Source: an uncultured Candidatus Saccharibacteria bacterium (lineage in GTDB: Bacteria; Patescibacteriota; Minisyncoccia; Phycocordibacterales; EsbW-18). Taken from it: a stretch of DNA of 64,000 bases. The position numbers and the translations under genes were made by a program. The stretch lies in contig CAYUSN010000001.1 of assembly GCA_964447415.1 (NCBI GenBank), forward strand, positions 121,727-185,726, given 5' to 3'. Positions 1 to 64,000 of the stretch are shown piece by piece. Under the pieces are notes generated by a model. That model saw nothing but the letters and a program-made list of their open reading frames with translations, had not been told where the DNA came from and did no database searches. Every line of letters begins with the position of its first letter. Position 1 is the first letter of the stretch.

Positions 1-1
1 G

Positions 2-466
2 GAAAGCAGAAAACTCCGCCGAGAGTTCGGCGGATTCAAGACGACGTTCGACCGCTTCTACATCTGGCGACAACAGGAACGCGAGGAGCTCCGTTCACTG
101 GCGCACGACGGCTTCATCACGGACTCGCCGCTGTTCCACAACTACATCGCCGCGAAGCTGTACTCCAGCGAACCGCGCGACTATCTGGCGGTACGCGAGC
201 TGCTGCGGATGTGCCATGAAATCGAGGGGCGCTATCAGCTCATCGTCATGGCGGAGGATCCGCGCGAGATTCCGTACAGGAAGGACCAGTCGCGCAGCGG
301 CAACGAGGAGAACGCGCGCAAGCGCCACGCGCTCACGCGTAGCTACGTGGAACACTTCCTGCCGGAGCAGTTGTTCCTAGTCCGCGGTTCGGTTCAGGAA
401 CGTCTCGAGCAGGTCGTGGCGCATCTCACGCTCATGCGCGCGTCGGGGAGAAGGCATCTGCGATGA
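2..466 (+). CDS. Hypothetical protein, 5'-truncated by the window edge (3' portion only). Open frame runs from nt 2 to TGA at 464-466. About 60% GC.
   Basis: Continuous frame-2 ORF entering from the window edge with protein-like composition. No family recognised. Confidence 0.4.
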   Translation, partial: ESRKLRREFGGFKTTFDRFYIWRQQEREELRSLAHDGFITDSPLFHNYIAAKLYSSEPRDYLAVRELLRMCHEIEGRYQLIVMAEDPREIPYRKDQSRSGNEENARKRHALTRSYVEHFLPEQLFLVRGSVQERLEQVVAHLTLMRASGRRHLR

Positions 467-628
467 CGATCAGCATTCACGCCCCGTCGCAGTCTCGTTT
501 TTTGAGACCGCGACGGGGCATTCGTATATAGGGGAAAACGGGTATAATTTGACAGTAACTTTTTTTAAGTTATAATTCTCATCAGAAATACGGCATGGAG
601 CCGTTTTTTCTTCAGAAAAGGAGGGTTT

Positions 629-1126
629 GTGAGCAAAGCACGCGCTTGGCTCATCGCGCTCATCGACTCCATTCACGGGGTCACGAGCGAAGAGTTCGGC
701 ACCTCCGTCACCAAGGTGACGGAGAAGAAGGACGGGGAAACCGAGATCGCCAAGATCGAGGGCTTCCTCGGGCAGTTCTGGACGCTCGCCTGGAACCGTC
801 AGCAGGCCGTTCGCGCGCAGGTGATGCGTGCGATGGCCGAGAGCATCGAGACCGGCAAGGATCCATCCGACGAGGAGAGGAAGCGGCTGGAGTCCGAGAC
901 CCGCGAGGCCGACGCGATGATGAGCCTGTTCTGGTTCCTCGTCAGGCGGCAGTTCCAGCTCGACGGCGGGACCATCGGGGTCCGCCGCGGAGGCGTTCTC
1001 GTCTCGGTGCCCGAAGAGCCCGAGGACGACGGTCCCAACGTCATCATCCACGCCGTTCAGATCCCGCTTCCGCCTTCCGGCGGCATCCTCTCCAAGATCT
1101 TCGGCGGCGGGAAACAGCAGCAGTAA
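629..1126 (+). CDS. Hypothetical protein, 165 aa, GTG start, in a ~60% GC island.
   Basis: AAAGGAGGG Shine-Dalgarno 5 nt upstream of GTG. TTGACA/TATAAT-like promoter at about 540-575. Hairpin plus T tract downstream. Confidence 0.5.
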   Translation: MSKARAWLIALIDSIHGVTSEEFGTSVTKVTEKKDGETEIAKIEGFLGQFWTLAWNRQQAVRAQVMRAMAESIETGKDPSDEERKRLESETREADAMMSLFWFLVRRQFQLDGGTIGVRRGGVLVSVPEEPEDDGPNVIIHAVQIPLPPSGGILSKIFGGGKQQQ

Positions 1127-1153
1127 CAGCAGTTCTTCGTCTGCCATTCCAGA

Positions 1154-1200
1154 GGCCCGGCGCGCAGTCAGCGCCGGGCCGTTTCGTATCCTGTTATTTT
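1154..1200 (+). terminator. Intrinsic terminator hairpin GGCCCGGCGC-gcagtca-GCGCCGGGCC followed by a T-rich tail.
   Basis: 10-bp GC stem read directly. Downstream T tract is interrupted. Confidence 0.45.
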
Positions 1201-2213
1201 TGATTCTCCAGGAATTCCAAGACCTTTTGATTGGCGAGCGCGTTTGCGACGTACGCCTCAACATGTGCGCGCTTTGCATCTTTGTGGTGCGAGAGAATAT
1301 GCTCGGTTTCCTTCTTGATTTCCTCGGCCGACGGTTCCAGTTTTTCCGAAAGACCGATGTCGTGCAAAATGAGCTGTTGCTTTGCGCTTTTCTCCGCGTC
1401 GGAGCGCCACTCTTTCCGCAAATCTTCAGGCGTTTTTTTGATGTGCGCCATGTATTCATCCGGTTTCAATCCGAATTTTTCAATGTCGTGCACGAACTGC
1501 GAAAACATTTTGTCCAGCTCCGCTTCCACCAGAATGTCGGGAATGACAACTTTTGTTTTATTCGTGATGTCTTCAAGAATCGCAATACGCAGCGCCTCGC
1601 GCGCCTTGTGTTTCTTGTCATGGAGGAGCCCGTCTTTAATTTTTGCCTTAAAATCAGCGACGTCTGTGAACGCACCGAACTCCTTCACCACGTCATCGGT
1701 GAGCTCAGGGATCGGGTCATCTTTTTTACCTGCACGCTCGTTTTTCTCGCGGAGCGCCATTTCTATAAACTTCGTGATCTCGTCGTCTTCTATGGTGATT
1801 TTTTCATCGGCGCTTTTTGCGACGTGTTTTTTTGCAAGCGCTTTGTAGTCGGGAAGCTCCACTTTCGGCATGACCGCAGTTTCGATTTTAAATCCGAGCG
1901 GATTGCCGGGCGCGAGTTTAGTCACTGACACGGCGGGACGTCCGATGGCGTCAATCTCATGATGCGCGAGCATTTTCGGGTAGTGTTCCGAAAGCGCGTG
2001 TTCCGCCATTTCCTGTAAAACGGCGTCTTCACCGATTTTTGAAAGCAGGATGTGTTCCGGTACGTGCCCTTTGCGGAAGCCGTCCATCTCGACGTGTTGT
2101 CCGAGCTTTTGTATGACGTGCCCGCGGTGTTTTGTGAGCTCCTCGTGCGGCAACTCGCCTTCGATGGTAACGGTCGCGTTGCTGTTCTTGGTGATTTTGA
2201 AGTTGGTATACAT
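1194..2213 (-). CDS. tig: Trigger factor (ribosome-associated chaperone and PPIase).
   Basis: N-terminal GFRKGHVP ribosome-binding signature and overall trigger-factor layout. Start taken as MYTNFK at 2213; the longer ORF reaches 2264. Confidence 0.85.
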   Translation of the reverse strand: MYTNFKITKNSNATVTIEGELPHEELTKHRGHVIQKLGQHVEMDGFRKGHVPEHILLSKIGEDAVLQEMAEHALSEHYPKMLAHHEIDAIGRPAVSVTKLAPGNPLGFKIETAVMPKVELPDYKALAKKHVAKSADEKITIEDDEITKFIEMALREKNERAGKKDDPIPELTDDVVKEFGAFTDVADFKAKIKDGLLHDKKHKAREALRIAILEDITNKTKVVIPDILVEAELDKMFSQFVHDIEKFGLKPDEYMAHIKKTPEDLRKEWRSDAEKSAKQQLILHDIGLSEKLEPSAEEIKKETEHILSHHKDAKRAHVEAYVANALANQKVLEFLENQK

Positions 2214-2256
2214 GATTGATTTTCTTAACGAGCGCCGCGAGTTTTGAAAATCATCA

Positions 2257-2289
2257 TCCAGCACTCAGTTTTCCCAACTGAGTGCTGGA
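2257..2289. repeat. Hairpin element, copy A: TCCAGCACTCAGTT-ttccc-AACTGAGTGCTGGA.
   Basis: Perfect 14-bp inverted repeat with the same ATCCAGCAC/GTGCTGGAT tips as the elements at 11981, 23350 and 45689. GAAAATCAT direct repeats flank it at 2246-2254 and 2295-2303. Confidence 0.6.
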
Positions 2290-2357
2290 TTCCCGAAAAT
2301 CATAGTCGTTACCACTCCTTGATTTTCGGAAGTGTACCAGTTTCCGTACCAAAATAA

Positions 2358-2395
2358 AAGACCGCCCCGGTTTTCCGGGACGGTCTTTTTCGTTT
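2358..2395. terminator. Bidirectional intrinsic terminator: GACCGCCCCGG-ttttcc-GGGACGGTC flanked by an A tract and a T tract.
   Basis: Hairpin with poly-A upstream and poly-T downstream. Lies downstream of the minus-strand 2402-2653 gene. Confidence 0.6.
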
Positions 2396-2401
2396 CCTGA
2401 A

Positions 2402-2653
2402 TTACTGTGTCTGCTCGAGCTCCTGAAGGTCTGCGTCAAGCTCGGCTTCAAGACCTGAAAGGTCTTCTGCCTGAAGCTCGCTTTCGATATTGGCGACCTC
2501 CTGTTCGTCGGTTGTTTGCGCCGCCTTCTGTGACTGCAGTTCGGAGTAAAAGAAGTACCCGCCGATTGCAAGCACGATGACGACGATGATAATACCGACG
2601 ACCGGACCGTTACTTTTTGCGGTCGGTGTTTGCATGGTTTCCATTTGTTCCAT
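2402..2653 (-). CDS. Small single-pass membrane protein, 83 aa, with an acidic C-terminal tail.
   Basis: One hydrophobic helix (VVGIIIVVIVLAIGGYFFY). Terminator immediately downstream. Confidence 0.5.
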   Translation of the reverse strand: MEQMETMQTPTAKSNGPVVGIIIVVIVLAIGGYFFYSELQSQKAAQTTDEQEVANIESELQAEDLSGLEAELDADLQELEQTQ

Positions 2654-2689
2654 GAGTGATGTACTTAAAATGAATAAATAAATGCGTTG

Positions 2690-3292
2690 TTAGTTGTCGT
2701 CATCCTCGTCATCGTCATCGCTGTCGTCTGCGTTTGCAAGTCCCGCTTTGATTGCAACGATGGCGTCCACCAGCTGTCCGTGCGCCTTTCTGATGAGATC
2801 TTTGACGGCGCCGAGCTGTACGCGCAATTCCGCGATTGCACCGGACGGCGTGGTTGTGCCGAAGTCTTCAAGGATGTCGGCTAACTCAATGGTATTGAGC
2901 GCTTCCTGTGCGTCGCTGAGTGTGTCGCGTGCGGAATCAACGTGACCTTGTGAAACGTCAACAGCAACTCCTTTGTCCGCGAGAAGATCGAGGCGCGCAT
3001 CAATGCGGTCTGCAAATGAGATGAGCCGGTCAATTGCACTCTGAAAACGTTCGGAGACGCGCTCAAGAATGTCACCGACTTTTTGCTGGCGAGTCTCCTG
3101 CATTTCGGCGCGCCGTTCTTCGAAGCGAGTTTTAATTTCCTCTTTTTTCTGCTGGAGCTCTTCACGTTTTTCCTGCCAACGTGCTCCCCATTGTCCTTTC
3201 GTTGAGGTTGAGGTCGTTGCATCTGCACTCGCAAACGCAAGCGGCATCACCAGAAGCGCCGTTGCGGCTACTCCGATAAATGTTTTTTTCAT
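2690..3292 (-). CDS. Secreted coiled-coil protein with an Asp-rich C-terminus, hypothetical.
   Basis: N-terminal signal peptide MKKTFIGVAATALLVMPLAFASA followed by heptad-like E/R/K/Q-rich sequence. Confidence 0.55.
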   Translation of the reverse strand: MKKTFIGVAATALLVMPLAFASADATTSTSTKGQWGARWQEKREELQQKKEEIKTRFEERRAEMQETRQQKVGDILERVSERFQSAIDRLISFADRIDARLDLLADKGVAVDVSQGHVDSARDTLSDAQEALNTIELADILEDFGTTTPSGAIAELRVQLGAVKDLIRKAHGQLVDAIVAIKAGLANADDSDDDDEDDDN

Positions 3293-3410
3293 ACGAATAA
3301 AAAATTATTACTGACAATAGTTCGACTGTAAGGGGTATTGTACACCACTGCCGATAGTATGGAAAAGAACGGAAAAGCGGTTACAAAAACAGCCCGATTC
3401 GGACTGTTTT

Positions 3411-3956
3411 TTAGAGGTCCATTTTTTGCTGATACATGCGTGCGGCGCGCTCGATTGCCTTGAGCGCATCGGCTTTTCCGGAAAAACCGTTGATGGTAAC
3501 TTTGTTTTTTTCGGGCAGGTCGTCTTTGAGTGCTTTGTACGTTTCAAAAAAGTGCTGGATTTCACGCAGTGTGTGTTTGTTCAAATCTTCGAGGTCCTGC
3601 ACATCTTCCCATCGTTTGTCGTGCACGGGCACGGCGAGCACTTTGTGGTCGGGAAGTCCGCCGTCAACCATGTCCATGAAACCGACGGCACGAACCGTTG
3701 CAAGGATACCCGACGGAATCGGATAGGTGGCGAGCACAACAACATCGAGTGCGTCGCCGTCGTCCCACAGTGTTTGTGGTACGAATCCGTAATCAAACGG
3801 GTAGCCGGATGCGTTGAAGTTCGCGCGGTCAAGCGCGATGAGTCCCGTCTCCTTATCAATCTCGTACTTGTTGTTGGAGCCCTTCGGGATTTCAATAATG
3901 GTGTTGAATTCCTCAGGTGCATTTTCTCCGATAGGAACGTCGTGCCAGTAGTTCAT
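3411..3956 (-). CDS. ppa: Inorganic pyrophosphatase, family I.
   Basis: 181 aa matching family I PPase throughout (DHKVLAVPVHD..., Asp-rich metal site). Confidence 0.9.
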   Translation of the reverse strand: MNYWHDVPIGENAPEEFNTIIEIPKGSNNKYEIDKETGLIALDRANFNASGYPFDYGFVPQTLWDDGDALDVVVLATYPIPSGILATVRAVGFMDMVDGGLPDHKVLAVPVHDKRWEDVQDLEDLNKHTLREIQHFFETYKALKDDLPEKNKVTINGFSGKADALKAIERAARMYQQKMDL

Positions 3957-4102
3957 GGTGGGATGTCTGTTTTTGGGGACCTCTACTCAACCGTTGGCGC
4001 GATGTTTCACGCAACAGATGAATTTCTTATAAAGTGGGTAAAAGACTTTAGAAAAACTTTATCTTTTCTTTATCTAGATTTTATCTTTACCAAAAAACGG
4101 CT

Positions 4103-5413
4103 CTATTCCCCGTCTTTTTTGGTGTCGTCGTTTTCCTCAGGTGCTTTCGTTTCATCCTCGTTTTTTCCGTCGGTTTTCGGTTGCTCTGTTTCACCGCTTT
4201 GTGTTTCGGCGTCGTCGGCAAGCTCAGTGGCGACGTGCTCTACGGATTCTTCCAACACACCGTCTTCAAGAGATTCACCGCCTGCGGACTGAATATCAAT
4301 ACGCCAACCGGTAAGTTTTGCGGCCAAACGAACATTTTGTCCTCCGCGGCCGATTGCAAGTGACTGCTGATCTTCGGTGACGCGCACCACCGCGCTGTGG
4401 GTGTCTTCGTCGATAATTTCAACGGAAAGTACTTTCGCAGGTGAGAGCGCGTCTTCAATGAAATGTTCCGGAGTTTCTGACCATTCAATAACGTCAATTT
4501 TTTCTCCCGCCAATTCACTCATCACCGTGGAGACGCGCACGCCGCGCTGACCGACGAGTGCGCCAACGGGATCAATGTGATCGTCGTTTGACCACACGGC
4601 AACTTTTGAACGCGAACCCGGTTCGCGCGCGATCGCTTTGATTTCAACGACACCGGACGCTACTTCCGGACACTCATTTGCAAACAGCTCCGCCAAAAAT
4701 TGCGGGTGTGAGCGCGACAGTCGCAGAAAGACTCCGCGTGGCGTCTCTTCCACTTTGAAGAGGTATGCGCGGATGCGTTCTCCTGCGCGATACCGCTCAC
4801 CCGGAATCTGTTCGTCGTACGGTAAGATGCCCACGGCGCGTCCGAGATCAACAAAAATATTTCCGCGCTCGATGCGCTGTACGGAACCGGAAAGAATTTC
4901 TCCTTCGCGCTGGCCGTACTCTTCCGAGAGATGCTCTTTCTCGGCCTCGCGGATTTTTTGAATGATGACTTGCTTTGCGGTCTGTGCGGCGATGCGGCCG
5001 AAGTCGTCGTGCGCATCAAGCGGAAAAATAATTTCGTCGCCCAACTGTGCACCCTTCTTCATTTTTTTCGCATCTTCAAGCAGCATGTGCTTCTCGGGGT
5101 TAAACACGGGAAGTTTGACGACAAGCTCGCCGGTTTCCGAAACCTCCGGCGCTGCGGTCTCTTCTTCATCCTCGGCGTCTTCTTTGAAGCGGACCGTTGT
5201 GTCATCAACGACCGTCTTTACCTGTTCAAATTCAGTTGCGCCGGTGTTGAGGTCAAAGTGTGCGCGAATAACCTGATCACGTTTCCCGTACTCTTTTTTG
5301 TACGCGGTTGCAAGCGCAACGGCGATTGCGTCGAGTACTTTTTCTTTGGTGATGCCGCGCTCTTCTTCAAGTTCTCCGAGCACTGCGGTCAATGTTTTAA
5401 GGTCGAATGTCAT
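4103..5413 (-). CDS. nusA: Transcription termination/antitermination factor NusA.
   Basis: N-terminal domain, S1 domain and two KH domains (ALVGQRGVRV... type). Acidic C-terminal tail. Start taken as MTFDLK. Confidence 0.85.
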   Translation of the reverse strand: MTFDLKTLTAVLGELEEERGITKEKVLDAIAVALATAYKKEYGKRDQVIRAHFDLNTGATEFEQVKTVVDDTTVRFKEDAEDEEETAAPEVSETGELVVKLPVFNPEKHMLLEDAKKMKKGAQLGDEIIFPLDAHDDFGRIAAQTAKQVIIQKIREAEKEHLSEEYGQREGEILSGSVQRIERGNIFVDLGRAVGILPYDEQIPGERYRAGERIRAYLFKVEETPRGVFLRLSRSHPQFLAELFANECPEVASGVVEIKAIAREPGSRSKVAVWSNDDHIDPVGALVGQRGVRVSTVMSELAGEKIDVIEWSETPEHFIEDALSPAKVLSVEIIDEDTHSAVVRVTEDQQSLAIGRGGQNVRLAAKLTGWRIDIQSAGGESLEDGVLEESVEHVATELADDAETQSGETEQPKTDGKNEDETKAPEENDDTKKDGE

Positions 5414-5772
5414 ACGAATAGTGGTTACCGATATCTGTGAAACAAAAGTGCCGCGTCCGTTTCTGGCGCAGCAACCATACACACAATATTAATACGGACA
5501 GTATACGCCGACCCGCACGCGTGTCAACCCCGGTAGAGATTTTTCTGCTCAAAAGAGTGTAGGAGTTGTTATAGAAAGCACCTGAAGAGAAAATACGATA
5601 CCAAGTGAAGGGTGTCTCTAACGGGGTCAACTGTCTGCTGTTATCAACATATATTATATGAGCCAGACGGCTTTGTACGATACAATGAAAGCACCATTGG
5701 ACCCGCATTCTCGGCGTTCCAACGTTTCTCTATCAACATTTTTAATCGTCGTTTCGTAACCGCACTATATAT

Positions 5773-6315
5773 ATGGAAAACATGAACATAAACCCGATGT
5801 CAGGCATTAATGCTCCGGGACCAGTACCGTCACGCGGAGGCCGCGGAGGCGTCCTTAAGACGCTTATTATCGTCATCGTCGCACTTATCGTTATTTGGGG
5901 CGCCGTGAAGCTCTTTTCTCGCGTCGGTGTCTCGGACGAAGACGCTGCACGAGGGTACTCTGTGGAGAGCGCCGATGAAGGCGAGGTCGTGTCAAGTTTT
6001 CCTTCTGAGTTTCTCGTTGAACCGAACGCGGCAGTTAGTGGTAGCTATGAACTGAAGTACACAAATGGCAGGGGAACGCTTCCGACTGTTGAATACACTT
6101 CGGAAAGGTCACTGGACGAAAATATCGCCCTGTTTAAGGGTATTTTGACCGATGGCGGATGGAGCATCACGAAGGAAGCGACATCAGAAGAGGCGCCTAC
6201 AACCAACTTCTACGCACTGAGGGGCGGAAACGACGTCAATATCACACTGACTGACATAGAAGGTGTAGTCACGGTCCACATCGCATACATTGAACGCGTG
6301 CCCATGGCGGAGTAA
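5773..6315 (+). CDS. Membrane-anchored hypothetical protein, 180 aa.
   Basis: Gly/Arg-rich N-terminus, then a TM helix (LKTLIIVIVALIVIWGAV) and an extracytoplasmic domain. Confidence 0.5.
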   Translation: MENMNINPMSGINAPGPVPSRGGRGGVLKTLIIVIVALIVIWGAVKLFSRVGVSDEDAARGYSVESADEGEVVSSFPSEFLVEPNAAVSGSYELKYTNGRGTLPTVEYTSERSLDENIALFKGILTDGGWSITKEATSEEAPTTNFYALRGGNDVNITLTDIEGVVTVHIAYIERVPMAE

Positions 6316-6338
6316 CCCGGCTGTACTTCAAACCAACT

Positions 6339-8540
6339 ATGAAAAAATATTTTAAACTGCCGATACTCACCGCAACCCTTGTACTTCTGGGTTTTTCTCT
6401 GTTTCCGAACGCCGCACAGGCAATGTGTGATCCGCTGTATGGAGACGGTGAACGAAATCCGCGTATTGATAACCCAGGCTCTGTTTCTCTGAGTGCCGAC
6501 CAAAACACGCTGAACGTCTCAGGTGCCATGTGGTACCCAGGAGCTCTTTGCCCCGATCCATCGGCGGAAAAAGAGGGGCAGATGGACAGTTTTGTTCAAG
6601 GGGCGTCTCCCTCAATAGTGGGACCGTCTCAAAATAGGACAACAGCGGGACCACACACATACTCAGGTTCTCTCAATGTTTCTGCATTGCCCAACGGTAC
6701 GTATACACTCACGCTCGTTGTCGACAGTATTTTCGGTGTTCCCGGCGAGGATTTTGCGTATCACCAATTTACTATTACAAACCGCAATCCGCTGACAGTT
6801 GGTTCCTGTTCAGGAAGTCCGAACCCGGCGACAACAGGCTCCTCAATGACGTGGTCAGTTCCTGTTCCGACAGGAGGAACGGGGAGCTACACGTATTCGT
6901 GGAGCGGGACGGACAGCCTGGGCGGTACTACGCGCACGGTCAACAAAACATATACAACGACCGGAACAAAAAACGCATCGGTTGTCGTGACGTCAGGCGC
7001 GGAGCAGGTTACGAAAAACTGCAGTATTACCGTGAATGCACCAGCAAGCAATCCGACATGTTTGCCTAGTCCATCCACGGTAACAACAGGACAAACAACA
7101 AGTATCTCCGCTTCAGGTGGCAGTGGCGGTACATCACCGTATTACACTTGGAATACAGATGGCGGTTCATCGTGTGCGGCGGGAACACCGTGTAGCACAT
7201 CGTGGACGACGACGGGCACAAAGAACGTGACCGTAACACGCAACGGTGTAACATCGCCGTCTTGTCCGGTGACGGTGGGTCCGCCTACCAACTACACACT
7301 GACCATCAATAAAGTCGCTGATCCGATTACAGGTGACGGAACAGACTACGCCAATGTCACCAGTGTTAGTCCCGACGGTCAGATTTCGTGCTCGGGAACA
7401 TGTAATACAGATACGGGCTCGTATGCTGCAAGTACTGTGATAAATACTAATACGTCAATCACTTCACCGGGAACATGGGTGGGTCTCGGTGCGGGTTCTG
7501 ATGCAGCATGTGGTGATCCGATGACGATGCCGGCGCGTAACGTGACGTGCAATATGGTATTCGGACTTGAAACTCCTCCTGATGACGATGACGACCCGCC
7601 GACGGGTATCGCATGTAGCGGTCCGGCAAACGTTGCGCAGGGCGATGAGGCGACATTTACCGTGTCGGGCGGCTCATCTCCGTACTCATGGTCATCAACG
7701 GGAAATCCGGGCAGCGGTTCGGGAACAAGCTACACTACCAGTTGGGGATCGCTTGGCACAAAAACCGTGACGGTCTCCGGTGGCGGAAGTGATACCTGTT
7801 CTATCTGTGTCGGCGCGTTTGGTTCGTGCGATGAACCTAATCCACCACCGACCGCAACGGTTCATATCAACGGATTTTTAACACCGCAAAACATTACTGC
7901 AGGACAATCGGCGACGGTGGGTTGGTCATCCACAAATGCGGCAGGGTGCAGGCTAACATCTTCTCCGGTTGATTCCGGTTGGAATGAGCTAGTCGCTGGA
8001 ACAAGTGGTTCGAAAGTACGGTCTCCTTCGGCAACAACTATATACACCGCACGCTGTACGGGGCTTGGCGGCTCTGCGTCAGATTCAAACACACTCAACG
8101 TCACTTCGTCTCCGCTTTCCTGCGACCCTCCGGTACAGGGGACGTATCTCAACACAAATGCAACAGTCAATGCGTCGGGTGGTACCGGGAGCTACACGTG
8201 GAATACGGGCGGCGGCACAACATGTCTTCCCGGTTCATCGTGTACAACACAGTATTCAACAACGGGTGCCAAGACGGTAACACTCTCTGACGGGTCGGGA
8301 GTCGCATACTGCACCATTAACGTTACCGTGCCCCCTGCTGCTCTGACGTGTGCTCCAACGACGCAGGAAATTGCGCCTGGCGCAACGGCAAACTTCACCG
8401 GCTCCGGAGGATCCGGAGGTCCGTACTCGTGGTCCGCTCCGGGCGGCACTCCGTCAACCGGAATAGGCACAATTTTTGCATCTCTCTTTAGTACAGCCGG
8501 AACGTACTACGTGACGGTAAGCGAAAGTGCATCCGATTAA
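6339..8540 (+). CDS. Large secreted repeat protein with PKD-like repeats and a divergent InlB B-repeat-like domain.
   Basis: Signal peptide. Repeated ~75-aa Cys-bracketed T/S/G-rich modules (…YTWS..GG…TGTKTVTV…). A ~95-aa module (NYTLTINKVADPITGDG…ARNVTCNMVFGL) is shared with the next gene. Confidence 0.75.
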   Translation: MKKYFKLPILTATLVLLGFSLFPNAAQAMCDPLYGDGERNPRIDNPGSVSLSADQNTLNVSGAMWYPGALCPDPSAEKEGQMDSFVQGASPSIVGPSQNRTTAGPHTYSGSLNVSALPNGTYTLTLVVDSIFGVPGEDFAYHQFTITNRNPLTVGSCSGSPNPATTGSSMTWSVPVPTGGTGSYTYSWSGTDSLGGTTRTVNKTYTTTGTKNASVVVTSGAEQVTKNCSITVNAPASNPTCLPSPSTVTTGQTTSISASGGSGGTSPYYTWNTDGGSSCAAGTPCSTSWTTTGTKNVTVTRNGVTSPSCPVTVGPPTNYTLTINKVADPITGDGTDYANVTSVSPDGQISCSGTCNTDTGSYAASTVINTNTSITSPGTWVGLGAGSDAACGDPMTMPARNVTCNMVFGLETPPDDDDDPPTGIACSGPANVAQGDEATFTVSGGSSPYSWSSTGNPGSGSGTSYTTSWGSLGTKTVTVSGGGSDTCSICVGAFGSCDEPNPPPTATVHINGFLTPQNITAGQSATVGWSSTNAAGCRLTSSPVDSGWNELVAGTSGSKVRSPSATTIYTARCTGLGGSASDSNTLNVTSSPLSCDPPVQGTYLNTNATVNASGGTGSYTWNTGGGTTCLPGSSCTTQYSTTGAKTVTLSDGSGVAYCTINVTVPPAALTCAPTTQEIAPGATANFTGSGGSGGPYSWSAPGGTPSTGIGTIFASLFSTAGTYYVTVSESASD

Positions 8541-8550
8541 TTCCACCATT

Positions 8551-11500
8551 ATGAATACACACAAAAAAATCTTTCTCGGACTTCTGGTGGCGGCTGTGCT
8601 CATTCTTCCATCGTCTGCGTTTGCACTCATGCCGTATGGCGAGGGTGATGAACCGCCGAACAATGAACCGCCGGGAAATCCGTGTTCCCTGAACTCACCC
8701 AGTATTACAACAGGCGGTATTACAATTACCGGCTCAACAGCGAGAGGAACATTCACAAACACCTCTGCGGACTGTACCTACAAAATCGGCATTGCGTCGT
8801 ACAAAATCAACGACCAACTCTCTGATTACACTGAGTTTATCAACGCACAGGTGCTGAATGATTCCGATTACACGACAGTCGGTCCCGGTGCATCGGTTGA
8901 AGTTTCAGCATCTATTCCGTCGTGTGACTATCAGGTTGACCTGTATGCGTACAAGGGGACAAACAACGTGCCGATACCGCCGGATTTCTGGTATGCGTTG
9001 AGCACAACACATCGATTGTTTGATTACCAAATGACGGGGGCGCTCGTATCCTGTTTTCGCCCGACGTGTTCGGCAAGTCCGTCGACGGTTGCGCCGAACA
9101 CGAACACTACACTTACCGGATCAGGGGGTTCTGCAGGGTATCCCTACACATGGTCTGGAGGAGGAACTCCGGCGACAGGGTCCGGCACCACATGGGCGAC
9201 ACAGTGGGCAAATCCGGGCACGAAGACAGTAACGGTGACGCGCGCAGGACAGTCAAATACCTGTCAGGTAACTGTTGGCGGTGATTGTGACTACCAATGT
9301 ACGCTCGGTATTACGCCGTCTTCTGGTGCCCCCGGAGCGAGCTTTACCTTCAACGTACAGGCGACGGGCGATAACGGATATTGTTCCGGTGCAGGCACGA
9401 ACAGAAAGTTTTACATTGATTACACCAATGATGGCACCTATGACGCGACAACGCCGTGGACGGGGTGTTACGAAAGTACATGTAAAGACGGTGCATGGAC
9501 AAGCGCACCGTACTCCTCGCCAGGTTCATACACCGCAAAGGGAAAGATGGATTGGCAGAACAATCCGAACGGAACGGTGACACGCACGTGTACCGCACCG
9601 GTGACAATCTCATCAACATCGTACACGCTGACCATAAACAAGGTTGCCGATCCTGTTACGGGTGACGGTACCAATTACGCTGACGTGACGAGTGTGGACG
9701 GGCAGATTTCCTGTTTAGGGGCGTGCAATACCGATACCGGTTCGTACGCTGCCGGTGCCACAATAGATACGATTACGACGATTACGCCGCCCGGAACGTG
9801 GGTGGGACTTGGAGCCGGTTCGGATCCCGCATGCGCCGATCCGATGACAATGCCGGCACGCAACGTGACGTGCAACATGGTGTTCGGACTCTCTCAGGCG
9901 CCTGTTTGCTCTCCTGCAACGCAGACGGTGACGACGGGACAGCAGGCGAGCTTCACGGCGTCAGCGGGGACCGGCACATACTCGTGGTCAGGCGGAGGGA
10001 CACCTTCAACAGGCTCCGGAGCTTCATGGTCAACAACGTACAGTACGACAGGAACGAAAACAGTGACAGTAAACAGCGGAGGACTGATTGACACCTGTTC
10101 GGTGACGGTGACCACGGTCCCGCCGACCAACTACACACTCACTGTTACGAAAGCGGGTACCGGTTCAGGTACGGTGACCAGCAGTCCGGCAGGAATTTCT
10201 TGCGGTGCTGACTGTACTGAAAGTTATTCCAGCGGAACATCGGTAACCATGACGCCGACGCCTGCTGCGGGGTCAACGTTTGCGGGATGGAGCGGCACCG
10301 GTTGTACGACAGGGACCGTGTCGATGACTACAAACAGAAACTGTACGGCAACGTTCAATGCTTCGGTAACCAACTACACACTCACTGTTACAAAAGCAGG
10401 CACAGGCTCAGGTACGGTGACGGCACCTGCAGGCACAGGCGACGGAATTTCCTGCGGTACCAACTGCACGGAGGCCTACGGAAGCGGCACACCGGTCACG
10501 ATGACGCCGACAGCGACACTGGGGTCAACCTTTGCGGGATGGAGCGGGCTCGGTTGTACAACCGGAACGGTCACCATGAGCGCAAACAGAACCTGTACGG
10601 CAACATTCAACCTATCTCAACTCTCGTGTGCGGCGGTATCACCCGACGTTGTGGTGGGTGATTATGCGAGATTCAACGCATCCGGCGGAACCGGCTCTTA
10701 CTCATGGTCGGGAGGGGGAATACCTGCGACAGGAAACAGTAATCCGTTTGTTACACAGTACACCAGCACAGGATTGAAAACAGTGACGGTGACAAGCGGA
10801 ACACAAAATGCGCAGTGCTCAGTCAATATCATTCCCGTACCCGCATCGGTGTGTCAGGTAAACGTGGCAGATGTCTGCGGACAAATCCGCGTGACCTCAA
10901 ACATCGGTACGACGTGGAGAATCACGGGTGCAGACGGAAAAATAATTGATCAAACAGAAGACGCAGGTACCACGCCTGTCGTCTACGACAAAACGGTCTG
11001 CGGTATGTACTCCATCACTAACATTCCTGAACGCGCCGGCACTGCTCCGGTGGTGTCTCCCGCCGACTCAGGCGATCTGGTGCAGGGAGGTGTGCTTGAA
11101 TTCAACATCAACTACGCGGCACCGGTTGACCTCAAGGCCAACGGAAAAGACAGCGGTGTGGAAGTGGTTCAAGGGACTCCGGCATATCTGACCTGGACAA
11201 CAACGGAAACAATTGAACCGGGCTCATGTGTTGCCTCAAACGACCGGAATCAGCCATCGTGGGATGGATCAAAGGCCGACAAAGGAGAACAGAACTCCGA
11301 TCCGATAGATGCAAAAACAATCTTCACGCTTACGTGTTACAACGCAAAAGGCGCAGAGTTCTCCGATTCTGTTGACGTCAGTCCACGCCCGCCGGTGTGT
11401 AACAACGACAAAGATGATGACTTTGACGGGTTCTTTGACTGGGACGGTGCAGGAATAACGGAACCGGACCCAGGGTGTGACGGTAATCCTACTAAAGACA

Positions 11501-11796
11501 GCGAAGACAATGCACCGGAATGCAGTGACGGCATAAACAACGATACGGAGGATGAAGATATCGATTATCCGGCAGATATCGGCTGTGAAGATCGTGATGA
11601 CAACGACGAGTCAAACGCGTCCACTATCGTCACGGACTGTAACGACGGTCTCAACAACGACGGAGACACAAACGAGAAGGGGGTTGAGATGGTTGACCAC
11701 GAGTCAGTGACGCCGACGGGGTACGTTCCTGATCCGGGATGCACAAGCGTGCTTGACCCGAGTGAGGTCGAAGATCCCGACATCCGCGAAATCTAG
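8551..11796 (+). CDS. Large secreted repeat protein: PKD-like modules, two InlB B-repeat-like domains and an acidic Cys-rich calcium-binding-like C-terminus.
   Basis: Signal peptide MNTHKKIFLGLLVAAVLILPSSAFA. Two near-identical YTLTVTKAGTGSGTV…FAGWSG.GCTTGTV…CTATF domains. C-terminal CxDGxNND/DxD repeats. Start at 8551; the longer ORF reaches 8527. Confidence 0.75.
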   Translation: MNTHKKIFLGLLVAAVLILPSSAFALMPYGEGDEPPNNEPPGNPCSLNSPSITTGGITITGSTARGTFTNTSADCTYKIGIASYKINDQLSDYTEFINAQVLNDSDYTTVGPGASVEVSASIPSCDYQVDLYAYKGTNNVPIPPDFWYALSTTHRLFDYQMTGALVSCFRPTCSASPSTVAPNTNTTLTGSGGSAGYPYTWSGGGTPATGSGTTWATQWANPGTKTVTVTRAGQSNTCQVTVGGDCDYQCTLGITPSSGAPGASFTFNVQATGDNGYCSGAGTNRKFYIDYTNDGTYDATTPWTGCYESTCKDGAWTSAPYSSPGSYTAKGKMDWQNNPNGTVTRTCTAPVTISSTSYTLTINKVADPVTGDGTNYADVTSVDGQISCLGACNTDTGSYAAGATIDTITTITPPGTWVGLGAGSDPACADPMTMPARNVTCNMVFGLSQAPVCSPATQTVTTGQQASFTASAGTGTYSWSGGGTPSTGSGASWSTTYSTTGTKTVTVNSGGLIDTCSVTVTTVPPTNYTLTVTKAGTGSGTVTSSPAGISCGADCTESYSSGTSVTMTPTPAAGSTFAGWSGTGCTTGTVSMTTNRNCTATFNASVTNYTLTVTKAGTGSGTVTAPAGTGDGISCGTNCTEAYGSGTPVTMTPTATLGSTFAGWSGLGCTTGTVTMSANRTCTATFNLSQLSCAAVSPDVVVGDYARFNASGGTGSYSWSGGGIPATGNSNPFVTQYTSTGLKTVTVTSGTQNAQCSVNIIPVPASVCQVNVADVCGQIRVTSNIGTTWRITGADGKIIDQTEDAGTTPVVYDKTVCGMYSITNIPERAGTAPVVSPADSGDLVQGGVLEFNINYAAPVDLKANGKDSGVEVVQGTPAYLTWTTTETIEPGSCVASNDRNQPSWDGSKADKGEQNSDPIDAKTIFTLTCYNAKGAEFSDSVDVSPRPPVCNNDKDDDFDGFFDWDGAGITEPDPGCDGNPTKDSEDNAPECSDGINNDTEDEDIDYPADIGCEDRDDNDESNASTIVTDCNDGLNNDGDTNEKGVEMVDHESVTPTGYVPDPGCTSVLDPSEVEDPDIREI

Positions 11797-11815
11797 AGAA
11801 AAAAGTAAGAAATGA

Positions 11816-11852
11816 AGACAGCGCGCCCGTTGTCGGGCGCGCTGTTGCGTTT
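11816..11852 (+). terminator. Intrinsic terminator (ACAGCGCGCCC-gttgtc-GGGCGCGCTGT then T-rich).
   Basis: 11-bp GC stem directly after the 8551-11796 stop. Confidence 0.55.
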
Positions 11853-11980
11853 ATGCGCCCCGTCGTGTATATTTTTCCGTGCACGGCCAAAGAATACAGG
11901 CAGTCTCACATATACAAGAGGCAGAGGTCCTGTAGAGGTCGACAACTCTTTTAGAGTGGCCCGTGCGGTCATTTTTTTTA

Positions 11981-12278
11981 TCCAGCACTTAACTTTGTCT
12001 TGCTAGTGTGAGCGCGTGATCTACGTATACGTGCTACAAAACAAGTCTGGCGAGCTGTACATCGGGTCAACAAACAATCTAAAGCGAAGAATGTTTGAGC
12101 ACGAGAAAGGTCTATCGGCTTCAACAAAACACACTTCGTGGAAGTTGGTGTATTACGAGACGTATATTTCCAGTGTTGATGGGCGAGAGCGCGAGCATCA
12201 ACTGAAATATCACGGACAGGCGAAACGTCATTTAAAGAATCGGCTCAAACATTCTTTAAGACAAAGTTAAGTGCCGGA
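11981..12278. mobile_element. Hairpin element, copy B. A 21-bp inverted repeat (TCCAGCACTTAACTTTGTCTT / AAGACAAAGTTAAGTGCCGGA, one mismatch) encloses the whole GIY-YIG ORF.
   Basis: The arms bracket 12016-12270, and the right arm overlaps the stop codon. Same conserved tips as copies A, C and D. Confidence 0.5.
12016..12270 (+). CDS. Small GIY-YIG nuclease family protein (UPF0213/YhbQ-like), 84 aa.
   Basis: N-terminal (V)IYVYVL…GELYIGSTNNLKRR…EH motif matches the GIY-YIG fold. GTG start. Confidence 0.7.
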   Translation: MIYVYVLQNKSGELYIGSTNNLKRRMFEHEKGLSASTKHTSWKLVYYETYISSVDGREREHQLKYHGQAKRHLKNRLKHSLRQS

Positions 12279-12297
12279 TGAATTTAAGAAAAACACT

Positions 12298-12804
12298 ATG
12301 GCAGTTACACGGCAGAAAAAAGAGGCGACGCTTGAAAAGCTTCAGAGCATTTTCAAGAACGCCGCAACCGCGGTCTTCGTGAATTTTCACGGACTGACGG
12401 TTTCCGATGTCTCCGACGTGCGTCGCACACTCAAAGGTGAGGGTATCGGCTACATGGTTGCAAAAAAAACGCTCATCAAAAAAGCGTTGCCGACGTCCGG
12501 TGCAGAAGGCGAGATGCCCTCACTTGACGGTGAAGTCGCCGTTGCGCACATTCCCGGAGGCGACGGAGCGGATATCACGGCTCCTGCGCGCGGCATTCAC
12601 GCATTTGCGAAGAAATTCGAAAACCGCATCGCGATTCTCGGAGGCATCTTCGGAGGCAAACTTCTCAACCGAGAAGAAATGCTTGAGATTGCGACCATTC
12701 CGTCTATGCACACGCTGCAGGGGATGTTCGTCAACGTCATCAGCGCGCCCATTCAGGGTTTTGTGGTGGCGCTTCAGGCAATTGCGGACAAGAAAAGCAA
12801 TTAA
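12298..12804 (+). CDS. rplJ: 50S ribosomal protein L10.
   Basis: L10 conservation (…VNFHGLTVSDVSDVRRTL…). ATG at 12298 preferred over the in-frame GTG at 12271, which lies inside the repeat arm. Confidence 0.85.
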   Translation: MAVTRQKKEATLEKLQSIFKNAATAVFVNFHGLTVSDVSDVRRTLKGEGIGYMVAKKTLIKKALPTSGAEGEMPSLDGEVAVAHIPGGDGADITAPARGIHAFAKKFENRIAILGGIFGGKLLNREEMLEIATIPSMHTLQGMFVNVISAPIQGFVVALQAIADKKSN

Positions 12805-12805
12805 T

Positions 12806-12935
12806 AAAAAAGCACGAAGCACGAAATACGAATCTCGAAACAAACTCGAAATCAGAAATTCTAATGTTTAAAACATTCAGGTTTCGAAATTAGATATTGT
12901 TTCGGATTTCGACATTCGGATTTCGAAATTAACTC
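12806..12935. repeat. ~125-bp palindromic intergenic repeat, copy 1, between rplJ and rplL.
   Basis: Left half AAGCACGAA…CGAAATACGAATCTCGAAACAAA pairs with right half TTTGTTTCGGATTTCGACATTCGGATTTCGAAATT. Apex palindrome AATGTTTAAAACATT at 12863-12877. Confidence 0.7.
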
Positions 12936-12942
12936 AAAAACT

Positions 12943-13356
12943 ATGTCAGATGAAGCAACAGTACAGGCGGGAGCGGACGAGAAGGTAGAAGTTCCCGCGC
13001 AATTCAAGGATTTGGTTTCAAAAATCGAAACCATGTCAGTGATTGAACTCAACGAGCTCGTCAAAGTGCTCGAGAAAAAATTCGGCGTCTCGGCGGTTGC
13101 AGCAGCGGCAGCACCTGCCGCAGCAGCGGCAGGCGAGGAAGAGAAGTCGGAGTACACCGTTGAGCTTACGTCAGTTGGCGACAACAAAATCGCCGTCATC
13201 AAGGCGGTGAAGGAAGTCTCGGGTCTCGGCCTCAAGGAGGCAAAAGATCTCGTTGACGGCGCACCGGGCGTCATCAAAGAGGCGGTCAAGAAAGAAGACG
13301 CCGAGGTGATGAAGAAAAAAATCGAGGAAGCAGGTGGCAAAGTGACTCTTAAATAG
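12943..13356 (+). CDS. rplL: 50S ribosomal protein L7/L12.
   Basis: Typical L7/L12: an N-terminal helix, an Ala-rich hinge and a C-terminal domain (…[11 protein letters not shown]…). Confidence 0.9.
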
Positions 13357-13393
13357 AGTCACTTTGATCCGGAACCTCCCTATCCCCAACATG

Positions 13394-13436
13394 GAGAAAA
13401 CACCCCCCCCCTGCACAGGGGGGGGGGTGTTTTCTG
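13394..13436 (+). terminator. Intrinsic terminator with a homopolymeric stem: AAAACAC-C9-tgcaca-G10-TGTTTT.
   Basis: A C9 run and a G10 run form the stem, with an A tract before and a T tract after. Confidence 0.6.
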
Positions 13437-13472
13437 TTATCATGTATTCACATCTATTCATAAACTCTGCAT

Positions 13473-15476
13473 ATGATATATAAGAAACATCTCTTCCTCG
13501 TACTTGCGTCACTCATGTTGGCAACCCCCGTGTCTGCAGCAACCGTGCCGGTGTTTGATTGGGTTGCTGCACGAACCGACTCACTTATTGGTCTTCAGGG
13601 AGGATTCAGTGTGGCCTACACACCAGCAGTTGATTCGGCTGATGGCAGTATCTACATCTCGAATTTTTTTACAGGGACACCTGATTTTGACCCTGGAGCA
13701 GGAACGGATTCCATTGCTTCAAATGGAGAGGAGGATAACTTCCTCTCCAAGTTTGATTCGAATGGCGCATACCTATGGACAAAAACATGGGGGGGCACGG
13801 GAAGAGAGCGCACGCTAGGAGCCACAGTTGATGGCAACGGAAACGTCTATAGTGTGGGCACATTTTCAAGCACGGTTGATTTTGATCCAGGAGCTGGGAC
13901 ATTCTTTGCTACATCAACAGGCGGTACTGATAACTTTGTTTCAAAATTTGATTCCGATGGAAACTTTATTTGGGCAAAGACGTGGGGGAATGCAAGCAAC
14001 CAAAACACCCTCCGAATGGTTACAACAAACGATACAGGAGATGTTTTTGTGCACGGACACTTTACAGGTACGGTTGATTTTGATCCGAGCGCTGGAACGG
14101 CATTTGCAACATCAACGGCAGGGAATGATATTTTTCTTTCAAAATTTGACTCGGATGGAAACTTTGAGTGGGTGAAAGCGTGGGGAGGGACAGGGGACGA
14201 CGGTTCATCGGGAGTTAAAATTGCGAATGACGGAGCGCTCTTCTTTACAGGTATTTTTACGAACACAATTGATCTTGATCCAAGCGTGGCTACTGCCTCA
14301 TCAACATCAGCAGGAAGTTATGATAGATATTTTTTGAAACTTTCTACAACAGGTGATCTTGTGTATGCAAAAACATGGGGAGGAACCGGATTTGATTCTG
14401 CCGGGGAACTTCAGTTTGGGAATGGTGATGCGGTGTATGTTTTTGGAGGATTTTCAAGCACGGTTGATTTTGATCCAGGTCCTGGCGAGGCGTTTGCGAC
14501 ATCAACAGGAGGTTTGGACGCATACTTTTCAAAATTTGATGCTGATGGAAATTTCGAATGGGTAAAAACATGGGGAGGCTCGGGGACCGACGTTGCTGTT
14601 AACGCGGTTGTGAATGAAAACACCCTTACTGTTGTTGGATATTTTTCAAGCACGGTTGATTTTGATCCAAGCGCCGGAACTGACTCAAAAGTATCTGTAG
14701 GAGGACTTGATGTGGCCATCTCTACATACTCACCAGATGGAACATATATCCGTACGGACACATTCGGTGGTTCGCTCGACGATTTTCTTGATTCGTTACC
14801 ACAGGGCGTGGCCTTTGGTTCGGACACGCTCGTTCTCGCAGCCTATTACAAAAGCGCACCCGCCGATTTCGATCCAGGTCCTGGAGTTTCGTCTGCATCA
14901 TCAAATGGAACATCGCTCTACATTTCTTCCCTCAACCTCGTTGAAGCTTCAGTCGGAGTCTCCCCGACATCAGGTACTGCCGAAGAGGGGGGTGATACGC
15001 TCACCTACGATATTGTGCTCAATGCTCCGCCGACTGATGACGTCGTCATCACTGTTACCCCCGACAGCCAACTCTCAGTTTCCACAACAACACTCACGTT
15101 CGCCTCAACCACATGGGACACACCGCAGACAGTGACGGTCACCGCGGTTGACGATGAGGAAAACGAAGATGACCCGCACACCGGCGTTGTGACGCACACT
15201 GCGGCCTCAGACGATGCATTGTATGACGGCATTACCGTCGGAAGCGTGACCGTGTCAATTGATGAAAACGATTCATCCGGTGGCGGTGGCTCCTCGCGTA
15301 GTACCCGCGCCATTCAGGCACTCACCGACACCGAGCCCGAAACACTTCCGCCTGCAGTACCGTTGACACCCGAGCAGGTGCAGGAGGCAATAGTCAAGGT
15401 GAAACAACAACTCATCATCGTTATCCAACAGCTTATCGTGCTGCTACAGGAAGAGATTGCAAAACTCTCCAGATAG
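13473..15476 (+). CDS. Secreted SBBP-type beta-propeller repeat protein with a Calx-beta/cadherin-like beta-sandwich and a conserved C-terminal motif. Paralog 1 of 3.
   Basis: Signal peptide MIYKKHLFLVLASLMLATPVSA. About 8 repeats of the form …VDFDPxxGTxxATSxGGxDxFxSKFDSDGxFEWVKTWGG…. C-terminal …SSGGGGSSRS…QQLIIVIQQLIVLLQEEIAKLSR. Confidence 0.75.
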   Translation: MIYKKHLFLVLASLMLATPVSAATVPVFDWVAARTDSLIGLQGGFSVAYTPAVDSADGSIYISNFFTGTPDFDPGAGTDSIASNGEEDNFLSKFDSNGAYLWTKTWGGTGRERTLGATVDGNGNVYSVGTFSSTVDFDPGAGTFFATSTGGTDNFVSKFDSDGNFIWAKTWGNASNQNTLRMVTTNDTGDVFVHGHFTGTVDFDPSAGTAFATSTAGNDIFLSKFDSDGNFEWVKAWGGTGDDGSSGVKIANDGALFFTGIFTNTIDLDPSVATASSTSAGSYDRYFLKLSTTGDLVYAKTWGGTGFDSAGELQFGNGDAVYVFGGFSSTVDFDPGPGEAFATSTGGLDAYFSKFDADGNFEWVKTWGGSGTDVAVNAVVNENTLTVVGYFSSTVDFDPSAGTDSKVSVGGLDVAISTYSPDGTYIRTDTFGGSLDDFLDSLPQGVAFGSDTLVLAAYYKSAPADFDPGPGVSSASSNGTSLYISSLNLVEASVGVSPTSGTAEEGGDTLTYDIVLNAPPTDDVVITVTPDSQLSVSTTTLTFASTTWDTPQTVTVTAVDDEENEDDPHTGVVTHTAASDDALYDGITVGSVTVSIDENDSSGGGGSSRSTRAIQALTDTEPETLPPAVPLTPEQVQEAIVKVKQQLIIVIQQLIVLLQEEIAKLSR

Positions 15477-15504
15477 ACCGGAACTTAAAAATCAACTACC
15501 CCAT

Positions 15505-17484
15505 ATGACATATAAAAAACATCCCTTTCTCGTACTTGCGTCACTCATGTTGGCAACCCCCGTGTCTGCAGCAACCGTGCCGGTGTTTGATTGGGTGAAT
15601 ACGTGGGGAGGAACAGGGAGTGATTCCGGTTCGAACGTTGTTTTTGACGGAGATGAAAATATCTATACCGTTGGTCGTTTTAATGTAACTACCGACTTTG
15701 ATTCCAGTGCAGGTACCGCATATGCGACATCAAGTGGTGAGGGAGACGCTTACTTATTAAAATCAGATCCAAATGGAATCTTTGAGCTGGTAAAAACATG
15801 GGGTGGTAGTGGTGATGACACTGCTAGTTTGGTTAGTTCTGACGGACTAGGTGGGCTTGTTGCATCCGGACGATTCTCAAACACCGTTGACCTAGACCCT
15901 GACGTAGGCACTGTGTTTGCAACATCAAGTGGCGGATATGATATGTATCTTTCCAGATTTGATACGGACGGTGTGCTTGAATGGTCGGGTGTCTGGGGTA
16001 GTACAGGCAGTGATGTCGGTGCGTTTGTTGTCCCCACTTTCAGTGACGCTGTTTATGTTATGTCTAACTTTGCCGGCGTCATTGATTTTGACCCTGGTGT
16101 AGATACTGCCTTTGCGACATCAAGTGGTGGATTTGACATGGCCCTTTCCAGGTTTAACTCAGACGGCATTTTTGAATGGGTGAAGACATGGGGAGGAACA
16201 GGCAACGAAATTCTGGGGGGCAGTTCATCGGTGGGACTTGACGGGGTGGGAGGAGTGTACGTTCTCGGTAATTTTAGTGGTACGGTTGATTTTGATCCCA
16301 GTGTCAGCACCACTTATGCAACCTCAAGCGGATCAGCGGATGCTTTTGTGTCTAAGTTTGACTCGGACGGTACGTTTGAATGGGTGAAAACGTGGGGAGG
16401 AACAGGGAGTGATGGGGCGCGCGGGGTGTTTTTCGATGACGAAGATAATATCTATATGATTGGTTCTTTTGCGAACACCGTCGACTTTGACCCTAGTGCA
16501 GGTACCGCGTATGCAACCTCAAGCGGAAACGCTGATGCTTCACTCTCCAAATTTGACTCAGAAGGTACATTTGAGTGGGTGAAGGCGTGGGGCGGAACAG
16601 GTAATGAGTTTGTAGAAAACGGTGCGGTTAATGAGGGTGATGTCTATGTATTTGGTTCTTTTGCGAACACGGTTGACTTTGATCCGAGCGCCAGCACCGC
16701 CTTTGCAACTTCAAACGGATCAGACGACGCCTTCGTGTCTAGGTTTAACTCGGAGGGTACGTTTGAATGGGTGAAGACATGGGGAGGAACCTCATCAGAC
16801 ACCTCCAAACATATGAATTTTCTCGATGGAAAAGCATTTATAAGCGGTACTTTTCAAAACACCGCCGACTTTGATTTCTCTCTCGGAACAGAAAACCGAA
16901 CATCGGCCGGTTCCGGTGATGTGTATCTCCTTGTCCTCAACCTCCTCGAACCCGCCGTCACCGTTTCTCCAACCTCGGACAGTTTAGACGAAGCAGGTGC
17001 CGGCACTTTTGACTACGACCTCGTGCTTGCAACGCCGCCCGAGAACGACGTCGTTATCACCATCACTCCTGATGTACAGGTGTCTGTGTCCACCACGTCA
17101 CTCACCTTCGCTTCAACCACATGGGACATTGCACAGACAGTGACGGTGAGTGTTGTTGACGATGAGGAGAACGAAGACGATCCGCACACCGGCGTCATAA
17201 CGCACACCGCAGTATCAGATGATGCGGCATATGACGGTATTACTATCAGCAGTGTGACGGTGTCAATTAACGAGAACGACTCGTCCGGCGGCGGTTCTTC
17301 ACGAAGCAGTGTGCGCGCTGTTCAGGCAATCACCGATGTTGAACCCGAGACACCCCCGCCCGCAGTACCGCTGACGCCTGAGCAAGTACAGGAGGCGATA
17401 GACAAGGTGAAACAACAGCTTGTGGCCGTTCTTCAACAGCTTATCGTGCTGCTACAGGAAGAGATTGCAAAACTCTCCAGATAG
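15505..17484 (+). CDS. Secreted SBBP-type beta-propeller repeat protein, paralog 2 of 3.
   Basis: Signal peptide and C-terminal motif identical to paralog 1. Start MTYKKH at 15505. Confidence 0.75.
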   Translation: MTYKKHPFLVLASLMLATPVSAATVPVFDWVNTWGGTGSDSGSNVVFDGDENIYTVGRFNVTTDFDSSAGTAYATSSGEGDAYLLKSDPNGIFELVKTWGGSGDDTASLVSSDGLGGLVASGRFSNTVDLDPDVGTVFATSSGGYDMYLSRFDTDGVLEWSGVWGSTGSDVGAFVVPTFSDAVYVMSNFAGVIDFDPGVDTAFATSSGGFDMALSRFNSDGIFEWVKTWGGTGNEILGGSSSVGLDGVGGVYVLGNFSGTVDFDPSVSTTYATSSGSADAFVSKFDSDGTFEWVKTWGGTGSDGARGVFFDDEDNIYMIGSFANTVDFDPSAGTAYATSSGNADASLSKFDSEGTFEWVKAWGGTGNEFVENGAVNEGDVYVFGSFANTVDFDPSASTAFATSNGSDDAFVSRFNSEGTFEWVKTWGGTSSDTSKHMNFLDGKAFISGTFQNTADFDFSLGTENRTSAGSGDVYLLVLNLLEPAVTVSPTSDSLDEAGAGTFDYDLVLATPPENDVVITITPDVQVSVSTTSLTFASTTWDIAQTVTVSVVDDEENEDDPHTGVITHTAVSDDAAYDGITISSVTVSINENDSSGGGSSRSSVRAVQAITDVEPETPPPAVPLTPEQVQEAIDKVKQQLVAVLQQLIVLLQEEIAKLSR

Positions 17485-17512
17485 ACCGGAACTTAAAAAT
17501 CAACTACCCCAT

Positions 17513-19522
17513 ATGACATATAAAAAACATCCCTTTCTCGTACTTGCGTCACTCATGTTGGCAACCCCCGTGTCTGCAGCAACCGTGCCGGTGTTTGATT
17601 GGGTAAACGGAGGGGACAGTTCTCTGATAAATACTACCATCGGTGGTTCCGCCCAAGTGTATAAAGTTGAAGTTGATACAAACGACGGGAGTATCTATGT
17701 TTCCGGACAGTTCACCGGCACACCCGATTTTGATCCGTCGGGCGATACGGACGAAATTGCTTCGGCGGGCGACAGAGACGCCTTTCTTTCTAAATTTGAT
17801 GCGGACGGCGGATATCTTTGGACGAAAACGTGGGGTTCAACCGCAGCTGACATTATTCGTGATGCGCTTGCCGTAGACACGAACAGCGACGTCTACGTTG
17901 CAGGTTCGTTCAGAGGAACGGTTGATTTTGATCCAGGTCCTGGCGAGGCGTTTGCGACATCAACAGGACAGAACGATGTGTTTTTCCTTAAACTTAATTC
18001 CGACGGAGAATTTGTGTGGCTCAAAACATGGGGCAAAACAGGATCAGAAACAGGATTCCCGTTTGATATAGAGGAAGCAACGGACGGGGGGGTTTTTGTA
18101 TACGGCGGATTTGACGGAACGGTTGATTTTGATCCAGGTCCTGGCGAGGTGTTTGCCACATCAACAGGAAGTGTTGATTTTGTGCTTTCAAAATTTGATG
18201 CAGACGGTACGTTTCAGTGGGTGAAAACATGGGGAAGCACCGGTTTTGATAGCGCGACATCCCTACATGAGGGTGAAGACGGATCGGTGTATCTTATGGG
18301 CCTATACGCTGGTACGACGGACTTTGATCCCGGCGCGGGCGTTGTATCGGTCGGGACAAACGGCGGTTCCGATGCGTTTGTTCTCAAACTTGATACGGAC
18401 GGATTGTTCCAATGGGTTCGTGTATGGGGGGGAGCTTCTACCGACGTCGCATACAGCGCAAACACCGACTCTACAGGCGGTTTGTATGTAGCGGGTTATT
18501 TTCAGGGCACTGCAGACTTAAATCCAACTGACGGTACAGCGACCACAACATCTGCAGGAGGCACAGACGCACTTCTCATGAAACTCGATTCAGACGGCAA
18601 TTTTGAGTGGGTGAAGACGTGGGGGAGCACGGGGTCGGACGATGTTCGTAAAACGGTTTTCTTTGACGACGGGTATCTTGTTCTTGGTAGGTTTTCGGAA
18701 ACCGTCGATTTTGATCCTGATGCCGGAGTAGATGAGAAGGTGGCGGCTGGTTCGGACGTGTCAATGTCTCTTTTCAATTTGAATGACGAGTATATACGCA
18801 CCGACACGTTCGGCGGGGCGCTTGATGAGTGGGTAGACAACGCTCCTGACAATAATTTGTCTTCGGGTAAGGCTCTTTTCGGCGGTTTTCACAAATCAGA
18901 TCCTGCCGATTTTGACCCGTCGGGGAAGGTGGCAGAACACTCAGGCGGTGGGGTGGATACAATGTATGTTGTCTCCTTCACCATGACGGAGCCGGCTGTC
19001 ACCATCACCGCATCCGACACAACGGCGTCCGAGGCGGGCGACACGGCGGCGTATTCCGTAGTCCTCACCGCGCCTCCGCATGAGGACGTCGTTGTTACTC
19101 TTACACCTGACAACCAGCTTTCTGTTTCTACCACTTCACTTACGTTCACGTCTGCAACGTGGGACATGCCGCAGACAGTGACGGTTACCGCAGTTGACGA
19201 TGAGGAAAACGAAAATGACCCGCACACCGGCGTCGTGACGCACACTGCGGCCTCAGACGATGTGTTGTATGACGGCATCACCGTCGGAAGCGTGACCGTG
19301 TCAATTGATGAAAACGATTCATCCAGCAGCAGCTCCTCGCGTAGTGCCCGTGCTATTCAGGCGATTACCGGCGCTGGGCCCGAAACACCTCTACAAACGG
19401 CACCGCTGACGCCCGAGCAAGTGCAGGAGGCAATAGTCAAGGTGAAACAACAACTCATCATCGTTATCCAACAGCTTATCGTGCTGCTACAGGAAGAGAT
19501 TGCAAGGCTTTCTGTCCAATAG
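17513..19522 (+). CDS. Secreted SBBP-type beta-propeller repeat protein, paralog 3 of 3.
   Basis: Same N-terminus and C-terminal motif. Start MTYKKH at 17513. Confidence 0.75.
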   Translation: MTYKKHPFLVLASLMLATPVSAATVPVFDWVNGGDSSLINTTIGGSAQVYKVEVDTNDGSIYVSGQFTGTPDFDPSGDTDEIASAGDRDAFLSKFDADGGYLWTKTWGSTAADIIRDALAVDTNSDVYVAGSFRGTVDFDPGPGEAFATSTGQNDVFFLKLNSDGEFVWLKTWGKTGSETGFPFDIEEATDGGVFVYGGFDGTVDFDPGPGEVFATSTGSVDFVLSKFDADGTFQWVKTWGSTGFDSATSLHEGEDGSVYLMGLYAGTTDFDPGAGVVSVGTNGGSDAFVLKLDTDGLFQWVRVWGGASTDVAYSANTDSTGGLYVAGYFQGTADLNPTDGTATTTSAGGTDALLMKLDSDGNFEWVKTWGSTGSDDVRKTVFFDDGYLVLGRFSETVDFDPDAGVDEKVAAGSDVSMSLFNLNDEYIRTDTFGGALDEWVDNAPDNNLSSGKALFGGFHKSDPADFDPSGKVAEHSGGGVDTMYVVSFTMTEPAVTITASDTTASEAGDTAAYSVVLTAPPHEDVVVTLTPDNQLSVSTTSLTFTSATWDMPQTVTVTAVDDEENENDPHTGVVTHTAASDDVLYDGITVGSVTVSIDENDSSSSSSSRSARAIQAITGAGPETPLQTAPLTPEQVQEAIVKVKQQLIIVIQQLIVLLQEEIARLSVQ

Positions 19523-19545
19523 AACTTCTTACACAAACCCGCAAA

Positions 19546-19576
19546 AAACACCCCACAAAGGGGTGTTTTTGTTTTA
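19546..19576 (+). terminator. Intrinsic terminator (AAAACACCCC-acaaa-GGGGTGTTTT then TGTTTT).
   Basis: Hairpin plus U tract after the third paralog. Confidence 0.6.
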
Positions 19577-19604
19577 ATGAAGAATGCGTCTATAATCGGG
19601 GTGT

Positions 19605-20162
19605 ATGGATTTGCTTGCAAAACTGTTCGGGGATGTAACGCTCGTACGCCTGATGCGCTTTTTCCTGTTTCACCCCGACGGCGTCTTTACCTCACAAGCG
19701 CTCTCGGAACACCTGCATACTCCGATACGCGCGCTTACCGGACCGCTCTCATGGCTGAAATCAGCCGGGTTTGCAAAAAAACGCGCGAAGGGATGGACAC
19801 TCGACCCCGCGTTCCCGCACATGGTATCTCTGCGCGAGTTATTACTCGGCAACATGCTTGCGGACGTCTCCATCGAGGACCGTATTGCCCGCGCCGGCGC
19901 CGTGAAGCTCATCGTTGCCTCGGGTATTTTCGTGGAAGGGGACACTGATACACGAACGGACGTGCTCATCGTCGCCGACCGGCTCAATGAACGGGCGCTC
20001 AAGCGCGCAGTGGCGGGTATTGAGGCCGACTGCGGGACGGACATCCGCTATGTGGCACTTTCAACGAAAGATTTCCGGTATCGCATGGATATGAACGATC
20101 GTTTGCTCCGTGATGTCTTCGACTATCCGCACCGGAAACTGGTCAATAAACTCGGTGTATAG
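19605..20162 (+). CDS. Hypothetical protein, 185 aa. Possible N-terminal winged helix and a nucleotidyltransferase-like C-terminal segment.
   Basis: ORF with balanced composition. GIFVEGDTDTRTDVLIVAD resembles a Pol-beta nucleotidyltransferase motif only weakly. Confidence 0.45.
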   Translation: MDLLAKLFGDVTLVRLMRFFLFHPDGVFTSQALSEHLHTPIRALTGPLSWLKSAGFAKKRAKGWTLDPAFPHMVSLRELLLGNMLADVSIEDRIARAGAVKLIVASGIFVEGDTDTRTDVLIVADRLNERALKRAVAGIEADCGTDIRYVALSTKDFRYRMDMNDRLLRDVFDYPHRKLVNKLGV

Positions 20163-20187
20163 CCGTTCACCTTTTTTTCACACCCCA

Positions 20188-20221
20188 CCCGAAAGCATGC
20201 TTTCGGGTGGGGTGGAGCGCA
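20188..20221. repeat. Perfect 34-bp palindrome CACCCCACCCGAAAGCA|TGCTTTCGGGTGGGGTG.
   Basis: Two 17-bp arms with no loop. No U tract on either strand, so it is not a canonical terminator. Confidence 0.5.
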
Positions 20222-20483
20222 ATGAGCCTGTCGCCCAAAAAGACTCTCGCAGGGCGAGGAGCCCGAGAGGGAGCGTTCCGCCAGGAGGCGGAAACGCGTG
20301 TTTTTTGGGCGATTCAGGCGAATGAAGGGTTATCCACAAAGACGGTAAAGGACACGGCATGCGGTGCTATCATAAAAGACATTAAAAGTCGAAATAGCGC
20401 CCTCGGGCACGTTTTTAAGGAAAAATAAGAACTATCCTTGGAAACACATTAAAAATTTCCACTAGTAAACATCTCATTAACGT

Positions 20484-21173
20484 ATGGATATTCTCGGTTC
20501 AACAGGCGTCACGGTGGCAGGATCACTCTCATCGGTCTGGGCAGGAGTCATCGCATTTCTGCCGAAGCTGATCGTCGCCCTCATCGTCTTTATCGTCGGC
20601 TGGATTATCGCGTCACTGCTTGCAAAAGCGGTTGATCAGGTGCTCAAGTCGGTGAAACTCGACATGGCGCTTCGCAGCGCGGGTATGGAACAGACGCTCG
20701 CACGTGCAGGGTTCTCGCTCAATTCAGGCAAGTTCATCGGCGAGCTCGTCCGTTGGTTCATCATCGTGGTCTTCTTGATTGCCGCGCTTGAAATCGTCAA
20801 CCTCACACAGGTGACCGATTTCTTGAGCAACGTGGTCTTGGGCTACCTCCCGCAGGTGATTGTTGCGGTCCTCATCATGCTGGTCTCGGTGGTGATTGCG
20901 GAGGCGGTTCGCAAGCTCGTGATTGCGTCGGCAAAAGCAACACACATCAAGATGGCGGGATTCCTCGGTGCACTCTCGCGCTGGGCGATTCTTATCTTCG
21001 CGCTCCTGGTCGCGCTCTCACACCTCGGTATCGGCGTCATGTTTTTGCAGACGCTCTTCACCGGCGTGGTGATTGCACTTGCGCTCGCGTTCGGTCTCTC
21101 ATTCGGTCTTGGTGGTCAGCAGGCAGCTGCGCGCTACCTTGAGCACTTGGGCAACGAGATGAAACACGATTAA
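20484..21173 (+). CDS. Polytopic membrane protein with repeated conserved TM helices (MscS N-terminal-like).
   Basis: Several hydrophobic helices and an internal repeat (…LPKLIVALIVFIVGWIIASLLAKAV… / …LPQVIVAVLIMLVSVVIAEAVRKLV…). Confidence 0.55.
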   Translation: MDILGSTGVTVAGSLSSVWAGVIAFLPKLIVALIVFIVGWIIASLLAKAVDQVLKSVKLDMALRSAGMEQTLARAGFSLNSGKFIGELVRWFIIVVFLIAALEIVNLTQVTDFLSNVVLGYLPQVIVAVLIMLVSVVIAEAVRKLVIASAKATHIKMAGFLGALSRWAILIFALLVALSHLGIGVMFLQTLFTGVVIALALAFGLSFGLGGQQAAARYLEHLGNEMKHD

Positions 21174-21235
21174 GAAAAGCACGAAAGTCGAATATCGAAA
21201 TTCGAAAATCCGCCCGCGCTGTACAGCGCAGGCGG
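21174..21235. repeat. Half copy (left arm) of the palindromic intergenic repeat, followed by a GC hairpin AATCCGCCCGCGCTGTACAGCGCAGGCGGATT.
   Basis: AAGCACGAAAGTCGAATATCGAAATTCGAAAA matches the left-arm consensus of the copies at 12806, 31778 and 34806. Confidence 0.55.
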
Positions 21236-21302
21236 ATTCGTGTATCGTCGCAGATAGAAAAAACTGTTACACAAAACGCTGAATCGGCGAAAGGGGTTTC
21301 AA

Positions 21303-21908
21303 ATGACATATCAGACGGCGAAGTCGAGGGTGAATCGCGCGATCATGCTTCTGGTCGCCACGTTCTTCTGTTTTCTCGGCGTGCTCGCGCTGACCCTCAA
21401 GCGCGTTCTGCGTGCGGATGAAAGCGTCGTGACGTGGCGCCTGTTGGTTGCTCTGGTGCTTTTCGCTGCGGTGTGGATGCTGTGGCGCACTGTGCTCAAG
21501 AGAATCGACGAGTGTCATTCCATCGAGCGCGCGTGGAAGGAGAACATTGAAGGGTTTTCTCTTTTCATGTTCATCGTTGCGCACGAACTTCGCAAGGGTG
21601 AGGTATCCGCACTCTTGCATCTCTGGAGATTTCATTCGGAGAAACGTGCGACGCGCGAGTGGAGCGTGTATCAAATTGAGGATGCCGCGAAGACGTACCG
21701 CGACGGGTCGGAGGCGTTTCTGTTCGCAATCATTCGTATGTGCGGGTCGGGGCATCTGGACTTCTCCCCGAAGCACTACCACCACCTCGTCATCGGTGAG
21801 GAGTTGTGGGGTGTTGCAAAGAGGAGATATCCGATCTCGGGCTTCTCGGTCAAGCAGAGAAGCGAGCTCGAAGCAGCAGAACGGTCCGTCGAGACCGCTT
21901 CCGCCTGA
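21303..21908 (+). CDS. Hypothetical membrane protein, 201 aa, with two N-terminal TM helices.
   Basis: Preferred over the overlapping minus-strand ORF 21267-21974, which has R/P/H-rich antisense-like composition. Confidence 0.45.
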   Translation: MTYQTAKSRVNRAIMLLVATFFCFLGVLALTLKRVLRADESVVTWRLLVALVLFAAVWMLWRTVLKRIDECHSIERAWKENIEGFSLFMFIVAHELRKGEVSALLHLWRFHSEKRATREWSVYQIEDAAKTYRDGSEAFLFAIIRMCGSGHLDFSPKHYHHLVIGEELWGVAKRRYPISGFSVKQRSELEAAERSVETASA

Positions 21909-22012
21909 CGGTTGCAGCAGTTCTTTCACGGCAGTACACCGCTCTCTCCTTGGGGGCGGTGCTCCATTTTCCACAGGTAATGCACAAAACAGTCCGAAAA
22001 AGTTGACGAATT

Positions 22013-22041
22013 TAAAAAGTCCGTATAGTATAAGCGAGCTT
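22013..22041 (+). promoter_or_regulatory. Sigma70-like promoter for tuf: TTGACG-17-TAGTAT.
   Basis: Sequence match to the -35/-10 hexamers with 17-nt spacing, about 100 nt upstream of tuf. Confidence 0.4.
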
Positions 22042-22142
22042 ACACAATGCGCGCTTAGCGTATTTTTTGTCGGAAGCGTGCGCTTCTCGAGGGGTTAAAG
22101 TAGAGGGCCACTATTTTTAGCAACTTTTAGCATTCTACGTAT

Positions 22143-23345
22143 ATGGCAGCAGAATTTGATCGTTCGAAACCGCACGTCAACGTCGGAACCATCGGTCACG
22201 TTGACCACGGTAAGACGACTCTCACCGCAGCTATTCTCCACGTCCTGGACATGAACAAGGACAAGGGATACGGCGCACGCGTCGAAGGTATTGATAACAT
22301 CGACAAGGCACCGGAAGAGAAGGCGCGCGGTATTACTATCTCACTCCACCACTCGGAGTACTGGACGCCGAACCGTCACTACGCGCACATCGATGCGCCG
22401 GGACACGCGGACTACATCAAGAACATGATCACCGGTGCCGCTCAAATGGACGGCGCAGTCTTGGTGGTCGCAGCTCCGGACGGAGCGATGCCGCAGACCC
22501 GAGAGCACATCCTCTTGGCAAAGCAGGTTGGCGTTCCGAAAATGATCGTCTTCCTCAACAAGTGCGACATGGTTGCCGATGCGGAACTTATTGACCTCGT
22601 TGAAGAGGAAGTCCGCGAAATGCTTACGAAATACGGTTTTGACGGCAAGGAGACGCCGTTTGTTCGCGGTTCAGGCCTCAAAGCGCTTGAATCAAAGTCG
22701 GTTGACGACCCGGAGGCCATGAAGGTCCTCGAGCTCGTGCAGACGCTGGACACCTACATCACTGAGCCGGTTCGCGAGACGGACAAGCCGTTTCTCATGC
22801 CGGTTGAAGACATCTTCTCAATCGAAGGACGCGGCACCGTGGTGACCGGCCGTATCGAGCGTGGAGAAATCAAAGTGGGTCAGGACATCGAAGTCGTCGG
22901 ACTTGCGCCGACACAGAAGACGACGGTGACCGGTATCGAAATGTTCAACAAGTCGCTCAATGAGGGAAAGGCGGGCGACAACGCGGGAATTCTTCTCCGC
23001 GGTCTCAAGAAAGAGGATGTGACGCGAGGACAGGTCATTGCGGCTCCGGGTTCGGTAACACCGCACACGGACTTCGAGGCAGAAGTGCTCATTCTCACGA
23101 AAGATGAAGGCGGACGACACACACCGTTCGTCTCCGGCTACAAGCCGCAGTTCTACATCCGCACAACCGACGTTACCGGAGAGGTGACGCTCAATGAGGG
23201 TGTGCAGATGGTGATGCCTGGCGACACCGTTACATTCAAGGTGAAGCTCACGGCGCCGATTGCACTTGAAGCACAACAGCGTTTCGCTATCCGCGAGGGT
23301 GGCAAGACGGTGGGCGCAGGAGTCGTCACAAAGATTGTTGCGTAA
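22143..23345 (+). CDS. tuf: Elongation factor Tu.
   Basis: [18 protein letters not shown] and NKCD GTPase motifs and full-length EF-Tu conservation. Confidence 0.97.
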
Positions 23346-23349
23346 TTAA

Positions 23350-23480
23350 TCCAGCACACAACTTCCCGTCGTTGCTGATATCGCAAGATGTCTGCGAAGC
23401 GGGAAGTTGTCGTATCTGGAAAAAATTGTTACAATCGCTTCGTTCACCGCAACAAAGATAACGGGAAGTTGTGTGCTGGA
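23350..23480. repeat. Hairpin element, copy C. A perfect 19-bp inverted repeat TCCAGCACACAACTTCCCG…CGGGAAGTTGTGTGCTGGA encloses ~95 nt.
   Basis: Starts 4 nt after the tuf stop. The interior carries a degenerate third arm copy (CGGGAAGTTGTCGTATCTGGA) and a TTGTCG-17-TACAAT promoter-like motif facing rpsJ. Confidence 0.65.
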
Positions 23481-23517
23481 CATGCCTCAGTAATTGATAT
23501 ACAGTGTCCCGCGTAGT

Positions 23518-23886
23518 ATGAGTACTTTGAAACCAAAAACACCACGAAAGACGAAGAAAGAAAAAGCGCACGACGAGGCGCCGCACAAGCTGCGCATCCG
23601 CGTTCGTGCCTACGAACACAAACTGCTCGACGAATCGGTGAAGCAGATTATGGATACCGCGACGAAGTACGAAGCGGAAGTCATCGGCCCAATACCGCTT
23701 CCCACCGAGCGTTCAATGTATACGGTCAACCGCGGCGCATTCATCGATAAAAATGCGCGCGAACAGTTTGAAATACGCGTGCACAAACGGGTGCTTGATA
23801 TCACGAACCCGTCGCCGAAAGTGATTGAAGCGCTCACCTCGCTGTCGCTTCCCTCAGGAGTCAATATTGAAGTCAAAATGATGTAA
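23518..23886 (+). CDS. rpsJ: 30S ribosomal protein S10 with a Lys-rich N-terminal extension.
   Basis: KLRIRVRAYEHKLLD…GPIPLPT…EIRVHKRVLDI matches the S10 core. ATG at 23518 preferred over TTG at 23494. Confidence 0.85.
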   Translation: MSTLKPKTPRKTKKEKAHDEAPHKLRIRVRAYEHKLLDESVKQIMDTATKYEAEVIGPIPLPTERSMYTVNRGAFIDKNAREQFEIRVHKRVLDITNPSPKVIEALTSLSLPSGVNIEVKMM

Positions 23887-23887
23887 A

Positions 23888-23920
23888 CAAAAAACCACCC
23901 TACGAGGGGTGGCTTTTTGT
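23888..23920 (+). terminator. Intrinsic terminator (AAAAACCACCC-tacga-GGGGTGGCTTTTTGTT).
   Basis: Hairpin plus T tract directly after rpsJ. Confidence 0.55.
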
Positions 23921-23982
23921 TATGCACACGGAAGAAAAAATCGTTGCCAGGTGATTTTGAGGAAGTGCTATACTTACGGGAT

Positions 23983-26574
23983 ATGAAGTCATCACTATTT
24001 TTTATGCGGTTGGGAGTTATTTCAACCTCCGTAGTATTTTCACTTTTTTGTGTTGGTGTTTCTCATGCACAGGCAGCAACACTGTATTTTAATGGTGTAG
24101 TGAATTCAAATTGGAATACGTTGGGTAACTGGTGGACAGATGTAGGGTTCTCTGCGCCAGCAGGGAGTCTTCCAGGCGTGGGTGATGATGTGATTATTTC
24201 TGCTGACGTACTTTCAAATAGCGGTCCTGCGGCATCTGTAAACAGCATGCTGGTGAGTGGCCCCGCTGTTATAGGAATACCGGTAACCGTTGCAGTAGAT
24301 GCATCGTTTCATGACTCAAGCTCGCTCCGTAACCTTGTTATTGGTGACGCATGTTTTGCAACAACTGCAACAAACGGGCCGCGGTTTTTCGCAGGCCTGG
24401 GCCAGAGCAACAGGTCTTGGAGTAACTTTGCGGCGGCACCAAACGGTGATGTATATGGTGTTACGACTACTAATAATGAAATTTACAAACAAACAGGTGG
24501 TACGGGAGACTTTGTTGATTTGGGTATATTTATCTCCGGTGCATTTAGTATCGGCGTTGCACCAAATGGTAATGTGTATGCGGGCTCATACGGTGGTGAT
24601 ATGTATATGCAGACAGGGGGTGTGGGTAGCTTTGACGCTCTCAATCAAACTTTCAGAAATTGGTTAGGTATCACGGTGGCTCCAAACGGGGATGTATACG
24701 CCACGGGCTTTAACGAGGACATCTACAAACAAACATCTGGCGTGGGTGATTTTGTAGCTCTCGGACAGACTGTTCGTTCTTGGCAAACAATGGCGGCTGC
24801 ACCAAATGGTAATATTTATGCAATTGCAAATGATAATAAAATATACAAACAAACCTCCGGCATGGGAGATTTTGTTGATATAGGCGCACCAGTCAAATCG
24901 TGGTCTGGTATCACTATTGCTGCAAATGGGGACGTATATGCAAGTGTGTTTAACGGTGATATTTACGTACAATCAGGTGGTACTGGTGACTTCAATGCTC
25001 TCGGAGAAACATCGAGGAATTGGAGAGGTATGACAGTTGTCCCGAACGGTAACATTTATACTGGTGTTGTGGGTGGAGATGTATACATGCAGGATAATAG
25101 TGGTACAGTCACGGGGGCTACTACTGTTTGTTCCGCAGCGCTTCCTGTGGTCACGACATCAGCAACAACGTTGGGGATAAGTGGATCCACCTCACTGCTT
25201 TTAGGATCGATTGATGATACTGGTGGGGAAAGTATAAGTACACGGGGTTTTGAATACGGCCTGACAGAAAGTTATGGAGCCGCAACGTCTGAATCAGGGG
25301 TTTTTAACTCTGGCTCCTATAGTTTTTTTGCGGAGAACTTAACATGTGGCAGCGCCTATCATTTTCGAGCATTTGCTACGAATGGGGTAGGAACTGCTTA
25401 CGGTGCGGATGAAACATTTACCACACCAGCCTGTTCATCGGACAGCACTCTTTATGGCATTGATGGTTCGGGTAGTAATTCTGATGACCCACAACTGTAT
25501 GTGCTTGACCCTCTTACGGGTCTGAAGATAGAAACAATTGGACCGGTTGGTTTCTATGTCACCGGAATGGCATTTGACCCTACAACGGGTATTTTGTATG
25601 GAAGTACGGGAGGAAGTGGAATTAATTCAAAAAGTTTGATTACCATAAATACAGAGACAGGAAACGGAACATATCTTGGTGCTATTAAGAATGCGGGAAA
25701 TACATCACTGAATATGCCAGATATCACCTTCCGTTCAGATGGTAGATTATACGGATGGTATGGAAATGATAGTAGTCTCTACACAATCGATTTGACTTCT
25801 TGTGATGGAGTTGATGTCTCCTGTCTCGCAACAAAAGTTGGAGATTCGGGCTTAAGTAGCAACGGTGGCAACGGGCTCGCATTTGATAGTAATGATACCT
25901 TATTTCAATTTGGGAATTATGACGATAGTTATTATCAGATAAATCCAGACACTGGGGAGTCCGTTGCCGAATTCTCATTTACAAATCCTACTGGGGATAG
26001 TCATCCTATAGCGGCAGCCTCTTTCAATCAAAGTGACACTCTCTATCTTTCTCGGTTGTATTACGGAAGCCCAGGAGATTTAGTGATAGTTAACACCGAT
26101 ACGTATGAAATATTTTCTACAGGTGAGAATAATGATGAGATGGCTTACATGGACGCAATTGCGTTTTATATTCCTCCCGACACCACCGCCCCTGTCATCA
26201 CTATTCTCGGCGACAATCCAACCACTATCACCGTTGGTGATACATACACCGACGCAGGAGCAACAGCAGAAGATGATACCGACGGTGATATTACTGGAGA
26301 CATTGTGACAACCAACAACGTCAACGCTGCAGTTGCCGGTACGTACACGGTTGTCTATGATGTATCTGACACGGCACTCAATACTGCATCTGCAGAACGA
26401 ACGGTTATTGTGAATGAAGAAGAATCGAGTGGTGGAGGAAGTAGCAGACGCCGTGACGTTGCCGACGAACCCGTTAATTCTTCACCTACAACTCAAACAC
26501 CACTCGAGCAGCTTCTACTGGAACTCATTGAAGCACTCAAACTGCTCATTGCTGAGTTGATGAAAACACGGTAA
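23983..26574 (+). CDS. Large secreted protein: ~45-aa beta-propeller-type repeats, an FN3-like domain, a second propeller-like region, a bacterial Ig-like (DUF5011-type) domain and the shared C-terminal motif.
   Basis: Signal peptide MKSSLFFMRLGVISTSVVFSLFCVGVSHAQA. Repeats of the form …APNG(D/N)VYA…DIYKQTSG.GDFV.LG…. C-terminal …SSGGGSSRRR…LLELIEALKLLIAELMKTR. Confidence 0.7.
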   Translation: MKSSLFFMRLGVISTSVVFSLFCVGVSHAQAATLYFNGVVNSNWNTLGNWWTDVGFSAPAGSLPGVGDDVIISADVLSNSGPAASVNSMLVSGPAVIGIPVTVAVDASFHDSSSLRNLVIGDACFATTATNGPRFFAGLGQSNRSWSNFAAAPNGDVYGVTTTNNEIYKQTGGTGDFVDLGIFISGAFSIGVAPNGNVYAGSYGGDMYMQTGGVGSFDALNQTFRNWLGITVAPNGDVYATGFNEDIYKQTSGVGDFVALGQTVRSWQTMAAAPNGNIYAIANDNKIYKQTSGMGDFVDIGAPVKSWSGITIAANGDVYASVFNGDIYVQSGGTGDFNALGETSRNWRGMTVVPNGNIYTGVVGGDVYMQDNSGTVTGATTVCSAALPVVTTSATTLGISGSTSLLLGSIDDTGGESISTRGFEYGLTESYGAATSESGVFNSGSYSFFAENLTCGSAYHFRAFATNGVGTAYGADETFTTPACSSDSTLYGIDGSGSNSDDPQLYVLDPLTGLKIETIGPVGFYVTGMAFDPTTGILYGSTGGSGINSKSLITINTETGNGTYLGAIKNAGNTSLNMPDITFRSDGRLYGWYGNDSSLYTIDLTSCDGVDVSCLATKVGDSGLSSNGGNGLAFDSNDTLFQFGNYDDSYYQINPDTGESVAEFSFTNPTGDSHPIAAASFNQSDTLYLSRLYYGSPGDLVIVNTDTYEIFSTGENNDEMAYMDAIAFYIPPDTTAPVITILGDNPTTITVGDTYTDAGATAEDDTDGDITGDIVTTNNVNAAVAGTYTVVYDVSDTALNTASAERTVIVNEEESSGGGSSRRRDVADEPVNSSPTTQTPLEQLLLELIEALKLLIAELMKTR

Positions 26575-26580
26575 CGCAAG

Positions 26581-26612
26581 ACCCGCCCGAAAGGGCGGGT
26601 TTTCATATTTTT
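26581..26612 (+). terminator. Intrinsic terminator (ACCCGCCC-gaaa-GGGCGGGT then TTTCATATTTTT).
   Basis: GC hairpin plus T tract. Confidence 0.55.
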
Positions 26613-26674
26613 GACTCTGTCAAAAGACTAGCGTATAGTCCCCACAGGAACACCGAATACAAAGGGAGGTTAAC

Positions 26675-26923
26675 ATGAGCGAAGAGTTCAACCCGTACGG
26701 GGGAGACGAGTACATGGACGATGTCGCGCTACTCCTGAACAGGCTTGCTGCTCGTTGCACGGGGTGCAAACGTGTCACCAAGAACAAGTTCTTGAAGGAG
26801 GGCAGATGCCCTGTCTGTCGTGGTGCGACGCACGAAGAAGTAGGACGACGTGACCACGGTTCCAATGGCGGTCGGCGTTGCGACACCAACTTCGGTCCCT
26901 GCTCCTGCGGCGCCTGGCACTGA
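26675..26923 (+). CDS. Small zinc-ribbon protein, 82 aa (CxxC…CPVC plus C-terminal CSCG). GC-rich.
   Basis: Strong Shine-Dalgarno AAGGGAGG 6 nt upstream. TTGACT-17-TATAGT promoter at 26611-26639. About 60% GC. Confidence 0.5.
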   Translation: MSEEFNPYGGDEYMDDVALLLNRLAARCTGCKRVTKNKFLKEGRCPVCRGATHEEVGRRDHGSNGGRRCDTNFGPCSCGAWH

Positions 26924-26974
26924 GAAGATGTTCACCGCTTTCCCCCCATGCCCGCGGCTTCTGCCGCGGGCGTC

Positions 26975-27003
26975 TTGCATCTAAAACAACGCTCATGTAT
27001 AGT
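26975..27003 (+). promoter_or_regulatory. Promoter for rplC (TTGCAT-17-TATAGT), followed by a structured ~90-nt leader.
   Basis: Hexamer match. The downstream leader contains a nested inverted repeat GGACACTACCGGCCCTGCCGGACCACAGTGTCC. Confidence 0.4.
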
Positions 27004-27094
27004 GTCTCCCGTTACGCTCCACGTCCCCATAGGGACCACTGGACACTACCGGCCCTGCCGGACCACAGTGTCCGAGCAGGGCGAATCAGTTTCT

Positions 27095-27697
27095 ATGCAG
27101 AAATTTCTCATCGGTACAAAACAGGAAATGACGCAAATCTTCGACGAGAAGGGTGTCGTGCACCCGGGCACCGTCATTTCGCTTTTTCCCGCAGCCGTGA
27201 CACAAATGAAAGCAACCGACACCGACGGGTACACCGCGGTGCAAATCGGTTACGGCGCAAAGAAAGAATCAAAAGTGAACCGCGCGCAGAAAGCGAAAGG
27301 TGCATTTACGGCATTCAAAGAATTTCGCGTTGATGACCCGTCTGCGTTTGCAGTCGGTACGGCAATTGATCCGAATGTGTTTGCAGTCGGTGACACGGTC
27401 ACTGTTGCGGGCGTATCAAAAGCAAAAGGATTTCAGGGTGTGGTGAAGCGTCACGGGTTCCACGGCGGCCGCCGCACGCACGGCCAGAAGCACTCAGAGC
27501 GCGAGCCGGGTTCCATCGGCGCCGGCGGTGTGCAGCGCGTACCCAAAGGACGCCGCATGGCAGGACGCATGGGCGGCGAGCGCATCTCAGTTAAGAATCT
27601 CCGCGTGCTCCAGATTGATCCGTCAGCCAATGTGCTGGTGGTCTCAGGTGCAATCCCGGGACGCCGCGGTACGGTGGTTGAAATCATCGCGCAGTAA
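27095..27697 (+). CDS. rplC: 50S ribosomal protein L3.
   Basis: MQKFLIGTKQEMTQIF… start and L3 conservation. The longer ORF from 26948 is an upstream artefact. Confidence 0.9.
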   Translation: MQKFLIGTKQEMTQIFDEKGVVHPGTVISLFPAAVTQMKATDTDGYTAVQIGYGAKKESKVNRAQKAKGAFTAFKEFRVDDPSAFAVGTAIDPNVFAVGDTVTVAGVSKAKGFQGVVKRHGFHGGRRTHGQKHSEREPGSIGAGGVQRVPKGRRMAGRMGGERISVKNLRVLQIDPSANVLVVSGAIPGRRGTVVEIIAQ

Positions 27698-27705
27698 TTG
27701 TTCTA

Positions 27706-28472
27706 TGGAAAAGAAAATCGTAAAAAAGAAAATCGTGAAGAAGACAGCGGCAAAAACGCGCGCCGTTAAAGCGGAGAAAAAAGCAAAAGCATCCACAGGC
27801 GAGCTTTCAGCGCCGATGTTTACAGTTGCAGGAAAAGAAGCGGGGAAAGTAACGCTTCCCGCAAGTGTCTTCGGTGTCACATGGAACGCGGACTTGGTGC
27901 ACCAGGTTACCTTGGGCATGCAGGCAAACGCACGCGCAGGACTCGGACGCGCACACACGAAAGGACGCGGTGAAGTACGCGGTGGAGGACGCAAGCCGTG
28001 GCGACAGAAGGGAACCGGACGCGCACGACACGGTTCTTCACGCTCACCGATATGGCGCGGCGGAGGAGTGACGCACGGACCGCGCGCGGACAAAGAATAC
28101 GCGGTGCGGATTCCCCGAAAGATGCGCGCGAAGGCGCTCTTCTCGGTGCTCTCACGAAAATTCCGCGACGGTCAGCTTCTCTTTGTGGATGCGATGCCGT
28201 TTGCAACGCCAAAAACAGGCGATGCCAAGAAAGCACTCGACACGCTTGCAAAAGTCGCGGGCTTTGAAAAACTTTCACGAAAGAGCGGGAATGCGGTGCT
28301 GTTTGTGATGCCGAAAAACGACGAGGCGGTGAAGAAGAGCTTCCGCAACATCGGCACGACCGGCGTGGAGGAGGCGCGCAACTTAAACGCGGTAGACGCA
28401 CTCTCATTTACGTATCTCGTTATTGTCGACCCCGATACGTCGGTGAAAGGGTTTGAATCAAAAATGAACTAA
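27706..28472 (+). CDS. rplD: 50S ribosomal protein L4, with a Lys-rich N-terminal extension.
   Basis: L4 core (…KPWRQKGTGRARHGS…). Gene order matches the S10 operon. Confidence 0.9.
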
Positions 28473-28473
28473 T

Positions 28474-28932
28474 ATGCTGTTTCGTAAAAAAGACAACTCA
28501 AGCGGTGCAAAAGCGAAGACCTCGCTGTTTGCAAAGCGCGCCACAAAGGAAGTCGCCGACGTCAAAGAAGAGGAGGCAAAAGAACTTCCGGCGGTCAAAG
28601 GCGGCAAGCACGTGACGGAGAAGAAAAATCTCAAGCAGACCATTGCCGGCGGGAAGGTGAACCCGAACTTTTTGCGCAGCCCGCGTGTGACCGAAAAAGG
28701 AACGATGCTTGCCGCACACAACGTGTACGTATTTGATGTGGCGCGTGAGTCGAACAAAAAACTTATCGCCGCGGCCGTGAAAGACGTCTACAATGTGACG
28801 CCGGTATCGGTGCGCATCGTAAACGTGCCGGCAAAAATGAAAGTATCGCGCCGCGGACTGAAGACAAAAATAGGCGGAGGCAAAAAAGCGTATGTGCAAC
28901 TGAAGAAGGGCGACACCATCGAGCTCGTGTAA
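28474..28932 (+). CDS. rplW: 50S ribosomal protein L23, with an N-terminal extension.
   Basis: L23 core (…RSPRVTEKG…VYVFDVA…) and operon position. Confidence 0.88.
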   Translation: MLFRKKDNSSGAKAKTSLFAKRATKEVADVKEEEAKELPAVKGGKHVTEKKNLKQTIAGGKVNPNFLRSPRVTEKGTMLAAHNVYVFDVARESNKKLIAAAVKDVYNVTPVSVRIVNVPAKMKVSRRGLKTKIGGGKKAYVQLKKGDTIELV

Positions 28933-28942
28933 TACACCGACT

Positions 28943-29794
28943 ATGAAATCATACAAACCAACAAGCAAAGGACGCCGCGGCATGACCGGTATCGAATACC
29001 GGAAACACCTGACGCGCAGCACGCCGCACAAGCCGCTTACCGGCGGATTTAAGCGTTCCTCGGGACGAAACGCGTTCGGTCGGCTCACCACACGCTCCAT
29101 CGGCGGCGGTCACAAACGACGCTTCCGCGACATTGATTTCTCATACGACAAAAAAGATATTCCGGCGCGCGTTGAATCAATTGAATACGATCCGAACCGC
29201 ACCGGTTTTATCGCGCTGTTGGTGTTTTCAGATGGTGCGCGCCGCTACATTCTTGCGCCGCAGTCGATGAAAGTCGGCGCAACATTCCTCGCGTCTGAAA
29301 AAGCACCGCTTATTCCCGGCAACCGTCTTCCGCTTGCAAAAATTCCCGTCGGTACGTTTGTGTACAACATCGAAGCAAAGCAAAACGGCGGTGCAAAGAT
29401 CGCGCGTTCGGCGGGGAACTACGCGGAAGTGGTTGCACACGACGGCGGATACACGCTTATCAAAATGCCGTCAACGGAAATTCGGCGCGCATCAGAAAAA
29501 TCATGGGCATCAATCGGAGAAGTCTCGAATCCTGAAAACAAACTCGTGAATCTCGGTAAGGCCGGTCGCAAGCGCTGGCTCGGCAAGAAGCCGAAAGTCC
29601 GCGGTACGGCGATGAACCCGGTTGACCACCCGCACGGAGGAGGTGAGGGACGTCAGGGACGCGGTCACCGACGCGCACGCACACGTCACGGTAAAAACAC
29701 AGGCAAAGGACACAAGACGCGCCGTCCGAAAAAATACTCAAACTTCCTCATCGTCTCGCGCCGCAAAGTCGGCAAGAAACGAAAGGCAAACTAA
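28943..29794 (+). CDS. rplB: 50S ribosomal protein L2.
   Basis: L2 signatures (…GRN..GRIT.RH.GGGHKR…NPVDHPHGGGEGR…). Confidence 0.95.
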   Translation: MKSYKPTSKGRRGMTGIEYRKHLTRSTPHKPLTGGFKRSSGRNAFGRLTTRSIGGGHKRRFRDIDFSYDKKDIPARVESIEYDPNRTGFIALLVFSDGARRYILAPQSMKVGATFLASEKAPLIPGNRLPLAKIPVGTFVYNIEAKQNGGAKIARSAGNYAEVVAHDGGYTLIKMPSTEIRRASEKSWASIGEVSNPENKLVNLGKAGRKRWLGKKPKVRGTAMNPVDHPHGGGEGRQGRGHRRARTRHGKNTGKGHKTRRPKKYSNFLIVSRRKVGKKRKAN

Positions 29795-29802
29795 TACACA
29801 AC

Positions 29803-29839
29803 ACACGCCCCGGCAAAAGCCGGGGCGTGTTTCTTTTTT
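29803..29839 (+). terminator. Intrinsic terminator after rplB (ACACGCCCCGG-caaaag-CCGGGGCGTGT then TTCTTTTTT).
   Basis: 11-bp GC stem plus T tract. Unusual inside an S10 operon. Confidence 0.6.
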
Positions 29840-29906
29840 ATATAAAGCAGAAAGGGCGCCGTACGTTCACGACGCCCTCAATGGGATTTCCGAGACCGGG
29901 GTGGTG

Positions 29907-30095
29907 TTAGATGGCCGCGATCGTGATCGAAGCGATCGCCAGCGTCAGCCAGACGCCGCGGTACCGGCCTTCCTTCGGCCGGACGTTGAGCGTGGGGAAG
30001 ACCCCCTGCTTCACCTCCGCGACGACGAACTCTCCGTTCGGGTCCCACTTGACCCGATAGACCCCCGGACGTACTGCATTGTACTCGGAGCGCAT
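29907..30095 (-). CDS. Small GC-rich membrane-anchored protein, 62 aa, on the strand opposite the ribosomal operon.
   Basis: GGAGGG Shine-Dalgarno 7 nt upstream of ATG. C-terminal TM helix ([16 protein letters not shown]). About 62% GC. The longer 86-aa ORF reaches 30167. Confidence 0.4.
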
Positions 30096-30245
30096 CCCGT
30101 TACCCTCCAGGCTCTCTTTTCCACGGAATGTGGAGAAGAGTACTTCTACAGCTGACTTTACATACAATTTTCATAAAGCGCAAGACCACTGTGTATTACC
30201 TGTGGAAAGACGGCTTCTTTGAGGGCGTTTTTGGCACCGCAACAT

Positions 30246-30274
30246 TTGACCGTGGGGTATGCTTCTGGTACTAT
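30246..30274 (+). promoter_or_regulatory. Promoter for rpsS (TTGACC-17-TACTAT). A 10-bp perfect palindrome GTCGAAAAAC-ttg-GTTTTTCGAC lies downstream at 30315-30337.
   Basis: Hexamer match. The palindrome sits in the 5' UTR. Confidence 0.4.
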
Positions 30275-30352
30275 GCCTCGAAGGCCGGTGGGCCATTTTT
30301 TTGGCGCTTAGCGCCGTCGAAAAACTTGTTTTTCGACCATTCAAAAGAATCA

Positions 30353-30697
30353 ATGACACGATCACTCAAAAAAGGACCATATCTCAACGTAAAGCTCATG
30401 CAGAAGGTGGGCAAGCAGAAACCGGGAGGACCGGCTATTAAAACGTGGGCGCGCGCATCCGTTATTGCCCCGGAAATGGTCGGCTATACATTTGCAGTTC
30501 ACAACGGCAAAGTTTTTAACGATGTATTTGTAACCGAGGAAATGGTCGGACACCGCCTCGGTGAATTTTCGCCCACGAAGACATTCCGCAAGCACGGAGG
30601 TCAGATGCAGAAGGCGCTTGATACCGCAAAGAAGGAAGCGGAAATTTCCGCAGCACACGCGGCGAAGGCAGCAGCAGAAGGTGCCGTAAAGAAATAA
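30353..30697 (+). CDS. rpsS: 30S ribosomal protein S19, with an Ala/Lys-rich C-terminal extension.
   Basis: [12 protein letters not shown]… start and S19 core. The longer ORF from 30128 is an upstream artefact. Confidence 0.9.
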
Positions 30698-30698
30698 T

Positions 30699-31115
30699 AT
30701 GCGCGTGTATCTCAAAAATTACCGTCAGTCGCCCCGCAAAGTTCGCCTCGTCGCGAACCTTATCCGCGGCAAAAGCGTTCCCGCAGCGCTTACACTGCTT
30801 CGTGTGACACCGAAGCGGGCAACGGTTCAGCTTGAAAAATCACTCCGTTCCGCGCTTGCGAACGCAAAGCAGAAGGGGATGACCGACGCAGACACGCTTA
30901 CCGTTAAAGAAATCCGCGTGGATAAGGGTGTGACCCTGCATCGATTTTTGCCCCGCGCACAGGGACGCGCGACCCGTTTTGACAAGCACTCAAGCAACAT
31001 CATTATGGTGCTCGGAGAATCAAAGAAAGCGGACGTGAAGGCGGAAAAGACCGAAACCGAGAAGGCGGCAAAAAAAACAGCACCGAAAACAAAAGCTAAA
31101 AAAGCGACAACGTAA
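30699..31115 (+). CDS. rplV: 50S ribosomal protein L22, with a Lys-rich C-terminal extension.
   Basis: L22 core and operon position. Confidence 0.9.
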   Translation: MRVYLKNYRQSPRKVRLVANLIRGKSVPAALTLLRVTPKRATVQLEKSLRSALANAKQKGMTDADTLTVKEIRVDKGVTLHRFLPRAQGRATRFDKHSSNIIMVLGESKKADVKAEKTETEKAAKKTAPKTKAKKATT

Positions 31116-31120
31116 TTTAT

Positions 31121-31777
31121 ATGACACACCGAGTTCATCCATTTGCACATCGTCTGGGAATTCTTCGTGACTGGCAGTCACGGTGGTTTGCGCGTGGTGC
31201 TGATTATCGCGCAAACCTTAAGACGGACGTGCTCATCCGAAGAAAAATCGCCAAGCTCACCGAAAAAATGTACGTCGGCGGCATTGAAATGGAACGCCGC
31301 GGCGCACAGCTTCGCATCATCATCAAGACGTCCCGTCCCGGTCTTATCATCGGACGCTCGGGTGAGGGTATTGCAAAGCTCAAAAAAGAAATAGACTCCT
31401 TTGCCGCAAAGCAGGGACTGGAGGGTGTCGGCGCCATCAAACTTGAAATTGAGGAGATAAAGTCGCCGGAATCAAACGCCGCAATCGTAGCAAGTATGGC
31501 AAAAGAGGGTATCGAGAAGCGCACACCGTTTCGCCGCGTGCTCAAACAGACTGTCGACAAGGTGATGGCGAACAAAGATGTGCAGGGCGTCCGTATTCAC
31601 CTCTCAGGTCGCCTCGGCGGGGCCGACATGGCGCGCCGTGAGCAGATTAAGAAAGGACGCATTCCGTTGCAGACGTTCCGCGCCGACATTGATTACGCAC
31701 ACGACGAAGCGCACATCCCGCAGGGACAAATCGGCATCCGCGTCTGGATTTACCGCGGTGATATCTTTAAAAAATAA
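31121..31777 (+). CDS. rpsC: 30S ribosomal protein S3.
   Basis: KH domain and S3 C-terminal domain (…GIRVWIYRGDIF). Confidence 0.92.
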   Translation: MTHRVHPFAHRLGILRDWQSRWFARGADYRANLKTDVLIRRKIAKLTEKMYVGGIEMERRGAQLRIIIKTSRPGLIIGRSGEGIAKLKKEIDSFAAKQGLEGVGAIKLEIEEIKSPESNAAIVASMAKEGIEKRTPFRRVLKQTVDKVMANKDVQGVRIHLSGRLGGADMARREQIKKGRIPLQTFRADIDYAHDEAHIPQGQIGIRVWIYRGDIFKK

Positions 31778-31900
31778 GCACGAATATCGAAGCGCGAAAT
31801 TCGAAACAAGCACGAAACATGAAGGCTCAAATGTTCAAAACTTCAAAAAGTAAGATTTCAGATTTGTTTCGGATTTCGATATTCGGATTTCGAATTTAAA
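31778..31900. repeat. Palindromic intergenic repeat, copy 2, between rpsC and rplP.
   Basis: GCACGAATATCGAAGCGCGAAATTCGAAACAAGCACGAAACATGAA…TTTGTTTCGGATTTCGATATTCGGATTTCGAATTT. Confidence 0.7.
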
Positions 31901-31905
31901 AAAAT

Positions 31906-32322
31906 ATGTTGTTTCCGAAGAAAGTAAAATACCGAAAGTGGCAGACGAAGCGCGTGAACCCGAAGAAAGTCGGGGTTGCTTCGCGCGGCACGACGATTGC
32001 GTTCGGTTCCTTCGGACTGAAAGCAGTGTCTGCACATCGCGTGACGTCAAATCAGATTGAAGCGGGACGACGTGTCATTCGCCGCGCGCTCGGCAAGAGC
32101 GGCAACCTCTGGACCCGTATTTTCCCCGACCGACCGTACACGGCAAAGCCGGCGGAAGTGGGCATGGGTAAGGGGAAAGGAGACCCGAAAGGGTTTGTGG
32201 TTGAAGTACTTCCCGGACAGATGCTGTTTGAAGTAGACGGCGTTCCTGAGGCGCTTGCGCGTGAGGTGCTTCGTAAAGGAGGCGCGAAAATGCCGTTGAA
32301 GACGAAAATTATTGCGCGATAA
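31906..32322 (+). CDS. rplP: 50S ribosomal protein L16.
   Basis: L16 conservation (MLFPKKVKYRK…). Confidence 0.92.
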   Translation: MLFPKKVKYRKWQTKRVNPKKVGVASRGTTIAFGSFGLKAVSAHRVTSNQIEAGRRVIRRALGKSGNLWTRIFPDRPYTAKPAEVGMGKGKGDPKGFVVEVLPGQMLFEVDGVPEALAREVLRKGGAKMPLKTKIIAR

Positions 32323-32351
32323 GGTATTCTTCTGTAGTATCACCAGACTCT

Positions 32352-32546
32352 ATGGCGAAAAAAACCGACATCACGAATATGACCGACAAAGATCTGCTGG
32401 CGCTCGTTTCCGAAAAGCGGGAGGCGCTCCGACAGGTTCGGTTTGCAACATCGTCATCACGCGGACGTGACGTAAAAAAAATGCGGGAGAGCAAGAAGGG
32501 AATCGCACGCGCACTGACTGAATTGTCACGCCGCAGTGCACAGTAA
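32352..32546 (+). CDS. rpmC: 50S ribosomal protein L29.
   Basis: 64-aa helical protein of the L29 family, in the expected position. Confidence 0.85.
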   Translation: MAKKTDITNMTDKDLLALVSEKREALRQVRFATSSSRGRDVKKMRESKKGIARALTELSRRSAQ

Positions 32547-32550
32547 TCAT

Positions 32551-32790
32551 ATGGATACACAAGCAAAAAAACCGAAAACGCTGAAGGGTACCGTCGTGTC
32601 AGACAAGATGAAAGACACGGTGGTTGTCCGTGTGGAGCGCTATATTAAGCACCCGAAGTACGGCAAATTCATGAAACGGCAGAAACGATACAAAGCGCAT
32701 GATGCAGGCAACACGAAGCGCATCGGAGAGGTGGTTACGATTATTGAAACCGCGCCGTATTCAAAGGACAAGCATTTTAAAGTGATGTAA
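32551..32790 (+). CDS. rpsQ: 30S ribosomal protein S17.
   Basis: S17 core (…[20 protein letters not shown]…). ATG at 32551 preferred over the overlapping GTG at 32536. Confidence 0.85.
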
Positions 32791-32794
32791 GTAT

Positions 32795-33166
32795 ATGATT
32801 CAGCCTCGTTCCATCGTGCAAATTGCAGACAACTCCGGAGCAAAAGTCGGACGTGTTTTCAAAGTGCTCGGCGGCAGCAAGCGCCGATATGCGGAAATCG
32901 GCGACAAGGTGGTTATTTCCATTCAGATTGCAGAACCGCGCAAGGCGACGAAGAAAAAAGACGTCGTGCACGCGGTTGTTGTACGCCAGACGAAAGCGTT
33001 TCGCCGAAAAGACGGTTCGTATGTTCGTTTTGATGAAAACGCGGTCGTGCTCGTGGACAAGGTGAAACCGGAACCGAAAGCAAACCGCATCTTCGGACCC
33101 GTTCCGCGCGAACTTTCAGATAAAGGTTTTCAGAAAATTGTATCGCTTGCACCCGAGGTTGTATAA
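32795..33166 (+). CDS. rplN: 50S ribosomal protein L14.
   Basis: [17 protein letters not shown]… L14 signature. Confidence 0.93.
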
Positions 33167-33170
33167 CGTT

Positions 33171-33386
33171 ATGCACGTCAAAAAAGGAGACAAAATCAAA
33201 GTGATCGCAGGAAAAGACAAAGGTACCTCAGGTACGGTGGTGCGCGCGTTTCCGAAAAAGAACATGGTGCTTATTGAGGGCGTCAACAGGGTCAAACGGC
33301 ACCAGCGTGCCAAAAAGGGCAGCGCAAAAGGACAGATTCTTGAAAAGGCGATGCCGATTCACGTATCTAACGTACAGAAAGCATAA
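33171..33386 (+). CDS. rplX: 50S ribosomal protein L24.
   Basis: [18 protein letters not shown]… KOW motif. The ORF track's 33138 start is an upstream artefact. Confidence 0.88.
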
Positions 33387-33391
33387 TTTGT

Positions 33392-33946
33392 ATGATTCCT
33401 GTTAAAGAAAAACAGAAAAAAGCGTTTGCAGACCTCAAGGACGTGTTGCACATCAAAAACACGATGGCGCTTCCGCATGTCGAAAAAATCGTCATCTCCG
33501 TCGGTATCGGTTCGGTGAAGGACAAAAACAAAATCGAAGTGATTCAGGACCGTTTGGGTAAAATTACCGGTCAGAAATCAGTCGGACGTGTCGCGAAAAA
33601 ATCCATCGCGTCATTTAAGCTCCGCGAAGGACAGACCATCGGCTACCAGATTACGCTCCGCGGTCAGCGCATGTACGATTTTCTTGATCGTCTGCTCAAC
33701 ATCGCGCTTCCCCGCACGCGTGACTTCCGCGGTATCGACCGAAAATCAGTTGACCCGATGGGCAATCTTACCATCGGTATCCGCGAACACCTTATTTTCC
33801 CTGAAACGGCGGATGAAGAAGCACGCGACGTGTTCGGTCTTGCCATCACCATCGTTACCTCGGCCCGCAACAAAAAAGACGCCGAAACCTACCTTGAATA
33901 TATCGGTGTGCCGTTCAAAAAAGAGACGGAAAAGGCCAAAAAATAA
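33392..33946 (+). CDS. rplE: 50S ribosomal protein L5.
   Basis: L5 conservation throughout. Confidence 0.92.
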   Translation: MIPVKEKQKKAFADLKDVLHIKNTMALPHVEKIVISVGIGSVKDKNKIEVIQDRLGKITGQKSVGRVAKKSIASFKLREGQTIGYQITLRGQRMYDFLDRLLNIALPRTRDFRGIDRKSVDPMGNLTIGIREHLIFPETADEEARDVFGLAITIVTSARNKKDAETYLEYIGVPFKKETEKAKK

Positions 33947-33955
33947 AGAAAAGCC

Positions 33956-33988
33956 CCGCCAAAAAGAAGGCGGGTTTTTTCTTGCCCT
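33956..33988 (+). terminator. Intrinsic terminator after rplE (AGCCCCGCC-aaaaagaa-GGCGGGTTTTTTC).
   Basis: Hairpin plus T6. Unusual between rplE and rpsN. Confidence 0.5.
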
Positions 33989-34150
33989 TTTTTGGCGGTT
34001 CTGGTAGTATACGAGGGCTTTACTTTTGTGGAGCTAGTCCTTCCAGAGCCAATAGGCGCAGGGGGGAGACCATCGCCTCGTTATCTGCCAGCCGGTCACA
34101 CGACCCATGGGCACATCCAAGAGGCAGCATTTTTTTTGGAAATAAAGCAT

Positions 34151-34420
34151 ATGGCACGAAAAAGCAATCTTGCACGGGACAAAAAACGAGCGGTTATGCG
34201 TACCCGCACGGCGGCAAAACGCGCCGCGCTCAAGGAGACGCACGACTACGAAGCGCTCCAGGGCCTGAAGAAAAACGCGTCGCCGGTTCGTACAAAGAAC
34301 CGCTGTTTTAAGTGTGGTCGTCCGCGCGGCTACATGCGCGAATTCGGTCTGTGCCGCATCTGTTTCCGCGAACTCGCCAACAAAGGAATGATTCCGGGCG
34401 TTAAAAAAGCATCATGGTAA
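34151..34420 (+). CDS. rpsN: 30S ribosomal protein S14, type Z (zinc-binding), with an N-terminal extension.
   Basis: CFKCGRPRG…CRIC zinc-ribbon motif typical of S14 type Z. The ORF track's 33992 start is an upstream artefact. Confidence 0.85.
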
Positions 34421-34803
34421 CCGACCCTATCGCAAATTTCATAATTGCTCTCCAGAATGCCGCGCGCGCAGGCAAAGAAACCGTGCTGGTACACCGTTCA
34501 GCGCTTAAAGAGGCGGTTGCTGCGACACTTAAAGGTGCAGGGTACATTTCAGGTTTTTCAATCAAGGGAAAAAACGACAACAAAATTGAAGCAACACTCG
34601 CGTTTGCCGACGGTGTTGCAAAGATTCACGGTGTAAAGCGCGTGTCACGTCCGGGTAAGCGCGTGTACTGCGGCGCATCTGATATTTATCCGGTACGCAA
34701 CGGCTACGGACACCTGGTGCTGTCAACGCCTGCAGGTGTGATTACCGGACAGGATGCACGCAAACGAAAAGTCGGCGGAGAGGTACTGTTTGAAATCTGG
34801 TAA
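34414..34803 (+). CDS. rpsH: 30S ribosomal protein S8.
   Basis: S8 conservation ([16 protein letters not shown]…). Overlaps rpsN by 7 nt. Confidence 0.92.
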
Positions 34804-34805
34804 CA

Positions 34806-34936
34806 AATGCAAGCACGAATGTCGAAGTACGAAATTCGAAACAAGCACGAAATATGAAAATCCAAATATCAAAAAAAGAAAAATACGAAAATCCAAATTT
34901 GTTTCGGATTTCGATATTCGAATTTCGAATTTAATT
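34806..34936. repeat. Palindromic intergenic repeat, copy 3, between rpsH and rplF.
   Basis: AAGCACGAATGTCGAAGTACGAAATTCGAAACAAGCACGAAATATGAAAA…TTTGTTTCGGATTTCGATATTCGAATTTCGAATTTAA. Confidence 0.7.
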
Positions 34937-34941
34937 CAGAT

Positions 34942-35475
34942 ATGTCACGTATCGGCCGACAAAAAATCACCGTTCCCGAGAAGACAACCGTTACCGTAAA
35001 CGACGGCATGGTAACTGTTGTCGGACCGAAAGGGACACTCTCACGCGCATTTAAGAACGACATCACCATCAGTATCGCAGACGGTGTGGTGACGCTTGTC
35101 CCGAAAAAAGAATCAAAGGAGGTCTCCGCACTCTGGGGGACGTACAGCTCGCACATCCAAAACATGATTAACGGCGTCAATACAGGATACGAAAAGAAGC
35201 TCGTGCTCGACGGAGTTGGTTTCCGTGCGGAAGTAAAAGGAAAAGAGCTCGCCATGCAGCTCGGTTTCTCGCATCCGGTGGTAGTACCGATTCCGGAGGG
35301 CGTCTCAGTAACGGCGGAAAAAAACCTTTTGACGTTTCAGGGAATCGACAAGGAGCTGGTGACGCAGTTTGCAGCGAAAATCAGAAGCTTGAAAAAACCG
35401 GAACCGTACAAAGGCAAAGGGTTTCATTACGACGACGAGGTTATCCGCCGCAAGGAAGGTAAACGTGCCGCATAA
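34942..35475 (+). CDS. rplF: 50S ribosomal protein L6.
   Basis: MSRIGRQKITVP… and L6 two-domain conservation. Confidence 0.92.
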   Translation: MSRIGRQKITVPEKTTVTVNDGMVTVVGPKGTLSRAFKNDITISIADGVVTLVPKKESKEVSALWGTYSSHIQNMINGVNTGYEKKLVLDGVGFRAEVKGKELAMQLGFSHPVVVPIPEGVSVTAEKNLLTFQGIDKELVTQFAAKIRSLKKPEPYKGKGFHYDDEVIRRKEGKRAA

Positions 35476-35478
35476 CGT

Positions 35479-35823
35479 ATGGCAATCAAAAGCACAAAAG
35501 AAAAACGAGTTCGCCGGCAGGTGCGCATCCGCGCCAAGATTTCGGGCACAAGCGAGCGCCCGCGGCTTGCGGTGTTTCGCTCAAACCGTGCTATTTCCGT
35601 ACAGCTTATCGACGATGTGAAGGGACGGACACTGTTGTCGGGAACGACGCGCGGCATGAAGGGCGCACAGAAAGAAAACGCGAAAAAGCTCGGACAACAG
35701 ATTGCCGCCGATGCGAAGGAGAAAAAAATTACGAAAGTGGTGTTTGACCGCGGCGGGTTTTCATATACAGGCAACATCGCGGTGTTGGCGGAGGGTGCGC
35801 GGGAAGGAGGCCTGCAATTTTAA
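35479..35823 (+). CDS. rplR: 50S ribosomal protein L18.
   Basis: L18 core (…RPRLAVFRSNR.I..QLIDD…). Confidence 0.9.
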   Translation: MAIKSTKEKRVRRQVRIRAKISGTSERPRLAVFRSNRAISVQLIDDVKGRTLLSGTTRGMKGAQKENAKKLGQQIAADAKEKKITKVVFDRGGFSYTGNIAVLAEGAREGGLQF

Positions 35824-35832
35824 TGTATACCT

Positions 35833-36486
35833 ATGTCAGATGACGCAACGATAAAGGAAAACGATGTGGAGATAAAAGAGGCTGAGGTTGAAGCTGTGGT
35901 TGAAACCGCAGATGAGGCCGCTGCTCCTGAGACAAAGGCGCCGGCCGCTCCCGAAGAGCGTGGAAGAGGCGGACGGTTCGAAAAGAATCCCCGTCGCCGT
36001 CCTCGCGCCCGCACGGAGCGTGTGAAGCCCGAGTTTGACCAGCGTATTATCGGTATCCGCCGTGTGACGCGTGTTGTCGCGGGAGGACGCCGATTCTCGT
36101 TCTCTGTCTGTGTCGTTGCGGGAAACCGTCGCGGACAAGTTGGTGTGGGCACCGGCAAAGCAGGTGACACAGCGCTTGCCGTTGAAAAGGCGTATCGAAG
36201 CGCGCTCAAAAATAAAATTGATATTTCAAAGACGGACACGAACTCCATTCCGCACGAGGTACAGGCAAAATACTCAAGCGGCGTGGTCAAGCTCTACCCG
36301 GCTCCGGGACGCGGTTTGATTGCCGGAGGCGCGGTGCGTGACGTACTTGAACTTGCAGGTATGCAGGGTGTGGGCGCAAAAATTCTTTCACGCAGCCACA
36401 ACAAGCTCAACAACGCATTTGCCGCAATTATGGCGCTCAAACAGCTCACACGGGAGATTAAGAAGCATGCGCCGCGTAAGGAATAA
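35833..36486 (+). CDS. rpsE: 30S ribosomal protein S5, with an acidic N-terminal extension.
   Basis: S5 dsRBD and C-terminal domain (…RVTRVVAGGRRFSFSV…). Followed directly by rplO, so no L30 gene. Confidence 0.92.
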   Translation: MSDDATIKENDVEIKEAEVEAVVETADEAAAPETKAPAAPEERGRGGRFEKNPRRRPRARTERVKPEFDQRIIGIRRVTRVVAGGRRFSFSVCVVAGNRRGQVGVGTGKAGDTALAVEKAYRSALKNKIDISKTDTNSIPHEVQAKYSSGVVKLYPAPGRGLIAGGAVRDVLELAGMQGVGAKILSRSHNKLNNAFAAIMALKQLTREIKKHAPRKE

Positions 36487-36491
36487 ATTCT

Positions 36492-36941
36492 ATGCAGCTC
36501 CACGAACTCAAAAGAAAAACACCGAATAAGAAATCGCGACGTGTCGGACGCGGCAGTAAGCGCGGTAAAACGTCGGGACGCGGTACAAAGGGTCAGAAAG
36601 CACGCGCAGGACACCGAATTCGTCCGGAGTTCCGCGACATGATCAAAAAGATTCCGAAACGGCGCGGCTACGGCAAACATCGCGCATCAGGCGTCATCGG
36701 CTCGCGTGTGAGTGCAATCGTCGTTGACCTCAAAACAATCGATAAGACGTTCGAGTCAGGAGACTCGGTAACACTTGCGGCACTCGCCGAAAAAAAAGTC
36801 ATTCGCATGCGCGGCGGCAAAATGCCGGCTGTAAAAATACTCGGTACAGGACCAGTTTCAAAGAAACTCACCGTAACCGGTGTTCCGATCTCAGCGTCCG
36901 CGAAGGCGGCAATCGAGAAGGCGGGTGGGTCAGTTGCATAA
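36492..36941 (+). CDS. rplO: 50S ribosomal protein L15.
   Basis: L15 Gly/Arg/Lys-rich N-terminus and core. Confidence 0.9.
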   Translation: MQLHELKRKTPNKKSRRVGRGSKRGKTSGRGTKGQKARAGHRIRPEFRDMIKKIPKRRGYGKHRASGVIGSRVSAIVVDLKTIDKTFESGDSVTLAALAEKKVIRMRGGKMPAVKILGTGPVSKKLTVTGVPISASAKAAIEKAGGSVA

Positions 36942-36945
36942 TTAT

Positions 36946-38217
36946 ATGTCCGAATTTGTTCATAAACTGAAAATTATCGTCGGTGACCGGCAGTTGCGTT
37001 CACGCATTCTCTTTGTGCTCGGCATTCTCGCGCTCTCGCGCGTGTTTGCGGCTATCCCGATTCCGGGCATTGATATCGTCGCGCTTGCGCAGTTCTTTTC
37101 AAACAATCAGTTCTTCGGACTGCTCAATCTGTTTTCAGGAGGCGGACTGTCGGGGCTTTCCATCGCCATGCTCGGTGTGGGTCCGTTCATTACGGCATCC
37201 ATCATCATGCAGCTTCTGACGATTCTGTCTCCACAACTCAAGGCGATGTACCACGAGGAAGGGCAGGCGGGACGCCGGCGCATTTCACAGTACTCGCGTC
37301 TGCTCACGGTGCCGCTTGCGGCGCTCTCGGCATTCGGTTTCATCCTGCTTTTGCAGCGTAACGGCGTTATCGCCGAGCTCAGCTCGCTTGCGCTTATCTC
37401 AAACATCGTGGTGATTGTCGCCGGTTCAGTGCTCATGATGTGGCTCGGAGAACTCATCACGGAATTCGGTATCGGCAACGGCATGTCACTGCTTATCTTC
37501 GCCGGAATCGTCGCGGGGTTGCCCGGGGCCATTCAACAGCTCTCGTTTTCATTCACACCGGAACAGATTCCCGCGTATGTCGGTTTCCTCATCGTAGCGC
37601 TTGTCATTATCTTCGGTGTCGTAATCATCACGGAGGCGGAGCGGCCGATTCCGATTACGTATGCAAAGCAGGTCCGCGGCAACAAAGTCTACGGCGGCGT
37701 GTCCACGTACCTTCCGCTGCGCGTCAACCAAGCCGGCGTGATGCCGATCATCTTCGCACTCTCCATCCTGCTGTTTCCGGGCATGATTGCGAACTTCCTT
37801 TCAGGTATTCAAAACGGATTTGTGCAGGCGGCAGTCTCCTTCATCAACGGGTTCCTCAATAATCTGCTTCTCTATGGCGCCGCGTACTTCATCCTGGTGT
37901 TTCTCTTCACGTACTTCTACACCGCCGTTACATTTGACCCCGATGCGATTTCAAAGAACCTGCAGAGAAGTGGCGCATTTATTCCGGGCGTTCGTCCGGG
38001 CGTTTCCACCGCAACACATATCGGCAACATTCTCACCCGCCTCACGCTTTTAGGAGCCCTGTTCCTCGGTCTTATCGCGGTCTTGCCGCTTATCATGCAG
38101 ACGGCGACCGGTATCACTTCAGTGGCGGTCGGCGGTACGGGACTTCTGATTGCTGTGTCCGTCATCATCGACTTGGTGAAGAAGATAGAAGCCCAAGTGT
38201 CGCTTCGAGAATACTAA
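36946..38217 (+). CDS. secY: Preprotein translocase subunit SecY.
   Basis: 10-TM SecY topology and motifs. Start MSEFVHKLK at 36946. The ORF track's 36880 start overlaps the rplO 3' end. Confidence 0.92.
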   Translation: MSEFVHKLKIIVGDRQLRSRILFVLGILALSRVFAAIPIPGIDIVALAQFFSNNQFFGLLNLFSGGGLSGLSIAMLGVGPFITASIIMQLLTILSPQLKAMYHEEGQAGRRRISQYSRLLTVPLAALSAFGFILLLQRNGVIAELSSLALISNIVVIVAGSVLMMWLGELITEFGIGNGMSLLIFAGIVAGLPGAIQQLSFSFTPEQIPAYVGFLIVALVIIFGVVIITEAERPIPITYAKQVRGNKVYGGVSTYLPLRVNQAGVMPIIFALSILLFPGMIANFLSGIQNGFVQAAVSFINGFLNNLLLYGAAYFILVFLFTYFYTAVTFDPDAISKNLQRSGAFIPGVRPGVSTATHIGNILTRLTLLGALFLGLIAVLPLIMQTATGITSVAVGGTGLLIAVSVIIDLVKKIEAQVSLREY

Positions 38218-38225
38218 AAAACACG

Positions 38226-38257
38226 AAACCGCCCCGTACCGGGGCGGTTTTAATATT
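38226..38257 (+). terminator. Intrinsic terminator after secY (AAACCGCCCC-gtacc-GGGGCGGTTTTAATATT).
   Basis: GC hairpin plus T tract. Confidence 0.55.
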
Positions 38258-38274
38258 CTGGTATACTGGAATCC

Positions 38275-38841
38275 ATGAAATACAACACCATCATCGTTTT
38301 AGGAAAGCCGGGGTCGGGGAAGGGCACACAGGCAAAACTGCTCTCTGAAAAGGCAGGTTTTCCGGTGTTCTCTGCGTCGGGTAACCTCAAATCTCTGGCA
38401 CAGTCACACCCCGATATCGGCAAAGAAATTCTTGATGATATGAATCACGGCGTTTTGGTGCCGCACTGGATTGTGTCGTACCTATGGATCGCCGAGCTGG
38501 TAAATCTCGGACACGACAAAGGTATTATTTTTGACGGCGCGGTGCGCAAGCTTGAAGAGGCAAAACTGTTTGATGAAGTGATGCGTTACATGCACCGCAC
38601 ATATGTGGTGGTGTATCTGACCATTTCTGATGAAGAGCTGTACGACCGGCTTTCCAAGCGCGCTGAAATCGAGAGCCGTGCTGACGACGACGGAGAGGTG
38701 ATTAAAAAACGTCTTGCGCAGTACGATGAAAACACGAAGGACTCACTCGCGTTTTTCAAAGAACAAGGAACGCTTAAAGAGGTAAACGGTGAGGGAAGTA
38801 TTGAAGAAATCCACGAGCGTATTCTTGCCGCGCTTGCATAA
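38275..38841 (+). CDS. adk: Adenylate kinase, short form without a zinc lid.
   Basis: P-loop GKPGSGKGTQ and the adenylate-kinase fold. Confidence 0.9.
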   Translation: MKYNTIIVLGKPGSGKGTQAKLLSEKAGFPVFSASGNLKSLAQSHPDIGKEILDDMNHGVLVPHWIVSYLWIAELVNLGHDKGIIFDGAVRKLEEAKLFDEVMRYMHRTYVVVYLTISDEELYDRLSKRAEIESRADDDGEVIKKRLAQYDENTKDSLAFFKEQGTLKEVNGEGSIEEIHERILAALA

Positions 38842-38843
38842 TC

Positions 38844-39608
38844 ATGCTGCTGATTAAAACCGAGGAAGACATACGGCTCATTCGTGAAGCGGGTAGGCGT
38901 CTTGCGCGCGTGATGCGCGACGTTGCCGTCGCGGCCGTGCCCGGTGTTTCCACACAGGAACTCAATGATCTCGCTGAACGTCTCATCCGCGAGGGAGGAG
39001 ACGCGCCGGCATTTTTAAACTTTAAACCCGCAGGTGCTTCACGTCCCTTTCCTGCAACGCTGTGTGTGTCCGTTAACGACGAAGCGGTGCACGGCATTCC
39101 ATCAAAAGAACGCTTTTTGAAAGAGGGAGATATCGTGAGTTTAGACGCGGGTTTGACGCACCATGGTCGTGTTGCCGACATGTGTGTGACGGTTCCCGTC
39201 GGAGAGGTTGATGAAAAAGCGAAACGGCTCATTGAAGTCACCAAAAAAGCGATGGAGCTAGGTATTGCCGCCTCGCACGGCGGTGCGTTTGTCGGCGATA
39301 TCGGACGCGCCATTGAACCGTATGTAAAAAAGGAGGGCTTTGAGGTGGTCGCTGACCTCGGTGGACACGGTGTGGGGTATGCGGTGCACGAAGAACCGCA
39401 CGTTTTTCATATTGTGCGGAAAGGAAAGGGAATGAAGCTGAGCCCTGGAATGGTCATTACCGTTGAACCGACGGTGTCGGAAGGGAGCGGAGAGGTGGAT
39501 TTGGCAGGGGATGAGTGGACATATAAAACCACAGATGGTTCCCGCTGTGCACAGTGGGAACACACCATACTTATTACCGAGGGTGTTCCTGAAATTTTGA
39601 CGGTATAA
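38844..39608 (+). CDS. map: Methionine aminopeptidase, type I.
   Basis: Pita-bread-fold metal ligands (D…D…H…E…E) and full-length MetAP-I similarity. Confidence 0.92.
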   Translation: MLLIKTEEDIRLIREAGRRLARVMRDVAVAAVPGVSTQELNDLAERLIREGGDAPAFLNFKPAGASRPFPATLCVSVNDEAVHGIPSKERFLKEGDIVSLDAGLTHHGRVADMCVTVPVGEVDEKAKRLIEVTKKAMELGIAASHGGAFVGDIGRAIEPYVKKEGFEVVADLGGHGVGYAVHEEPHVFHIVRKGKGMKLSPGMVITVEPTVSEGSGEVDLAGDEWTYKTTDGSRCAQWEHTILITEGVPEILTV

Positions 39609-39638
39609 TGAAGTTATTAAAAATCTAGCCGCACTTTT

Positions 39639-42224
39639 ATGAAAATGGAAGGATTTCAGTCACCACAGGAGGAACAACCGAAAGATCTTGACCATGTGAC
39701 GGCAGGTGATTTGCGGGATGTGTATAAGTCTGTGTTAAAGAGGAAGGAAGGTGAGGCTGCCGAAGAAGAAAGGGCACAGAAAACCGAGAGTTCGTCTCCG
39801 GAGGTAAAAAAATCTTCCGGACGCAAGACATCAAAAGGCCGGTTGCCCGCGAAATCTGATGAGAATAAGAAACCTGAGACATTTGTTCGCCCTGAAGAGG
39901 CGCTGTCCCGGAAAGAACTTGAACAGCTCGAGCAGAAATTGCGGGAGATTCCTTCTGAAGCTGAGCTCACACAACGAATCAGCGACGCCGCGTCGTTTGA
40001 TGAGCTTTTTGCCGCATTTGAGGGTGTGGAGATTGTTGAAGGTACACACACATACACTTTAGAGCAGGTGAAAAAAGGTATTGAGAAGCTTCGTGCGGAC
40101 GTTGTGCGCACCGCACAGGAAAAAAACGGAACCGAGGAGCGGACGTATGAGGTGTTCCAGGCGCTGTTGCGCTGGGGTCTTCCGGAATTCACAAGACGGT
40201 TCGGTTTGCGTGGTAAAGTCGAAGAGTTGTTAATTGAGGAGTATCATCTCGGACCTGAAGGGGCAGAGGAACAGTCTTCACAACCAGAGACAGAAGCGCA
40301 GGAGCCCGAAAAAGATGCCGAAAAACTTCTCGAAGCCGTTCCTGAAAAAGAAAAACCGACATGGCTGCGAAAAATCGCCGGTGCAGGGTTTGGTATTCAA
40401 CAAGCGAAGAACTGGGCGGGCGAACAGGCGTTCGGATTTGCGTACAAGAAATTTTTTGAAGGCGCAGTAGACGCAAAAAAGCAGGGAAAAGAGCTGAAAG
40501 GGTTTCAAAAAGCGCGGTTTGAAGCGGGGCTTCTGGTAGGCTCATTGGCGAGACATTACTCCGAAGCAAAAGATGTTTCGGAAAAAAACAAAGAGGACTT
40601 CTACGCCGGAAAAAGCAAGAAGATGGAGTGGGCGAAACTCGCAGGGGAGGGTATCCGTGCGGTGCGTGCGGTGTTTGCGCCGATGGGAATGCTGCGTTCT
40701 CCGGTGTGGACGCTGATTGCGCTTTCAAGAATCTCCGAGACCGCAAAAGAACACCGTTTTGAGAAGAAAAAATACGACGAATCATCGGATGAGGTCGCGG
40801 AAGACGCCATTGCAATGTACGAAGAGGCGCAGAAAGAAGCACGGGCAGCCGGAAGGGATCTTCCGACGTCAGATGATATCTCCCGCGTGTACGCAAAAGG
40901 TGTGATTCGCGGAACGCTTGAGTCGGGGACGGGTGTGCTTGCCAAAACTGCGGCGGGTTTGGGCGTGAAGAAGCTTATTGAGCCCGTGTTTAAGGAAATG
41001 CAGGCGGTTGAAGAAGATGCAACGCTTTCCGCTTCAGAAAAACAGGCGCGGCTGACCGTGTTGGCGCGTAAAAATGAAAAACTCATCAAGGAAGTGGACA
41101 TGCTCGTTGACCGGGCGGGTAGCGTGGATGCGGTTGCCTACTATCTGCGTCAGACTGGCGTCTGGACGAAACGTGTTTCAGCCGCGGTGGCGATAGAAAC
41201 TATTCTTGAGGCGGGGTACCACATCTTTGACAGTCTTGCAGAGGGAGCGGATGCGTCGCATTCGGCGGGTGCCGAAGTCTCATCACTGAAACGCCCGCAC
41301 GTTGCATCTATGGCGTATACGCTCGGGCACATGAAAGACACGGAGGGATTAGATTTGTCGGGTGTTGAGGCGCCGGTCCCGCCGGTTACCATCGAGCACG
41401 GCGGAAACATCTGGAGTTCCGCAAAAGACATTGCGGAGAAGGCGGGACTTTCAAAGGAGCAGTTCGCAGCCGCGTGGGGAGAGTCCACTGTGAAGCTTCC
41501 TGACGGACGCGTTATTCCGATTGCGGAGCTTAATTTGGTGCATGAGGGCGATACGCTCTCCTACGTGCCGGGAGAAGGGGATGCCGCGGGACATTTTGAA
41601 TTCAACAACGAATCACATATTGCGTACGGCGATACGTTGAATCTTCCGGGCGCACAGGAGGGCGAGGTGATTTCAAAGATGGATTTTGAACCGCAAGAAT
41701 ACTCTGAAGTCGTTGATTCGGGATCAGAAAATGTTGAGAAATTGATGCAAGATTACCCCGAGCTTACCCGTGAACAGGCGGAAAGAATAGAGGATATTAT
41801 GTCATCCGAACACAGCACGCTACCTGAAGCGGAGGGAATTACCGGAGAGGTCGGGACGGACTCGCCGCAGGAAGTTTCGGAAAAAATCTCCGGAACACCG
41901 GTTGACCGTCTTGCCGAGATGGGTATTGAAAAATACTCTGCTGATGTGGTTGATAAGGAGTTGCGTTGGTATTTCGGACAAAAATATCAGACATCTGAGG
42001 CGTGGAATCAGATTCAGGGTATGAGCGCGCGAAAATTTGAAAGAATGTCGCCCGGTGCCGAAGATGCGGAAATAATTACAAAATTTCAGTCGTATATTGA
42101 AGATCTCGGGAAAAAAACAGGAATCAAGCCGGTCGGAGGGTTGTTCCGGCGCGATGAAACCGTGCTTGAATACTTCGCACGTGTTAGAAGGGCTTTGATC
42201 GAACAAAAAAGCTCGGGTAGGTAG
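39639..42224 (+). CDS. Large hypothetical protein, 861 aa, highly charged (Lys/Glu-rich), no recognised domain.
   Basis: Long ORF directly upstream of the coupling protein-like ATPase. No TM segment or signal peptide seen. Confidence 0.6.
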   Translation: MKMEGFQSPQEEQPKDLDHVTAGDLRDVYKSVLKRKEGEAAEEERAQKTESSSPEVKKSSGRKTSKGRLPAKSDENKKPETFVRPEEALSRKELEQLEQKLREIPSEAELTQRISDAASFDELFAAFEGVEIVEGTHTYTLEQVKKGIEKLRADVVRTAQEKNGTEERTYEVFQALLRWGLPEFTRRFGLRGKVEELLIEEYHLGPEGAEEQSSQPETEAQEPEKDAEKLLEAVPEKEKPTWLRKIAGAGFGIQQAKNWAGEQAFGFAYKKFFEGAVDAKKQGKELKGFQKARFEAGLLVGSLARHYSEAKDVSEKNKEDFYAGKSKKMEWAKLAGEGIRAVRAVFAPMGMLRSPVWTLIALSRISETAKEHRFEKKKYDESSDEVAEDAIAMYEEAQKEARAAGRDLPTSDDISRVYAKGVIRGTLESGTGVLAKTAAGLGVKKLIEPVFKEMQAVEEDATLSASEKQARLTVLARKNEKLIKEVDMLVDRAGSVDAVAYYLRQTGVWTKRVSAAVAIETILEAGYHIFDSLAEGADASHSAGAEVSSLKRPHVASMAYTLGHMKDTEGLDLSGVEAPVPPVTIEHGGNIWSSAKDIAEKAGLSKEQFAAAWGESTVKLPDGRVIPIAELNLVHEGDTLSYVPGEGDAAGHFEFNNESHIAYGDTLNLPGAQEGEVISKMDFEPQEYSEVVDSGSENVEKLMQDYPELTREQAERIEDIMSSEHSTLPEAEGITGEVGTDSPQEVSEKISGTPVDRLAEMGIEKYSADVVDKELRWYFGQKYQTSEAWNQIQGMSARKFERMSPGAEDAEIITKFQSYIEDLGKKTGIKPVGGLFRRDETVLEYFARVRRALIEQKSSGR

Positions 42225-42277
42225 GAATAGCACATATACTCCTACATTCTGTGTGTTTCAGTTGCTATACTATTCGT

Positions 42278-45037
42278 ATGGAACGTTTTTCCGTTACCCC
42301 TGAAACAAAATTTTCCTCAGCAGAGCAGGAGGCGGCATTTTTGCGGGAACGGCTTAAACAACTAGAGCAAAACGTTGATGCGGGTACGCACGAGCTCGTG
42401 CACACAGGTACTGAAGAGGAAATTACGCGTACCTACGCAAAAACCGCCCCCGATAAAGTGCTTGCCAAGGGCCATGAAATGCTCCAGCCGGAAGTTGATG
42501 CTGTGGTGCTTGATTTGGCGCCTGAGGAGCACGACACCATCATGGGTGAGCTTTTGACGTTGGTTCGTGAGAAAGGTGTCCGTAACGCGCTTTCTGTTGT
42601 TGAGAAACTTCACGATGCCCATGTTGAGGACGACTTTCATCGCTTTTTGGCCGAGTATCTGAAGGAAGGGTATGCAACGAAAGGTGTTAAAGAGGGCGAG
42701 CCTTTGTGGAAAGCGCTCCACATGACGCTTCTGGAGGTGACACTGCCGTTTGCCGCCTCCGACGCACAGGAACATCAAAAACCTCTGAAGGAACTGCTAT
42801 CGTCCATGGAGCAGTTTTATGCCGGCGCCTTGTCGGTTGCGGAGGAAAAAGGTTCCAAGAAAAACTATTTTGCCCTTGAACTTGCGGTTGAGTCGCATCA
42901 GGAGCATGTGGTGCTGTATCTCTCCGTTCCGGTGGAGAAAGTGCCGCTGTTTGAAAAGCAATTGCTCTCCATTTTTCCGCAGGCGCGCATCGAAGTCTCG
43001 AAAAACGACTACAACATCTTTGTTCCGGAAGGACAGACGGCGGGTTCCGTTGCCTCATATGCACAGCCGTCCGCGTATTCAATAAAAACACACGAATCGT
43101 TCGACTACGACCCGCTCAATATTCTGCTCTCGGCTTTCGGAAAACTCCTGCGCGTCGGTGAAGGAGCGGCGGTACAAGTGCTTGTTCGGGCCGCACAAAC
43201 CGACTATGCGGCGACATACCGGAAGGCGCTTGAAAAAATACTGAAAGGGACGCCTGTGAAAGAGGCGCTTAAGGAAAAATCGGTGGTGTCCTCAATCGGC
43301 AAGGAAATTAACGAGCTCTTTTTCATGACGAAAGAGAAAAAAGACAAGAAAAAAGAAAAAGAGCGGGAACACCCCGTGGACGATATCGCGGTTGAGCAGA
43401 TTAAACAGAAAATTTCGCACCCGATTGCCGAAGTGAACGTGCGCTTGCTTGCATCCGCAACCTCACAAACGCGCGCTGATGCAATTCTTTCGGATATTGA
43501 AGCAACCTTCAGCCAGTTTAATGAACCGCGCGGGAACGCGTTTGCATTTACTCGCGTCAAACCCGGCAACATCAAGGTTCTTATAAAGAACTTTGCGTTC
43601 CGCCTGTTTGCAGACGGCGACGTGATGCCGATGAATCTCCGCGAGATCGCATCTTTTATCCATGTTCCGTCAACGAGCGGCGATGCATCGCGCGAACTGA
43701 AGCGTTCGAAATCTACTGTGACGCCCGCACCGATAGACCTTCCGCAAGAGGGCGTACTTCTCGGTTACAACACATACGGTAACCAGCAGACGCCCGTGCG
43801 CATGCTTCCGGAAGACCGTCTGCGCCATCTCTACTGCGTCGGACAGACCGGTGTAGGAAAGACAACGCTTTTGAAAAATATGATTATCCAAGACATCAAA
43901 AACGGTGAGGGTGTGTGTATGATTGACCCGCACGGCACAGACCTCATTGATGTGCTTTCACAAATTCCTGCGGAGCGCTGGGATGATGTGATTTATTTTG
44001 ATCCTGCGTATACACCGCGCCCGATGGGACTCAACATGCTTGAGTACGATACACGCTATCCCGAGCAAAAAACATTCGTGGTTAACGAGGTGTTCTCCAT
44101 CTTCCAGAAGCTGTACGGCAGTGTGCCCGAGTCAATGGGACCGATGTTTGAACAGTATTTCCGTAACTCGGCCATGCTCGTGATTGAAGATCCGGAGACG
44201 GGTAACACGCTGTTTGATGTCTCTCGGGTGATGACCGATAAGGCATTTCGTGACCTGAAGCTTTCCCGCTGTAAAAACCCTGTGGTGGTGCAGTTTTGGC
44301 GTGAAATCGCCGAAAAAGCGGGCGGTGAAGCCTCGCTTGCCAATATCGTGCCCTACATCTCGAGTAAATTTGACGTGTTTTTGGCAAACGACATCATGCG
44401 TCCGATTATTACGCAAAAGAAATCGGTCTTTAATTTCCGCGAAATCATGGATGAGCGCAAGATTCTTTTGGTGAACCTTTCAAAGGGTCGTTTGGGCGAC
44501 ATCAACGCAAACCTCATCGGACTCATCATTGTCGGCAAGATTTTGATGGCGGCGCTCTCACGAGTTGATATGCTCGGCACAAAAGACATTCCGCCTTTCT
44601 ATCTGTATATCGACGAATTTCAAAATGTGACGACAGACTCTATTGCAACAATTCTCTCGGAGGCACGCAAATACAAACTGGGGCTCAATGTGTACCACCA
44701 GTACATCAAACAGCTTGATGAGAAAATCCGCGATGCGGTGTTCGGCAACGTCGGCACCATCTGCTCCTACCGTGTGGGTTCCGAAGATGCGGAGTTTTTG
44801 GAAAAACAATTTACACCGGTATTTACCGCAAACGATCTCATGAATGTCGACAACTTTAACGCGTTTCTCAAACCGCTCATCAGAAATAAAACAGAGCGCC
44901 CATTTTCAATCTACATACCCAACACAGAAAAAGGAAACCCGGAGGTGATTGAAACACTCAAACAGCTTTCGTACAACCGATTCGGACGTCCGCGCGAAGA
45001 AGTCGAAGCGGAAATCGGCTCGATGTACAAGGTGTAA
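42278..45037 (+). CDS. Type IV coupling protein-like (VirD4/TraG, FtsK/HerA superfamily) ATPase, fused to a ~480-aa N-terminal domain of unknown function.
   Basis: Walker A YCVGQTGVGKTTLL, then MIDPHGTDL, then Walker B-like FYLYIDEFQNV. Start MERFSV at 42278. No N-terminal TM helices. Confidence 0.65.
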   Translation: MERFSVTPETKFSSAEQEAAFLRERLKQLEQNVDAGTHELVHTGTEEEITRTYAKTAPDKVLAKGHEMLQPEVDAVVLDLAPEEHDTIMGELLTLVREKGVRNALSVVEKLHDAHVEDDFHRFLAEYLKEGYATKGVKEGEPLWKALHMTLLEVTLPFAASDAQEHQKPLKELLSSMEQFYAGALSVAEEKGSKKNYFALELAVESHQEHVVLYLSVPVEKVPLFEKQLLSIFPQARIEVSKNDYNIFVPEGQTAGSVASYAQPSAYSIKTHESFDYDPLNILLSAFGKLLRVGEGAAVQVLVRAAQTDYAATYRKALEKILKGTPVKEALKEKSVVSSIGKEINELFFMTKEKKDKKKEKEREHPVDDIAVEQIKQKISHPIAEVNVRLLASATSQTRADAILSDIEATFSQFNEPRGNAFAFTRVKPGNIKVLIKNFAFRLFADGDVMPMNLREIASFIHVPSTSGDASRELKRSKSTVTPAPIDLPQEGVLLGYNTYGNQQTPVRMLPEDRLRHLYCVGQTGVGKTTLLKNMIIQDIKNGEGVCMIDPHGTDLIDVLSQIPAERWDDVIYFDPAYTPRPMGLNMLEYDTRYPEQKTFVVNEVFSIFQKLYGSVPESMGPMFEQYFRNSAMLVIEDPETGNTLFDVSRVMTDKAFRDLKLSRCKNPVVVQFWREIAEKAGGEASLANIVPYISSKFDVFLANDIMRPIITQKKSVFNFREIMDERKILLVNLSKGRLGDINANLIGLIIVGKILMAALSRVDMLGTKDIPPFYLYIDEFQNVTTDSIATILSEARKYKLGLNVYHQYIKQLDEKIRDAVFGNVGTICSYRVGSEDAEFLEKQFTPVFTANDLMNVDNFNAFLKPLIRNKTERPFSIYIPNTEKGNPEVIETLKQLSYNRFGRPREEVEAEIGSMYKV

Positions 45038-45101
45038 GGTGTTTCTTGCCCGTACTGCGGGCGTCTGATACGATGGTGCCGTTACACATAGCATTTTTAG
45101 C

Positions 45102-45686
45102 ATGAAAAATCCAAAAGAGGAGAAGACATTCGTGATGATTAAACCCGACGGCGTGCGGAAAGGACTTGTCGGCGAGATTATCAAACGCTTTGAACAGCGT
45201 GACATGAAGATTGTGGCGCTTGAAATGTACCAACCGACCCTTAAACAGGTTGATAGTCATTACCCGAAGGATAAAGCATGGGTTACCCGTCTTGGGGAAA
45301 AGACTTCGGCGACATACGAGAAGTACGGATACTCTCTAAAAAGTCATTTTGGTACTGATGACAAGTTTAAAATAGGAAAAGAAGTCCGTAGTTGGTTATT
45401 GAAATACATGACATCCGGGCCGATTGTGAAAATGGTCGTGCAAGGTGTTCATGCGGTTGATATGATTCGGAAAATTGTCGGTCCGACTCTGCCATATTCT
45501 GCTGAAATGGGCACGATTCGCGGAGATTTCTCCGCGGACTCACCGGCGCTGGCAAATGCCGAGAAACGCGCCGTTATGAACCTTGTTCATGCGTCAGAAA
45601 CACCCGCAGAAGCGGCGCACGAGATCAAACATTGGTTTGGGAAGGAGCCGATTTATGCCTATAAACGCTTCGGCATTGATGAATGA
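45102..45686 (+). CDS. ndk: Nucleoside diphosphate kinase, long variant with insertions.
   Basis: ERTFVMIKPDGV signature. Active-site His context NLVHAS. Confidence 0.8.
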   Translation: MKNPKEEKTFVMIKPDGVRKGLVGEIIKRFEQRDMKIVALEMYQPTLKQVDSHYPKDKAWVTRLGEKTSATYEKYGYSLKSHFGTDDKFKIGKEVRSWLLKYMTSGPIVKMVVQGVHAVDMIRKIVGPTLPYSAEMGTIRGDFSADSPALANAEKRAVMNLVHASETPAEAAHEIKHWFGKEPIYAYKRFGIDE

Positions 45687-45688
45687 AC

Positions 45689-45774
45689 CCAGCACTTAAT
45701 TTACCCTGTGTTTTTTGGTTTGGTGAGGATTGGTTAGTAAGGAACGAGGGAAAAATGATACGATGTGCATGAAT
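45689..45774. repeat. Hairpin element, copy D. A 13-bp inverted repeat CCAGCACTTAATT…AATTAAGTGCTGG encloses ~60 nt.
   Basis: Begins 2 nt after the ndk stop. Same tips as copies A to C. Confidence 0.6.
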
Positions 45775-45844
45775 TAAGTGCTGGATGAAGCTGACATCAA
45801 TCAAAATCAGAATCTTTGTCAAATCTTCATAAAACGAAATCCAA

Positions 45845-45872
45845 AAACACGCCAAAAACTGGCGTGTTTTGT
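45845..45872 (+). terminator. Intrinsic terminator (AAAACACGCC-aaaaact-GGCGTGTTTT).
   Basis: Hairpin flanked by an A tract and a T tract, so it could act in either direction. Confidence 0.5.
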
Positions 45873-46029
45873 GTCGGGCGTATTCACTTTTTGTGCGCGT
45901 GTGGTGAACGGTGTTATCCCCCTTGCACGTTTTTGTCAAAAGGGAGTATCGTACTAGTAGGGGTTATTTTGGATATTATCTAGATCAAATAAAAACTTAT
46001 AGGGACTCCGAATTGTTTCAAACCGCGCA

Positions 46030-46136
46030 CCTTGGTGCTCGTACTGAGGAGACCCACCTAGCATACGCTAGGTAACACATCCGAGATGACCCCACAGATG
46101 AGCTCCGACCGCAAGGTCGGGGCTCATCTGTTTTTC
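46030..46136 (+). ncRNA. Candidate small structured RNA or leader: nested GC hairpins CAGATGAGC[TCCGACC-gcaa-GGTCGG]GGCTCATCTG followed by TTTTT.
   Basis: No ORF here. Strong coaxial hairpins with a U tract, ~45 nt upstream of the 46183 gene. No known family recognised. Confidence 0.25.
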
Positions 46137-46182
46137 GTGTGATATACTAAGGGTATTACACGCAGACTAGTCTTGATATTTT

Positions 46183-46611
46183 GTGATAGAAAAGCGAAAA
46201 AACATCCTCCTACTCGCGCTTTTGGTGATTGCATTTGCTGTGTTAACGCTTGATCGGATTGCGCAGGACAACTATCTGTACTGGACGTATTGGTGGTACG
46301 ACATCATGATGCACTTTCTCGGCGGGTTTCTTGTCGCCGGCATCGCGCTGTGGTTTCTTGCGCGCTTTTCACACGAGTCAGTGCGCGGCGCACGCCGTGC
46401 GCTGTATGTTGCAGTCAGTACCGCTATTATCGTCGGTATCGGATGGGAATTTTTTGAATATTTTTCCGGAGCACTTCTGCAGCAGGAGGGAAGCGTTGTC
46501 GGTGACACTGCGCTTGATTTGGTGATGGACACGGTCGGTGCGCTCGTGATGTGGGGAATTCTTGCAAAAATTTTTTTCGTACAGATTATTGACGACATGC
46601 GTCCGCTATGA
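46183..46611 (+). CDS. Small polytopic membrane protein (VanZ-like topology), hypothetical.
   Basis: Four predicted TM helices. Overlaps the next gene by 4 nt. Confidence 0.5.
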   Translation: MIEKRKNILLLALLVIAFAVLTLDRIAQDNYLYWTYWWYDIMMHFLGGFLVAGIALWFLARFSHESVRGARRALYVAVSTAIIVGIGWEFFEYFSGALLQQEGSVVGDTALDLVMDTVGALVMWGILAKIFFVQIIDDMRPL

Positions 46612-47987
46612 GCACCGAGCAATCTTCAAAAGACGTACGAATTGTGTTTCATGGCGGCGTCGGTACAGTGACGGGTGCAAATTTTCTGCTTGCATCGTCG
46701 CAGATACAAATTCTCGTTGACTGCGGTCTGCTGCAGGGTCAGCGCATGTGCAGTGCCGAAAACAGCGACCCGTTTCCGTACAATCCCGCAGAGATGCAGG
46801 CGCTTCTTGTGACGCACTCACACATTGATCATATCGGGCGCATTCCGAAATTGGTGAAGGATGGTTTTAGGGGGACGATTTATTCCACGCTCGAAACAAA
46901 AAAACTTGCCGAAGTGATGCTGCCGGACGCAGCGCAACTCTTGATGCAGGAGTCGCTCACCTGCGGAACACCGCCGCCATATACGGCTGACGATGTCGCG
47001 CCTATTTTTGAGAAGTGGGAAACGATGCCGTACTACGCGTCATTTCCGCTCGGTGACTTTACCGTAAAATTCCAAAACGCGGGCCATATTCTCGGTTCCG
47101 CGATGGTTGAGATCGTTCATCCGAAGGTGGGAAAGATTCTCTTTACCGGCGATCTCGGCAATTCACCCTCACTGCTTCTCAAGGATACCGATGCGGTTGA
47201 AGAGGTGAACTACCTTGTTGTGGAATCAGTCTACGGCGACCGTGTGCATGAGGTTGTTGAGAACCGTCTCGGGCAGCTCGAAGACATCGTTGAACGGACA
47301 ATTTTACACGGAGGCACACTGCTGATTCCGACATTCTCCGTCGAGCGTACTCAAAACATTCTATACGAGATTAATCTGCTTGTTGAAAAAGACCGTATAC
47401 CGCATATTCCCGTCTTTCTTGACTCACCGCTTGCAACAAAGGTGACGGAGATTTACCGCAACGCAAAAACCGAATACAACGAATCGGTACAGCGCACGAT
47501 GGCGAAGGGGGATGACATTTTTGCGTTTGAAGGACTGCGTGTCGTTGAGTCGCCGGAGGAATCGCAGGAGATTCACAACATGTCGGGACCGAAAATCATC
47601 ATCGCGGGTTCGGGAATGTCCACCGGCGGACGTGTGTTGAGCCACGAGAAGCACTATCTCTCCGATCCGTCCTGCACGCTGCTTATCGTCGGCTATCAGG
47701 CACCAGGAAGTTTGGGTCGCCAGCTTGTAGACGGGGCAAAAGACGTACAGATTGAGAAAGAAGAGGTGGCCGTGCGCGCGAAAGTGGTTTCGGTGTCGGG
47801 ATACTCGGGGCATCGCGACGTCAACGGCCTGCTCGAGTTCGTCAACAGCACCAACACGTCGCTAAAACGCGCGTTTGTAGTGATGGGCGAGCCGAAAAGT
47901 TCCCAGTTTTTTGCACAACGGCTGCGTGATTACTATGGCGTTGACGCGTATGTGCCTACCGCAGGAGAAACTGTTGAACTTCCGTAG
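46608..47987 (+). CDS. Metallo-beta-lactamase fold ribonuclease with a beta-CASP domain (CPSF/RNase J-like).
   Basis: HSHIDHIG (HxHxDH) motif and downstream beta-CASP motifs (D…H…H). Confidence 0.8.
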   Translation: MSTEQSSKDVRIVFHGGVGTVTGANFLLASSQIQILVDCGLLQGQRMCSAENSDPFPYNPAEMQALLVTHSHIDHIGRIPKLVKDGFRGTIYSTLETKKLAEVMLPDAAQLLMQESLTCGTPPPYTADDVAPIFEKWETMPYYASFPLGDFTVKFQNAGHILGSAMVEIVHPKVGKILFTGDLGNSPSLLLKDTDAVEEVNYLVVESVYGDRVHEVVENRLGQLEDIVERTILHGGTLLIPTFSVERTQNILYEINLLVEKDRIPHIPVFLDSPLATKVTEIYRNAKTEYNESVQRTMAKGDDIFAFEGLRVVESPEESQEIHNMSGPKIIIAGSGMSTGGRVLSHEKHYLSDPSCTLLIVGYQAPGSLGRQLVDGAKDVQIEKEEVAVRAKVVSVSGYSGHRDVNGLLEFVNSTNTSLKRAFVVMGEPKSSQFFAQRLRDYYGVDAYVPTAGETVELP

Positions 47988-48023
47988 ACGCCGTTTGCGT
48001 GTGCGGTATACTACAATAACGTT

Positions 48024-48650
48024 ATGACCTACCGAAAAGAGGTGAATCAAGACATCAAGTTGTGTGTGTCAGGAGCGGCGGAAACGTCGAACTGCGGACC
48101 GCACGCATACGAACTTGCCAAGGAACTCGGCCGTGAGATTGCGCGCCATGATGCGGTGGTCGTCACCGGCGCCACGACGGGATTTCCGCTGTGGGCGGCA
48201 ATCGGGGCAAAAGAAGCGGAAGGAACTTCCATCGGCTTTTCTCCGGCGGCATCAGAGCGCGAACACATTGAGGCATTCCGGCTCCCCGTTGATTACATGG
48301 ACCTTATCATTTACACGGGATTCGGTTATTCGGGACGCGACCTTATTTTGACCCGTTCATCGGATGCCGTGCTGTTCGGGTGCGGACGCATCGGAACAAT
48401 TCACGAATTTACCATCGCGTTTGAAGACAACAAACCCATCGGTATTTTGGAAGGGGACTGGATGACGGATGAAACAATCAAAACAATTCTCGAGCGCAGC
48501 AACCGCGCATACGACAAGGTGATATTTGATACGAATCCGAAAAGTCTTGTTGAGAAAATTATCGAGCTGGTGAAACGCGACAAGGCCGCCGACAAGATGA
48601 CGTACAGTTACCGTCCCGTGGAAGAAGACGACGGCGCACTACATGGATAA
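48024..48650 (+). CDS. LOG / TIGR00725-family Rossmann-fold protein.
   Basis: GCGRIGTIHEF resembles the LOG PGGxGTxxE motif. Size and layout fit. Confidence 0.55.
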   Translation: MTYRKEVNQDIKLCVSGAAETSNCGPHAYELAKELGREIARHDAVVVTGATTGFPLWAAIGAKEAEGTSIGFSPAASEREHIEAFRLPVDYMDLIIYTGFGYSGRDLILTRSSDAVLFGCGRIGTIHEFTIAFEDNKPIGILEGDWMTDETIKTILERSNRAYDKVIFDTNPKSLVEKIIELVKRDKAADKMTYSYRPVEEDDGALHG

Positions 48651-48656
48651 GCCTCG

Positions 48657-48705
48657 GCCCACTTTATTTTAGAAAACACGAAAACCGGTCACGCGGTTTT
48701 TTTTG
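48657..48705 (+). terminator. Intrinsic terminator (AAAACCG-gtcacg-CGGTTTTTTTT).
   Basis: Short stem plus T8. Confidence 0.4.
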
Positions 48706-48864
48706 ATATCTTTATGTTCTTTCATCGGATTTTCCATAATGTAAGAAGATAAAATTTTTCTAAAGTTGTTTTGTCTCGACCGTTGACAACAGTTGGCAAT
48801 CGTTTAAGATTAGTTCCCAGATAGGACAGAATAGTTCTGTCCCACGAAGTACCTTGAAAAGGAG

Positions 48865-49449
48865 ATGGTCATGATTCAGGCAATCGAAAGAAGGTCTCAT
48901 CCGGAAGAATCCCCACGCTTCCACGGTGGATTCGCGGTTCAGGGGATTCTCAGCGATCTGGTGATTCCCGCAGTTCCAGGCGAGTGCTACATGTACTCAT
49001 CTGAGTTCACGGTGGGTCGGCCGCTGTACGTGTTCATGAAGTGCAAGGCAAACAAGAGCCGCCCCATCGGCGCCGCGGAAGACCTCGGCCACGAGGCCAA
49101 CCTGCTCTTCTTGTTCGGCAATCCGAACGAGGTTCAGGTCTGCGCGATCAAGGAGGCACACCACTCCGGCCTACTCGGCGACTCCGTCAACGGTGAGGTG
49201 TTCGGCGAGACATGGATTGCGCCCGCCGGGATTACCGCCGAAGACTTCTACAAGCTTTGCTCACAGCAGGATGTGGCGAAGCTGGTGGAGGTTTGCCGGG
49301 CGGCGTGCTCGGAGCGCCGTGGGTTCATCGCACTGGATCCGGGAGCGGTCATTGCCATGATGACCGATTGCGGCAAGTACGGTCTGTTCTTCGTGAAGGG
49401 ACTCACCCAGGCATCGATTCAGATCGACGCCTGCCACATCTTGCTGTAG
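48865..49449 (+). CDS. Hypothetical protein, 194 aa, GC-rich.
   Basis: Strong Shine-Dalgarno AAAAGGAGATGG. TTGACA-17-TAAGAT promoter at about 48770-48800. Perfect palindrome GGACAGAA-tag-TTCTGTCC at 48808-48826 between the promoter and the Shine-Dalgarno. Confidence 0.5.
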   Translation: MVMIQAIERRSHPEESPRFHGGFAVQGILSDLVIPAVPGECYMYSSEFTVGRPLYVFMKCKANKSRPIGAAEDLGHEANLLFLFGNPNEVQVCAIKEAHHSGLLGDSVNGEVFGETWIAPAGITAEDFYKLCSQQDVAKLVEVCRAACSERRGFIALDPGAVIAMMTDCGKYGLFFVKGLTQASIQIDACHILL

Positions 49450-49471
49450 CTCTACGGAGCACAGTGGAAGC

Positions 49472-49505
49472 ATCTGCCGCCAAGAAACCTTTGGCGGCAG
49501 ATTTA
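49472..49505. terminator. Bidirectional terminator between convergent genes (ATCTGCCGCCAA-gaaacc-TTTGGCGGCAGAT then TTTAATTTTAT).
   Basis: 12-bp stem with T-rich flanks. Confidence 0.55.
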
Positions 49506-49514
49506 ATTTTATAT

Positions 49515-49991
49515 CTATAAAATTTTTCGCCACACGTACCCGATGTCATCATCCGGCGGGGTTACCTCTCCAACTCTCTTAAAACCCAACGTGTCATGGA
49601 AACTCCAAGACTCATCATGAGAACCGGGGCTGTATAAAAGAATTTCAGAAAACCCGAGCCTCTGCACTTCTTCCACCAGTTTTGATTTGAGCACCTCCCC
49701 AATACCTCTTCTCTTGAACTTTACTGCAATGACGTAAAACTCAACGGGGTTATCTGTTTGCACAAACGGTTTCAAGTAGTCAGCCACTTTTTTAAAGCCG
49801 ACAATTCCTACAATTTCACTACCTTCTGTTGCTACAAAAAAACCGGAATCTTTCTTTGGAGCATTTTGAGTGTACAGTTCTAATTCACCTGAAAGCTCCC
49901 TCAGAAATTCCAAGTCTGTCCAATACAAAGCAAAAATTTCTTCAACCGCTTTTTGGTCACTTTTCTGAAATTCTCGGATAATCATCTGCAT
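49515..49991 (-). CDS. GNAT family N-acetyltransferase.
   Basis: Motif A (…KRRGIGEVL…) and GNAT fold layout. Confidence 0.75.
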   Translation of the reverse strand: MQMIIREFQKSDQKAVEEIFALYWTDLEFLRELSGELELYTQNAPKKDSGFFVATEGSEIVGIVGFKKVADYLKPFVQTDNPVEFYVIAVKFKRRGIGEVLKSKLVEEVQRLGFSEILLYSPGSHDESWSFHDTLGFKRVGEVTPPDDDIGYVWRKIL

Positions 49992-50123
49992 ATTTTAACA
50001 AAACTGTGCGATATGTGAATTAGTATTTAGAATGAACCTTCAATCTTTGTGAGGTGTATTCAAAGATTTTCTGAAAAGATTGGGTACATAATAAAAACCC
50101 CCGCCAAACGGCGGGGGTTTTTA

Positions 50124-50471
50124 TTATGCGATGACTTGGGTGACGATGCGATCGAATGTTTTCGGGTGGTCTTTGGCAATCTCGGCGAGCATCTTGCGGT
50201 TCAGCACAATACCTTTCTTGTGCACGAGCCCCATAAACTTACTGTATGAAATGCTGTGCGGTGCGAGTCCTGCGGAAATGCGTGTCTGCCAGAGCATGCG
50301 GAAATCGTTTTTCTTGTCGCGGCGGTGTGCGAATGCGTAGACACCGGCGTGCACCAGCGCTTCGTGCGCCTGGCGCTCCTTGCTCTTGCGCGCGTTGCGG
50401 AAACCTTTCGTGCGTGAAAGCACGTTGCGGCGGCGCTTCGTTGATATTTTGCCTCGTTTGACTCGTGTCAT
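50124..50471 (-). CDS. rplT: 50S ribosomal protein L20.
   Basis: MTRVKRGKISTKRRRNVL… L20 N-terminus and core. Confidence 0.92.
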   Translation of the reverse strand: MTRVKRGKISTKRRRNVLSRTKGFRNARKSKERQAHEALVHAGVYAFAHRRDKKNDFRMLWQTRISAGLAPHSISYSKFMGLVHKKGIVLNRKMLAEIAKDHPKTFDRIVTQVIA

Positions 50472-50480
50472 GGTGGTATT

Positions 50481-50666
50481 TTATTTGCCTGCCAAAAAGC
50501 GCGTGCGGAGCTTCACCGTCAGATTGACGCGCTGGTTTCGTTTTCGCTTGAGCTGGACGCCCCGCGACTCTTTCGCGTTGTAGTGGTTGCCGCCGGCTTT
50601 TCGGCCCAGGATTTTCCCGTTTTTGGTGACGCGCAACCGCTTGGTATATGCCTTGTTTGTCTTCAT
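50481..50666 (-). CDS. rpmI: 50S ribosomal protein L35.
   Basis: 61-aa Lys/Arg-rich protein (…KRLRVTKNGKI…) between infC and rplT. Confidence 0.85.
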   Translation of the reverse strand: MKTNKAYTKRLRVTKNGKILGRKAGGNHYNAKESRGVQLKRKRNQRVNLTVKLRTRFLAGK

Positions 50667-50879
50667 AAAAAGAAGCCCCGATGGGCTCGCTTATAATACC
50701 TTTTTCCGCCTGTTTTGCAAGGGTTCCTGTATTGGTGTAGTGGGGCCGTTTTTGCGGCCCCACGTGTGCGCAATGAGCCCCTATTTTTAGAAAGCCTCTG
50801 CAGGGGACGGCGGTCCCGAAAGGAGAAAACCGCCAGTAGGCGGTTTTTGTGCTTTCAAAAATACGGGGCGAGTGAAGGG
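50667..50879 (-). promoter_or_regulatory. Candidate L20-responsive leader in the infC-rpmI intergenic region, ~210 nt.
   Basis: GC hairpins read on the minus strand (GGGGCCGTTTTTGCGGCCCC, AAACCGCC-agta-GGCGGTTT). The position matches the known L20 autoregulatory site. Confidence 0.25.
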
Positions 50880-51404
50880 CTATTTGCGCTCCAACACCAT
50901 GGACATGCCTTTGGGGTTCTTGGCAGGTGCCTCCGCGATCTTAAATTCAACCGCCAAAAGCTTCAAAAACCGCTCCATACGCTCCTTGAGGAAGGCGTCT
51001 CCGAGGAATTTGGCCCGTCCGCGCAGATACAGTTCAAACCGCACGCGGTGTCCGTCGGCAAGCCAGGCAGAGGCCTGTTTTGCCTTGATACCCATAGAGT
51101 CCTCCGACGTGCCGATTTTTATCTGCACGCTTTTTGTTTCTGTCTGATGCGATTTTGCTTTTACGTCGCGCGCTTTCTTTTTCTGCTCATAGAGATATTT
51201 GCCGAACTCGATGATTTTTGCGACCGGCGGCACCGCGTTGGGGGAGATTTCAACTAAGTCCAATTCTGCCTCGCGCGCCTTTGCCATCGCTTCCTCACGT
51301 GAAATAACGCCGATGTTTTCGCCATCTGCGCCGATAACGCGAAGCTCCGGGGCACGAATGCCTTCGTTAACGCGTGTACCTCCTTTGTCTCGTGGATTAC
51401 TCAC
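50880..51404 (-). CDS. infC: Translation initiation factor IF-3.
   Basis: IF-3 N- and C-terminal domains (…INEGIRAPELRVIGADGE…). The true start may be a non-ATG codon. Confidence 0.9.
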   Translation of the reverse strand: MSNPRDKGGTRVNEGIRAPELRVIGADGENIGVISREEAMAKAREAELDLVEISPNAVPPVAKIIEFGKYLYEQKKKARDVKAKSHQTETKSVQIKIGTSEDSMGIKAKQASAWLADGHRVRFELYLRGRAKFLGDAFLKERMERFLKLLAVEFKIAEAPAKNPKGMSMVLERK

Positions 51405-51491
51405 TTGTGGGCTGATACTACTACAACTTCACGTATTTTTCAATCTGCTTTACGTATAGATAAAATTTTCATAAAGCCACTTCTAAAAATA

Positions 51492-51524
51492 CTTGACAAT
51501 TCCATATAAAAATGTATTTTATAA
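51492..51524 (+). promoter_or_regulatory. Promoter-like TTGACA…TATAAT with 21-nt spacing, upstream of the radical-SAM gene.
   Basis: Perfect hexamers but suboptimal spacing. Confidence 0.3.
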
Positions 51525-51575
51525 TAAGAATTCAAAGAATGGGTGCCAATACCCATGAAAAGGAGGAGGCACGCC

Positions 51576-52628
51576 ATGTGCTCTTTGAAAACTCAAACAG
51601 CAACAAGTTCACGACCAGGCTGTGCGTGGATTACAGTGAATCGCGTGTGTAACTTCAGGTGCTCCTGGTGTTACGCGCAGGGTACCGAGTACAACCCAAA
51701 CCAAAGTATGACGCTCGAGCTTGCAGAAGCACTCGTGTCTCTTCTCGAATCATTGGGTATCCGAGACGTTACAGTGATTGGAGGAGAGCCGACTCTCTGG
51801 AAACACCTGATTGAATTCAACGCGCTCTGTGCTGGCAGGGGAATCAAGACGGGGCTCGTAACAAACGCCATGCGTTTCGGAATCGATGGTTTTTGGGAGC
51901 GCTACATGAAGGCTCCCAACAATCACGCGGGCGTCTCGGTGAAGGCGTTTGATGAAAAAAGCCTTCAAGCGGTTGCCGGTGTTGCGCGCTTCGATCTCTC
52001 AAAAAAGGGCATCGAGCGTGCGGTCAAGTTCTTCAACTGTGGCGTAAGCACTGTCTACAACACCGCTTGTGCGGACTCTCTCGTAGAGATTGCCCGATTT
52101 GCGATGGAGTGTGGGGCCAGGTCCTTGAGAATAAGCCCCTGTACCCCGGCACTTTCCGGAAAGAAGGTCGACGGATCCTACGTGGTGGAGCCTCATACGC
52201 TCGTGAAGAACGTGGTAGGTATCTATCCGCAACTTCATGAGATCACGCACGGACAGGTCAGTTTCTCGATGAAGCTCCCGCTATGTCTGTGGCCGCGGGA
52301 ATTCATCGACACCCTGATTCGGCGAAACCAAATCAGCACGGTTTGCCAGCTCCAACACCGATCAGGTATTATCTTCGATACGGACGGGCATCTTGCAATC
52401 TGCAACAGTTTGTTCGACTATCCGGTCGGTAAGTACGGCGAGGACTTTAATGATGCTGACTCGCTTCTTGCCGTCGTGAACAGACCTGACGTTGTGGCTC
52501 TCTACGACAGACTTACTTCCTATCCGTCGAAGAAGTGTGTCGAGTGTGAGAAGTTCAACATCTGTGCGGGCGGATGTCCTCTGTACTGGACACTCTACCA
52601 TCCTGAGGAGCTCATCCCCGGCTGGTGA
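51576..52628 (+). CDS. Radical SAM / SPASM-domain peptide-modifying enzyme.
   Basis: CNFRCSWC (Cx3Cx2C) radical-SAM cluster. C-terminal SPASM cysteines (…CVECEKFNICAGGCP). AAAGGAGGAGG Shine-Dalgarno before ATG at 51576. The longer ORF reaches 51543. Confidence 0.8.
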   Translation: MCSLKTQTATSSRPGCAWITVNRVCNFRCSWCYAQGTEYNPNQSMTLELAEALVSLLESLGIRDVTVIGGEPTLWKHLIEFNALCAGRGIKTGLVTNAMRFGIDGFWERYMKAPNNHAGVSVKAFDEKSLQAVAGVARFDLSKKGIERAVKFFNCGVSTVYNTACADSLVEIARFAMECGARSLRISPCTPALSGKKVDGSYVVEPHTLVKNVVGIYPQLHEITHGQVSFSMKLPLCLWPREFIDTLIRRNQISTVCQLQHRSGIIFDTDGHLAICNSLFDYPVGKYGEDFNDADSLLAVVNRPDVVALYDRLTSYPSKKCVECEKFNICAGGCPLYWTLYHPEELIPGW

Positions 52629-52669
52629 GAGAACCCCGCCAATCGAAGCACCGAAAGGAGGTGATACAA

Positions 52670-52825
52670 ATGGAGTTGCTGCTCGAGATTCCGGTCACGG
52701 GCATTCAGCCGACCTGTCGTCCCATCGGGCTCAGCACCGCCTCTCGAGAGGGGCAGTGTGATCCGCCGCCGGACGACTGCGCGAATCCGGACGACTGCGA
52801 CTGTGACTGCGCCCCGCCGCACTGA
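52670..52825 (+). CDS. Candidate RiPP precursor peptide, 51 aa. Leader MELLLEIPVTGIQPT followed by a Cys/Asp/Pro-rich core with 6 Cys.
   Basis: 13-nt perfect Shine-Dalgarno GAAAGGAGGTGAT 4 nt before ATG. Lies 42 nt after the radical-SAM stop. Followed by a terminator. About 62% GC. Confidence 0.55.
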   Translation: MELLLEIPVTGIQPTCRPIGLSTASREGQCDPPPDDCANPDDCDCDCAPPH

Positions 52826-52857
52826 CGGCACCCTCTCTGGGGGCACCAGAGACATCC

Positions 52858-52897
52858 CTCGGCAAGAAGATTGCCGAGGGATTTATTTTTTGTCACA
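52858..52897 (+). terminator. Intrinsic terminator (CCCTCGGCAA-gaagat-TGCCGAGGG then ATTTATTTTTTG).
   Basis: Hairpin plus T tract after the precursor ORF. Confidence 0.6.
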
Positions 52898-52905
52898 ATG
52901 GGGCA

Positions 52906-53550
52906 ATGAACGAGGTAATTAGTCTATCTTTTAAATACTCAAAAATTCTTGAAAAAGAAAGAATTACTAACACGATCAAACGTCTTAGTTGGTACAAAGA
53001 GAATAAGTATAACGTTGATTTAATCGGTTTCCCAAAAGAACTCAATAGAGAAAGGATTTTTTCTGTTTCTGATACTGATATTTCGAACGCTATTGATGCT
53101 GAATACGATGAGACAAAATTTGTTGAATCAGAAAGGTCATTAAGAGAACTTTTTCCCCTATATCACGACCGGCTCACATGTTTTTTGGATGAGATAAAAC
53201 TGTCCATTATTCCGTCCATTGTTGTTCAGCTGACCATGTATGGTATGGGCGGGAGCTATTCTTTACCAAACAAAGCGATAGTGAATATCGCAAAATATTA
53301 CGGCGTCGGATTACTGAGAAACATGCTCCATGAAATTATTCACCTGCATATTCAACATCTTATCGACAGGTACAAACTCAGCCAGTGGCAGAAAGAAAGG
53401 GTTGTTGACTTGCTTATAGAGAAACTTGTTCCAGAACTCGCAAAGCAACAAAAAATACCAATTGATATTTCTGTTGTTGATGAAGCGTTCAACAAATATT
53501 ATCCGGATGTACCACGAGTAATACAAAATATTGCCGTCTCCCACGGATAA
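52906..53550 (+). CDS. Hypothetical protein with an HExxH motif (HEIIHLH), AT-rich.
   Basis: ORF with HExxH. About 36% GC, unlike its neighbours. Confidence 0.5.
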   Translation: MNEVISLSFKYSKILEKERITNTIKRLSWYKENKYNVDLIGFPKELNRERIFSVSDTDISNAIDAEYDETKFVESERSLRELFPLYHDRLTCFLDEIKLSIIPSIVVQLTMYGMGGSYSLPNKAIVNIAKYYGVGLLRNMLHEIIHLHIQHLIDRYKLSQWQKERVVDLLIEKLVPELAKQQKIPIDISVVDEAFNKYYPDVPRVIQNIAVSHG

Positions 53551-53571
53551 AATCACCTGTTGCAAGTAAGT

Positions 53572-55188
53572 TTAAGAGAGGGCGGGGAGGTCGACGAAGA
53601 AGGTGGAGCCTTTTCCTCGACCTTCTGATTCTGCCCAGATGCGGCCGCCGTGCGCTTCCACAATTTTCTTTGCGATAAATAGTCCGTAGCCGGTTGAGTG
53701 CGGATTGATGTTGCGTGACTCTTCTCCGCGACCGCCTTCGGTAAACAACACTTGCATATCCTCAGGGGTGAGTCCGATACCGGTGTCCTTCACCGAAAAG
53801 ATAATCCGTTTTCCTGAGCGCGACAGCGAGACGGTGATGGAGCCCGACGGCGTGTAGTTGGTCGCGTTGTTGATGAGGTTGCCGATGAGGTGATTGGTGA
53901 GTTGGTCGGCGTCGCCGCTGATCTGATAGTCGCCCGGCGCGATATGTGAAGAAAGCGTCAGTCCTTTTTTCTTTGCATTTTCCTCAAGCATCGGAAGCGC
54001 GTCCTCAAGTGTTTTTTTGAAGTCAAACGGCTGTATCTGATAGGCGACCTTTCCGGTCTTGAAGTCCGAGATTCGCAAGAACTCTTTAATTTCGTTGATT
54101 GCTTTTTGGTCTTTTGCGAGCGCTTCTTTGACCATCGCGCGGGTCTCATCGTTGATGGGACCAAACGTGTCGGTCAACAGCGCGTCAAAGGCGCCTGAGG
54201 AGTCGGTGAGATAGCCCTTCACTTCGTGGGTGATGAACCGCATGGTATCAACCTGTTGTTTGTTCATGACCTGCAGTTGTTCACGCAGGGCCACCTCGCG
54301 TTTGACACTTTTCACGAGCGCGGCGCCAATTGCCATCACAAAAAGAAATGTTACCGCAATGACGTAGCGCAGGTTTTCAATGTGACGCACAAAAAGCATT
54401 GCAAATACCAAACCGGCGAGTGCGATGACAAGCATTTGTGCGCCGATGATTTTCACACTGAATGCATGATAGCGGACAATCATAAAGGCAAGGAATGCCA
54501 AAAAGAGCACCATACCGATCGGTCCGATGAGGTTCACTTCATATACCAAGAAATAGTCGCCGGCGAGATTAGTGAGCGTGAATACTAAAAGAAAGAGTGC
54601 AGAGGCAACAGAGAGCATCAGTATCTGCTTGCGGGCCACTCCTTCCGACGTTTTTCGCAGATAGTGAAACGAAAGATACACCACAAAAAGTATTGAGGCG
54701 AATTCAAGCGCATAAATGTAGTACCAGAGTGAGCCGTAAATTGCTTCACAATTTATCAAATCAAAAGCAATCATATTAAACTGCGTCGGAAGGAGCACGA
54801 TGACCGGCGTATACAAAAGAACCATTATTAGATTTTGTCTGAAACTCAACTCGGAACCTTTAAAGTATATCCATGTGAAGTACACAATGAGGTACACCAG
54901 CATGGAGTGAAAGAGAGCGGAGAGCTCCCACCCGAAATACACAAAATCGGCGCGAACCGCAATCCATTGAATAATCTCATTGAGTAGTAAGAGTGCAAAA
55001 AGAACGGAAAGCGCAAGCAGCAATCTCGATTGCAACTGTTGGGTGTTCTTTAAAAAAATGAACAGACCGAAAAAAACGGAAAAAATTGCGATGGGGAGAT
55101 ACGCATAATACATCAACGTCGGCGCAATTGTCGTGTCAAAAAGACCCCAGAGATTTGCGATTGAATCAGGACAAAGCAGGACATCCAT
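53572..55188 (-). CDS. Sensor histidine kinase with a polytopic (about 7-8 TM) N-terminal domain.
   Basis: H-box FITHEVKGYL. HATPase_c G-boxes (DTGIGL…GYGLFIAK). Several N-terminal hydrophobic helices. Confidence 0.85.
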   Translation of the reverse strand: MDVLLCPDSIANLWGLFDTTIAPTLMYYAYLPIAIFSVFFGLFIFLKNTQQLQSRLLLALSVLFALLLLNEIIQWIAVRADFVYFGWELSALFHSMLVYLIVYFTWIYFKGSELSFRQNLIMVLLYTPVIVLLPTQFNMIAFDLINCEAIYGSLWYYIYALEFASILFVVYLSFHYLRKTSEGVARKQILMLSVASALFLLVFTLTNLAGDYFLVYEVNLIGPIGMVLFLAFLAFMIVRYHAFSVKIIGAQMLVIALAGLVFAMLFVRHIENLRYVIAVTFLFVMAIGAALVKSVKREVALREQLQVMNKQQVDTMRFITHEVKGYLTDSSGAFDALLTDTFGPINDETRAMVKEALAKDQKAINEIKEFLRISDFKTGKVAYQIQPFDFKKTLEDALPMLEENAKKKGLTLSSHIAPGDYQISGDADQLTNHLIGNLINNATNYTPSGSITVSLSRSGKRIIFSVKDTGIGLTPEDMQVLFTEGGRGEESRNINPHSTGYGLFIAKKIVEAHGGRIWAESEGRGKGSTFFVDLPALS

Positions 55189-55233
55189 ATGGAGGAATTG
55201 TAGTATAATATTTACATAAAGACAAAACGGTTT

Positions 55234-55806
55234 ATGAAGAAATCATATTCTTGGGTAAATTCAAAATTGATTGTTAAAGAAACCCCACACATGGGGTTGG
55301 GGGTCTTTACCGACCGAAATATACAAAAAAACGAAATTCTGGTTGTCTTGGGTGGTTATATTTATGATATAAACGATGAAAACAAACTCAAGGGTTTTAA
55401 TGAAGACAAGCCAATTGAAATATCAGAGCATTTTTCCTTTTGTCCGCACCGTGAGGATGATATGGATAGGATGTTTCAACATTATCTGAACCATAGTTGC
55501 GAGCCAAATGTTGGATTTCGGGGACAACTCTTTATGGTTGCGTTACGAGATATCATGGTGGGTGAAGAGCTCTGTTATGACTACGCAATGATCATGCACT
55601 CTAATGAGAAGAGCACAAACACCTTCTCTATGAAGTGTTTATGTGGGGCCGCATCGTGTCGGGGTGAAATTAAGGAAGATGATTGGAAAATACCGGCACT
55701 GCAAAGTAAATATGATGGTTACTTTCAATATTACCTGCAGGAGAAAATAAAAAATCCGGGAAGAGAACTATATATCCTTCCCGACGATTTCTATAAAAAA
55801 GAATAA
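55234..55806 (+). CDS. SET-domain protein (putative protein-lysine methyltransferase).
   Basis: NHSCEPN and ELCYDY SET signatures. Post-SET Cys cluster CLCGAASCRG. Confidence 0.75.
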   Translation: MKKSYSWVNSKLIVKETPHMGLGVFTDRNIQKNEILVVLGGYIYDINDENKLKGFNEDKPIEISEHFSFCPHREDDMDRMFQHYLNHSCEPNVGFRGQLFMVALRDIMVGEELCYDYAMIMHSNEKSTNTFSMKCLCGAASCRGEIKEDDWKIPALQSKYDGYFQYYLQEKIKNPGRELYILPDDFYKKE

Positions 55807-55971
55807 TTTGGCTATTCTTCACCAACCTCCTCAACAACTTCAAAATCTTGTAGGAAGAAAGTTCTATACGTTGTGTAGCCGATAGAAATTAAAATTACCA
55901 ACAGAAAAACAAAAAACAGAAGTTTTGAATTCTTGTCCATATGGGGTTACTATACTACGTATACACCACCC

Positions 55972-57354
55972 ATGAAAGTGCTGTTTGTCTCAAAAGATCT
56001 GTTGGCCGGAAATCTCGCAGTTTTGCTGCGGAAGGAAGGGCATGAAGTGAAATTGTATATAGAGGACGGCTCGCGTCGGAAAAACTTACAGGGTCTCGTG
56101 ACCCAGACGGAGGACTGGGAAAAGGACCTTGAGTGGGTCGGTAAAGACGGCCTGATTGTTTTTGATGACGTCGGGTTCGGAAAAACACAGGACGCACTTC
56201 GAAAGAAGGGGTATCGGGTGTTCGGTGGCTCGTATACAGGTGAGCGCATGGAGACGAACCGATACTTCGGTCACGAGATTTTCCGACACAACGGCATTCA
56301 GACGTTTCCACTGCTCGATTTCGACGGCATTGATACCGCCATTAAATTTCTTGGGGAACACAAGGGTAAATGGGTGCTGAAGCAAAACAATTCCGACAAG
56401 GAGTTTACCTATGTCGGGTATCTTGAGGATGCGAGCGATACGATAGCTGTGCTGAAGAATTATGACAATCGAACGAAGTATAAGCACCACATTGTCACGC
56501 TCCATAAACGAATAGAGGGAGTTGAAGTCGGGGTCGCGCGATACTTTAACGGCCATGACTGGGTGGGACCCATTGAAATGAATCTGGAACATAAACACCT
56601 GTTCCCCGGAGATATCGGGCCGATGACATTTGAGATGGGAACGCTGGCCTGGTATGACGACGATGAGAACAATAAACTCTTTCAAGAAACGCTTGCCAAA
56701 CTGAAAGATTTTCTCATCAAGGCGGATTTCAGGGGCGATTTCAGTATCAATTGCATCGTCAATGAACACGGAGCTTTCCCAACTGAGGCAACAGCGCGCT
56801 TGGGATGCCCGATAATACATTTACAGACGGAGCTTCACGATTCTTCGTGGGGCGATTTTTTATATGCAGTTGCAAGCGGGGAGCCGTTTGATTTGCAGTG
56901 GAAGAGAGGATTCGGTCTTGTTGCGACTGTCGCGCTTCCGCCGTTCCCGTTTCACTTCGAAGGTCATCCGGTGTCTAGCAGCGGCATTCCGATTCATTTG
57001 GGCGGATATGCACAAGAGCAAAGTGAACATATTCACTTTGATGAAGTGTCGGTTTCCGGCAGTGGCAACAACAACTACTTTGTCTCCGGTGATGCGGGAT
57101 ACGGTTTGTACGTGACGTCTGTCGGAAAGACGGTGAGGGAAGCGCAGAAAAAGCTGTACAAAATTATTGAAGACATTCACATACCGCGCATGTTCTACCG
57201 CAACGACATCGGCAACCGGTATTTGAAATCAGATGCAAAAAAACTGAAGCAGTGGGGGTACCTGAAAGAAACATTTGCAGAACACTACCTGTCATTTCTT
57301 GTAGACTGGAACTTTTCGGAGAAAAACGAGGAAAAAGAAAGCAGCGCCTCGTAA
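55972..57354 (+). CDS. ATP-grasp fold protein (PurD-like layout).
   Basis: N-terminal Rossmann-like MKVLFVS… followed by central and C-terminal ATP-grasp-like segments. The assignment is tentative. Confidence 0.45.
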   Translation: MKVLFVSKDLLAGNLAVLLRKEGHEVKLYIEDGSRRKNLQGLVTQTEDWEKDLEWVGKDGLIVFDDVGFGKTQDALRKKGYRVFGGSYTGERMETNRYFGHEIFRHNGIQTFPLLDFDGIDTAIKFLGEHKGKWVLKQNNSDKEFTYVGYLEDASDTIAVLKNYDNRTKYKHHIVTLHKRIEGVEVGVARYFNGHDWVGPIEMNLEHKHLFPGDIGPMTFEMGTLAWYDDDENNKLFQETLAKLKDFLIKADFRGDFSINCIVNEHGAFPTEATARLGCPIIHLQTELHDSSWGDFLYAVASGEPFDLQWKRGFGLVATVALPPFPFHFEGHPVSSSGIPIHLGGYAQEQSEHIHFDEVSVSGSGNNNYFVSGDAGYGLYVTSVGKTVREAQKKLYKIIEDIHIPRMFYRNDIGNRYLKSDAKKLKQWGYLKETFAEHYLSFLVDWNFSEKNEEKESSAS

Positions 57355-57391
57355 GAGACGCTGCTCGGGTGGTTCCGCGTTGGTTGTTGGC

Positions 57392-57913
57392 TTAGAAAAT
57401 CGACGAGACGGATTTCCAGACCCACTCGCCGACCTCCAGGCCGGTGAATACGGCGAAGGTCCACCAGGCATTGGCAATGACGAACGAGACGAGGAAAATC
57501 ACCCAGTCCCGCTTGCTCATGCCGTTGTACTGATGTGCACCGTGTCGCATATACACGGTGCAAATGAATGGGTCGAATTTCACCGACAGAATGAGCATCA
57601 CTGCCCAGTCTCCGCGGCGCATCGCCCACTGCATGATTCTTTGAAAGAGCTTTTTCGCTTCGGCATCGCGAACCTCTTTCAAGGTTTCGATGCCGAGCCA
57701 GTCCGTACGCGACCAGTCGTAGAACTTCATGGTCGCGTAGCAGTTGATGAAGGAAAGTACCCACATGATGGCGGCACCCTTCACCAACCCGGCCTTCCAC
57801 ATCACCCACGGATAGAGGGCGTAATCGAAGACCCAGACGAGGAGGAAGTTGGCGATGTATCCAACTCCCCAGATCCCAACTCGCTCTTTGAGCGACTTTC
57901 TGGTGTTGGTCAC
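57392..57913 (-). CDS. Hypothetical polytopic membrane protein, 173 aa. GTG start with GAAAGGAAG Shine-Dalgarno.
   Basis: Several TM helices. Preferred over the overlapping plus-strand ORF 57380-57919, which has R/G/P/H-rich antisense composition. Confidence 0.5.
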   Translation of the reverse strand: MTNTRKSLKERVGIWGVGYIANFLLVWVFDYALYPWVMWKAGLVKGAAIMWVLSFINCYATMKFYDWSRTDWLGIETLKEVRDAEAKKLFQRIMQWAMRRGDWAVMLILSVKFDPFICTVYMRHGAHQYNGMSKRDWVIFLVSFVIANAWWTFAVFTGLEVGEWVWKSVSSIF

Positions 57914-58058
57914 CGTTGACTTCCTTTCTGTGTGGGGAAGGGTGTTTGGGCGAGATTGCCCGAAACCCTCATTCCACTCTACCTATCATTTTAGCACATA
58001 AAATGGCTATTTGTCAATGTACGAAAAAACAAGGTATAGGGGTATATAATCTCGGTAT

Positions 58059-58448
58059 ATGGAACAAGAACCTACTAATAATTCACAACAAAAAGCTGCC
58101 GAAAAGCTGTCACTGGAAGGGAAAAAGTTGTTTTTTGAGCGTGTAGAAAAAGAGGGAATGGATAATCACCTCTCGTTTCTTGTGGAAATCCTTGAGCAAG
58201 ATGATCCGTCGCTCAAGGCGTTATTTGACTACGGAATAGCGCATTTGCCCGCAGACGATAAAAGACCCAACACAGCGCTCGCTTCGTTCTTTTTCTTTAT
58301 TTCTGAAATTGCTTTAATGCCGGAAGAAGCACAGAGTTTTGCAGCGGATTTAATGGTTTTTTGTGAAGAAGACCAGTACTCGCCGCCTGTGATTCGGCGG
58401 GAAAATATTTTACAGGAGTTTGAAAAGGTTAAACCCCTGCTTGCGTAA
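58059..58448 (+). CDS. Hypothetical protein, 129 aa.
   Basis: TTGTCA…TATAAT promoter about 40 nt upstream. No domain recognised. Confidence 0.45.
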   Translation: MEQEPTNNSQQKAAEKLSLEGKKLFFERVEKEGMDNHLSFLVEILEQDDPSLKALFDYGIAHLPADDKRPNTALASFFFFISEIALMPEEAQSFAADLMVFCEEDQYSPPVIRRENILQEFEKVKPLLA

Positions 58449-58484
58449 CCAAACGCAAGCAGGGGTGGTTGGCGGCGGGTGATA

Positions 58485-58703
58485 CTACTTGCGCCTGCCG
58501 CCGAAGATGCCGTGGCCGTGCGCGGTGGTGCGCCCGCTCTCGTGCTCGGTGACGATCACGTGCGAGTGGTCGTTCCGCGAGCCTTCCTTGGCGTTGTCCT
58601 CCGTGCGGAGGGTGTGGCTCTCCGTACGGCCGCCGGACGACTCCGTCTTCTCACGTGTCTCGCCGCCACCGGATGAATCCGAAGACCAAGGTCCCCATCC
58701 CAT
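58485..58703 (-). CDS. Small hydrophilic Gly/Ser/His/Glu-rich protein, 72 aa, with no Cys (…HGHGIFGGRRK).
   Basis: 13-nt perfect Shine-Dalgarno GAAAGGAGGTGAT 4 nt before ATG. This region matches the 5' region of the precursor ORF at 52670 at 19 of 21 positions. About 62% GC. The longer ORF reaches 58712. Confidence 0.4.
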   Translation of the reverse strand: MGWGPWSSDSSGGGETREKTESSGGRTESHTLRTEDNAKEGSRNDHSHVIVTEHESGRTTAHGHGIFGGRRK

Positions 58704-58825
58704 CTGTATCACCTCCTTTCAGGGGGCTTCTTTCCTGAGATCAGTGTGCGCCCGTGAGTAATTTTGTCAACAGTTTTTATTTGAAGTTTTATAAAAAATT
58801 TATCTGACGAAAACCCCGCCCAACG

Positions 58826-58856
58826 AAGCCGTTGGGCGGGGGATAGGAAAGCAGAA
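58826..58856 (-). terminator. Terminator for the 58861-59532 gene (CCCCGCCCAACG-aagc-CGTTGGGCGGGG, T-rich on the minus strand).
   Basis: 12-bp GC stem, followed by TTTTCG on the minus strand. Confidence 0.5.
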
Positions 58857-58860
58857 AGGG

Positions 58861-59532
58861 TCAGAGACCGGACCAGAGGAAGCGGTGCGTCCAGTTGGAG
58901 GAAGTATCGTTGCGGTACGAACCGCAATTTACGCCGGGCGTGCAGTAGTCACCGTCGGGATACATGGATGTGTTCTTGTACCGTGTGGCATTGCCGGTTG
59001 CCATGTATCCGGCATGCACGTGCGTGCCGGTCCAGGCACAGTCACGACCGGAATCATTGACCATGGTGCCGAGCGACTTGATGTTGTATGTCCCGGTACT
59101 TGAAGTGGCGATTGGAAATTCTGCAGTTGAGTTCATCGACGCGTGCGTATACTGCATGACACCGCGAATTTTCAACTCACCGTAGTCGATGAGATACACT
59201 TTTTGTACTTCGCACACTTCAGAACCTGAGGACACGAGGGCACGTCGCCCATAGAGACGATTGGTCTCTTGTGGAGAGTTGCTTCTCGTGAAGATACCGC
59301 GGAACGAGACCAAAAGCGTACTGGTGTTGTCCCAGTCGAGGAAATTGCCGGTGGCACCGTTGTAGCACGCACCGCTATGGAAACCGCAGGTGAGCGCGGG
59401 TGACTGTCCCGTGTTTCCCGAGGGGGGCAACAGATTTGCGCGGTATTGGAACGTGGAAGCACTCGACAATGGAACAGAAGTTCCAAGGAGTGCACCGATG
59501 AGAAGCGGAATGAGCCGGTGCAGACGCATCAC
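58861..59532 (-). CDS. Secreted hypothetical protein, 223 aa, Cys-containing.
   Basis: Signal peptide MMRLHRLIPLLIGALLGTSVPLSSA. Confidence 0.55.
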   Translation of the reverse strand: MMRLHRLIPLLIGALLGTSVPLSSASTFQYRANLLPPSGNTGQSPALTCGFHSGACYNGATGNFLDWDNTSTLLVSFRGIFTRSNSPQETNRLYGRRALVSSGSEVCEVQKVYLIDYGELKIRGVMQYTHASMNSTAEFPIATSSTGTYNIKSLGTMVNDSGRDCAWTGTHVHAGYMATGNATRYKNTSMYPDGDYCTPGVNCGSYRNDTSSNWTHRFLWSGL

Positions 59533-59562
59533 TCTCTCCTTTCTTTGTGTGGTGTTGAGGGA

Positions 59563-60261
59563 CTACTGCGTACGGGTAGTTGAAGCAACGATCTCGACAA
59601 GTTTCATGAATTCGGAGCGGGGAAGTTGAGACACCCGGATGGCGGTCATTCCGAAGGATTCTGGAAAATATGCAGAAGCACGTTCCCAGTAGCCATCTTC
59701 GGTAATCGTGTTAACGATCACCACTTCTCGTCCGGAAACCTTTTGTACTTTGACGCGTTCAACCGCCACGTCAGTTGTGTCGTAATCAGAAAACGATCGG
59801 CCGATGAAGATGTTTGCAGTGTCACCATTGGAAAGGCGATAGATGTAACTTTTGTTTGAACTCATTACACCGCCGTCACAGGCGATTGTGCCGTTGCTTG
59901 GGCTCTCAATATCGAGTACGTACTCTTCCGGCAACTCAATGTCGAGAGTCAAAACACCCGCCTCACTGTCCGGCACAATCCACGACTTGCGCTCCGCACA
60001 CAGATCGTCAAACGTCGTGTACTTCTCGGGGATGGGTGTGCCCTCAGGGGCGAGGAAGATGCCGCCGATTTCGCCGACGAAGCGCGGCTTCCCGCGCTCG
60101 GCGATCACAGCCGGGTCGGTGGGAGGAACCTTCCAGAGTTGATCGTTGCGGCTCTCGCGGTCCGCGAAGAGTTTCGGGTTGAGGTACTGCACGCCGATGT
60201 AACCGGCGAGCACGAGGCCGAGGAACAAGACCGCGGCCGAGATTTTGCTGCTGACGTTCAT
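59563..60261 (-). CDS. Membrane-anchored hypothetical protein, 232 aa.
   Basis: Start MNVSSK with AGAAAGGAAA Shine-Dalgarno. N-terminal TM anchor ISAAVLFLGLVLAGYIGV. The longer ORF reaches 60375. Confidence 0.5.
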   Translation of the reverse strand: MNVSSKISAAVLFLGLVLAGYIGVQYLNPKLFADRESRNDQLWKVPPTDPAVIAERGKPRFVGEIGGIFLAPEGTPIPEKYTTFDDLCAERKSWIVPDSEAGVLTLDIELPEEYVLDIESPSNGTIACDGGVMSSNKSYIYRLSNGDTANIFIGRSFSDYDTTDVAVERVKVQKVSGREVVIVNTITEDGYWERASAYFPESFGMTAIRVSQLPRSEFMKLVEIVASTTRTQ

Positions 60262-60538
60262 GGTGTTTCCTTTCTGGCCGTATGGCCGGTTAGGTGCTGC
60301 GTGAGAGTGACCCTTTCTGCTGTCAATGAACCTCTGAGGCGCACTGTACAGAAGTGAGGATGAAATAAATTTCAAACGCGTTTGTGTTGATAAGGTGACT
60401 CCTCCCAGCGTAGCAAACTAAGATAAAGAAAAGGTAAATTCATTGCATTCACAGCATTGACTTTCTGTGTATCAGTGGTAACTTACTTTTAAGTAACCAA
60501 TCCTGGTTACTCTGATGTTCTTTGAAAGGAGCTGCGTC

Positions 60539-60739
60539 GTGAGCAAAAGCAACGTAGTCCCCGCCGCGGTACCGGACCAGCCGGACACCGCACCCAACAC
60601 CACCGAAGGTCACCGGCCCACCAGGATCAAGCAGGTGCCCGACAACGACCCGCACGGAGCCGAAGTGCTCAAGCCGGGTTCGCCCGGCCGCCGGTTCTCC
60701 CCCGAACGGAGGATGGGCAAGGACGGCTGTGGCTACTAG
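60539..60739 (+). CDS. Candidate RiPP precursor peptide, 66 aa, GTG start, Pro/Asp/basic-rich with a single Cys. C-terminus …RRMGKDGCGY.
   Basis: GAAAGGAG Shine-Dalgarno 8 nt upstream of GTG. Ends 72 nt before the second radical-SAM/SPASM gene, with a hairpin-plus-U attenuator in between. About 62% GC. Confidence 0.45.
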   Translation: MSKSNVVPAAVPDQPDTAPNTTEGHRPTRIKQVPDNDPHGAEVLKPGSPGRRFSPERRMGKDGCGY

Positions 60740-60810
60740 AGCCACACCGAGGCCTCACAGCCCTCCTGATCGCCACGGCGGTCAGGAGGGTTTCTACTTA
60801 TAAGGAGGTT

Positions 60811-62139
60811 GTGGTGAAAAACAAACCGAAGTGGAGCAATTTTCAGACAAGAGCGGTGCTTCCAAACGGGAGCATACTCCTGAAGAGTACGCTTACCGGT
60901 GCCGTGGTTTCGATAGGCTGCCATGCCGAGACCGCGGTGACCAGTTGGATTGACGGGAAGGAAGAAACCATCCCGTCGGTCGTCAAGACACTCCTGGATC
61001 CCAATGTTGGTCTACTCGTTCCTGCTGAGTACGATGAGTACTCCGCATGGCGGGACAAGCTTTTGGATCGACGGAACAACGCCGCACACACCTTTACCCT
61101 CCACTTTCTCCCAACGACACTGTGCCAGCTTGAATGCTCGTACTGTTTCGAGAACGGGAGTCAGCGGATGAAGGGTATGCGGCCGGAGCTTGTGGGGACG
61201 TCGCGCGAGTGGCTTGCAACTTACCTTGCGAACCACCCGGAGATTGACACGGTGCGCCTCGCGCTTTTCGGGGGAGAACCTCTCCTGCAAAAAGACATCG
61301 TCAAGCTCGGGCTGGAAGCATTTCATTCACTCGCTCGCGAGAGAGGGCTCGACTTCTGGACCGAACTGACCAGCAACGCCGAGCTGCTCAACGAAGCGAC
61401 TGCCAAGATGCTGTCCCAACACGAGTGGCGTCGGGTTCAGGTTACGCTCGACGGTCCGGAGGAGGTGCATGATGCTCGGAGACATGGTCGGAACATGCGA
61501 CCGACGTTTGAGAGAATCATGCGCAATGTGCAGATGCTTCTCTCGACCGACTACATTCCAAAGGTCGACATCAGAATTTCCTTCGACCTTTCGAATGCCG
61601 ATCGGGTTCCGGAACTGATTCGGTACCTTGCCGGACTCGACAGGCAGCACCGCATCAACCTGAGTCTTGGGCTCATTACACCAACACTCCAGAACCGTGA
61701 CAATGCGAAAAACGAAGCGCTTCTTGCCGAGAAGGCGCTCGCGGTGTGGAAACTGGCGAAACAGCACGGCTTTGAAATCCCGGGGGAGTTCATCACGGGT
61801 CCGTGGTGTGTGGCCATAGCCAAGCACTCGGCGGTTCTACAACCGGACGGCACCTTGCAGAAGTGCTTCTGTACCGTCGGTCGAGAAGGGTACAACTTCG
61901 GAACGATTTACGAACAACCGAAGGGCGGGTATCTGTACGACTCGCGATTCGAACACTTCCGCCGAACGGATCAGTGCATCGAGGAGAAGTGCCAGTATCT
62001 GCCCATGTGTGGCGGCGGGTGCATCCACGATGCCATAGTTGCGGCCGGCGGCGCAGAAGGGGCTCGCAACCGTTTTTGCCAGAAGACCCTTCTTACCAAA
62101 ATGAACAAAGGTCTCCTGGTACTCAATCATGTTTCCTGA
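60811..62139 (+). CDS. Radical SAM / SPASM-domain peptide-modifying enzyme (second, distinct paralog).
   Basis: CQLECSYC (Cx3Cx2C) radical-SAM cluster. C-terminal SPASM cysteines (…CIEEKCQYLPMCGGGC). AAGGAGG Shine-Dalgarno before GTG. Confidence 0.8.
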   Translation: MVKNKPKWSNFQTRAVLPNGSILLKSTLTGAVVSIGCHAETAVTSWIDGKEETIPSVVKTLLDPNVGLLVPAEYDEYSAWRDKLLDRRNNAAHTFTLHFLPTTLCQLECSYCFENGSQRMKGMRPELVGTSREWLATYLANHPEIDTVRLALFGGEPLLQKDIVKLGLEAFHSLARERGLDFWTELTSNAELLNEATAKMLSQHEWRRVQVTLDGPEEVHDARRHGRNMRPTFERIMRNVQMLLSTDYIPKVDIRISFDLSNADRVPELIRYLAGLDRQHRINLSLGLITPTLQNRDNAKNEALLAEKALAVWKLAKQHGFEIPGEFITGPWCVAIAKHSAVLQPDGTLQKCFCTVGREGYNFGTIYEQPKGGYLYDSRFEHFRRTDQCIEEKCQYLPMCGGGCIHDAIVAAGGAEGARNRFCQKTLLTKMNKGLLVLNHVS

Positions 62140-62167
62140 TGCTCTTTTGCAACACACGTTGTTGCGA

Positions 62168-62200
62168 GGTCACCACCCGGGCGGGAGGTGACCTTTTTTG
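62168..62200 (+). terminator. Intrinsic terminator (GGTCACCACCCGG-gcg-GGAGGTGACC then TTTTTTG).
   Basis: Hairpin plus T6 after the second radical-SAM gene. Confidence 0.55.
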
Positions 62201-62213
62201 TTACCATGGGTTT

Positions 62214-62951
62214 ATGTTCGAACAACATTTACCACACTATATTCATACGTTTGAAAATGATTCCCGGTGGCGGACACGTACGTCAGACCACTACATTTTT
62301 CACTATTTTGAAAACTCAGCCGCCGAAAAGGACATAGACCACATTATAGAGAGGCAAGAAAAGGCATACGCAAAAATTATGTCGTTTCTAAGTGTTCCGG
62401 AACCGAGGCGTCCCATTGAGTATTTTTTCTATCCCGACGAGGACACAAAAAAGGAACTCATGGGTGATGATTGGTACGCGCAGTCTATTTACAACGAGTT
62501 TCGGGTCCACGTGTTGTATACCGAAAAAAATAAACCGCTCGGGGAACACGAAGACACACACCTCCTCTCGCTTCCGTGGGGTCAATCAATCGCATTTTTT
62601 GCCGAAGGGTTAGCTGAATATATGGTCGGACATGCGTGGGACGGGACACCGCATCTACAGTACGTACGAGAAGGGTACGAGAAAAAACTCTACCCGACAC
62701 TTGAGAGTTTTATGCGTCACGACGCGTGGCTTGAAACGGATGACACATACGCTATTTATTTTTATTCTCTTGCGGGGGTGTTTACGTCATTTCTCATTTC
62801 CCGGTTTGGAAAAGAAAAATTTGAAATGGTGTACACACAGCTGAACAGAAAAAATACCAAAGAAGAAAACAGTACGGTGTGTGAGTCAGTACTGGGAACA
62901 AGTATTTTATCCCTGGAGACAGTATTCAAGGATTCTTTAAAAAATGTTTAA
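62214..62951 (+). CDS. Putative zinc metallopeptidase, 245 aa: HExxH (GEHEDTH) plus a downstream Glu (AEGLAEY).
   Basis: HEDTH followed about 18 aa later by ExxxE. Start MFEQHL at 62214. The 5' part of the 61803 ORF overlaps the radical-SAM gene and is an artefact. Confidence 0.5.
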   Translation: MFEQHLPHYIHTFENDSRWRTRTSDHYIFHYFENSAAEKDIDHIIERQEKAYAKIMSFLSVPEPRRPIEYFFYPDEDTKKELMGDDWYAQSIYNEFRVHVLYTEKNKPLGEHEDTHLLSLPWGQSIAFFAEGLAEYMVGHAWDGTPHLQYVREGYEKKLYPTLESFMRHDAWLETDDTYAIYFYSLAGVFTSFLISRFGKEKFEMVYTQLNRKNTKEENSTVCESVLGTSILSLETVFKDSLKNV

Positions 62952-63043
62952 GAAAAGAACCAGGTAACATACTTTCTATTGACGTAAGTAAACTGATTTT
63001 CCATTAGATTTCTCGTCGCAGAGGGACGTTGTAGTATGAGAAG

Positions 63044-63571
63044 ATGAAAGTCCAGGTATTAAAAACAGAACGCCTTATACTCCGCCCTTACGAAGAGGGA
63101 GATATTGTCGCGTGGCAACGGTGGGATACTGACGTGCAGGTCCAAGAGTATCTTCCGGAACCACTGAACAAACCTGTGAGCGATGCGGAGCAACTCGCGT
63201 ATCTCAAAGAATGTCTTGCTGAAGAAGACGGTGCCTACTGGACGATTGTTTTTTCCGAGACACATGAGGTCGTCGGAACAATTTCTCTAAGTGACATTAA
63301 CACATATCACGGCACAGCTGAGATAAATACCGTCATCGGCGAGAAACAATACTGGGGAAAAGGAATCGCTACCGAAGCCACGCGTGCGGTTGTTGACTAC
63401 GCGCGTGACGTTCTCAAGTTACGGCGAATTACGGGCGAGTTTGAAGCCGACAACAAAGGGGTTGCTAAAGTACTTGCCACGAACGGTTTTGTCGAAGAAT
63501 GCCGTTGCAAAGCATCACGAATGAAGCGTGGTGCACCGATTGACACCATCCGCTACTACTTACAACTCTAG
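63044..63571 (+). CDS. GNAT family N-acetyltransferase (RimJ/RimL-like).
   Basis: …LRPYEEGD… N-terminus and motif A (…QYWGKGIATEA…). Confidence 0.75.
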   Translation: MKVQVLKTERLILRPYEEGDIVAWQRWDTDVQVQEYLPEPLNKPVSDAEQLAYLKECLAEEDGAYWTIVFSETHEVVGTISLSDINTYHGTAEINTVIGEKQYWGKGIATEATRAVVDYARDVLKLRRITGEFEADNKGVAKVLATNGFVEECRCKASRMKRGAPIDTIRYYLQL

Positions 63572-63619
63572 GTTTCCCGGTGTTTTGAACCCGAGGGGCG
63601 GGCGTGGTATCCTACAGGC

Positions 63620-64000
63620 ATGACCGACGCATCGAAAAAGAAAGTACTTCTGGTTGACGACGACGCGTTTTTCTCGAAGCTCTACCAAAAGAAGGCGGAG
63701 CAGTATCCGCTTGAGTTCCGCGTTGCCGGCAGCGGTAAGGAGGCGCTTGAACTTCTTAAAAGCGGCGCGTTTGTTCCCGACAAAATTCTTCTTGATATCA
63801 ACATGCCCGACATGGACGGCGTCGAAGTACTGCGCGAGATACGGGAACAGAACCTCGTGCCGAATGCAAAGATATATATTCTCTCAAACACGCATGAAGC
63901 GGAGTACGCCGACGACTACAAAAAACTGAAGATTGACCGCTTTATCCCGAAGACCGCACTCCTGCCCTCACAGCTTCTTGAAGCACTCACCAACGGCAAC
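63620..64000 (+). CDS. Response regulator receiver domain protein, 3'-truncated by the window edge.
   Basis: Hand translation of the frame starting at ATG 63620 gives MTDASKKKVLLVDDD…LLDINMPDMDG…IPK, a receiver domain. This frame has no stop inside the window. Confidence 0.7.
   Translation, partial: MTDASKKKVLLVDDDAFFSKLYQKKAEQYPLEFRVAGSGKEALELLKSGAFVPDKILLDINMPDMDGVEVLREIREQNLVPNAKIYILSNTHEAEYADDYKKLKIDRFIPKTALLPSQLLEALTNGN

What the first reader, a model, noticed from the sequence alone, without database searches (positions are those of the whole stretch)
13473..26574. Shared C-terminal module on four giant surface proteins (Gly/Ser/Arg patch, Pro/Thr linker, amphipathic Leu/Ile/Gln helix), a candidate sorting or anchoring signal
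The three SBBP paralogs end with the same module:
…DENDSSGGG(G)SSRS-(T)RAIQA(L/I)TD(T/V)EPETPPPAVPLTPEQVQEAI(V/D)KVKQQL(I/V)…QQLIVLLQEEIAKLSR.

The unrelated propeller/FN3 protein at 23983-26574 ends with …EESSGGGSSRRRDVADEPVNSSPTTQTPLEQLLLELIEALKLLIAELMKTR.

So a conserved C-terminal module sits on otherwise different ectodomains. That is how sortase LPXTG tails, PEP-CTERM tails and type IX C-terminal domains behave. This module has no Cys, no TM stretch and no LPXTG. It has an amphipathic helix that could form a coiled coil. It may be an undescribed envelope-attachment or secretion tag. Anchoring mechanisms in CPR are poorly known.
Basis: seen in the sequence. Interest (0 to 1): 0.65.

Follow-up and report, generated by a model that had tools for sequence, protein, structure and literature searches.

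The report
C-terminal helix tail on CPR surface proteins
Three neighbouring secreted proteins of a candidate-phyla-radiation bacterium end in a conserved, previously uncatalogued helix on a flexible stalk; the same helix ends about 50 other, unrelated surface proteins of this bacterial group and probably bundles them or holds them at the cell envelope, although its function has not been tested.

Summary

**The three paralogs.** The tandem SBBP-propeller paralogs (13473-15476, 15505-17484, 17513-19522) each end in a Gly/Ser/Arg patch, a 20-aa Pro-rich linker and a 37-38-aa helix.
- A profile built only from tails of other genomes finds these three helices at E 8e-12 to 2e-15, and nothing else in the window.
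- Shuffled tails score at most 14 bits, against 47-59 bits for the real ones.

**Distribution.** The same helix ends about 50 further proteins.
- It sits at the extreme C-terminus in all but two.
- The carriers span at least 20 Pfam ectodomain types.
- Every carrier whose organism is named is a Patescibacteria MAG.
- No Pfam, NCBIfam or PDB entry covers it.

So it is a real, lineage-restricted module, not paralog shuffling.

**The fourth protein** (23983-26574) has the same layout, but its shorter helix is not detectably related. Its nearest homologue has patch, short helix and PG_binding_1.

**Function.** Nothing supports a cleaved sorting signal: there is no signature motif, transmembrane segment or basic tail, and no processing enzyme nearby. 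The helix has g-a-d-e hydrophobic heptads and near-invariant Gln/Glu. It has almost no aromatics, and its estimated membrane-insertion cost is about +8 kcal/mol. In some relatives it adjoins PG_binding_1.

I favour an uncleaved coiled-coil bundling or docking helix that retains ectodomains at the envelope. That function is inferred, not shown.

The parts
13473..15476 (+). P1, SBBP beta-propeller surface protein (667 aa). Signal peptide aa 1-22; propeller about 24-490; beta-sandwich about 500-597; tail 598-667.
   Evidence: ORF and translation. AF2 model with pLDDT 80.8: propeller and beta-sandwich, disordered 602-630, single helix 633-666. Identical to database protein P0001. Fold resembles the CylK propeller and the integrin alpha headpiece.
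15264..15302 (+). P1 acidic + Gly/Ser/Arg patch, ENDSSGGGGSSRS
   Evidence: Equivalent patches lie 49-113 residues from the C-terminus in 17 of 26 tail-bearing proteins.
15303..15362 (+). P1 linker, TRAIQALTDTEPETLPPAVP: a short beta-like RAIQALT segment followed by a Pro-rich spacer
   Evidence: AF2 pLDDT is below 50 over 602-630.
15363..15473 (+). P1 terminal helix, LTPEQVQEAIVKVKQQLIIVIQQLIVLLQEEIAKLSR (family member)
   Evidence: HMM built from other genomes: 46.0 bits, E 1.6e-13. Predicted helix 633-666.
15505..17484 (+). P2, SBBP paralog (659 aa). Patch at nt 17272-17310, linker 17311-17370, terminal helix 17371-17481.
   Evidence: HMM E 2.1e-15. Identical to P0006.
17513..19522 (+). P3, SBBP paralog (669 aa). 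Poly-Ser patch at nt 19310-19345, linker 19346-19405, terminal helix 19406-19519.
   Evidence: HMM E 8e-12. Identical to P0007.
19544..19570 (+). Intrinsic terminator closing the P1-P2-P3 unit
   Evidence: 11-bp stem followed by a T-run. A matching terminator after rplL at 13403-13426 opens the unit.
23983..26574 (+). P4, a different ectodomain (propeller-like repeats plus Bact_surface_Ig-like domain, 863 aa) with an analogous tail
   Evidence: PF16403 at aa 739-810, E 8.6e-19. The last 175 aa before the tail are 60% identical to P0152. A single-gene unit between terminators at 23895-23912 and 26578-26603.
26416..26454 (+). P4 acidic + Gly/Ser/Arg patch, EEESSGGGSSRRR
   Evidence: Its codons differ from those of P1-P3.
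26497..26571 (+). P4 short terminal amphipathic helix, TPLEQLLLELIEALKLLIAELMKTR. Not a detectable member of the helix family. Positionally equivalent to the helix that precedes PG_binding_1 in P0152 and P0055.
   Evidence: 1.5 bits against the family HMM, the same as shuffles. hhalign probability 1.5%. P0152 and P0055 architectures.
26578..26603 (+). Intrinsic terminator directly after the P4 stop codon, showing that the helix is the true C-terminus
   Evidence: No PG_binding_1 remnant downstream in any frame.

Best explanation
P1-P3 carry a Patescibacteria-specific C-terminal module that is not in Pfam or NCBIfam. It consists of a flexible Gly/Ser/Arg hinge, a short beta-like segment, a Pro-rich spacer and a helix of about 35 aa. 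The helix consensus is (L/M)TPxE(K/R)QxAIxxIKxQLIxLIxQLIxLLQxQ(L/I)A, ending within a few residues of the C-terminus.

Proposed mechanism:
- The protein is exported by Sec using its N-terminal signal peptide.
- The tail is not cleaved.
- The terminal helix, hydrophobic at the g, a, d and e heptad positions, packs with the same helix of other tail-bearing proteins into a multi-helix coiled-coil bundle. Partners would be the tandem paralogs, small 'tail-only' proteins, and proteins that also carry a PG_binding_1 domain.
- The bundle, on its flexible stalk, keeps the ectodomains multimeric and tethered at the cell envelope.

What is shown: the module exists, is conserved and modular, sits at the C-terminus, is restricted to Patescibacteria among named carriers, and is predicted as a helix after a disordered segment.

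What is inferred: bundling, the identity of the partners, and retention at the envelope.

P4 uses an analogous but unrelated shorter helix. In its closest relative that helix sits immediately before a PG_binding_1 domain.
For: **Family and position**
- The independent HMM hits only the three tails in the window.
- 28 of 30 database clusters, 14 of 14 genome tails and 4 of 4 metagenome tails have the helix at the C-terminal end.
- The 36-sequence alignment has no gaps through the helix core.

**Coiled-coil character**
- Hydrophobic columns 26/27, 29/30, 33/34, 36/37, 41 and 44 give an hhpphhp (g-a-d-e) pattern.
- Polar positions are conserved: Q32 in 33 of 36 sequences and Q/E40 in 36 of 36. 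This fits specific protein-protein packing better than lipid binding.
- Composition is Q 18%, L 17%, A 13%, I 13%. Aromatics are under 1%. Mean net charge is +0.6.
- The only weak Pfam and PDB similarities are to other coiled-coil segments such as FlxA, the MerR dimerisation helix, SlyX and leucine zippers.
- AF2 predicts a disordered linker followed by one long helix.

**Not a transmembrane segment**
- The summed Hessa insertion cost is +4.7 to +18 kcal/mol (median +7.8; P1 +8.4). A real transmembrane helix in the same window gives -4.2.

**Link to the envelope**
- All four window proteins, and all but one carrier with a complete N-terminus, have signal-peptide-like N-termini.
- PG_binding_1 lies directly before the helix in P0136, P0138, P0144, P0145, P0146 and the L018 protein. 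It lies directly after a short helix in P0055 and P0152.
- Homologous ectodomains in other phyla carry T9SS or dockerin domains at this position.

**Candidate partners**
- Small proteins consist of only a signal peptide, a patch and the helix (P0121, P0124, P0142).
- Tail genes occur in tandem: three in the window, three in L003, two in L033.
- Helices within one genome are far more alike than helices from different genomes, which average about 40% identity.
Against: - No oligomer was modelled or measured. The tools predict single chains only.
- No partner was identified in this window. It has no PG_binding_1 domain and no tail-only protein.
- The within-genome similarity of helices is explained at least partly by gene conversion or recent paralogy, not necessarily by co-assembly.
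- The P1 helix is unusually hydrophobic (Kyte-Doolittle 19-mer mean 1.72). Some membrane contact of a bundle cannot be excluded.
- The conserved Gly/Ser/Arg patch and the beta-like segment after it have no assigned role in this model.
- The family looks small at HMMER significance: 30 clusters, and 20 strict-pattern loci in 185,579 species genomes. Its generality across Patescibacteria is therefore uncertain.
Confidence: 0.45

Rival explanations
1. Membrane anchor. The C-terminal helix, alone in-plane or as an oligomeric bundle, embeds in the outer leaflet of the cytoplasmic membrane. The Gly/Ser/Pro stretch acts as the wall-spanning stalk. The precedent is the C-terminal helix of the Corynebacterium PS2 S-layer protein.
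For: - The helix is at the C-terminus in nearly all carriers, after a flexible linker and a Sec signal peptide.
- Its hydrophobic face is wide, and the P1 Kyte-Doolittle 19-mer mean of 1.72 is borderline for a transmembrane segment.
- PS2 is anchored by a C-terminal helix that forms a hexameric coiled coil in the mycomembrane, and it is released when 27 C-terminal residues are deleted (PMC12337289).
Against: - The insertion cost is +4.7 to +18 kcal/mol for every tail.
- The core carries 3-4 conserved Gln residues.
- There are almost no aromatic residues and the net charge is near zero. Known in-plane bacterial anchors are cationic and aromatic (general knowledge).
- The helix occurs next to PG_binding_1, which would already provide attachment.
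- One member has the helix N-terminally (P0129).
Confidence: 0.2
2. Pure multimerisation. The helix only makes the secreted ectodomains di-, tri- or oligomeric to raise binding avidity. It has no role in attachment to the producer cell, and the proteins may be released.
For: - The coiled-coil features are the same as for the best explanation.
- Most carriers have no wall-binding domain.
- The window has no PG_binding_1 partner.
Against: - Recurrent cis-association with PG_binding_1, and positional replacement by PG_binding_1, T9SS or dockerin domains in homologues, point to envelope association.
- Tail-only small proteins have no cargo to multimerise.
Confidence: 0.2
3. True sorting signal. 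The tail is recognised and processed by a dedicated, still unknown Patescibacteria enzyme or secretion step, as LPXTG is by sortase or PEP-CTERM by exosortase.
For: - One conserved, lineage-restricted C-terminal tag sits on many unrelated secreted proteins.
- The patch motif [GS]n-S-R is conserved upstream.
- A sortase-like gene lies next to one tail gene, in L017.
- A CAP-domain membrane protein is adjacent in 5 of 13 genome loci.
Against: - There is no signature motif, transmembrane helix or basic cluster of the known tripartite signals.
- The last residues are variable: N, R, Q, Y, K, L and others.
- No candidate enzyme is in the window or consistently nearby.
- The helix can be N-terminal (P0129), and a related short helix can be internal, before PG_binding_1.
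Confidence: 0.08
4. No module at all. The similarity is only recent paralogy plus low-complexity or coiled-coil composition.
For: - P1-P3 are tandem paralogs whose ends are homogenised by gene conversion.
- The P4 tail is not statistically related.
Against: - A profile that excludes the window proteins finds them at E<=8e-12, while shuffles reach at most 14 bits.
- The helix is at the C-terminus of proteins with at least 20 different ectodomain families in many MAGs.
Confidence: 0.03

Closest known systems
C-terminal anchoring helix of the Corynebacterium glutamicum S-layer protein PS2 (CspB)
   Same: A Sec signal peptide at the N-terminus and a single C-terminal helix that forms a multi-helix coiled coil and tethers a surface protein. 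Deleting about 27 C-terminal residues releases the protein (PMC12337289).
   Different: - The PS2 helix is a true hydrophobic transmembrane segment in a mycomembrane. The tail here costs about +8 kcal/mol to insert, is Gln-rich, and belongs to organisms with no known outer membrane.
- There is no sequence similarity.
- PS2 is one protein; this tail is shared by many ectodomain types.
Small C-terminal sorting signals (LPXTG/sortase, PEP-CTERM/exosortase, GlyGly-CTERM/rhombosortase, MYXO-CTERM) and the T9SS C-terminal domain
   Same: One short, lineage-restricted C-terminal element is appended to many unrelated secreted proteins. SBBP homologues in Bacteroidota carry the T9SS domain at the same position. 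The general concept is described in 10.1101/2023.06.07.544157.
   Different: - There is no signature motif, transmembrane helix or basic cluster, and no beta-sandwich.
- No cognate enzyme was found nearby.
- It is not strictly dependent on a free C-terminus (P0129).
- There are no Pfam or NCBIfam hits.
Non-covalent wall-binding modules of monoderm surface proteins (PG_binding_1, SLH, LysM, CWB2) and cohesin-dockerin docking
   Same: Modular terminal domains that retain diverse ectodomains at the envelope. PG_binding_1 is found beside the helix or in its place in relatives.
   Different: The tail is a single helix with no globular ligand-binding fold. Binding to peptidoglycan or to a scaffold protein has not been demonstrated.
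Coiled-coil envelope stalks and tethers (Braun lipoprotein Lpp, Deinococcus SlpA, archaeal SlaB)
   Same: Parallel coiled coils that set the spacing between envelope layers or tether them (general knowledge; SlpA and SlaB papers are listed).
   Different: - Those have a lipid, beta-barrel, SLH or transmembrane anchor at one end, and Lpp has an invariant C-terminal Lys for cross-linking.
- Here the last residue varies and no anchor is evident.
C-terminal amphipathic-helix anchors of periplasmic DD-carboxypeptidases (E. coli PBP5/PBP6) and pestivirus Erns
   Same: An exported protein is held on the membrane surface by a C-terminal amphipathic helix without a transmembrane segment (general knowledge; Erns in PMC3937272, listed).
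   Different: Those helices are cationic and/or aromatic. This one is Gln/Leu/Ile/Ala-rich, near neutral and almost free of aromatics.

Membership tests
Patescibacteria C-terminal Gln/Leu/Ile helix family (defined here; consensus TPxE(K/R)QxAIxxIKxQLIxLIxQLIxLLQxQ) | Significant match to a profile built from members in other genomes | tested here: met
   P1, P2 and P3 score 46.0, 52.1 and 40.6 bits (E 1.6e-13, 2.1e-15, 8e-12). P4 scores 1.5 bits, which is not met.
Patescibacteria C-terminal Gln/Leu/Ile helix family (defined here) | The helix ends within a few residues of the stop codon of a signal-peptide-bearing protein | tested here: met
   P1-P3 helices end at the last residue and each has a signal peptide of 22 aa. 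The same holds for 28 of 30 clusters, 14 of 14 genome tails and 4 of 4 metagenome tails.
Coiled coil | Heptad periodicity of hydrophobic residues over at least 4 heptads in a predicted alpha-helix | tested here: met
   g-a-d-e hydrophobic pattern in columns 19-44 of the 36-sequence alignment. AF2 helix at 633-666.
Coiled coil | Formation of a homo- or hetero-oligomeric helix bundle | not testable with these tools
   Only single-chain structure prediction is available.
LPXTG / sortase cell-wall sorting signal | LPXTG-like pentapeptide near the C-terminus | tested here: not met
   None in the four tails. A regex over window ORFs found only one out-of-context match in a non-coding-looking ORF.
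LPXTG / sortase cell-wall sorting signal | Hydrophobic transmembrane segment followed by a basic cluster | tested here: not met
   Summed insertion cost is +8.4 to +9.9 kcal/mol for P1, P2 and P4, against -4.2 for a real transmembrane helix. The C-terminal ends are AKLSR, ARLSVQ and MKTR.
LPXTG / sortase cell-wall sorting signal | Sortase encoded in the genome | tested here: inconclusive
   No sortase homologue in the 64-kb window (Pfam).
PEP-CTERM / GlyGly-CTERM / MYXO-CTERM type signals | Signature motif (PEP, GG or Cys), then a transmembrane helix, then an Arg-rich cluster; NCBIfam model hit | tested here: not met
   No NCBIfam hit for the tails at E<=10 or E<=1. There is no Cys and no transmembrane segment.
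T9SS C-terminal sorting domain (PF18962) | Pfam PF18962 beta-sandwich of about 80 aa at the C-terminus | tested here: not met
   Absent from all four window proteins. Present in the Bacteroidota SBBP homologues.
PG_binding_1 (PF01471) wall-binding proteins | PF01471 domain | tested here: not met
   No Pfam hit in P1-P4. A custom PG_binding_1 HMM found nothing in any window ORF at E<=1. The domain is present in relatives P0055, P0136, P0138, P0144-P0146 and P0151-P0156.
Type I secretion C-terminal signal | Uncleaved C-terminal signal on a protein that lacks an N-terminal Sec signal peptide | tested here: not met
   All four proteins have N-terminal Sec-type signal peptides.
PS2-like C-terminal membrane-anchoring helix bundle | C-terminal helix hydrophobic enough to span or embed in a membrane; protein released when it is deleted | tested here: inconclusive
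   Helix length is adequate (about 34 aa). It is too polar for monomeric insertion, but Kyte-Doolittle values reach 1.72. The deletion phenotype is not testable here.

The most novel reading that the evidence does not exclude
The tail is the address label of a Patescibacteria-specific surface-display system. In this reading, dozens of unrelated secreted ectodomains per lineage are plugged, through one conserved Gln-rich helix, into a common multi-helix scaffold. That scaffold might contain tail-only subunits and PG_binding_1-bearing subunits, or might be embedded in the membrane or S-layer. It would be a non-covalent, enzyme-free counterpart of sortase or T9SS anchoring in bacteria whose envelope biology is essentially unknown. 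The conserved [GS]n-S-R patch and the beta-like segment would be further recognition elements.
Probability: 0.25. Interest if true: 0.8.

Novelty: new variant of a known kind. Interest (0 to 1): 0.55.

Why it matters
Patescibacteria (CPR) make up a large share of bacterial diversity. Most are thought to live attached to host cells, yet how they display adhesins and enzymes on their surface is barely known.

A conserved, portable C-terminal module on many secreted proteins has three uses:
- It is a sequence handle for listing the surface proteome of these organisms.
- It poses a concrete hypothesis (helix bundling or docking, with or without PG_binding_1) that can be tested with peptides and in the few genetically tractable Saccharibacteria.
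- It is a candidate new entry for domain databases, which now leave these tails unannotated.

If it proves to be only an oligomerisation helix, it is still a useful annotation but of modest biological reach.

Tried and rejected
- **Tail-only profile (A1) in the word-indexed 5.8-billion-protein search.** It returned nothing, not even the window's own proteins. The cause was probably candidate selection or bias filtering. The later exhaustive search and the local HMM searches worked.
- **The search for related loci with tail alignments A3 and A4.** I used hand-made degenerate DNA patterns instead.
- **Non-Patescibacteria pattern hits.** Hits in Pseudomonadales, Porticoccaceae, Bacilli, Alkaliflexus, Clostridiaceae and Chryseobacterium did not match the HMM and were discarded as chance.
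- **Viral contigs.** Five pattern hits were an unrelated internal Leu/Gln-rich ORF, not tails.
- **Source contig.** Look-ups of P0001 and P0147 to reach the rest of the 306-kb contig found nothing on record. CPR affiliation rests on two points: homologues are named Patescibacteria, and there is no L30 gene between S5 and L15.
- **P4 as a member of the helix family.** Rejected.
- **A lost PG_binding_1 domain downstream of P4.** Rejected. A terminator follows the stop codon and no remnant exists in any frame.
- **Monomeric transmembrane anchor.** Rejected on insertion energetics.
- **Lpp-like C-terminal Lys cross-link.** Rejected because the last residue is variable.
- **Solved-structure relatives.** None; only an insignificant 'TPAE' helix-cap match to ribosomal protein L29.
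- **Literature.** Five searches found no description of this tail. One paper notes highly expressed Paceibacteria proteins with PG-binding domains (PMC10936435).
- **AF2 of P0144** (signal peptide, PG_binding_1, helix). It gave the two elements, but the output has no contact information, so whether the helix packs on the domain remains unknown.


Full report
**What is in the window**

The region lies in a ribosomal-protein neighbourhood. L10 and L7/L12 are at 12271-13356, EF-Tu at 22143-23345 and S10 at 23494-23886. L3, L4 and the rest of the cluster run from 26948 on, followed by SecY. S5 is followed directly by L15 with no L30 gene between them. By general knowledge that is typical of candidate-phyla-radiation bacteria.

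Two units are inserted into this cluster, each bounded by strong terminators:
- Three tandem genes, P1 13473-15476, P2 15505-17484 and P3 17513-19522, lie between terminators at 13403-13426 and 19544-19570.
- A single gene, P4 23983-26574, lies between terminators at 23895-23912 and 26578-26603.

All four proteins start with Sec-type signal peptides. No other ORF of the window ends this way.

**Is it more than chance?**

A full-length search with P1 found itself and its paralogs (P0001, P0006, P0007) on a 306,543-bp NCBI contig. It also found a dozen same-architecture homologues from other assemblies whose tails align without gaps through the helix.

I built an HMM from 33 tails with the three window proteins left out.
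- It hits P1, P2 and P3 at E 1.6e-13, 2.1e-15 and 8e-12 among 915 six-frame ORFs of the window. The next hit is at E 0.29.
- One thousand shuffles of each tail never exceed 14 bits, against 47-59 bits for the real sequences.

The helix of P1-P3 is therefore a specific conserved sequence, not a compositional artefact.

P4 differs. Its helix scores 1.5 bits, inside the shuffle range. hhalign gives probability 1.5%. Its Gly/Ser patch is encoded by different codons.

**How far does the module reach?**

An exhaustive HMMER search of 1.84 billion representative proteins with a 45-column helix profile returned 30 clusters at E<=1e-3. In 28 of them the match ends within about 13 residues of the C-terminus. 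The proteins range from 41 to 1887 aa.

A strict degenerate DNA pattern for K/R-x-Q-h-x-x-L-h-x-Q-L-I-x-x-L-Q-x-Q gave the following:
- It found 20 places in one genome for each of 185,579 species.
- Thirteen of those loci hold 14 HMM-positive ORFs.
- Twelve of the 13 loci are from MAGs named Staskawiczbacteria, Minisyncoccia, Parcubacteria, Paceibacterota or Saccharibacteria. One is labelled only 'bacterium'.
- All 14 carry the helix at the very C-terminus.
- The hits in other phyla fail the HMM.

A second pattern found four metagenome contigs, all with the helix at the C-terminus of proteins of 958-1084 aa where the ORF was complete.

Twenty-six carriers scanned against Pfam show at least 20 different ectodomain families. 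These include Beta_helix, Bact_surface_Ig-like, Ice_binding, FG-GAP, NosD, SBBP, LTD, NHL, Cadherin-like, Flg_new and fn3.

Pfam, NCBIfam and PDB sequences contain no model or relative of the tail. The only weak matches are to other coiled-coil segments. Five literature searches found no description of it.

The module is real, portable, found only in Patescibacteria among named carriers, and uncatalogued in these libraries.

**Anatomy of the module**

The consensus is (L/M)TPxE(K/R)QxAIxxIKxQLIxLIxQLIxLLQxQ(L/I)A, followed by 2-8 polar residues.
- Hydrophobic residues occupy alignment columns 19, 22, 26/27, 29/30, 33/34, 36/37, 41 and 44. This is an hhpphhp repeat, meaning heptad positions g, a, d and e.
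- Gln at column 32 is present in 33 of 36 sequences. Gln/Glu at column 40 is present in 36 of 36.
- Composition is Gln 18%, Leu 17%, Ala 13% and Ile 13%. Aromatics are below 1% and mean net charge is +0.6.
- Upstream, 17 of 26 carriers have a [GS]n patch 49-113 residues from the end, usually closed by Arg.
- After the patch comes a short alternating segment, RAIQALT in the window and G(Q/R)VLGA(F/S)T in many others, and then a spacer.

AlphaFold2 of P1 (14-sequence alignment, mean pLDDT 80.8) gives a beta-propeller at 24-490, a beta-sandwich at 500-597, a disordered stretch at 602-630 (pLDDT below 50) and one long helix at 633-666. The ectodomain resembles the CylK propeller and the integrin alpha headpiece.

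**Context that bears on function**

1. *Equivalent position in other phyla.* SBBP homologues in Bacteroidota end in the T9SS sorting domain and others end in dockerin. The tail therefore occupies the position of known localisation modules.
2. *Association with PG_binding_1.* This domain sits directly before the terminal helix in P0136, P0138, P0144, P0145, P0146 and the L018 protein. It sits directly after a shorter amphipathic helix in P0055 (an SBBP homologue) and P0152.
3. *P4 and P0152.* P0152 is 60% identical to P4 over the 175 residues before the tail. It then has an acidic/Gly/Ser/Arg patch, a short helix and PG_binding_1. P4 stops after the helix, and a terminator follows. P4 thus carries the 'pre-PG-binding' type of helix without the domain.
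4. *Tail-only proteins.* Small proteins made only of a signal peptide, a patch and the helix exist (P0121, P0124, P0142). One protein has the helix right after its signal peptide (P0129).
5. *Clustering of tail genes.* There are three in the window, three in L003 and two in L033.
6. *Comparison with syntenic relatives.* L025, L032 and L033 have one or two SBBP-tail genes at the same place and no P4-like gene between S10 and L3. The triplication and the P4 insertion are therefore recent features of this genome.
7. *Gene conversion.* Within the triplet, the signal peptide and the helix are homogenised even at synonymous sites. Among identical residues, 76-94% of codons are identical, against 42-49% in the propeller. 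Part of the striking identity of the three tails is gene conversion.
8. *No processing enzyme.* No sortase, rhomboid or exosortase-like gene is among the window ORFs examined. Next to tail genes elsewhere, the only recurrent neighbour is a CAP/SCP-domain membrane protein (5 of 13 genome loci). A sortase-like gene occurs once.

**Mechanism**

A processed sorting signal is unlikely. The tail has no signature motif, no transmembrane helix and no basic cluster. Its last residue is variable, no enzyme recurs nearby, and occasional helices are not C-terminal.

A monomeric membrane anchor is also unlikely. The summed Hessa insertion cost of the best 19-residue window is +4.7 to +18 kcal/mol (P1 +8.4), against -4.2 for a real transmembrane helix of the same window. 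The helix also lacks the cationic and aromatic character of known in-plane anchors (general knowledge).

The pattern that remains has four parts: g-a-d-e hydrophobic heptads, near-invariant polar positions, a flexible stalk, and frequent neighbourhood with PG_binding_1. It is best read as an uncleaved coiled-coil helix that bundles with like helices. This would make the ectodomains multimeric and tether them to the envelope, directly or through partners that bind peptidoglycan.

The closest documented precedent for a Sec-exported surface protein held by a C-terminal helix that forms a multi-helix coiled coil is PS2 of Corynebacterium glutamicum (PMC12337289). That helix, however, is a true transmembrane segment. 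Contact of a bundle with the membrane cannot be excluded here, since Kyte-Doolittle values reach 1.72. Bundling, partners and retention are all inferences; none was tested.

**Verdict**

The specific idea of a sortase-like sorting or secretion signal is not supported. The fourth protein is an analogue rather than a member.

The finding is a new variant of a known kind of feature, a terminal envelope-association or oligomerisation helix. It is of moderate to good interest because it offers a concrete entry point into surface display in Patescibacteria.

Noticed in passing
window 23887-26610: The P4 surface-protein gene sits as a self-contained unit, with a terminator before and after it, between rpsJ (S10) and rplC (L3). 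These two genes are normally adjacent. Syntenic relatives L025 and L032 have only small ORFs there.
   Followed up: partly
window 13403-19570; L025, L032, L033: The SBBP-tail gene occupies a conserved slot upstream of a 185-aa cytoplasmic-looking protein and an MscS-like membrane protein. Copy number varies: 1 in L025 and L032, 2 in L033 and 3 in the window. Gene ends (signal peptide and tail) are homogenised by gene conversion.
   Followed up: yes
window 8527-11796 (C-terminus); L025 4474-7164: A different large secreted protein (Flg_new_2 domain) and its homologue in the syntenic relative both end in ...C-T-S-(V)L(E)D-x-S-E-x-x-DPDIREI. This is a second conserved C-terminal motif, and its meaning is unknown.
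   Followed up: no
L003 4436-5485, L013 1778-2716, L018 4885-5847, L004 6681-7181, L008 1740-2441 and 3081-3647: A CAP/SCP-like (YkwD-like) domain membrane protein lies next to tail-bearing genes in 5 of 13 Patescibacteria genome loci from different lineages. It often has an N-terminal F(I/L)PHxxNxHxPH motif and a C-terminal transmembrane helix. None is in the window.
   Followed up: partly
L004 5280-6653 and 2780-3574; L008 7680-8000 and 1740-2441: Other secreted Parcubacteria proteins in these loci end in yet other conserved C-terminal motifs: ...W(L)xT(M/I)KxFFG(L/F)R and ...FxxLFT(I/F)S(F/P)xxVG. This suggests several distinct C-terminal tags in these organisms.
   Followed up: no
P0124, P0125, P0127, P0130, P0137, P0141, P0142, P0144, P0145; L003, L004, L008, L013, L018: A motif G(Q/R/E)(V/I)LGA(F/S/E)T precedes both the terminal helix and PG_binding_1 domains in many family members. 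It occurs twice in P0144 and P0145. The window proteins have RA(I/V)QA(I/L)T at the corresponding place.
   Followed up: partly
window 35833-36941: S5 is followed directly by L15 with no L30 gene, which fits a CPR/Patescibacteria origin.
   Followed up: yes
window 39639-45037: An 861-aa protein with no Pfam hit is followed by a 928-aa HerA/TraG-D_C-type ATPase (VirD4/TraG-like coupling-protein features). The pair lies just after the ribosomal/SecY/Adk/Map cluster.
   Followed up: no
window 13403-13427: The terminator after rplL is an unusual C9...G9 homopolymer hairpin that can form on both strands.
   Followed up: no
L001 557-4760; L021 4592-8059: MacB/FtsX-type ABC transporter genes (permease ending ...DALRYE, an ATPase, and an adaptor-like protein in L021) lie immediately beside tail-bearing genes in two unrelated loci.
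   Followed up: no
L032 4749-5705: A signal-peptide + PG_binding_1 protein with a long, extremely acidic helical C-terminal half lies 4 kb upstream of the SBBP-tail gene in a syntenic relative.
   Followed up: no

Follow-up and report, generated by a model that had tools for sequence, protein, structure and literature searches.

Shared ends and divergent propellers in a tandem array of three SBBP-type genes of an uncultured Candidatus Saccharibacteria bacterium

Genes and proteins of the array

The window (the whole 64,000-nucleotide stretch of DNA analysed here) contains three complete, co-oriented genes (g1, g2 and g3), each with a start codon, a signal peptide and a stop codon, separated by two 28-nt spacers (Table 1). 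The start of g2 was chosen as the ATG that aligns with the start of g1. The array is bracketed by two strong intrinsic terminators, of which the one following rplL is the upstream limit of its transcription unit. No comparable terminator was found at either gene junction, and g1, g2 and g3 are therefore probably co-transcribed as one operon. No promoter-like site was found at the two junctions either. Besides the terminator, the array contained no inverted repeats, and no silent or truncated cassettes were present, all three copies being full-length genes.

Table 1. Positions of the genes and other features of the array in the window
Feature	Position	Strand	Description
Terminator after rplL	13395..13435	+	Intrinsic; 17-nt perfect arms, C9/G9 stem, T tract
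125-nt block	13419..13543	+	Exactly identical to L001 9905-10029
g1	13473..15476	+	ORF call, 667 aa; first gene of the tandem array
g1 head	13473..13564	+	Signal peptide MIYKKHLFLVLASLMLATPVSA/A (slash, likely cleavage site) plus TVPVFDWV
g1 propeller cassette	13542..14942	+	Residues 24-490; seven blades of ~65 aa
Out-of-register patch	14460..14510	+	51 nt, exact match to g3 17918-17968; g1 blade 5 versus g3 blade 2
g1 beta-sandwich ("stalk")	14952..15263	+	Residues 494-597; Calx-beta-like
g1 C-terminal helix	15369..15470	+	Residues 633-666; amphipathic heptads QQLIIVI/QQLIVLL/QEEIAKL
Junction J1	15426..15596	+	Last 51 nt of g1, 28-nt spacer, first 92 nt of g2
Spacer g1/g2	15477-15504	+	28 nt
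g2	15505..17484	+	ORF call, 659 aa; architecture as in g1
Junction J2	17434..17604	+	Last 51 nt of g2, 28-nt spacer, first 92 nt of g3
Spacer g2/g3	17485-17512	+	28 nt
g3	17513..19522	+	ORF call, 669 aa; architecture as in g1
Terminator after g3	19544..19570	+	Intrinsic

The g1 protein consists of a Sec-type signal peptide, a seven-bladed SBBP-type beta-propeller, a beta-sandwich, a disordered G/S/P linker and a C-terminal heptad helix, in this order. Cleavage of the signal peptide is likely after VSA (residue 22). The AlphaFold2 model (pLDDT 81, pTM 0.75) placed the seven-bladed propeller, the beta-sandwich and the helix at the residues listed in Table 1, and a disordered segment at residues 601-630. 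A lipobox cysteine is absent from the g1-g3 proteins. The products are probably secreted and exposed on the cell surface, with the variable propeller presumably acting as the ligand-binding head and the helix presumably as an anchor or oligomerisation element. This domain architecture suggests the role of a surface antigen or variable adhesin.

All three proteins were matched by the NCBIfam SBBP model NF047494 (E 1e-20 to 1e-23), with scores of 70.7-82.4 bits that lie far under the equivalog cut-off of 400 bits. The model represents the Leptospira LipL53 family, whose propeller is homologous to those encoded in the window. PF06739 is carried by most homologues (hundreds). The SBBP label originally given to the genes thus holds by homology, although the Pfam SBBP model itself stayed below significance with the three proteins; the C-terminal tail matched no Pfam or NCBIfam model. 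Homologous SBBP-repeat propellers from Bacteroidota and other phyla were 30-45% identical (E down to 1e-180), with a repeat period of ~65 aa. The Bacteroidota SBBP proteins (PF06739) usually end in the T9SS C-terminal sorting domain PF18962, whereas the window proteins have the beta-sandwich, the G/S linker and the heptad helix instead. In the PDB the best fold match to the propeller was CylK (7fh6 and 7ron; Foldseek E 1e-15, TM 0.5 over ~470 columns, 19-20% identity), followed by integrin alpha. CylK is a Friedel-Crafts alkylating enzyme with an N-terminal Ca-binding domain; the likeness is of fold only, and the window propellers showed no sign of conservation of its active site.

Shared ends and mosaic tracts

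When the match between the two junctions was extended both ways, J1 and J2 proved to be exactly identical over 171 nt, a length that takes in the non-coding spacer and, in the 51-nt 3' part, the stop codon. The original prediction of three tandem genes with identical junctions was thereby borne out (three plus-strand ORFs, two 28-nt spacers), and the junction length of ~160 bp that it gave, at 15440-15600 and 17440-17600, was right if slightly short. The first 92 nt of g1 differ from the two internal heads at four positions, and g1, g2 and g3 share without mismatch a 68-nt core (13497-13564, 15529-15596 and 17537-17604), for which 100 shuffles gave an expectation of 0 matches. The three genes also have 35 nt of the 3' helix exactly in common; the last ~17 nt of g3 are unlike those of g1 and g2.

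Divergence along the three aligned genes was clearly non-uniform, with identity raised at the termini. In the codon alignment of g1-g3, identity was 93-100% in codons 1-30, ~30-70% at the nucleotide level across the propeller, and back up to 70-100% over the last ~130 codons. The longest identical runs in the coding sequences (68, 85 and 92 nt) were reached in none of 10,000 permutations of the difference positions, the largest permuted run being 28-34 nt. Among the three genes the signal-peptide block had a dS of 0.04-0.14 and the C-terminal helix one of 0.2-0.6; synonymous sites of the propellers were saturated (pS 0.74-0.79). The propellers are 39-46% identical at the amino acid level (g1 versus g2 or g3, 43-46%; g2 versus g3, 39%), and dN was lower than dS wherever dS was measurable.

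The 3' ends of the genes form a mosaic zone of ~440 nt that comprises the beta-sandwich, linker and helix and in which mostly g1 equals g3. In the site-pattern map, blocks of g1 = g3 give way to g1 = g2 in the terminal stretch. The g1 gene has a chimeric 3' end, equal to g3 over 15378-15462 (85 nt exact, g3 19421-19505) and, with the spacer included, to g2 over 15426-15476; this places the breakpoint within 15426-15462, g3-like sequence lying upstream and g2-like sequence downstream. Exact g1/g3 runs measured 85, 45 and 28 nt. Outside the exact repeat the mosaic tracts had 85-95% identity, and their boundaries were scattered rather than located at one fixed site. The out-of-register patch shared by g1 and g3 looks like a short ectopic conversion inside the propellers. 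In the beta-sandwich, where g1 = g3 tracts predominate, amino acid identity among the paralogues was 65-77% and dS was still 0.7-2.2; ordinary protein-level constraint accounts for part of the raised identity.

Comparison with related genomes

The array lies upstream of a conserved ORF of 185-188 aa, an MscS-like gene and tuf. At this syntenic site the window has three copies, the relatives L001, L003 and L004 have one, two and one, respectively, and L008 has one copy and, in addition, an FG-GAP protein whose tail is of the same type. The g2 propeller was 83% identical to that of the single-copy gene of L001, compared with 43% to g1 and 39% to g3. The beta-sandwich gave the reverse picture (g1-g2, 73%; g1-g3, 77%; g2 versus L001, 56%), as did the tail (g1-g2, 82%; g2 versus L001, 27%). 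The domain trees thus disagree, the g2 propeller grouping with L001, and the g2 stalk and tail with their own neighbours. Similarly, L003_b, P0043 and P0054 were closer matches to the g1 propeller (52-54%) than were g2 and g3. For the g3 propeller no close relative was found in public data, the best full-length match being 47%. Judged by these identities, each propeller cassette is nearer to genes of other genomes than to its neighbours, and the values for g2 and g1 indicate that the three propeller types predate the split of these genomes. Given the saturated synonymous sites and a g2 propeller nearer to another genome's gene, the propeller middles are old or imported heterologous cassettes between constant ends.

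The independent two-copy array of L003 repeats this discordance between domains: its copies are 81% identical in the tail, 72% in the sandwich and 53% in the propeller, and their upstream promoter regions are nearly identical.

Housekeeping genes of the window and L001 (rplJ, rplL, tuf, rpsJ, rplB and the MscS-like gene) differ by dS 1.25-1.76. Between g2 and the L001 gene, dS was ~0.2-0.26 in the head, 0.47 over codons 32-480 and 2.24 from codon 481 on, with a sharp drop in similarity (a breakpoint) near codon 480. The 125-nt block identical in L001 consists of the 3' arm of the terminator, the presumed promoter and 5' UTR, and the first 71 nt of g1; in L001 it is preceded by an orphan copy of the rplL 3' end. 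Because the g2-type propeller and the 125-nt block are far closer than the housekeeping genes, an exchange between lineages is implied; as the g2-type is the only cassette with a close relative, this draws on a single genome pair. Strain-level relatives were absent from the collections searched, where pattern and relative scans gave nothing close, and clustering left the g1, g2 and g3 proteins as singletons, each found on one contig. That cassettes are still being gained and lost is thus deduced only from comparison at the species level.

Origin of the pattern and comparison with known systems

The best overall explanation, to which we assign a probability of about 0.74, is an operon with a constant frame in which the ends of the genes recombine and old propeller cassettes are exchangeable. 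The DNA-level pattern shows ends that homologous recombination among the tandem copies has kept similar within the genome, through gene conversion and/or unequal crossing-over. Since dS is low at the ends, the middles are saturated and the domains are discordant, the ends evolve in concert and the middles are old heterologous cassettes. The original prediction had ascribed the junctions to homogenisation by recombination or gene conversion. The low terminal dS, the identical spacer, the g1 chimera and the discordant domain trees support that mechanism, although the homogenised part is larger and patchier than envisaged (~440 nt of 3' end).

The array could instead be an assembly artefact, in which strain alleles of a single hypervariable gene were stitched together via their shared ends, or a repeat was collapsed or consensus-polished. 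The 306-kb contig is evidently metagenome-derived, the proteins are singletons, a 171-nt exact repeat exceeds usual assembly k-mers, only one gene occupies this site in the close relative L001, and sequence alone cannot fix the copy number of the middle unit. However, the stop-spacer-start sequence differs from the regions upstream of g1 and downstream of g3, so tail-to-head reads must exist and at least one tandem junction must be real. As there are two repeats and a single flank each for the start and the end, g1-J-g2-J-g3 would be the sole linear path to include all three bodies. Moreover, the independent L003 assembly has a tandem pair of the family at the same site, and collapse cannot yield mosaic tracts of 85-95% identity outside the exact repeat. 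We consider an artefact improbable.

About equally improbable is programmed variation by a specific recombinase, with cassettes excised and re-integrated as circles or switched at an expression site. Such a system would account for conserved junctions around whole cassettes, variable copy number and a cassette exchanged between genomes, but all copies are complete genes in one operon with no silent or truncated cassettes, inverted repeats are confined to the terminator, and the tract boundaries do not fall at one fixed site. Neither a recombinase nor a reverse transcriptase was seen adjoining the array in L001, L003, L004 or L008, or in the window, of whose ORFs a part was scanned.

Strong selection on the nucleotide sequence of the junction (RNA structure, translational coupling or an internal promoter), instead of recombination, seems very improbable. 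Extreme constraint could also produce the 125-nt identity of head and upstream region with L001, and in probably co-transcribed genes the spacer could matter for translation. Yet the 171-nt junction RNA folded no better than shuffles (z = +1.55; 189 of 200 shuffles folded at least as well), no Rfam family matched it, and the junctions lack promoter-like and terminator-like sites. The window genome makes no use of Shine-Dalgarno motifs, tuf and rplL included, hence no such junction element needs preserving. Members of the same family in L003, L004 and L008 have signal peptides, spacers (66-105 nt) and upstream regions entirely unlike those of the window, and selection of this kind leaves the chimeric 3' end of g1 and the domain-wise discordance of the trees unexplained.

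Least probable of all is the literal reading of the originally proposed triplication with diversified middles, a recent event after which the blades came under fast diversifying selection and the junctions stayed behind as a remnant of identity: the blades are likely ligand-binding, and such parts often evolve fast, but protein-level selection cannot saturate synonymous sites, dN is below dS, and the three propeller types are older than the split of the compared genomes.

Under the preferred explanation of recombining ends and exchangeable cassettes, the latest recombination event made the two 171-nt junctions fully identical, and older events produced the patchwork of g1 = g3 and g1 = g2 over the last ~440 nt as well as the 51-nt out-of-register patch. 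The conserved ends may serve as portable homology arms by which cassettes are gained, lost or replaced. Such arms would explain why relatives have one, two or three copies at the same locus, why the g2-type propeller is common to L001 at about one third of the synonymous distance of housekeeping genes, and why the promoter/signal-peptide block is identical over 125 nt, with an orphan rplL end before the L001 copy.

Comparable patterns occur in other organisms. The mycoplasma variable lipoprotein families vsp, vlp and vsa have nearly invariant 5' regions, comprising promoter or UTR and signal peptide, and a hypervariable middle. These proteins and the MASP proteins of Trypanosoma cruzi are lipoproteins or GPI-anchored, with repetitive, low-complexity middles and often site-specific inversion or phase variation. 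MASP genes are described as having nearly invariant 5' regions and invariant C-termini around a hypervariable middle (PMC2691823). The window genes likewise have a constant 5' region (promoter/UTR and signal peptide) around a variable middle, but in them the middle folds into a seven-blade propeller, and neither lipobox nor invertible element is present. The Helicobacter pylori babA, babB and babC genes are surface-protein paralogues that are nearly identical at their 5' and 3' ends but divergent in between. They lie at dispersed loci and encode outer-membrane beta-barrel adhesins; gene conversion between them creates chimeras and changes the expressed head, and slippage at repeats provides a further expression switch. 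The window paralogues resemble them in having similar ends and divergent middles, but are arranged in tandem in one operon, with no dispersed loci, beta-barrel or repeat slippage seen.

In the lpl (lipoprotein-like) cluster of Staphylococcus aureus, tandem paralogues for secreted proteins alternate conserved with variable DNA segments (Tsuru and Kobayashi 2008, PMC2568036). The conserved segment is the site of homologous recombination, leading to duplications, deletions, apparent conversions and excision and re-integration of circles; recombination after horizontal transfer and incongruent segment phylogenies were found in an analysis of more than 10 strains of one species (PMC2568036). The window array shares the alternation and the incongruent segment phylogenies. 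It is offset from lpl by half a period: its conserved segment spans the gene boundary, and its variable unit is the middle of one ORF. It also differs in being represented by one genome of its species.

The mosaic pattern is thus already well known for bacterial surface proteins, with the lpl cluster and the bab genes as the closest precedents; here there is also a sign of a middle swapped between species. The operon would show several binding heads on a common stalk and anchor, by which an episymbiotic bacterium may, for example, adhere to a substrate or host cell.

Layout of the array and identity of the junctions

The three propeller genes g1, g2 and g3 are separated by two spacers of 28 nt each. 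Every copy is full-length and co-oriented and possesses a start codon, a signal peptide and a stop codon, and all three lie inside one unit bounded by the rplL terminator and a second strong terminator (coordinates of all features are collected in the table). Because terminator-like or promoter-like sites of comparable quality were not found in the g1/g2 and g2/g3 junctions (J1 and J2), the genes are likely to be transcribed as a single transcript. Shine-Dalgarno motifs are missing from the spacers, but this is uninformative since they are unused in this genome even at tuf and rplL. The GC content across the array (0.47-0.55) was not distinctive, and tRNA and Rfam scans of the window gave no match.

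Array and neighbouring features (positions refer to the window unless a fetched locus of a relative, L001, L008 or L090, is named)
Feature	Position	Strand	Description
Two large secreted-looking proteins	6339-11796	+	733 aa, containing PKD domains; 1089 aa, containing InlB B-repeat-like domains and very acidic at the C-terminus; just 5' of rplJ
GIY-YIG-like small ORF	12016-12270	+	84 aa; immediately 5' of rplJ
rplL terminator hairpin	13395-13435		upstream limit of the array
Block identical to L001	13419-13543		125 nt; L001 9905-10029
g1	13473-15476	+	667 aa ORF
g1 propeller	residues 24-490		seven four-stranded blades (AlphaFold2)
g1 beta-sandwich	14952-15263		residues 494-597 (AlphaFold2); equivalents in g2 and g3
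g1 disordered segment	residues 601-630		Gly/Ser/Pro (AlphaFold2)
g1 helix	residues 633-666		one long helix (AlphaFold2)
Match inside propellers	14460-14510		51 nt, identical to 17918-17968
g1/g3 tract	15378-15462		85 nt, exact
J1	15426-15596		171 nt, identical to J2
g2	15505-17484	+	659 aa ORF
J2	17434-17604		171 nt, identical to J1
g3	17513-19522	+	669 aa ORF
Second strong terminator	19544-19570		downstream limit of the array
Conserved ORF	19605-20162	+	185 aa; directly 3' of the array
Surface protein	23917-26574	+	885 aa; unrelated to g1-g3
HerA/TraG/TrwB-like protein	42251-45037	+	928 aa
Orphan rplL end	L001 ~9820-9842		last ~8 rplL codons
FG-GAP protein	L008 12054-14222		adjoins the SBBP gene
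P0043	L090 10001-12043		dispersed family member

The genes around the array include rplJ, rplL, tuf, rpsJ and rplC, and the named relatives of the window genes are recorded as 'Patescibacteria group bacterium' or 'Candidatus Paceibacterota'; together, gene neighbourhood and named relatives point to a Patescibacteria/CPR organism. In the window as well as in its relatives, surface-protein genes are interspersed in the rplJ-rplL ... tuf-rpsJ ribosomal-protein neighbourhood, two more of them being found here just 5' of rplJ. In L001, too, a counterpart of the GIY-YIG-like ORF (72 aa, weak PF01541) directly precedes rplJ. The 185-aa ORF following the array has no Pfam match.

The original prediction was that the two junctions share about 160 identical nucleotides and that the middles of the genes diverge. 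Both parts proved correct. When the match was extended in both directions, J1 and J2 were identical over exactly 171 nt, made up of 51 nt from the 3' end of one coding sequence with its stop codon, the 28-nt spacer, and 92 nt from the 5' end of the following gene. Compared with this sequence, the 92 nt at the 5' end of g1 show four differences, none of them beyond nucleotide 24; the other 68 nt agree exactly among the three genes (shuffles give an expectation of 0 matches), and so does a 35-nt piece of the 3' helix. In the codon alignment, drawn up as the prediction had proposed to follow identity along the three genes, codons 1-30 were 93-100% identical in nucleotides, the propeller about 30-70% (39-46% at the amino acid level), and over the last ~130 codons identity climbed back to 70-100%. 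The exact runs inside the coding sequences measured 85, 68 and 92 nt, and the longest identical runs were reached in 0/10,000 permutations of the difference positions. The propeller interior contained a single exact match, of 51 nt, between non-homologous blades.

Synonymous sites of the propeller were saturated (pS 0.74-0.79). Among g1-g3, dS was 0.04-0.14 in the head (the signal-peptide block), 0.22-0.60 in the helix and 0.7-2.2 in the beta-sandwich. The low dS in the tracts excludes protein-level constraint as the sole cause of the identity, and the non-coding spacer is also identical in J1 and J2. The informative sites were distributed in blocks: at alignment positions ~1681-1830 and 1921-1975 almost every variable site unites g1 and g3, and over the final ~40 nt the variable sites unite g1 and g2. 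Correspondingly, g1 equals g3 over the 85-nt tract and equals g2 from 15426 through the spacer. This indicated that the 3' end of g1 is a chimera whose crossover falls within the 37 nt that all three genes share.

The array, or the identity within it, may in principle be an artefact of assembly. However, a junction consisting of stop codon, spacer and start codon must physically exist, the path through three gene bodies is the only linear one, a tandem pair is present in an independent assembly, and imperfect mosaic tracts cannot arise by collapse. Functional constraint acting on the junction at the nucleotide level was a poor explanation, because RNA structure (z = +1.55), Rfam matches and inverted repeats are all absent from the junction, and because signal peptides and spacers are quite different in relatives.

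No support was obtained for a dedicated variation system. Programmed cassette conversion operates at Anaplasma msp2/p44, Borrelia vlsE and Neisseria pilE/pilS, but neither silent cassettes nor inverted repeats nor a nearby recombinase were seen here. An expression site accompanied by silent, promoterless, truncated cassettes, the arrangement of programmed antigenic variation, was not found among g1-g3. The only inverted repeat of at least 16 nt in 13300-19700 was the rplL terminator. An arrangement of the shufflon type was likewise not found, the copies being co-oriented and the neighbouring genes in five loci including no recombinase. Judged by repeats and by the differences between the copies, a diversity-generating retroelement was also considered improbable: there was no template/variable repeat pair, and the differences spread beyond a short C-terminal stretch.

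Domain relationships among related loci

The locus is syntenic in several Patescibacteria contigs, where it lies 5' of a conserved ORF of 185-188 aa, an MscS-like gene and tuf. Three propeller genes occupy this site in the window, two in L003 (L003_a and L003_b), and one each in L001, L004 and L008, in L008 together with an FG-GAP protein; this copy-number range of 1-3 is a species-level comparison across syntenic loci. The 185-188-aa ORF keeps its position in L001, L003, L004 and L008 at any SBBP copy number. In L002 a second tandem ORF seemed to follow the gene, but translation exposed it as a wrongly called frame that runs across the intergenic sequence and the 187-aa ORF 3' of it, identical to L001.

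Domain-wise amino acid identities and NJ trees were computed for 15 family members (plain NJ without bootstraps, but the identity gaps are large). The propeller of g2 was 83% identical to that of L001, and only 43% and 39% to those of g1 and g3. The order was reversed in the beta-sandwich (56% to L001; g1-g2 73%, g1-g3 77%, g2-g3 65%) and in the C-terminal tail (27% to L001; 71-82% within the window). Similarly, the g1 propeller was closer to those of L003_b and the homologous proteins P0043 and P0054 (52-54%) than to g2 or g3, and the two copies of the L003 array shared 81% in the tail, 72% in the sandwich and 53% in the propeller, with almost identical promoter regions 5' of both. Ends thus group by genome and propellers by type, a discordance indicating that the constant parts evolve in concert and that the cassettes between them (propellers) are old and heterologous. 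The prediction that recombination or gene conversion had homogenised the ends was therefore upheld by the low dS, the identical spacer, the chimeric breakpoint and the domain discordance. Its other element, a triplication with diversified middles, was not: a recent triplication followed by diversifying selection is contradicted by the saturated dS and by the orthology of g2 across genomes, its propeller being an old heterologous cassette.

P0043 is a dispersed member of the family, located between a bPH_2 gene and RNase R (GCA_034680565.1, contig JAXOUH010012728), and L090, its locus, shares a metagenome assembly with the L003 array. P0043 is 92% identical to L003_a in the beta-sandwich and 56-66% identical to the L003 copies in the propeller. 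If P0043 and L003 belong to the same organism, homogenisation reaches non-tandem copies too.

Comparison of the window with L001 gave housekeeping dS values of 1.25-1.76 (rplJ, rplL, tuf, rpsJ, rplB and the MscS-like gene). Between g2 and the L001 gene dS was 0.47 in the propeller (codons 32-480), 2.24 from codon 481 onward and about 0.2-0.26 in the head, with an abrupt breakpoint near codon 480, the boundary between propeller and stalk. In addition, a block of 125 nt was identical in the two genomes; it runs from the 3' terminator arm across the promoter/UTR region into the gene, of which it takes in the first 71 nt. Just 5' of this block, ~60 nt past its own rplL stop, L001 carries an orphan copy of the last ~8 rplL codons, which is more like the end of the window rplL than that of L001. 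This suggests that block and orphan rplL end form an imported segment. Judged by this one genome pair, recombination would have carried the head block between these lineages and, at an earlier time, the g2-type propeller.

Among the fetched loci the exact 32-nt signal-peptide pattern occurred in L001 only, and it had 0 matches in metagenome contigs and 0 in viral contigs. Each g1-g3 protein forms a singleton cluster. Exact-sequence look-ups of g1, g2, EF-Tu and P0001 returned no record and no strain variants. A profile search of genome contigs by means of the family alignment yielded nothing beyond the broad SBBP family of many phyla, at no more than 43% identity and without a match from the window's own genome, and the C-terminal 175 aa found one distant relative (31%) in metagenome contigs.

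Architecture of the encoded proteins

The AlphaFold2 model of g1 (pLDDT 81, pTM 0.75), built on the 15-sequence family alignment, comprises a propeller, a beta-sandwich, a disordered segment and a long helix. Its top PDB matches were seven-bladed propellers, first CylK (E 1e-15) and next integrin alpha-chain propellers with the adjoining Ig-like domain. In the DNA the blades recur with a period of 192-204 nt, in agreement with a multi-bladed propeller of ~60-65 residues per blade. PF06739 did not match g1-g3 significantly (g2 E = 1.8, g3 0.37, g1 no match; gathering score 20.5 bits), because the repeats have diverged too far to be recognised by a model of 38 residues. However, most of the 120 best homologues of g2 and the g1 propeller contain it, and several are named 'SBBP repeat-containing protein'; in Bacteroidota the PF06739 homologues usually carry a T9SS sorting domain. 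NF047494 ('SBBP repeat beta-propeller lipoprotein') matched g1, g2 and g3 at E 5.7e-22, 9.6e-20 and 2.7e-23. The label 'SBBP-type propeller' is justified by homology and fold. Assignment to the Leptospira LipL53-family lipoproteins, for which NF047494 is the equivalog model, was rejected: the scores were 70.7-82.4 bits against a cut-off of 400 bits, and a lipobox is absent. By inspection, the N-terminus MIYKKHLFLVLASLMLATPVSAATVP is a classical Sec signal (KK-hydrophobic-VSA|A) without cysteine, that is, of the signal peptidase I type.

The isolated beta-sandwich and tail had no Pfam match; P0127, one homologue of the C-terminal region, carries PF03160 (Calx-beta). The sandwich recurs up to 55 times in giant proteins of >7,000 aa from a library of 1.8 billion proteins, and it was taken to be a stalk. 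A clean heptad pattern (QQLIIVI/QQLIVLL/QEEIAKL) characterises the helix. When used alone as query, the C-terminal module gave 9 short matches only; one family member has a peptidoglycan-binding-domain-like sequence after the helix. A common tail layout, a G/S run followed by SSR, a linker and an amphipathic helix, was recognized by eye in several proteins. The 885-aa surface protein, with propeller-like repeats and a PF16403 Ig-like domain, ends like g1-g3 in SSGGGSSRRR, a linker and then PLEQLLLELIEALKLLIAELMKTR, and the FG-GAP protein of L008 has the same kind of tail. The tail is probably a lineage-wide anchoring or oligomerisation module, for which there is no Pfam or NCBIfam model. From the architecture alone, g1-g3 would represent several binding heads on one stalk and anchor, maybe for attachment.

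Mechanism and significance

The comparisons demonstrated identity tracts of low dS, chimeric breakpoints, domain discordance, copy-number differences, and a cassette and head block that are more similar to L001 than expected. These were probably produced by RecA-type homologous recombination between constant segments of tandem copies, which would homogenise the ends and alter the number of cassettes through unequal crossing-over, gene conversion and possibly circle excision and re-integration. After DNA uptake, the constant segments would act as homology arms for cassette import. The 928-aa protein encoded elsewhere in the window has HerA/TraG/TrwB-like ATPase signatures (type IV secretion coupling-protein-like) and is preceded by an 861-aa ORF without clear domains. 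The locus may belong to a DNA-transfer/uptake apparatus, and if so, it bears on the movement of cassettes between cells.

In pathogens, paralogous surface proteins that are mosaics with constant ends and undergo gene conversion are textbook knowledge, with H. pylori bab, mycoplasma vsp/vlp and Anaplasma msp2 as examples. The same recombination model was drawn by Tsuru and Kobayashi for the S. aureus lpl cluster (PMC2568036); there the conserved segment lies in the middle of the ORF, whereas in g1-g3 it spans the gene boundary, so that the phase is shifted. T. cruzi MASP is another pathogen example of a surface-protein mosaic with constant ends (PMC2691823). For SBBP proteins or propellers in Patescibacteria, a literature search turned up papers on the host side or on pili and none of relevance. 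New elements are the group of organisms, the family of proteins, and a cross-species cassette together with clean breakpoints at domain boundaries. For population genetics the locus is a clean example with sharp domain-boundary breakpoints of a process well documented in pathogens, and implies no new mechanism.

Patescibacteria (CPR) are mostly uncultured and have small genomes, and those in cultivation live attached to other microbes; to our knowledge, how they recognise their partners is largely unknown. Here, amid highly expressed ribosomal-protein genes, one to three propeller heads are encoded on a common stalk and anchor. A far-reaching and rather improbable version of the recombination model is that the stop-spacer-signal-peptide junction is a functional 'cassette port', at which propeller heads with their stalks excise as circles and re-insert, both in the genome of origin and, once the DNA has been taken up, in further lineages of Patescibacteria. 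If this were true, host-dependent populations would exchange host-binding heads and rearrange them on an anchor specific to the lineage, and the locus would be a fast-changing host-range determinant crossing species boundaries. Identical tail-spacer-signal-peptide junctions flanking divergent middles provide a searchable signature for further loci. The homogenised constant parts, together with at least one cassette common across a deep species split, make the locus a concrete candidate for a variable module that serves attachment or recognition.

Follow-up and report, generated by a model that had tools for sequence, protein, structure and literature searches.

Predicted short transcription units and changing cargo at three junctions of the S10-spc ribosomal protein cluster in a Parcubacteria genome

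In the lineage studied here, the S10-spc ribosomal protein cluster is probably a chain of short transcription units rather than one or two long operons. We consider it likely that these units are separately promoted and that the three old break points between them (rpsJ/rplC, rplB/rpsS and rplE/rpsN) are hot spots of insertion and replacement, where the cargo turns over rapidly. In this study we documented gene order, sequence signals and their conservation, the covariation of a leader RNA and the turnover of cargo in the window, i.e., the stretch of 64,000 nucleotides that was analysed. The window belongs to a Parcubacteria/Paceibacteria (CPR) genome, and among the species representatives of GTDB 'Candidatus Campbellbacteria bacterium AMX-MBFR-44' is closest to it. 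The pattern varies a known theme of operon evolution in an informative way, and it does not represent a new kind of system.

Results

All ribosomal protein genes were identified by Pfam profile search, in the order described in an earlier note on this DNA (Table 1). Unit 1 is (tuf-)rpsJ, unit 2 is rplC-rplD-rplW-rplB, unit 3 extends from rpsS to rplE and unit 4 from rpsN to rplO (and on to secY-adk-map). Every unit has a predicted intrinsic terminator at its end, and each restart consists of its own sigma-70-type promoter and a conserved leader RNA; predicted strong terminators and consensus promoters are placed exactly at the three boundaries. The cluster is partitioned physically, and its sequence signals support a transcriptional partition as well. 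Promoters and terminators are consensus predictions which we infer to be functional, and partial read-through across the unit boundaries is possible. The absence of L30 was borne out, as the end of rpsE (36486) and the start of rplO (36492) are separated by only 5 nt, too few for rpmD; the median rpsE/rplO gap is 66 nt in CPR loci versus 303 nt in non-CPR loci. It was also correctly noted that rplK-rplA do not precede rplJ (12271), where a GIY-YIG gene and the gene of a 1089-aa surface protein are found instead, and that rpoB does not follow rplL (12943-13356), its place being taken by the gene of a 667-aa secreted repeat protein.

Table 1. Features of the S10-spc region and the positions of the hairpin element copies in the window.
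Feature	Position	Strand	Basis
Hairpin element, third copy (rplJ/rplL spacer)	12810..12932	+	sequence comparison
tuf (EF-Tu)	22143..23345	+	Pfam
Long hairpin, tuf/rpsJ spacer, outer stem 18-20 bp	23351..23480	+	MFE fold
rpsJ (S10), 122 aa	23518..23886	+	Pfam, NCBIfam
Intrinsic terminator after rpsJ (predicted)	23895..23912	+	terminator scan
surf, 863-aa secreted modular Ig-like surface protein, signal peptide	23983..26574	+	Pfam
Terminator after surf (predicted)	26578..26603	+	terminator scan, comparison with L188
znr promoter-like TTGACT-17-TATAGT	26611..26639	+	region scan
znr, 82-aa double-zinc-site protein	26675..26923	+	sequence, homologs
GC-rich hairpin GCCCGCGGC-TTCT-GCCGCGGGC	26950..26971	+	sequence
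rplC promoter TTGCAT-17-TATAGT (predicted)	26975..27003	+	sequence, conservation
Structured rplC leader	27017..27089	+	CM search, covariation
rplC	27095-27697	+	Pfam
rplD	27705-28472	+	Pfam
rplW	28474-28932	+	Pfam
rplB	28943-29794	+	Pfam
Bidirectional 12-bp terminator after rplB (predicted)	29803..29830	.	terminator scan
Terminator of minus-strand small gene (predicted)	29852..29879	-	terminator scan
62-aa protein gene	29907..30095	-	homolog, dN/dS, codon statistics
rpsS promoter TTGACC-17-TACTAT, TG-extended -10 (predicted)	30246..30274	+	region scan
rpsS leader	30283..30352	+	sequence, comparison
rpsS, rplV, rpsC	30353..31777	+	Pfam
Heptad-repeat hairpin element (rpsC/rplP spacer)	31778..31905	+	sequence comparison
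rplP, rpmC, rpsQ, rplN, rplX, rplE	31906..33946	+	Pfam
Terminator after rplE (predicted)	33955..33974	.	terminator scan
rpsN promoter TTGCCC-17-TAGTAT (predicted)	33982..34010	+	sequence
rpsN leader	34017..34150	+	sequence, comparison
rpsN, 89 aa	34151..34420	+	Pfam, NCBIfam
rpsH	34414..34803	+	Pfam
Hairpin element, second copy (rpsH/rplF spacer)	34811..34934	+	sequence comparison
rplF, rplR, rpsE, rplO	34942..36941	+	Pfam

In the terminator scan of the tuf/rpsJ spacer no terminator-like site was found between 23345 and 23518, and tuf is probably co-transcribed with rpsJ. The long hairpin in this spacer replaces a different conserved hairpin of the relatives (comparison with L188, L004 and L001). 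The S10 protein, which is extended N-terminally by about 22 aa, is 100% identical to that of L188. As had been described, rpsJ has its own terminator and is separated from rplC by a surface-protein gene (surf) and a zinc-ribbon gene (znr), the order being reproduced in independent Logan contigs. The terminator after rpsJ belongs to the inserted surf cassette and is missing in L188, and the one after surf, 97% identical to the terminator directly following rpsJ in L188, is the ancestral rpsJ terminator.

The surf gene lies where the earlier note had placed a 'giant' surface protein, a term that its 863 aa do not justify. A predicted extended -10 (TGcTATACT) ends at 23974, only just before the start of the gene, and the surf mRNA is therefore apparently leaderless. 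The homology search returned partial domain matches and no ortholog of surf, which is missing in L188, L001, L004 and L002 and present in the independent assemblies L196-L199. In a strain variant (98.5% identical overall) the cassette is 99.96% identical (1 difference in 2592 nt), and the adjoining rplD-rplB genes differ by 2-6%. Host genes have GC3 values of 0.48-0.67, from which surf (0.35) and the 62-aa ORF in the rplB/rpsS gap (0.86) deviate most. We regard surf as recent cargo. The znr product has the motifs CxxC…CxxC and C-x6-CxC-x3-H, and the start of the gene is preceded by the Shine-Dalgarno (SD) sequence AAGGGAGG; the strain L197 differs by two substitutions, both synonymous. The homologs P0003 and P0004 are located in phage-like contigs and the C-terminal motif is present in 22 IMG/VR contigs, pointing to cargo with phage-borne relatives. 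The gene had been called GC-rich, which holds only mildly (0.59 versus about 0.52-0.55).

An own promoter and a structured leader were indeed found upstream of the rplC ATG, with the GC-rich hairpin, also present in L001, just 5' of the promoter. The promoter is kept in L188, L001, L004, L002, L084 and L008. The leader comprises a P1 hairpin motif (CCAYG-stem-ACCWCUGG), a GGACAC/GUGUCC helix and a GC-rich covarying helix (GCCCUGC/GCAGGGC). Its CM (R1) matched 15 loci, all directly 5' of rplC and limited to Parcubacteria-type loci. In the CM alignment, which was fitted to 2/3 helices, 93.5% of cells were paired and 11 pairs had double changes, and none of 500 shuffles was as good. The leader had no match in Rfam 15 and is a new covarying RNA outside Rfam. 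It may represent a feedback or attenuation element responding, e.g., to L4 or to a different protein encoded in this unit. The gene calls of this unit were also made on identical contigs.

Downstream of rplB we confirmed the reported terminator and the minus-strand 62-aa gene with its SD (GGAGGG); the predicted protein has a C-terminal hydrophobic tail. Conservation of the ORF was to be checked according to the earlier note, and the homolog P0005, likewise of 62 aa, is 54% identical; it has the same SD and lies syntenically, on the same strand, in L188 and L194. The dN/dS is 0.41, at a dS of ~0.9 relative to the other species sharing the gene. This ORF is thus a real, conserved and fast-evolving gene. 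The separate rpsS promoter was likewise found, and it is kept in L188 and L004. The rpsS leader consists of a 5' hairpin (GGCC-GGUG-GGCC), a U7 run and two more hairpins, without an SD; the combination of promoter and hairpin/U-run upstream of rpsS is enriched, occurring in 29% of CPR loci.

At the third boundary, the terminator reported between rplE and rpsN was found, and the rpsN promoter is kept in L188, L001 and L004. The rpsN leader forms a long hairpin with an outer GCCUC/GAGGC stem (34075-34125), an inner UGCC/GGCA stem and a covarying apical stem with compensatory changes (four distinct sequences in all), followed by U8 (34130-34137), and could serve feedback or attenuation with, e.g., S8 or S14 as the effector. 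In general, a role as attenuator, 5' stabiliser or SD-less translation leader is conceivable for the hairpin+U-run elements 3' of the promoters. The S14 protein is not of type Z, as had been proposed, but an 89-aa long form with a type-Z-like CxxC…CxxC zinc knuckle, compared with the 61 aa of type Z; it matches the NCBIfam long-form model end to end (100 bits) and the type-Z model over the C-terminal 50 residues only.

The extra spacers rpsC/rplP and rpsH/rplF, overlooked in the first reading, are filled by a 125-nt hairpin element built of inverted arrays of 7-nt units, with a third copy between rplJ and rplL. The rpsC/rplP spacer is only 15 nt long in L188 and L001. The 3' arm of the element is nearly invariant among genomes whose L3 proteins are only about 56-68% identical, and its end always lies 8-15 nt before a start codon lacking an SD. 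The database search gave no family match for the element.

To relate the window to its relatives, we surveyed about 120 CPR loci ('CPR' and 'non-CPR' being assigned by record title). Gaps of at least 400 bp were present at rpsJ/rplC in 25% of the loci, at rplB/rpsS in 34% (plus 4 outright breaks) and at rplE/rpsN in 17% (plus 2 breaks), versus 0-6% at all other junctions; the loci are phylogenetically non-independent, and the percentages measure prevalence, not event number. The non-CPR maxima were 242, 133 and 104 bp, respectively, all gap sizes being tblastn coordinates that include lineage-specific N- and C-terminal extensions. Promoter-like and hairpin+U-run motifs were found in CPR loci upstream of rplC (40% and 42%), rpsS (46% and 32%) and rpsN (45% and 27%), versus 0-20% and 0-11% for 17 other genes. 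Since the large gaps and the signals cluster at the same three junctions, the break points are old and lineage-wide. The cargo varies among relatives and includes DgkA (7 loci), PemK/MazF, type IV pilin-like, PorV-like and secreted proteins and small Zn-ribbons. In L188/L194, the nearest relative (L3 94% identical, ribosomal proteins 88-100%), the rpsJ terminator (97%) and the rplC promoter with leader (98%) are retained; surf and znr are missing there, and a minus-strand secreted-protein gene, common to L001 and L002, takes their place. The synteny comparison proposed in the earlier note thus gave a divided answer: the relatives lack identical insertions, so the cargo is recent, and they share the break points, which are therefore an ancient lineage feature. 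At the cassette junctions of the window we detected neither an integrase nor an IS element, and no target-site duplication.

Discussion

These observations suggest that transcription was already interrupted and re-initiated at the three boundaries, which would therefore be the only sites of the cluster where self-contained cassettes could land without polar damage, and which would act as hot spots of insertion and replacement with rapid cargo turnover. In the window, a [terminator-promoter-surface protein] cassette may have inserted downstream of the rpsJ stop codon, ahead of the ancestral rpsJ terminator, and a small double-zinc gene of phage affinity may have replaced the ancestral minus-strand secreted-protein gene. 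The rplB/rpsS gap would keep an older, fast-evolving gene of a tail-anchored protein, transcribed divergently from rpsS.

The first reading, in which a formerly intact S10/spc operon was recently broken by new insertions in this genome, is unlikely, and as an account of the break points it is largely refuted. The cargo itself is what speaks for it: surf and znr are of foreign composition and missing in the closest relative, surf is near-invariant between strains otherwise 2-6% apart, and the relatives of znr are phage-borne. However, breaks, promoters and leaders are also present in many Parcubacteria lineages and in low- or no-cargo relatives such as L004 (gaps of 294, 196 and ~300 bp at the three junctions); the small gene between rplB and rpsS is common to another species at a dS of ~0.9; and the spacer in which surf landed was already bounded by a terminator and is occupied in L188, L001 and L002. 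Of the claim that conserved operons are fragmenting at insertion points, the partition and the foreign genes within it stand, but not a recent, genome-specific fragmentation, as the three junctions are expanded or broken clade-wide. The recent part is the cargo, not the breaks.

It is rather improbable that the cluster is still one operon, with leaky attenuators or mRNA-stabilising hairpins, chance promoter matches and cargo co-transcribed as passengers. Hairpin+U-run motifs also occur directly 3' of predicted promoters and so need not stop all transcription, and terminator-like matches in the region scan were only ~1.5-fold above shuffles. Yet the strongest hairpins of the region (6-12 bp, mostly G-C) are those of the four boundary terminators, and near-consensus -35/-10 elements with 17-nt spacing are kept at the three places in divergent genomes and are rare elsewhere. 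Moreover, convergent or antisense genes, each with a terminator of its own, occupy two of the gaps (the small ORF, and a 177-aa gene in L188), so that read-through would give antisense collisions. A chimeric contig of ribosomal protein fragments and unrelated DNA could be suspected from the metagenome-assembled source and the deviant cargo composition, but we rejected misassembly as having a negligible chance, because Logan contigs assembled independently for at least 5 sequencing runs recovered both rpsJ-surf-znr-rplC-rplD-rplW-rplB and rplW-rplB-small ORF-rpsS-rplV-rpsC, with 98.5-100% identity to the window, and the operon layout is real.

The predicted separately promoted units and their old break points can be compared with several known systems. 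In E. coli-type genomes the S10 operon has an L4-responsive S10 leader and the spc operon is under S8 feedback. The distribution of these systems has been reviewed (PMC3616713). The window has the same gene order (rpsJ-rplCDWB-rpsS-rplV-rpsC-rplP-rpmC-rpsQ, then rplNXE-rpsNH-rplFR-rpsE-rplO-secY) and structured 5' leaders before multi-gene units, and for its hairpin+U-run elements an attenuation of transcription similar to that in L4 control is conceivable. However, the borders lie at the three junctions named above, whereas the E. coli split, rpsQ/rplN, is unbroken here (a gap of 4 nt); the structured leader precedes rplC, not rpsJ; rpmD is missing; and the Rfam search gave no r-leader model match in the window.

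The hairpin element resembles REP/BIME/MITE-like repeats in being multi-copy, intergenic, gene-oriented and located at different junctions in each genome, and differs in its inverted 7-nt arrays, near-invariant 3' arm and fixed distance from the start codon.

The 'invasion-separation' of concatenated translation operons was described for Gammaproteobacteria and Bacilli at canonical operon borders (Brandis 2021, PMC8046335; Brandis et al. 2019, PMC6735719). Further full separations are likewise present in the window (rplJL from rpoB, tuf from rpsL-rpsG-fusA and map from the alpha operon), but here the invaded spacers lie inside single operons of those models, insertions recur in the same three spacers throughout a CPR class, and the cargo is replaced, not only added.

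A candidate L4 r-leader of Archaeoglobi (Eckert & Weinberg 2020, PMC7247131) is, like the rplC leader, a structured RNA immediately 5' of an rplC-first unit containing rplD (rplC-rplD-rplW-rplB), and by analogy L4 is presumably the ligand here. In contrast, that lineage is archaeal, and the search of Rfam 15 gave no detectable sequence or structure match to the rplC leader, whose CCAYG-stem-ACCWCUGG and GC-rich helices were found in Parcubacteria-type loci only.

Finally, rpsJ is linked to tuf/str and not to rplC in cyanobacteria, plastids and archaea. In the window rpsJ is similarly placed behind tuf and away from rplC; however, rpsL-rpsG-fusA are not 5' of tuf either, and the rpsJ/rplC spacer is a site of variable cargo.

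Organization of the ribosomal protein genes

Pfam searches of the long plus-strand ORFs identified tuf, rpsJ, rplC, rplD, rplW, rplB, rpsS, rplV, rpsC, rplP, rpmC, rpsQ, rplN, rplX, rplE, rpsN, rpsH, rplF, rplR, rpsE, rplO, secY, adk and map, which follow the gene order of the S10-spc cluster with rpmD as the sole absentee. The split between rpsJ and rplC, the small intergenic gene between rplB and rpsS and the terminator before rpsN, all described in an earlier note on this DNA, were confirmed (r-protein genes by Pfam, terminators by a consensus scan), and no terminator-like hairpin in the region is stronger than those located at these three junctions (seams). The contiguous rpsJ-rpsQ unit of the E. 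coli type is thus not present in the window, as it is interrupted by predicted terminators (starting at 23895, 26578 and 29803) and predicted promoters (starting at 26975 and 30246). The E. coli-type layout splits at the S10-spc border, whereas in the window rpsQ and rplN are only 4 nt apart.

Features of the window and of related loci (locus coordinates are those of the respective contig)
Feature	Position	Remarks	Found by
Gap rpsJ/rplC	rpsJ end 23886, rplC start 27095	3.2 kb; signal-peptide Ig-like surface-protein gene (surf) 23983-26574; 82-aa CxxC…CxxC gene (znr) 26675-26923	
Gap rplB/rpsS	rplB end 29794, rpsS start 30353	0.56 kb; 62-aa ORF 30095..29907, minus strand	
Terminator-like hairpin	23895-23912	seam	consensus scan
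Terminator-like hairpin	26578-26603	seam	consensus scan
Terminator-like hairpin	29803-29830	bidirectional	consensus scan
Terminator-like hairpin	29879-29852	minus strand	consensus scan
Terminator-like hairpin	33955-33974	seam	consensus scan
Near-consensus promoter	26611-26639		consensus scan
Near-consensus promoter	30246-30274		consensus scan
Promoter	26975-27003	predicted; TTGCAT-17-TATAGT	eye
Promoter	33982-34010	predicted; TTGCCC-17-TAGTAT	eye
rplC leader	27017-27089	structured: P1 hairpin, GGACAC/GUGUCC helix, GC-rich helix	
Hairpin element	12810-12932	rplJ/rplL	
Hairpin element	31778-31899	rpsC/rplP	
Hairpin element	34811-34934	rpsH/rplF	
Hairpin element	21182-21207	partial	
Hairpin element, relatives	L084 315-445; L007 10594-10669; L011 1530-1644 and 10986-11129; L188	L188 copy in rpsH/rplF	
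tuf/rpsJ spacer, window	23351-23480	long hairpin within a 172-nt spacer	
tuf/rpsJ spacer hairpin, relatives	L188rc 940-1005; L004 1420-1490; L001 7295-7400	framed ACGUGUA…CGACGUG	
Secreted repeat proteins	6339-11796 and 13473-19522	around rplJ-rplL	
GIY-YIG nuclease gene	12016-12270	84 aa, stand-alone	
Post-map module	39639-45037	directly after map	

CPR ribosomes are devoid of L30 and often also of L1 and L9. The claim that the window carries no L30 gene held, with rpmD absent and rpsE and rplO spaced by 5 nt; the median of this gap was 66 nt in CPR loci vs 303 nt in non-CPR loci. L30 is missing from all CPR (PMC5220378), and PMC9297842 also treats its absence as a CPR trait. The S14 protein, which had been called type Z, is 89 aa long (start 34151) and not 61 aa, and its residues 1-89 align to positions 1-101 of the long-form NCBIfam model NF006477 (100.3 bits); the N-terminal segment of the long form is kept in three relatives (L001, L004 and L002). 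What survived of that assignment was a zinc knuckle (CFKC…CRIC) and the match of residues 40-89 to the type-Z model NF005974 (83 bits), but not a full-length type Z protein. Likewise, the surface protein once termed giant measures 863 aa.

As previously described, rplJ-rplL are not flanked by rplKA and rpoB. Their flanks consist of a GIY-YIG gene, which abuts the rplJ start codon, and very large secreted proteins (733, 1089, 667, 675 and 700 aa; PKD, InlB-B-repeat-like or without family). The genes rpsL-rpsG-fusA are not located upstream of tuf. Downstream of map, at the site expected for infA-rpmJ-rpsM-rpsK-rpsD-rpoA-rplQ, we found an 861-aa protein without a family match followed by a 928-aa HerA/TraG-like ATPase with a near full-length match to phrog_5156 (E 2e-76); this module may be mobile or phage-derived, separating the spc and alpha units. 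A tRNA scan found none, and no rRNA was detected in the window.

Independent contigs and closest relatives

Exact-protein look-ups recovered independent contigs from several sequencing runs. Three of them (L081 and L196/L199) match the window at 100% identity over 3.4-7 kb and three others (L082, L197 and L198) at 98-98.6%, and jointly they span rpsJ-surf-znr-rplC-rplD-rplW-rplB and rplW-rplB-62-aa ORF-rpsS-rplV-rpsC. As both arrangements were reproduced in independently assembled contigs, an assembly artefact is ruled out. The divergence of the window (22835-31890) from L082, L197 and L198 is a mosaic: tuf to rplC including surf and znr, the region of the 62-aa ORF (29851-30210) and rpsC differ by 0-0.8%, and rplD, rplW, rplB, rpsS, rplV and the rpsS promoter region by 2-6%. 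Among the aligned strains, this pattern indicates that segments inside the cluster have recently recombined or swept.

When L3 was searched against one genome per GTDB species, the best match was 'Candidatus Campbellbacteria bacterium AMX-MBFR-44' (L001; 88%), followed by a Paceibacterota MAG (L004; 81%), another MAG (L002; 64%) and many Parcubacteria-group MAGs (50-59%), with Vogel-, Nomura-, Taylor-, Yonath- and Kaiserbacteria MAGs among the later matches; these matches place the window in the Parcubacteria/Paceibacteria. A metagenome scan by L3 yielded nothing closer than 68% identity. A far closer relative (L188/L194), with 94% identity in L3 and 88-100% in the r-proteins, was reached through the homolog of the 62-aa ORF.

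The break points are shared across CPR relatives

Window proteins were mapped onto 160 related loci and every junction was measured; a break was called outright when the next gene was missing although more than 3 kb of sequence was present. In addition, a stretch of 150 nt ahead of each gene was scanned for promoter-like motifs (TTGnnn-16/18-TAnnnT) and for a hairpin followed by a U-run.

Gaps at gene junctions in related loci and motifs upstream of the second gene
Junction	CPR loci with gaps of at least 400 bp	Outright breaks	Largest gap	Non-CPR maximum	Promoter-like motif	Hairpin + U-run
rpsJ/rplC	25%	none	5.1 kb	242 bp	40%	42%
rplB/rpsS	34%	4 loci	5.3 kb	133 bp	46%	32%
rplE/rpsN	17%	2 loci	2.5 kb	104 bp	45%	27%
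All other junctions (motifs: 17 other genes)	0-6%				0-20%	0-11%

L004 is nearly free of cargo, that is, of unrelated genes at the seams (which measure 294, 196 and about 300 bp there), and has the same promoters and leaders as the window, which argues that the seams are a lineage feature and not recent damage. The earlier note had described the operons as fragmenting at insertion points. Foreign cargo does sit in the gaps; however, the junction survey, the motif scan and L004 indicate that CPR relatives share the break points, which are therefore old, whereas they do not share the cargo. The cargo in the seams of relatives was varied and included PemK/MazF toxins, type IV pilin-like proteins, PorV-like barrels, secreted proteins and small zinc ribbons. 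A same-strand prokaryotic diacylglycerol kinase gene (DAGK_prokar, E 6e-33) occupies rplB/rpsS in seven Nomurabacteria-like loci (L013, L025, L029, L030, L032, L034 and L053) and is a stably retained passenger of this seam.

Cargo between rpsJ and rplC

The question whether relatives carry identical insertions was answered by the closest relative, L188, which lacks both surf and znr and has a secreted-protein gene instead. There, rpsJ is directly followed by a terminator 97% identical to the one after surf in the window, then by a minus-strand 177-aa secreted-protein gene, present also in L001 and L002, and by an rplC promoter and leader 98% identical to those of the window. On this comparison, we take the L188 arrangement to be the ancestral state. 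From this state, the window lineage gained a cassette of terminator, promoter and surf, placed after the stop codon of rpsJ and ahead of the old terminator, and swapped the minus-strand gene for znr. Compared with L188, the junctions reflect a clean replacement between the conserved terminator and promoter, with no duplications. At the borders, no marks of an inserted IS, integron or prophage were found, whether an integrase or transposase, terminal repeats or a target-site duplication; for such genes and domains, the search covered 23887-27094 and 29795-30352.

The GC3 of surf is 0.35 vs 0.48-0.67 in host genes. Searches gave partial domain matches to modular surface proteins of Patescibacteria, but no ortholog. 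Between strains, surf differs by 1 of 2592 nt where rplD-rplB differ by 2-6%, and this near-invariance indicates a segment that is young or recently swept. An extended -10 (TGcTATACT) ends at 23974, 8 nt before the ATG at 23983, and no SD is present (23966-23985), which suggests that the surf mRNA is leaderless.

Two homologs of the znr product (67% and 55% identical) each lie in a dense small-gene contig, and these contigs carry HNH, UvrD-like helicase, AAA_23 and DUF5675 genes. The C-terminal motif GxNGGxRCDTxxGPCSCGAWH was found in 22 IMG/VR viral contigs and points to a phage affinity of znr. Homologs of surf, znr and the 62-aa ORF were not detected by tblastn in 162 related loci, even at E<1; the products of znr and surf had no record in exact-protein look-ups, and znr and the 62-aa ORF had no meaningful match in PHROGs and NCBIfam. 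L001 carries a 73-aa zinc-ribbon gene (9581-9802) in the position of znr, followed by a GC hairpin directly 5' of the rplC -35 that is homologous to window 26950-26971. The two zinc-ribbon proteins are unrelated (hhalign probability 8%), so the same slot is filled by non-homologous small zinc-ribbon genes in two lineages.

The antisense gene between rplB and rpsS

The minus-strand 62-aa ORF proved to be real and conserved. A word-indexed protein search returned only the self-match, which suggested an ORFan, but an exhaustive HMMER search refuted this by finding a homolog (P0005) of 62 aa that is 54% identical over its full length. The P0005 gene lies between rplB and rpsS on the same strand with an equivalent SD, in L188/L194 and 18 contigs in total. 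Frame, length and start signals (SD GGAGGG) are conserved, and the pair is under purifying selection (dS 0.91, dN 0.37, dN/dS 0.41; flanking r-protein genes 0.02-0.09). The base composition (GC1/2/3 0.62/0.44/0.86) combines coding periodicity with a foreign, high-GC flavour. The C-terminus is hydrophobic, and the product is predicted to consist of a soluble domain of about 45 aa and a C-terminal membrane anchor. Multi-stretch HMMER matches to beta-propeller repeat proteins ('GVYSVAWSPDG') were judged compositional and not homologous. L001 and L002 have a different antisense small ORF at the same spot; these two are homologous to each other but show no BLASTP similarity to the window ORF, and we treated them as non-homologous occupants.

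Leader RNAs and intercistronic hairpins

The P1 stem of the rplC leader covaries (UCCC/GGGA, UUCC/GGAA, UUUUUGGCUC/GAGCCAAAAA) and is framed by invariant CCAYG and ACCWCUGG, and the GC-rich helix differs in sequence in nearly every genome. With a covariance model based on five sequences, 15 matches were obtained in 1.2 Mb searched, all of them immediately 5' of rplC. The alignment had been fitted to two of the three helices; in it, pairing is seen in 93.5% of cells and double changes in 11 of 18 pairs. None of 500 shuffles was as good, and slid controls reached at most 55% pairing. Because of the lengths of the loops and a competing inner hairpin, the modelled helices may form a pseudoknot of all three or, equally possibly, mutually exclusive folds. 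The rpsS leader is a short GC hairpin with U7 right after the promoter, a design shared before rpsS and rpsN in many relatives. The rpsN leader, common to L188, L001 and L004, forms a long hairpin, in which the outer stem is invariant, the internal loop is conserved and the apical stem covaries; U8 comes next. Structure, covariation and a 5' UTR position, as expected of r-protein leaders, are combined in the rplC leader; the rpsN leader, with four sequences, is the weaker case. At the gathering score, Rfam 15 had no match in the whole window, hence no Rfam r-leader including the S10 leader, and permissive searches of the three leader regions (E<=10) and the hairpin element described below gave only terminator-like or chance hits.

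This element of about 125 nt consists of inverted arrays of 7-nt units, with (nnnCGAA)x4 in the 5' arm and UUGUUUCGGAUUUCGAUAUUCGGAUUUCGAAUUUAA in the 3' arm, and has no match in Rfam. It folds with dG of -27 to -31 kcal/mol (z-scores -3.1 to -4.4), and its end always lies 8-15 nt from an ATG start codon that follows and has no SD. Other Parcubacteria have the element ahead of rplC, rplD or rplO, and its 3' arm is nearly invariant in genomes whose L3 is only 56-68% identical. It seems to prefer r-protein spacers, but with three copies in the window this is not statistically secure. It could be either a mobile MITE-like repeat or an intercistronic translation/processing element. Similar CGAA/UUCG heptad repeats reach into r-protein coding 3' ends, of L22 in L188 (own plus strand about 3823, inside rplV) and of L3 in L007 (10594-10640, rplC 3' end), where they may encode lineage-specific C-terminal tails. 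In the tuf/rpsJ spacer, L188, L004 and L001 have a conserved framed hairpin whose inner stem covaries. The window has another spacer in its place, with an outer stem of 18-20 bp; the 3' arm CGGGAAGUUGU is present there in a second copy, so that alternative pairings are possible (MFE -62 kcal/mol).

Comparison with known systems

To our knowledge, r-protein regulation in CPR has hardly been described, and the conserved leaders would be the first concrete candidates for elements by which these bacteria autoregulate their r-proteins. E. coli has L4 and S8 feedback circuits. The nearest described analogue of the rplC leader is the Archaeoglobi L4 leader before rplC-rplD-rplW-rplB (PMC7247131). By analogy with the E. 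coli circuits, we infer that the leaders may mediate r-protein feedback, possibly by attenuation. A more specific proposal is possible, with doubt outweighing confidence: the three unit-initial leaders (rplC, CCAYG-stem-ACCWCUGG plus GC helix; rpsS, 5' hairpin/U-tract; rpsN, long hairpin/U8) would be undescribed CPR-specific r-protein-sensing attenuators replacing the L4/S8 circuits, and the heptad-repeat hairpin before the SD-less starts of rplL, rplP and rplF (rplC, rplD and rplO in relatives) a new intercistronic translation/processing element. If so, the Parcubacteria r-protein cluster would be modular and separately regulated, and its terminator-promoter seams would double as landing pads.

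The S10-spc block is the most conserved bacterial gene array and the backbone of CPR phylogenomics and contig-level binning checks. Three seams that recur in a whole CPR class, and that contain as much as 5 kb of variable cargo or are broken outright, bear on any use of 'syntenic ribosomal block' markers, from extraction to interpretation. They are also spots where these minimal genomes tolerate and exchange accessory surface, toxin and phage-derived genes beside very highly expressed genes. Detachment of rpsJ from rplC is also known elsewhere; our searches turned up no earlier description of the rplB/rpsS and rplE/rpsN seams, of the turnover of cargo or of the leaders. The pattern fits the 'invasion-separation' model of the conserved translation-gene cluster (PMC8046335), but here the borders are non-canonical and recur across a CPR class, which extends the model to such borders.
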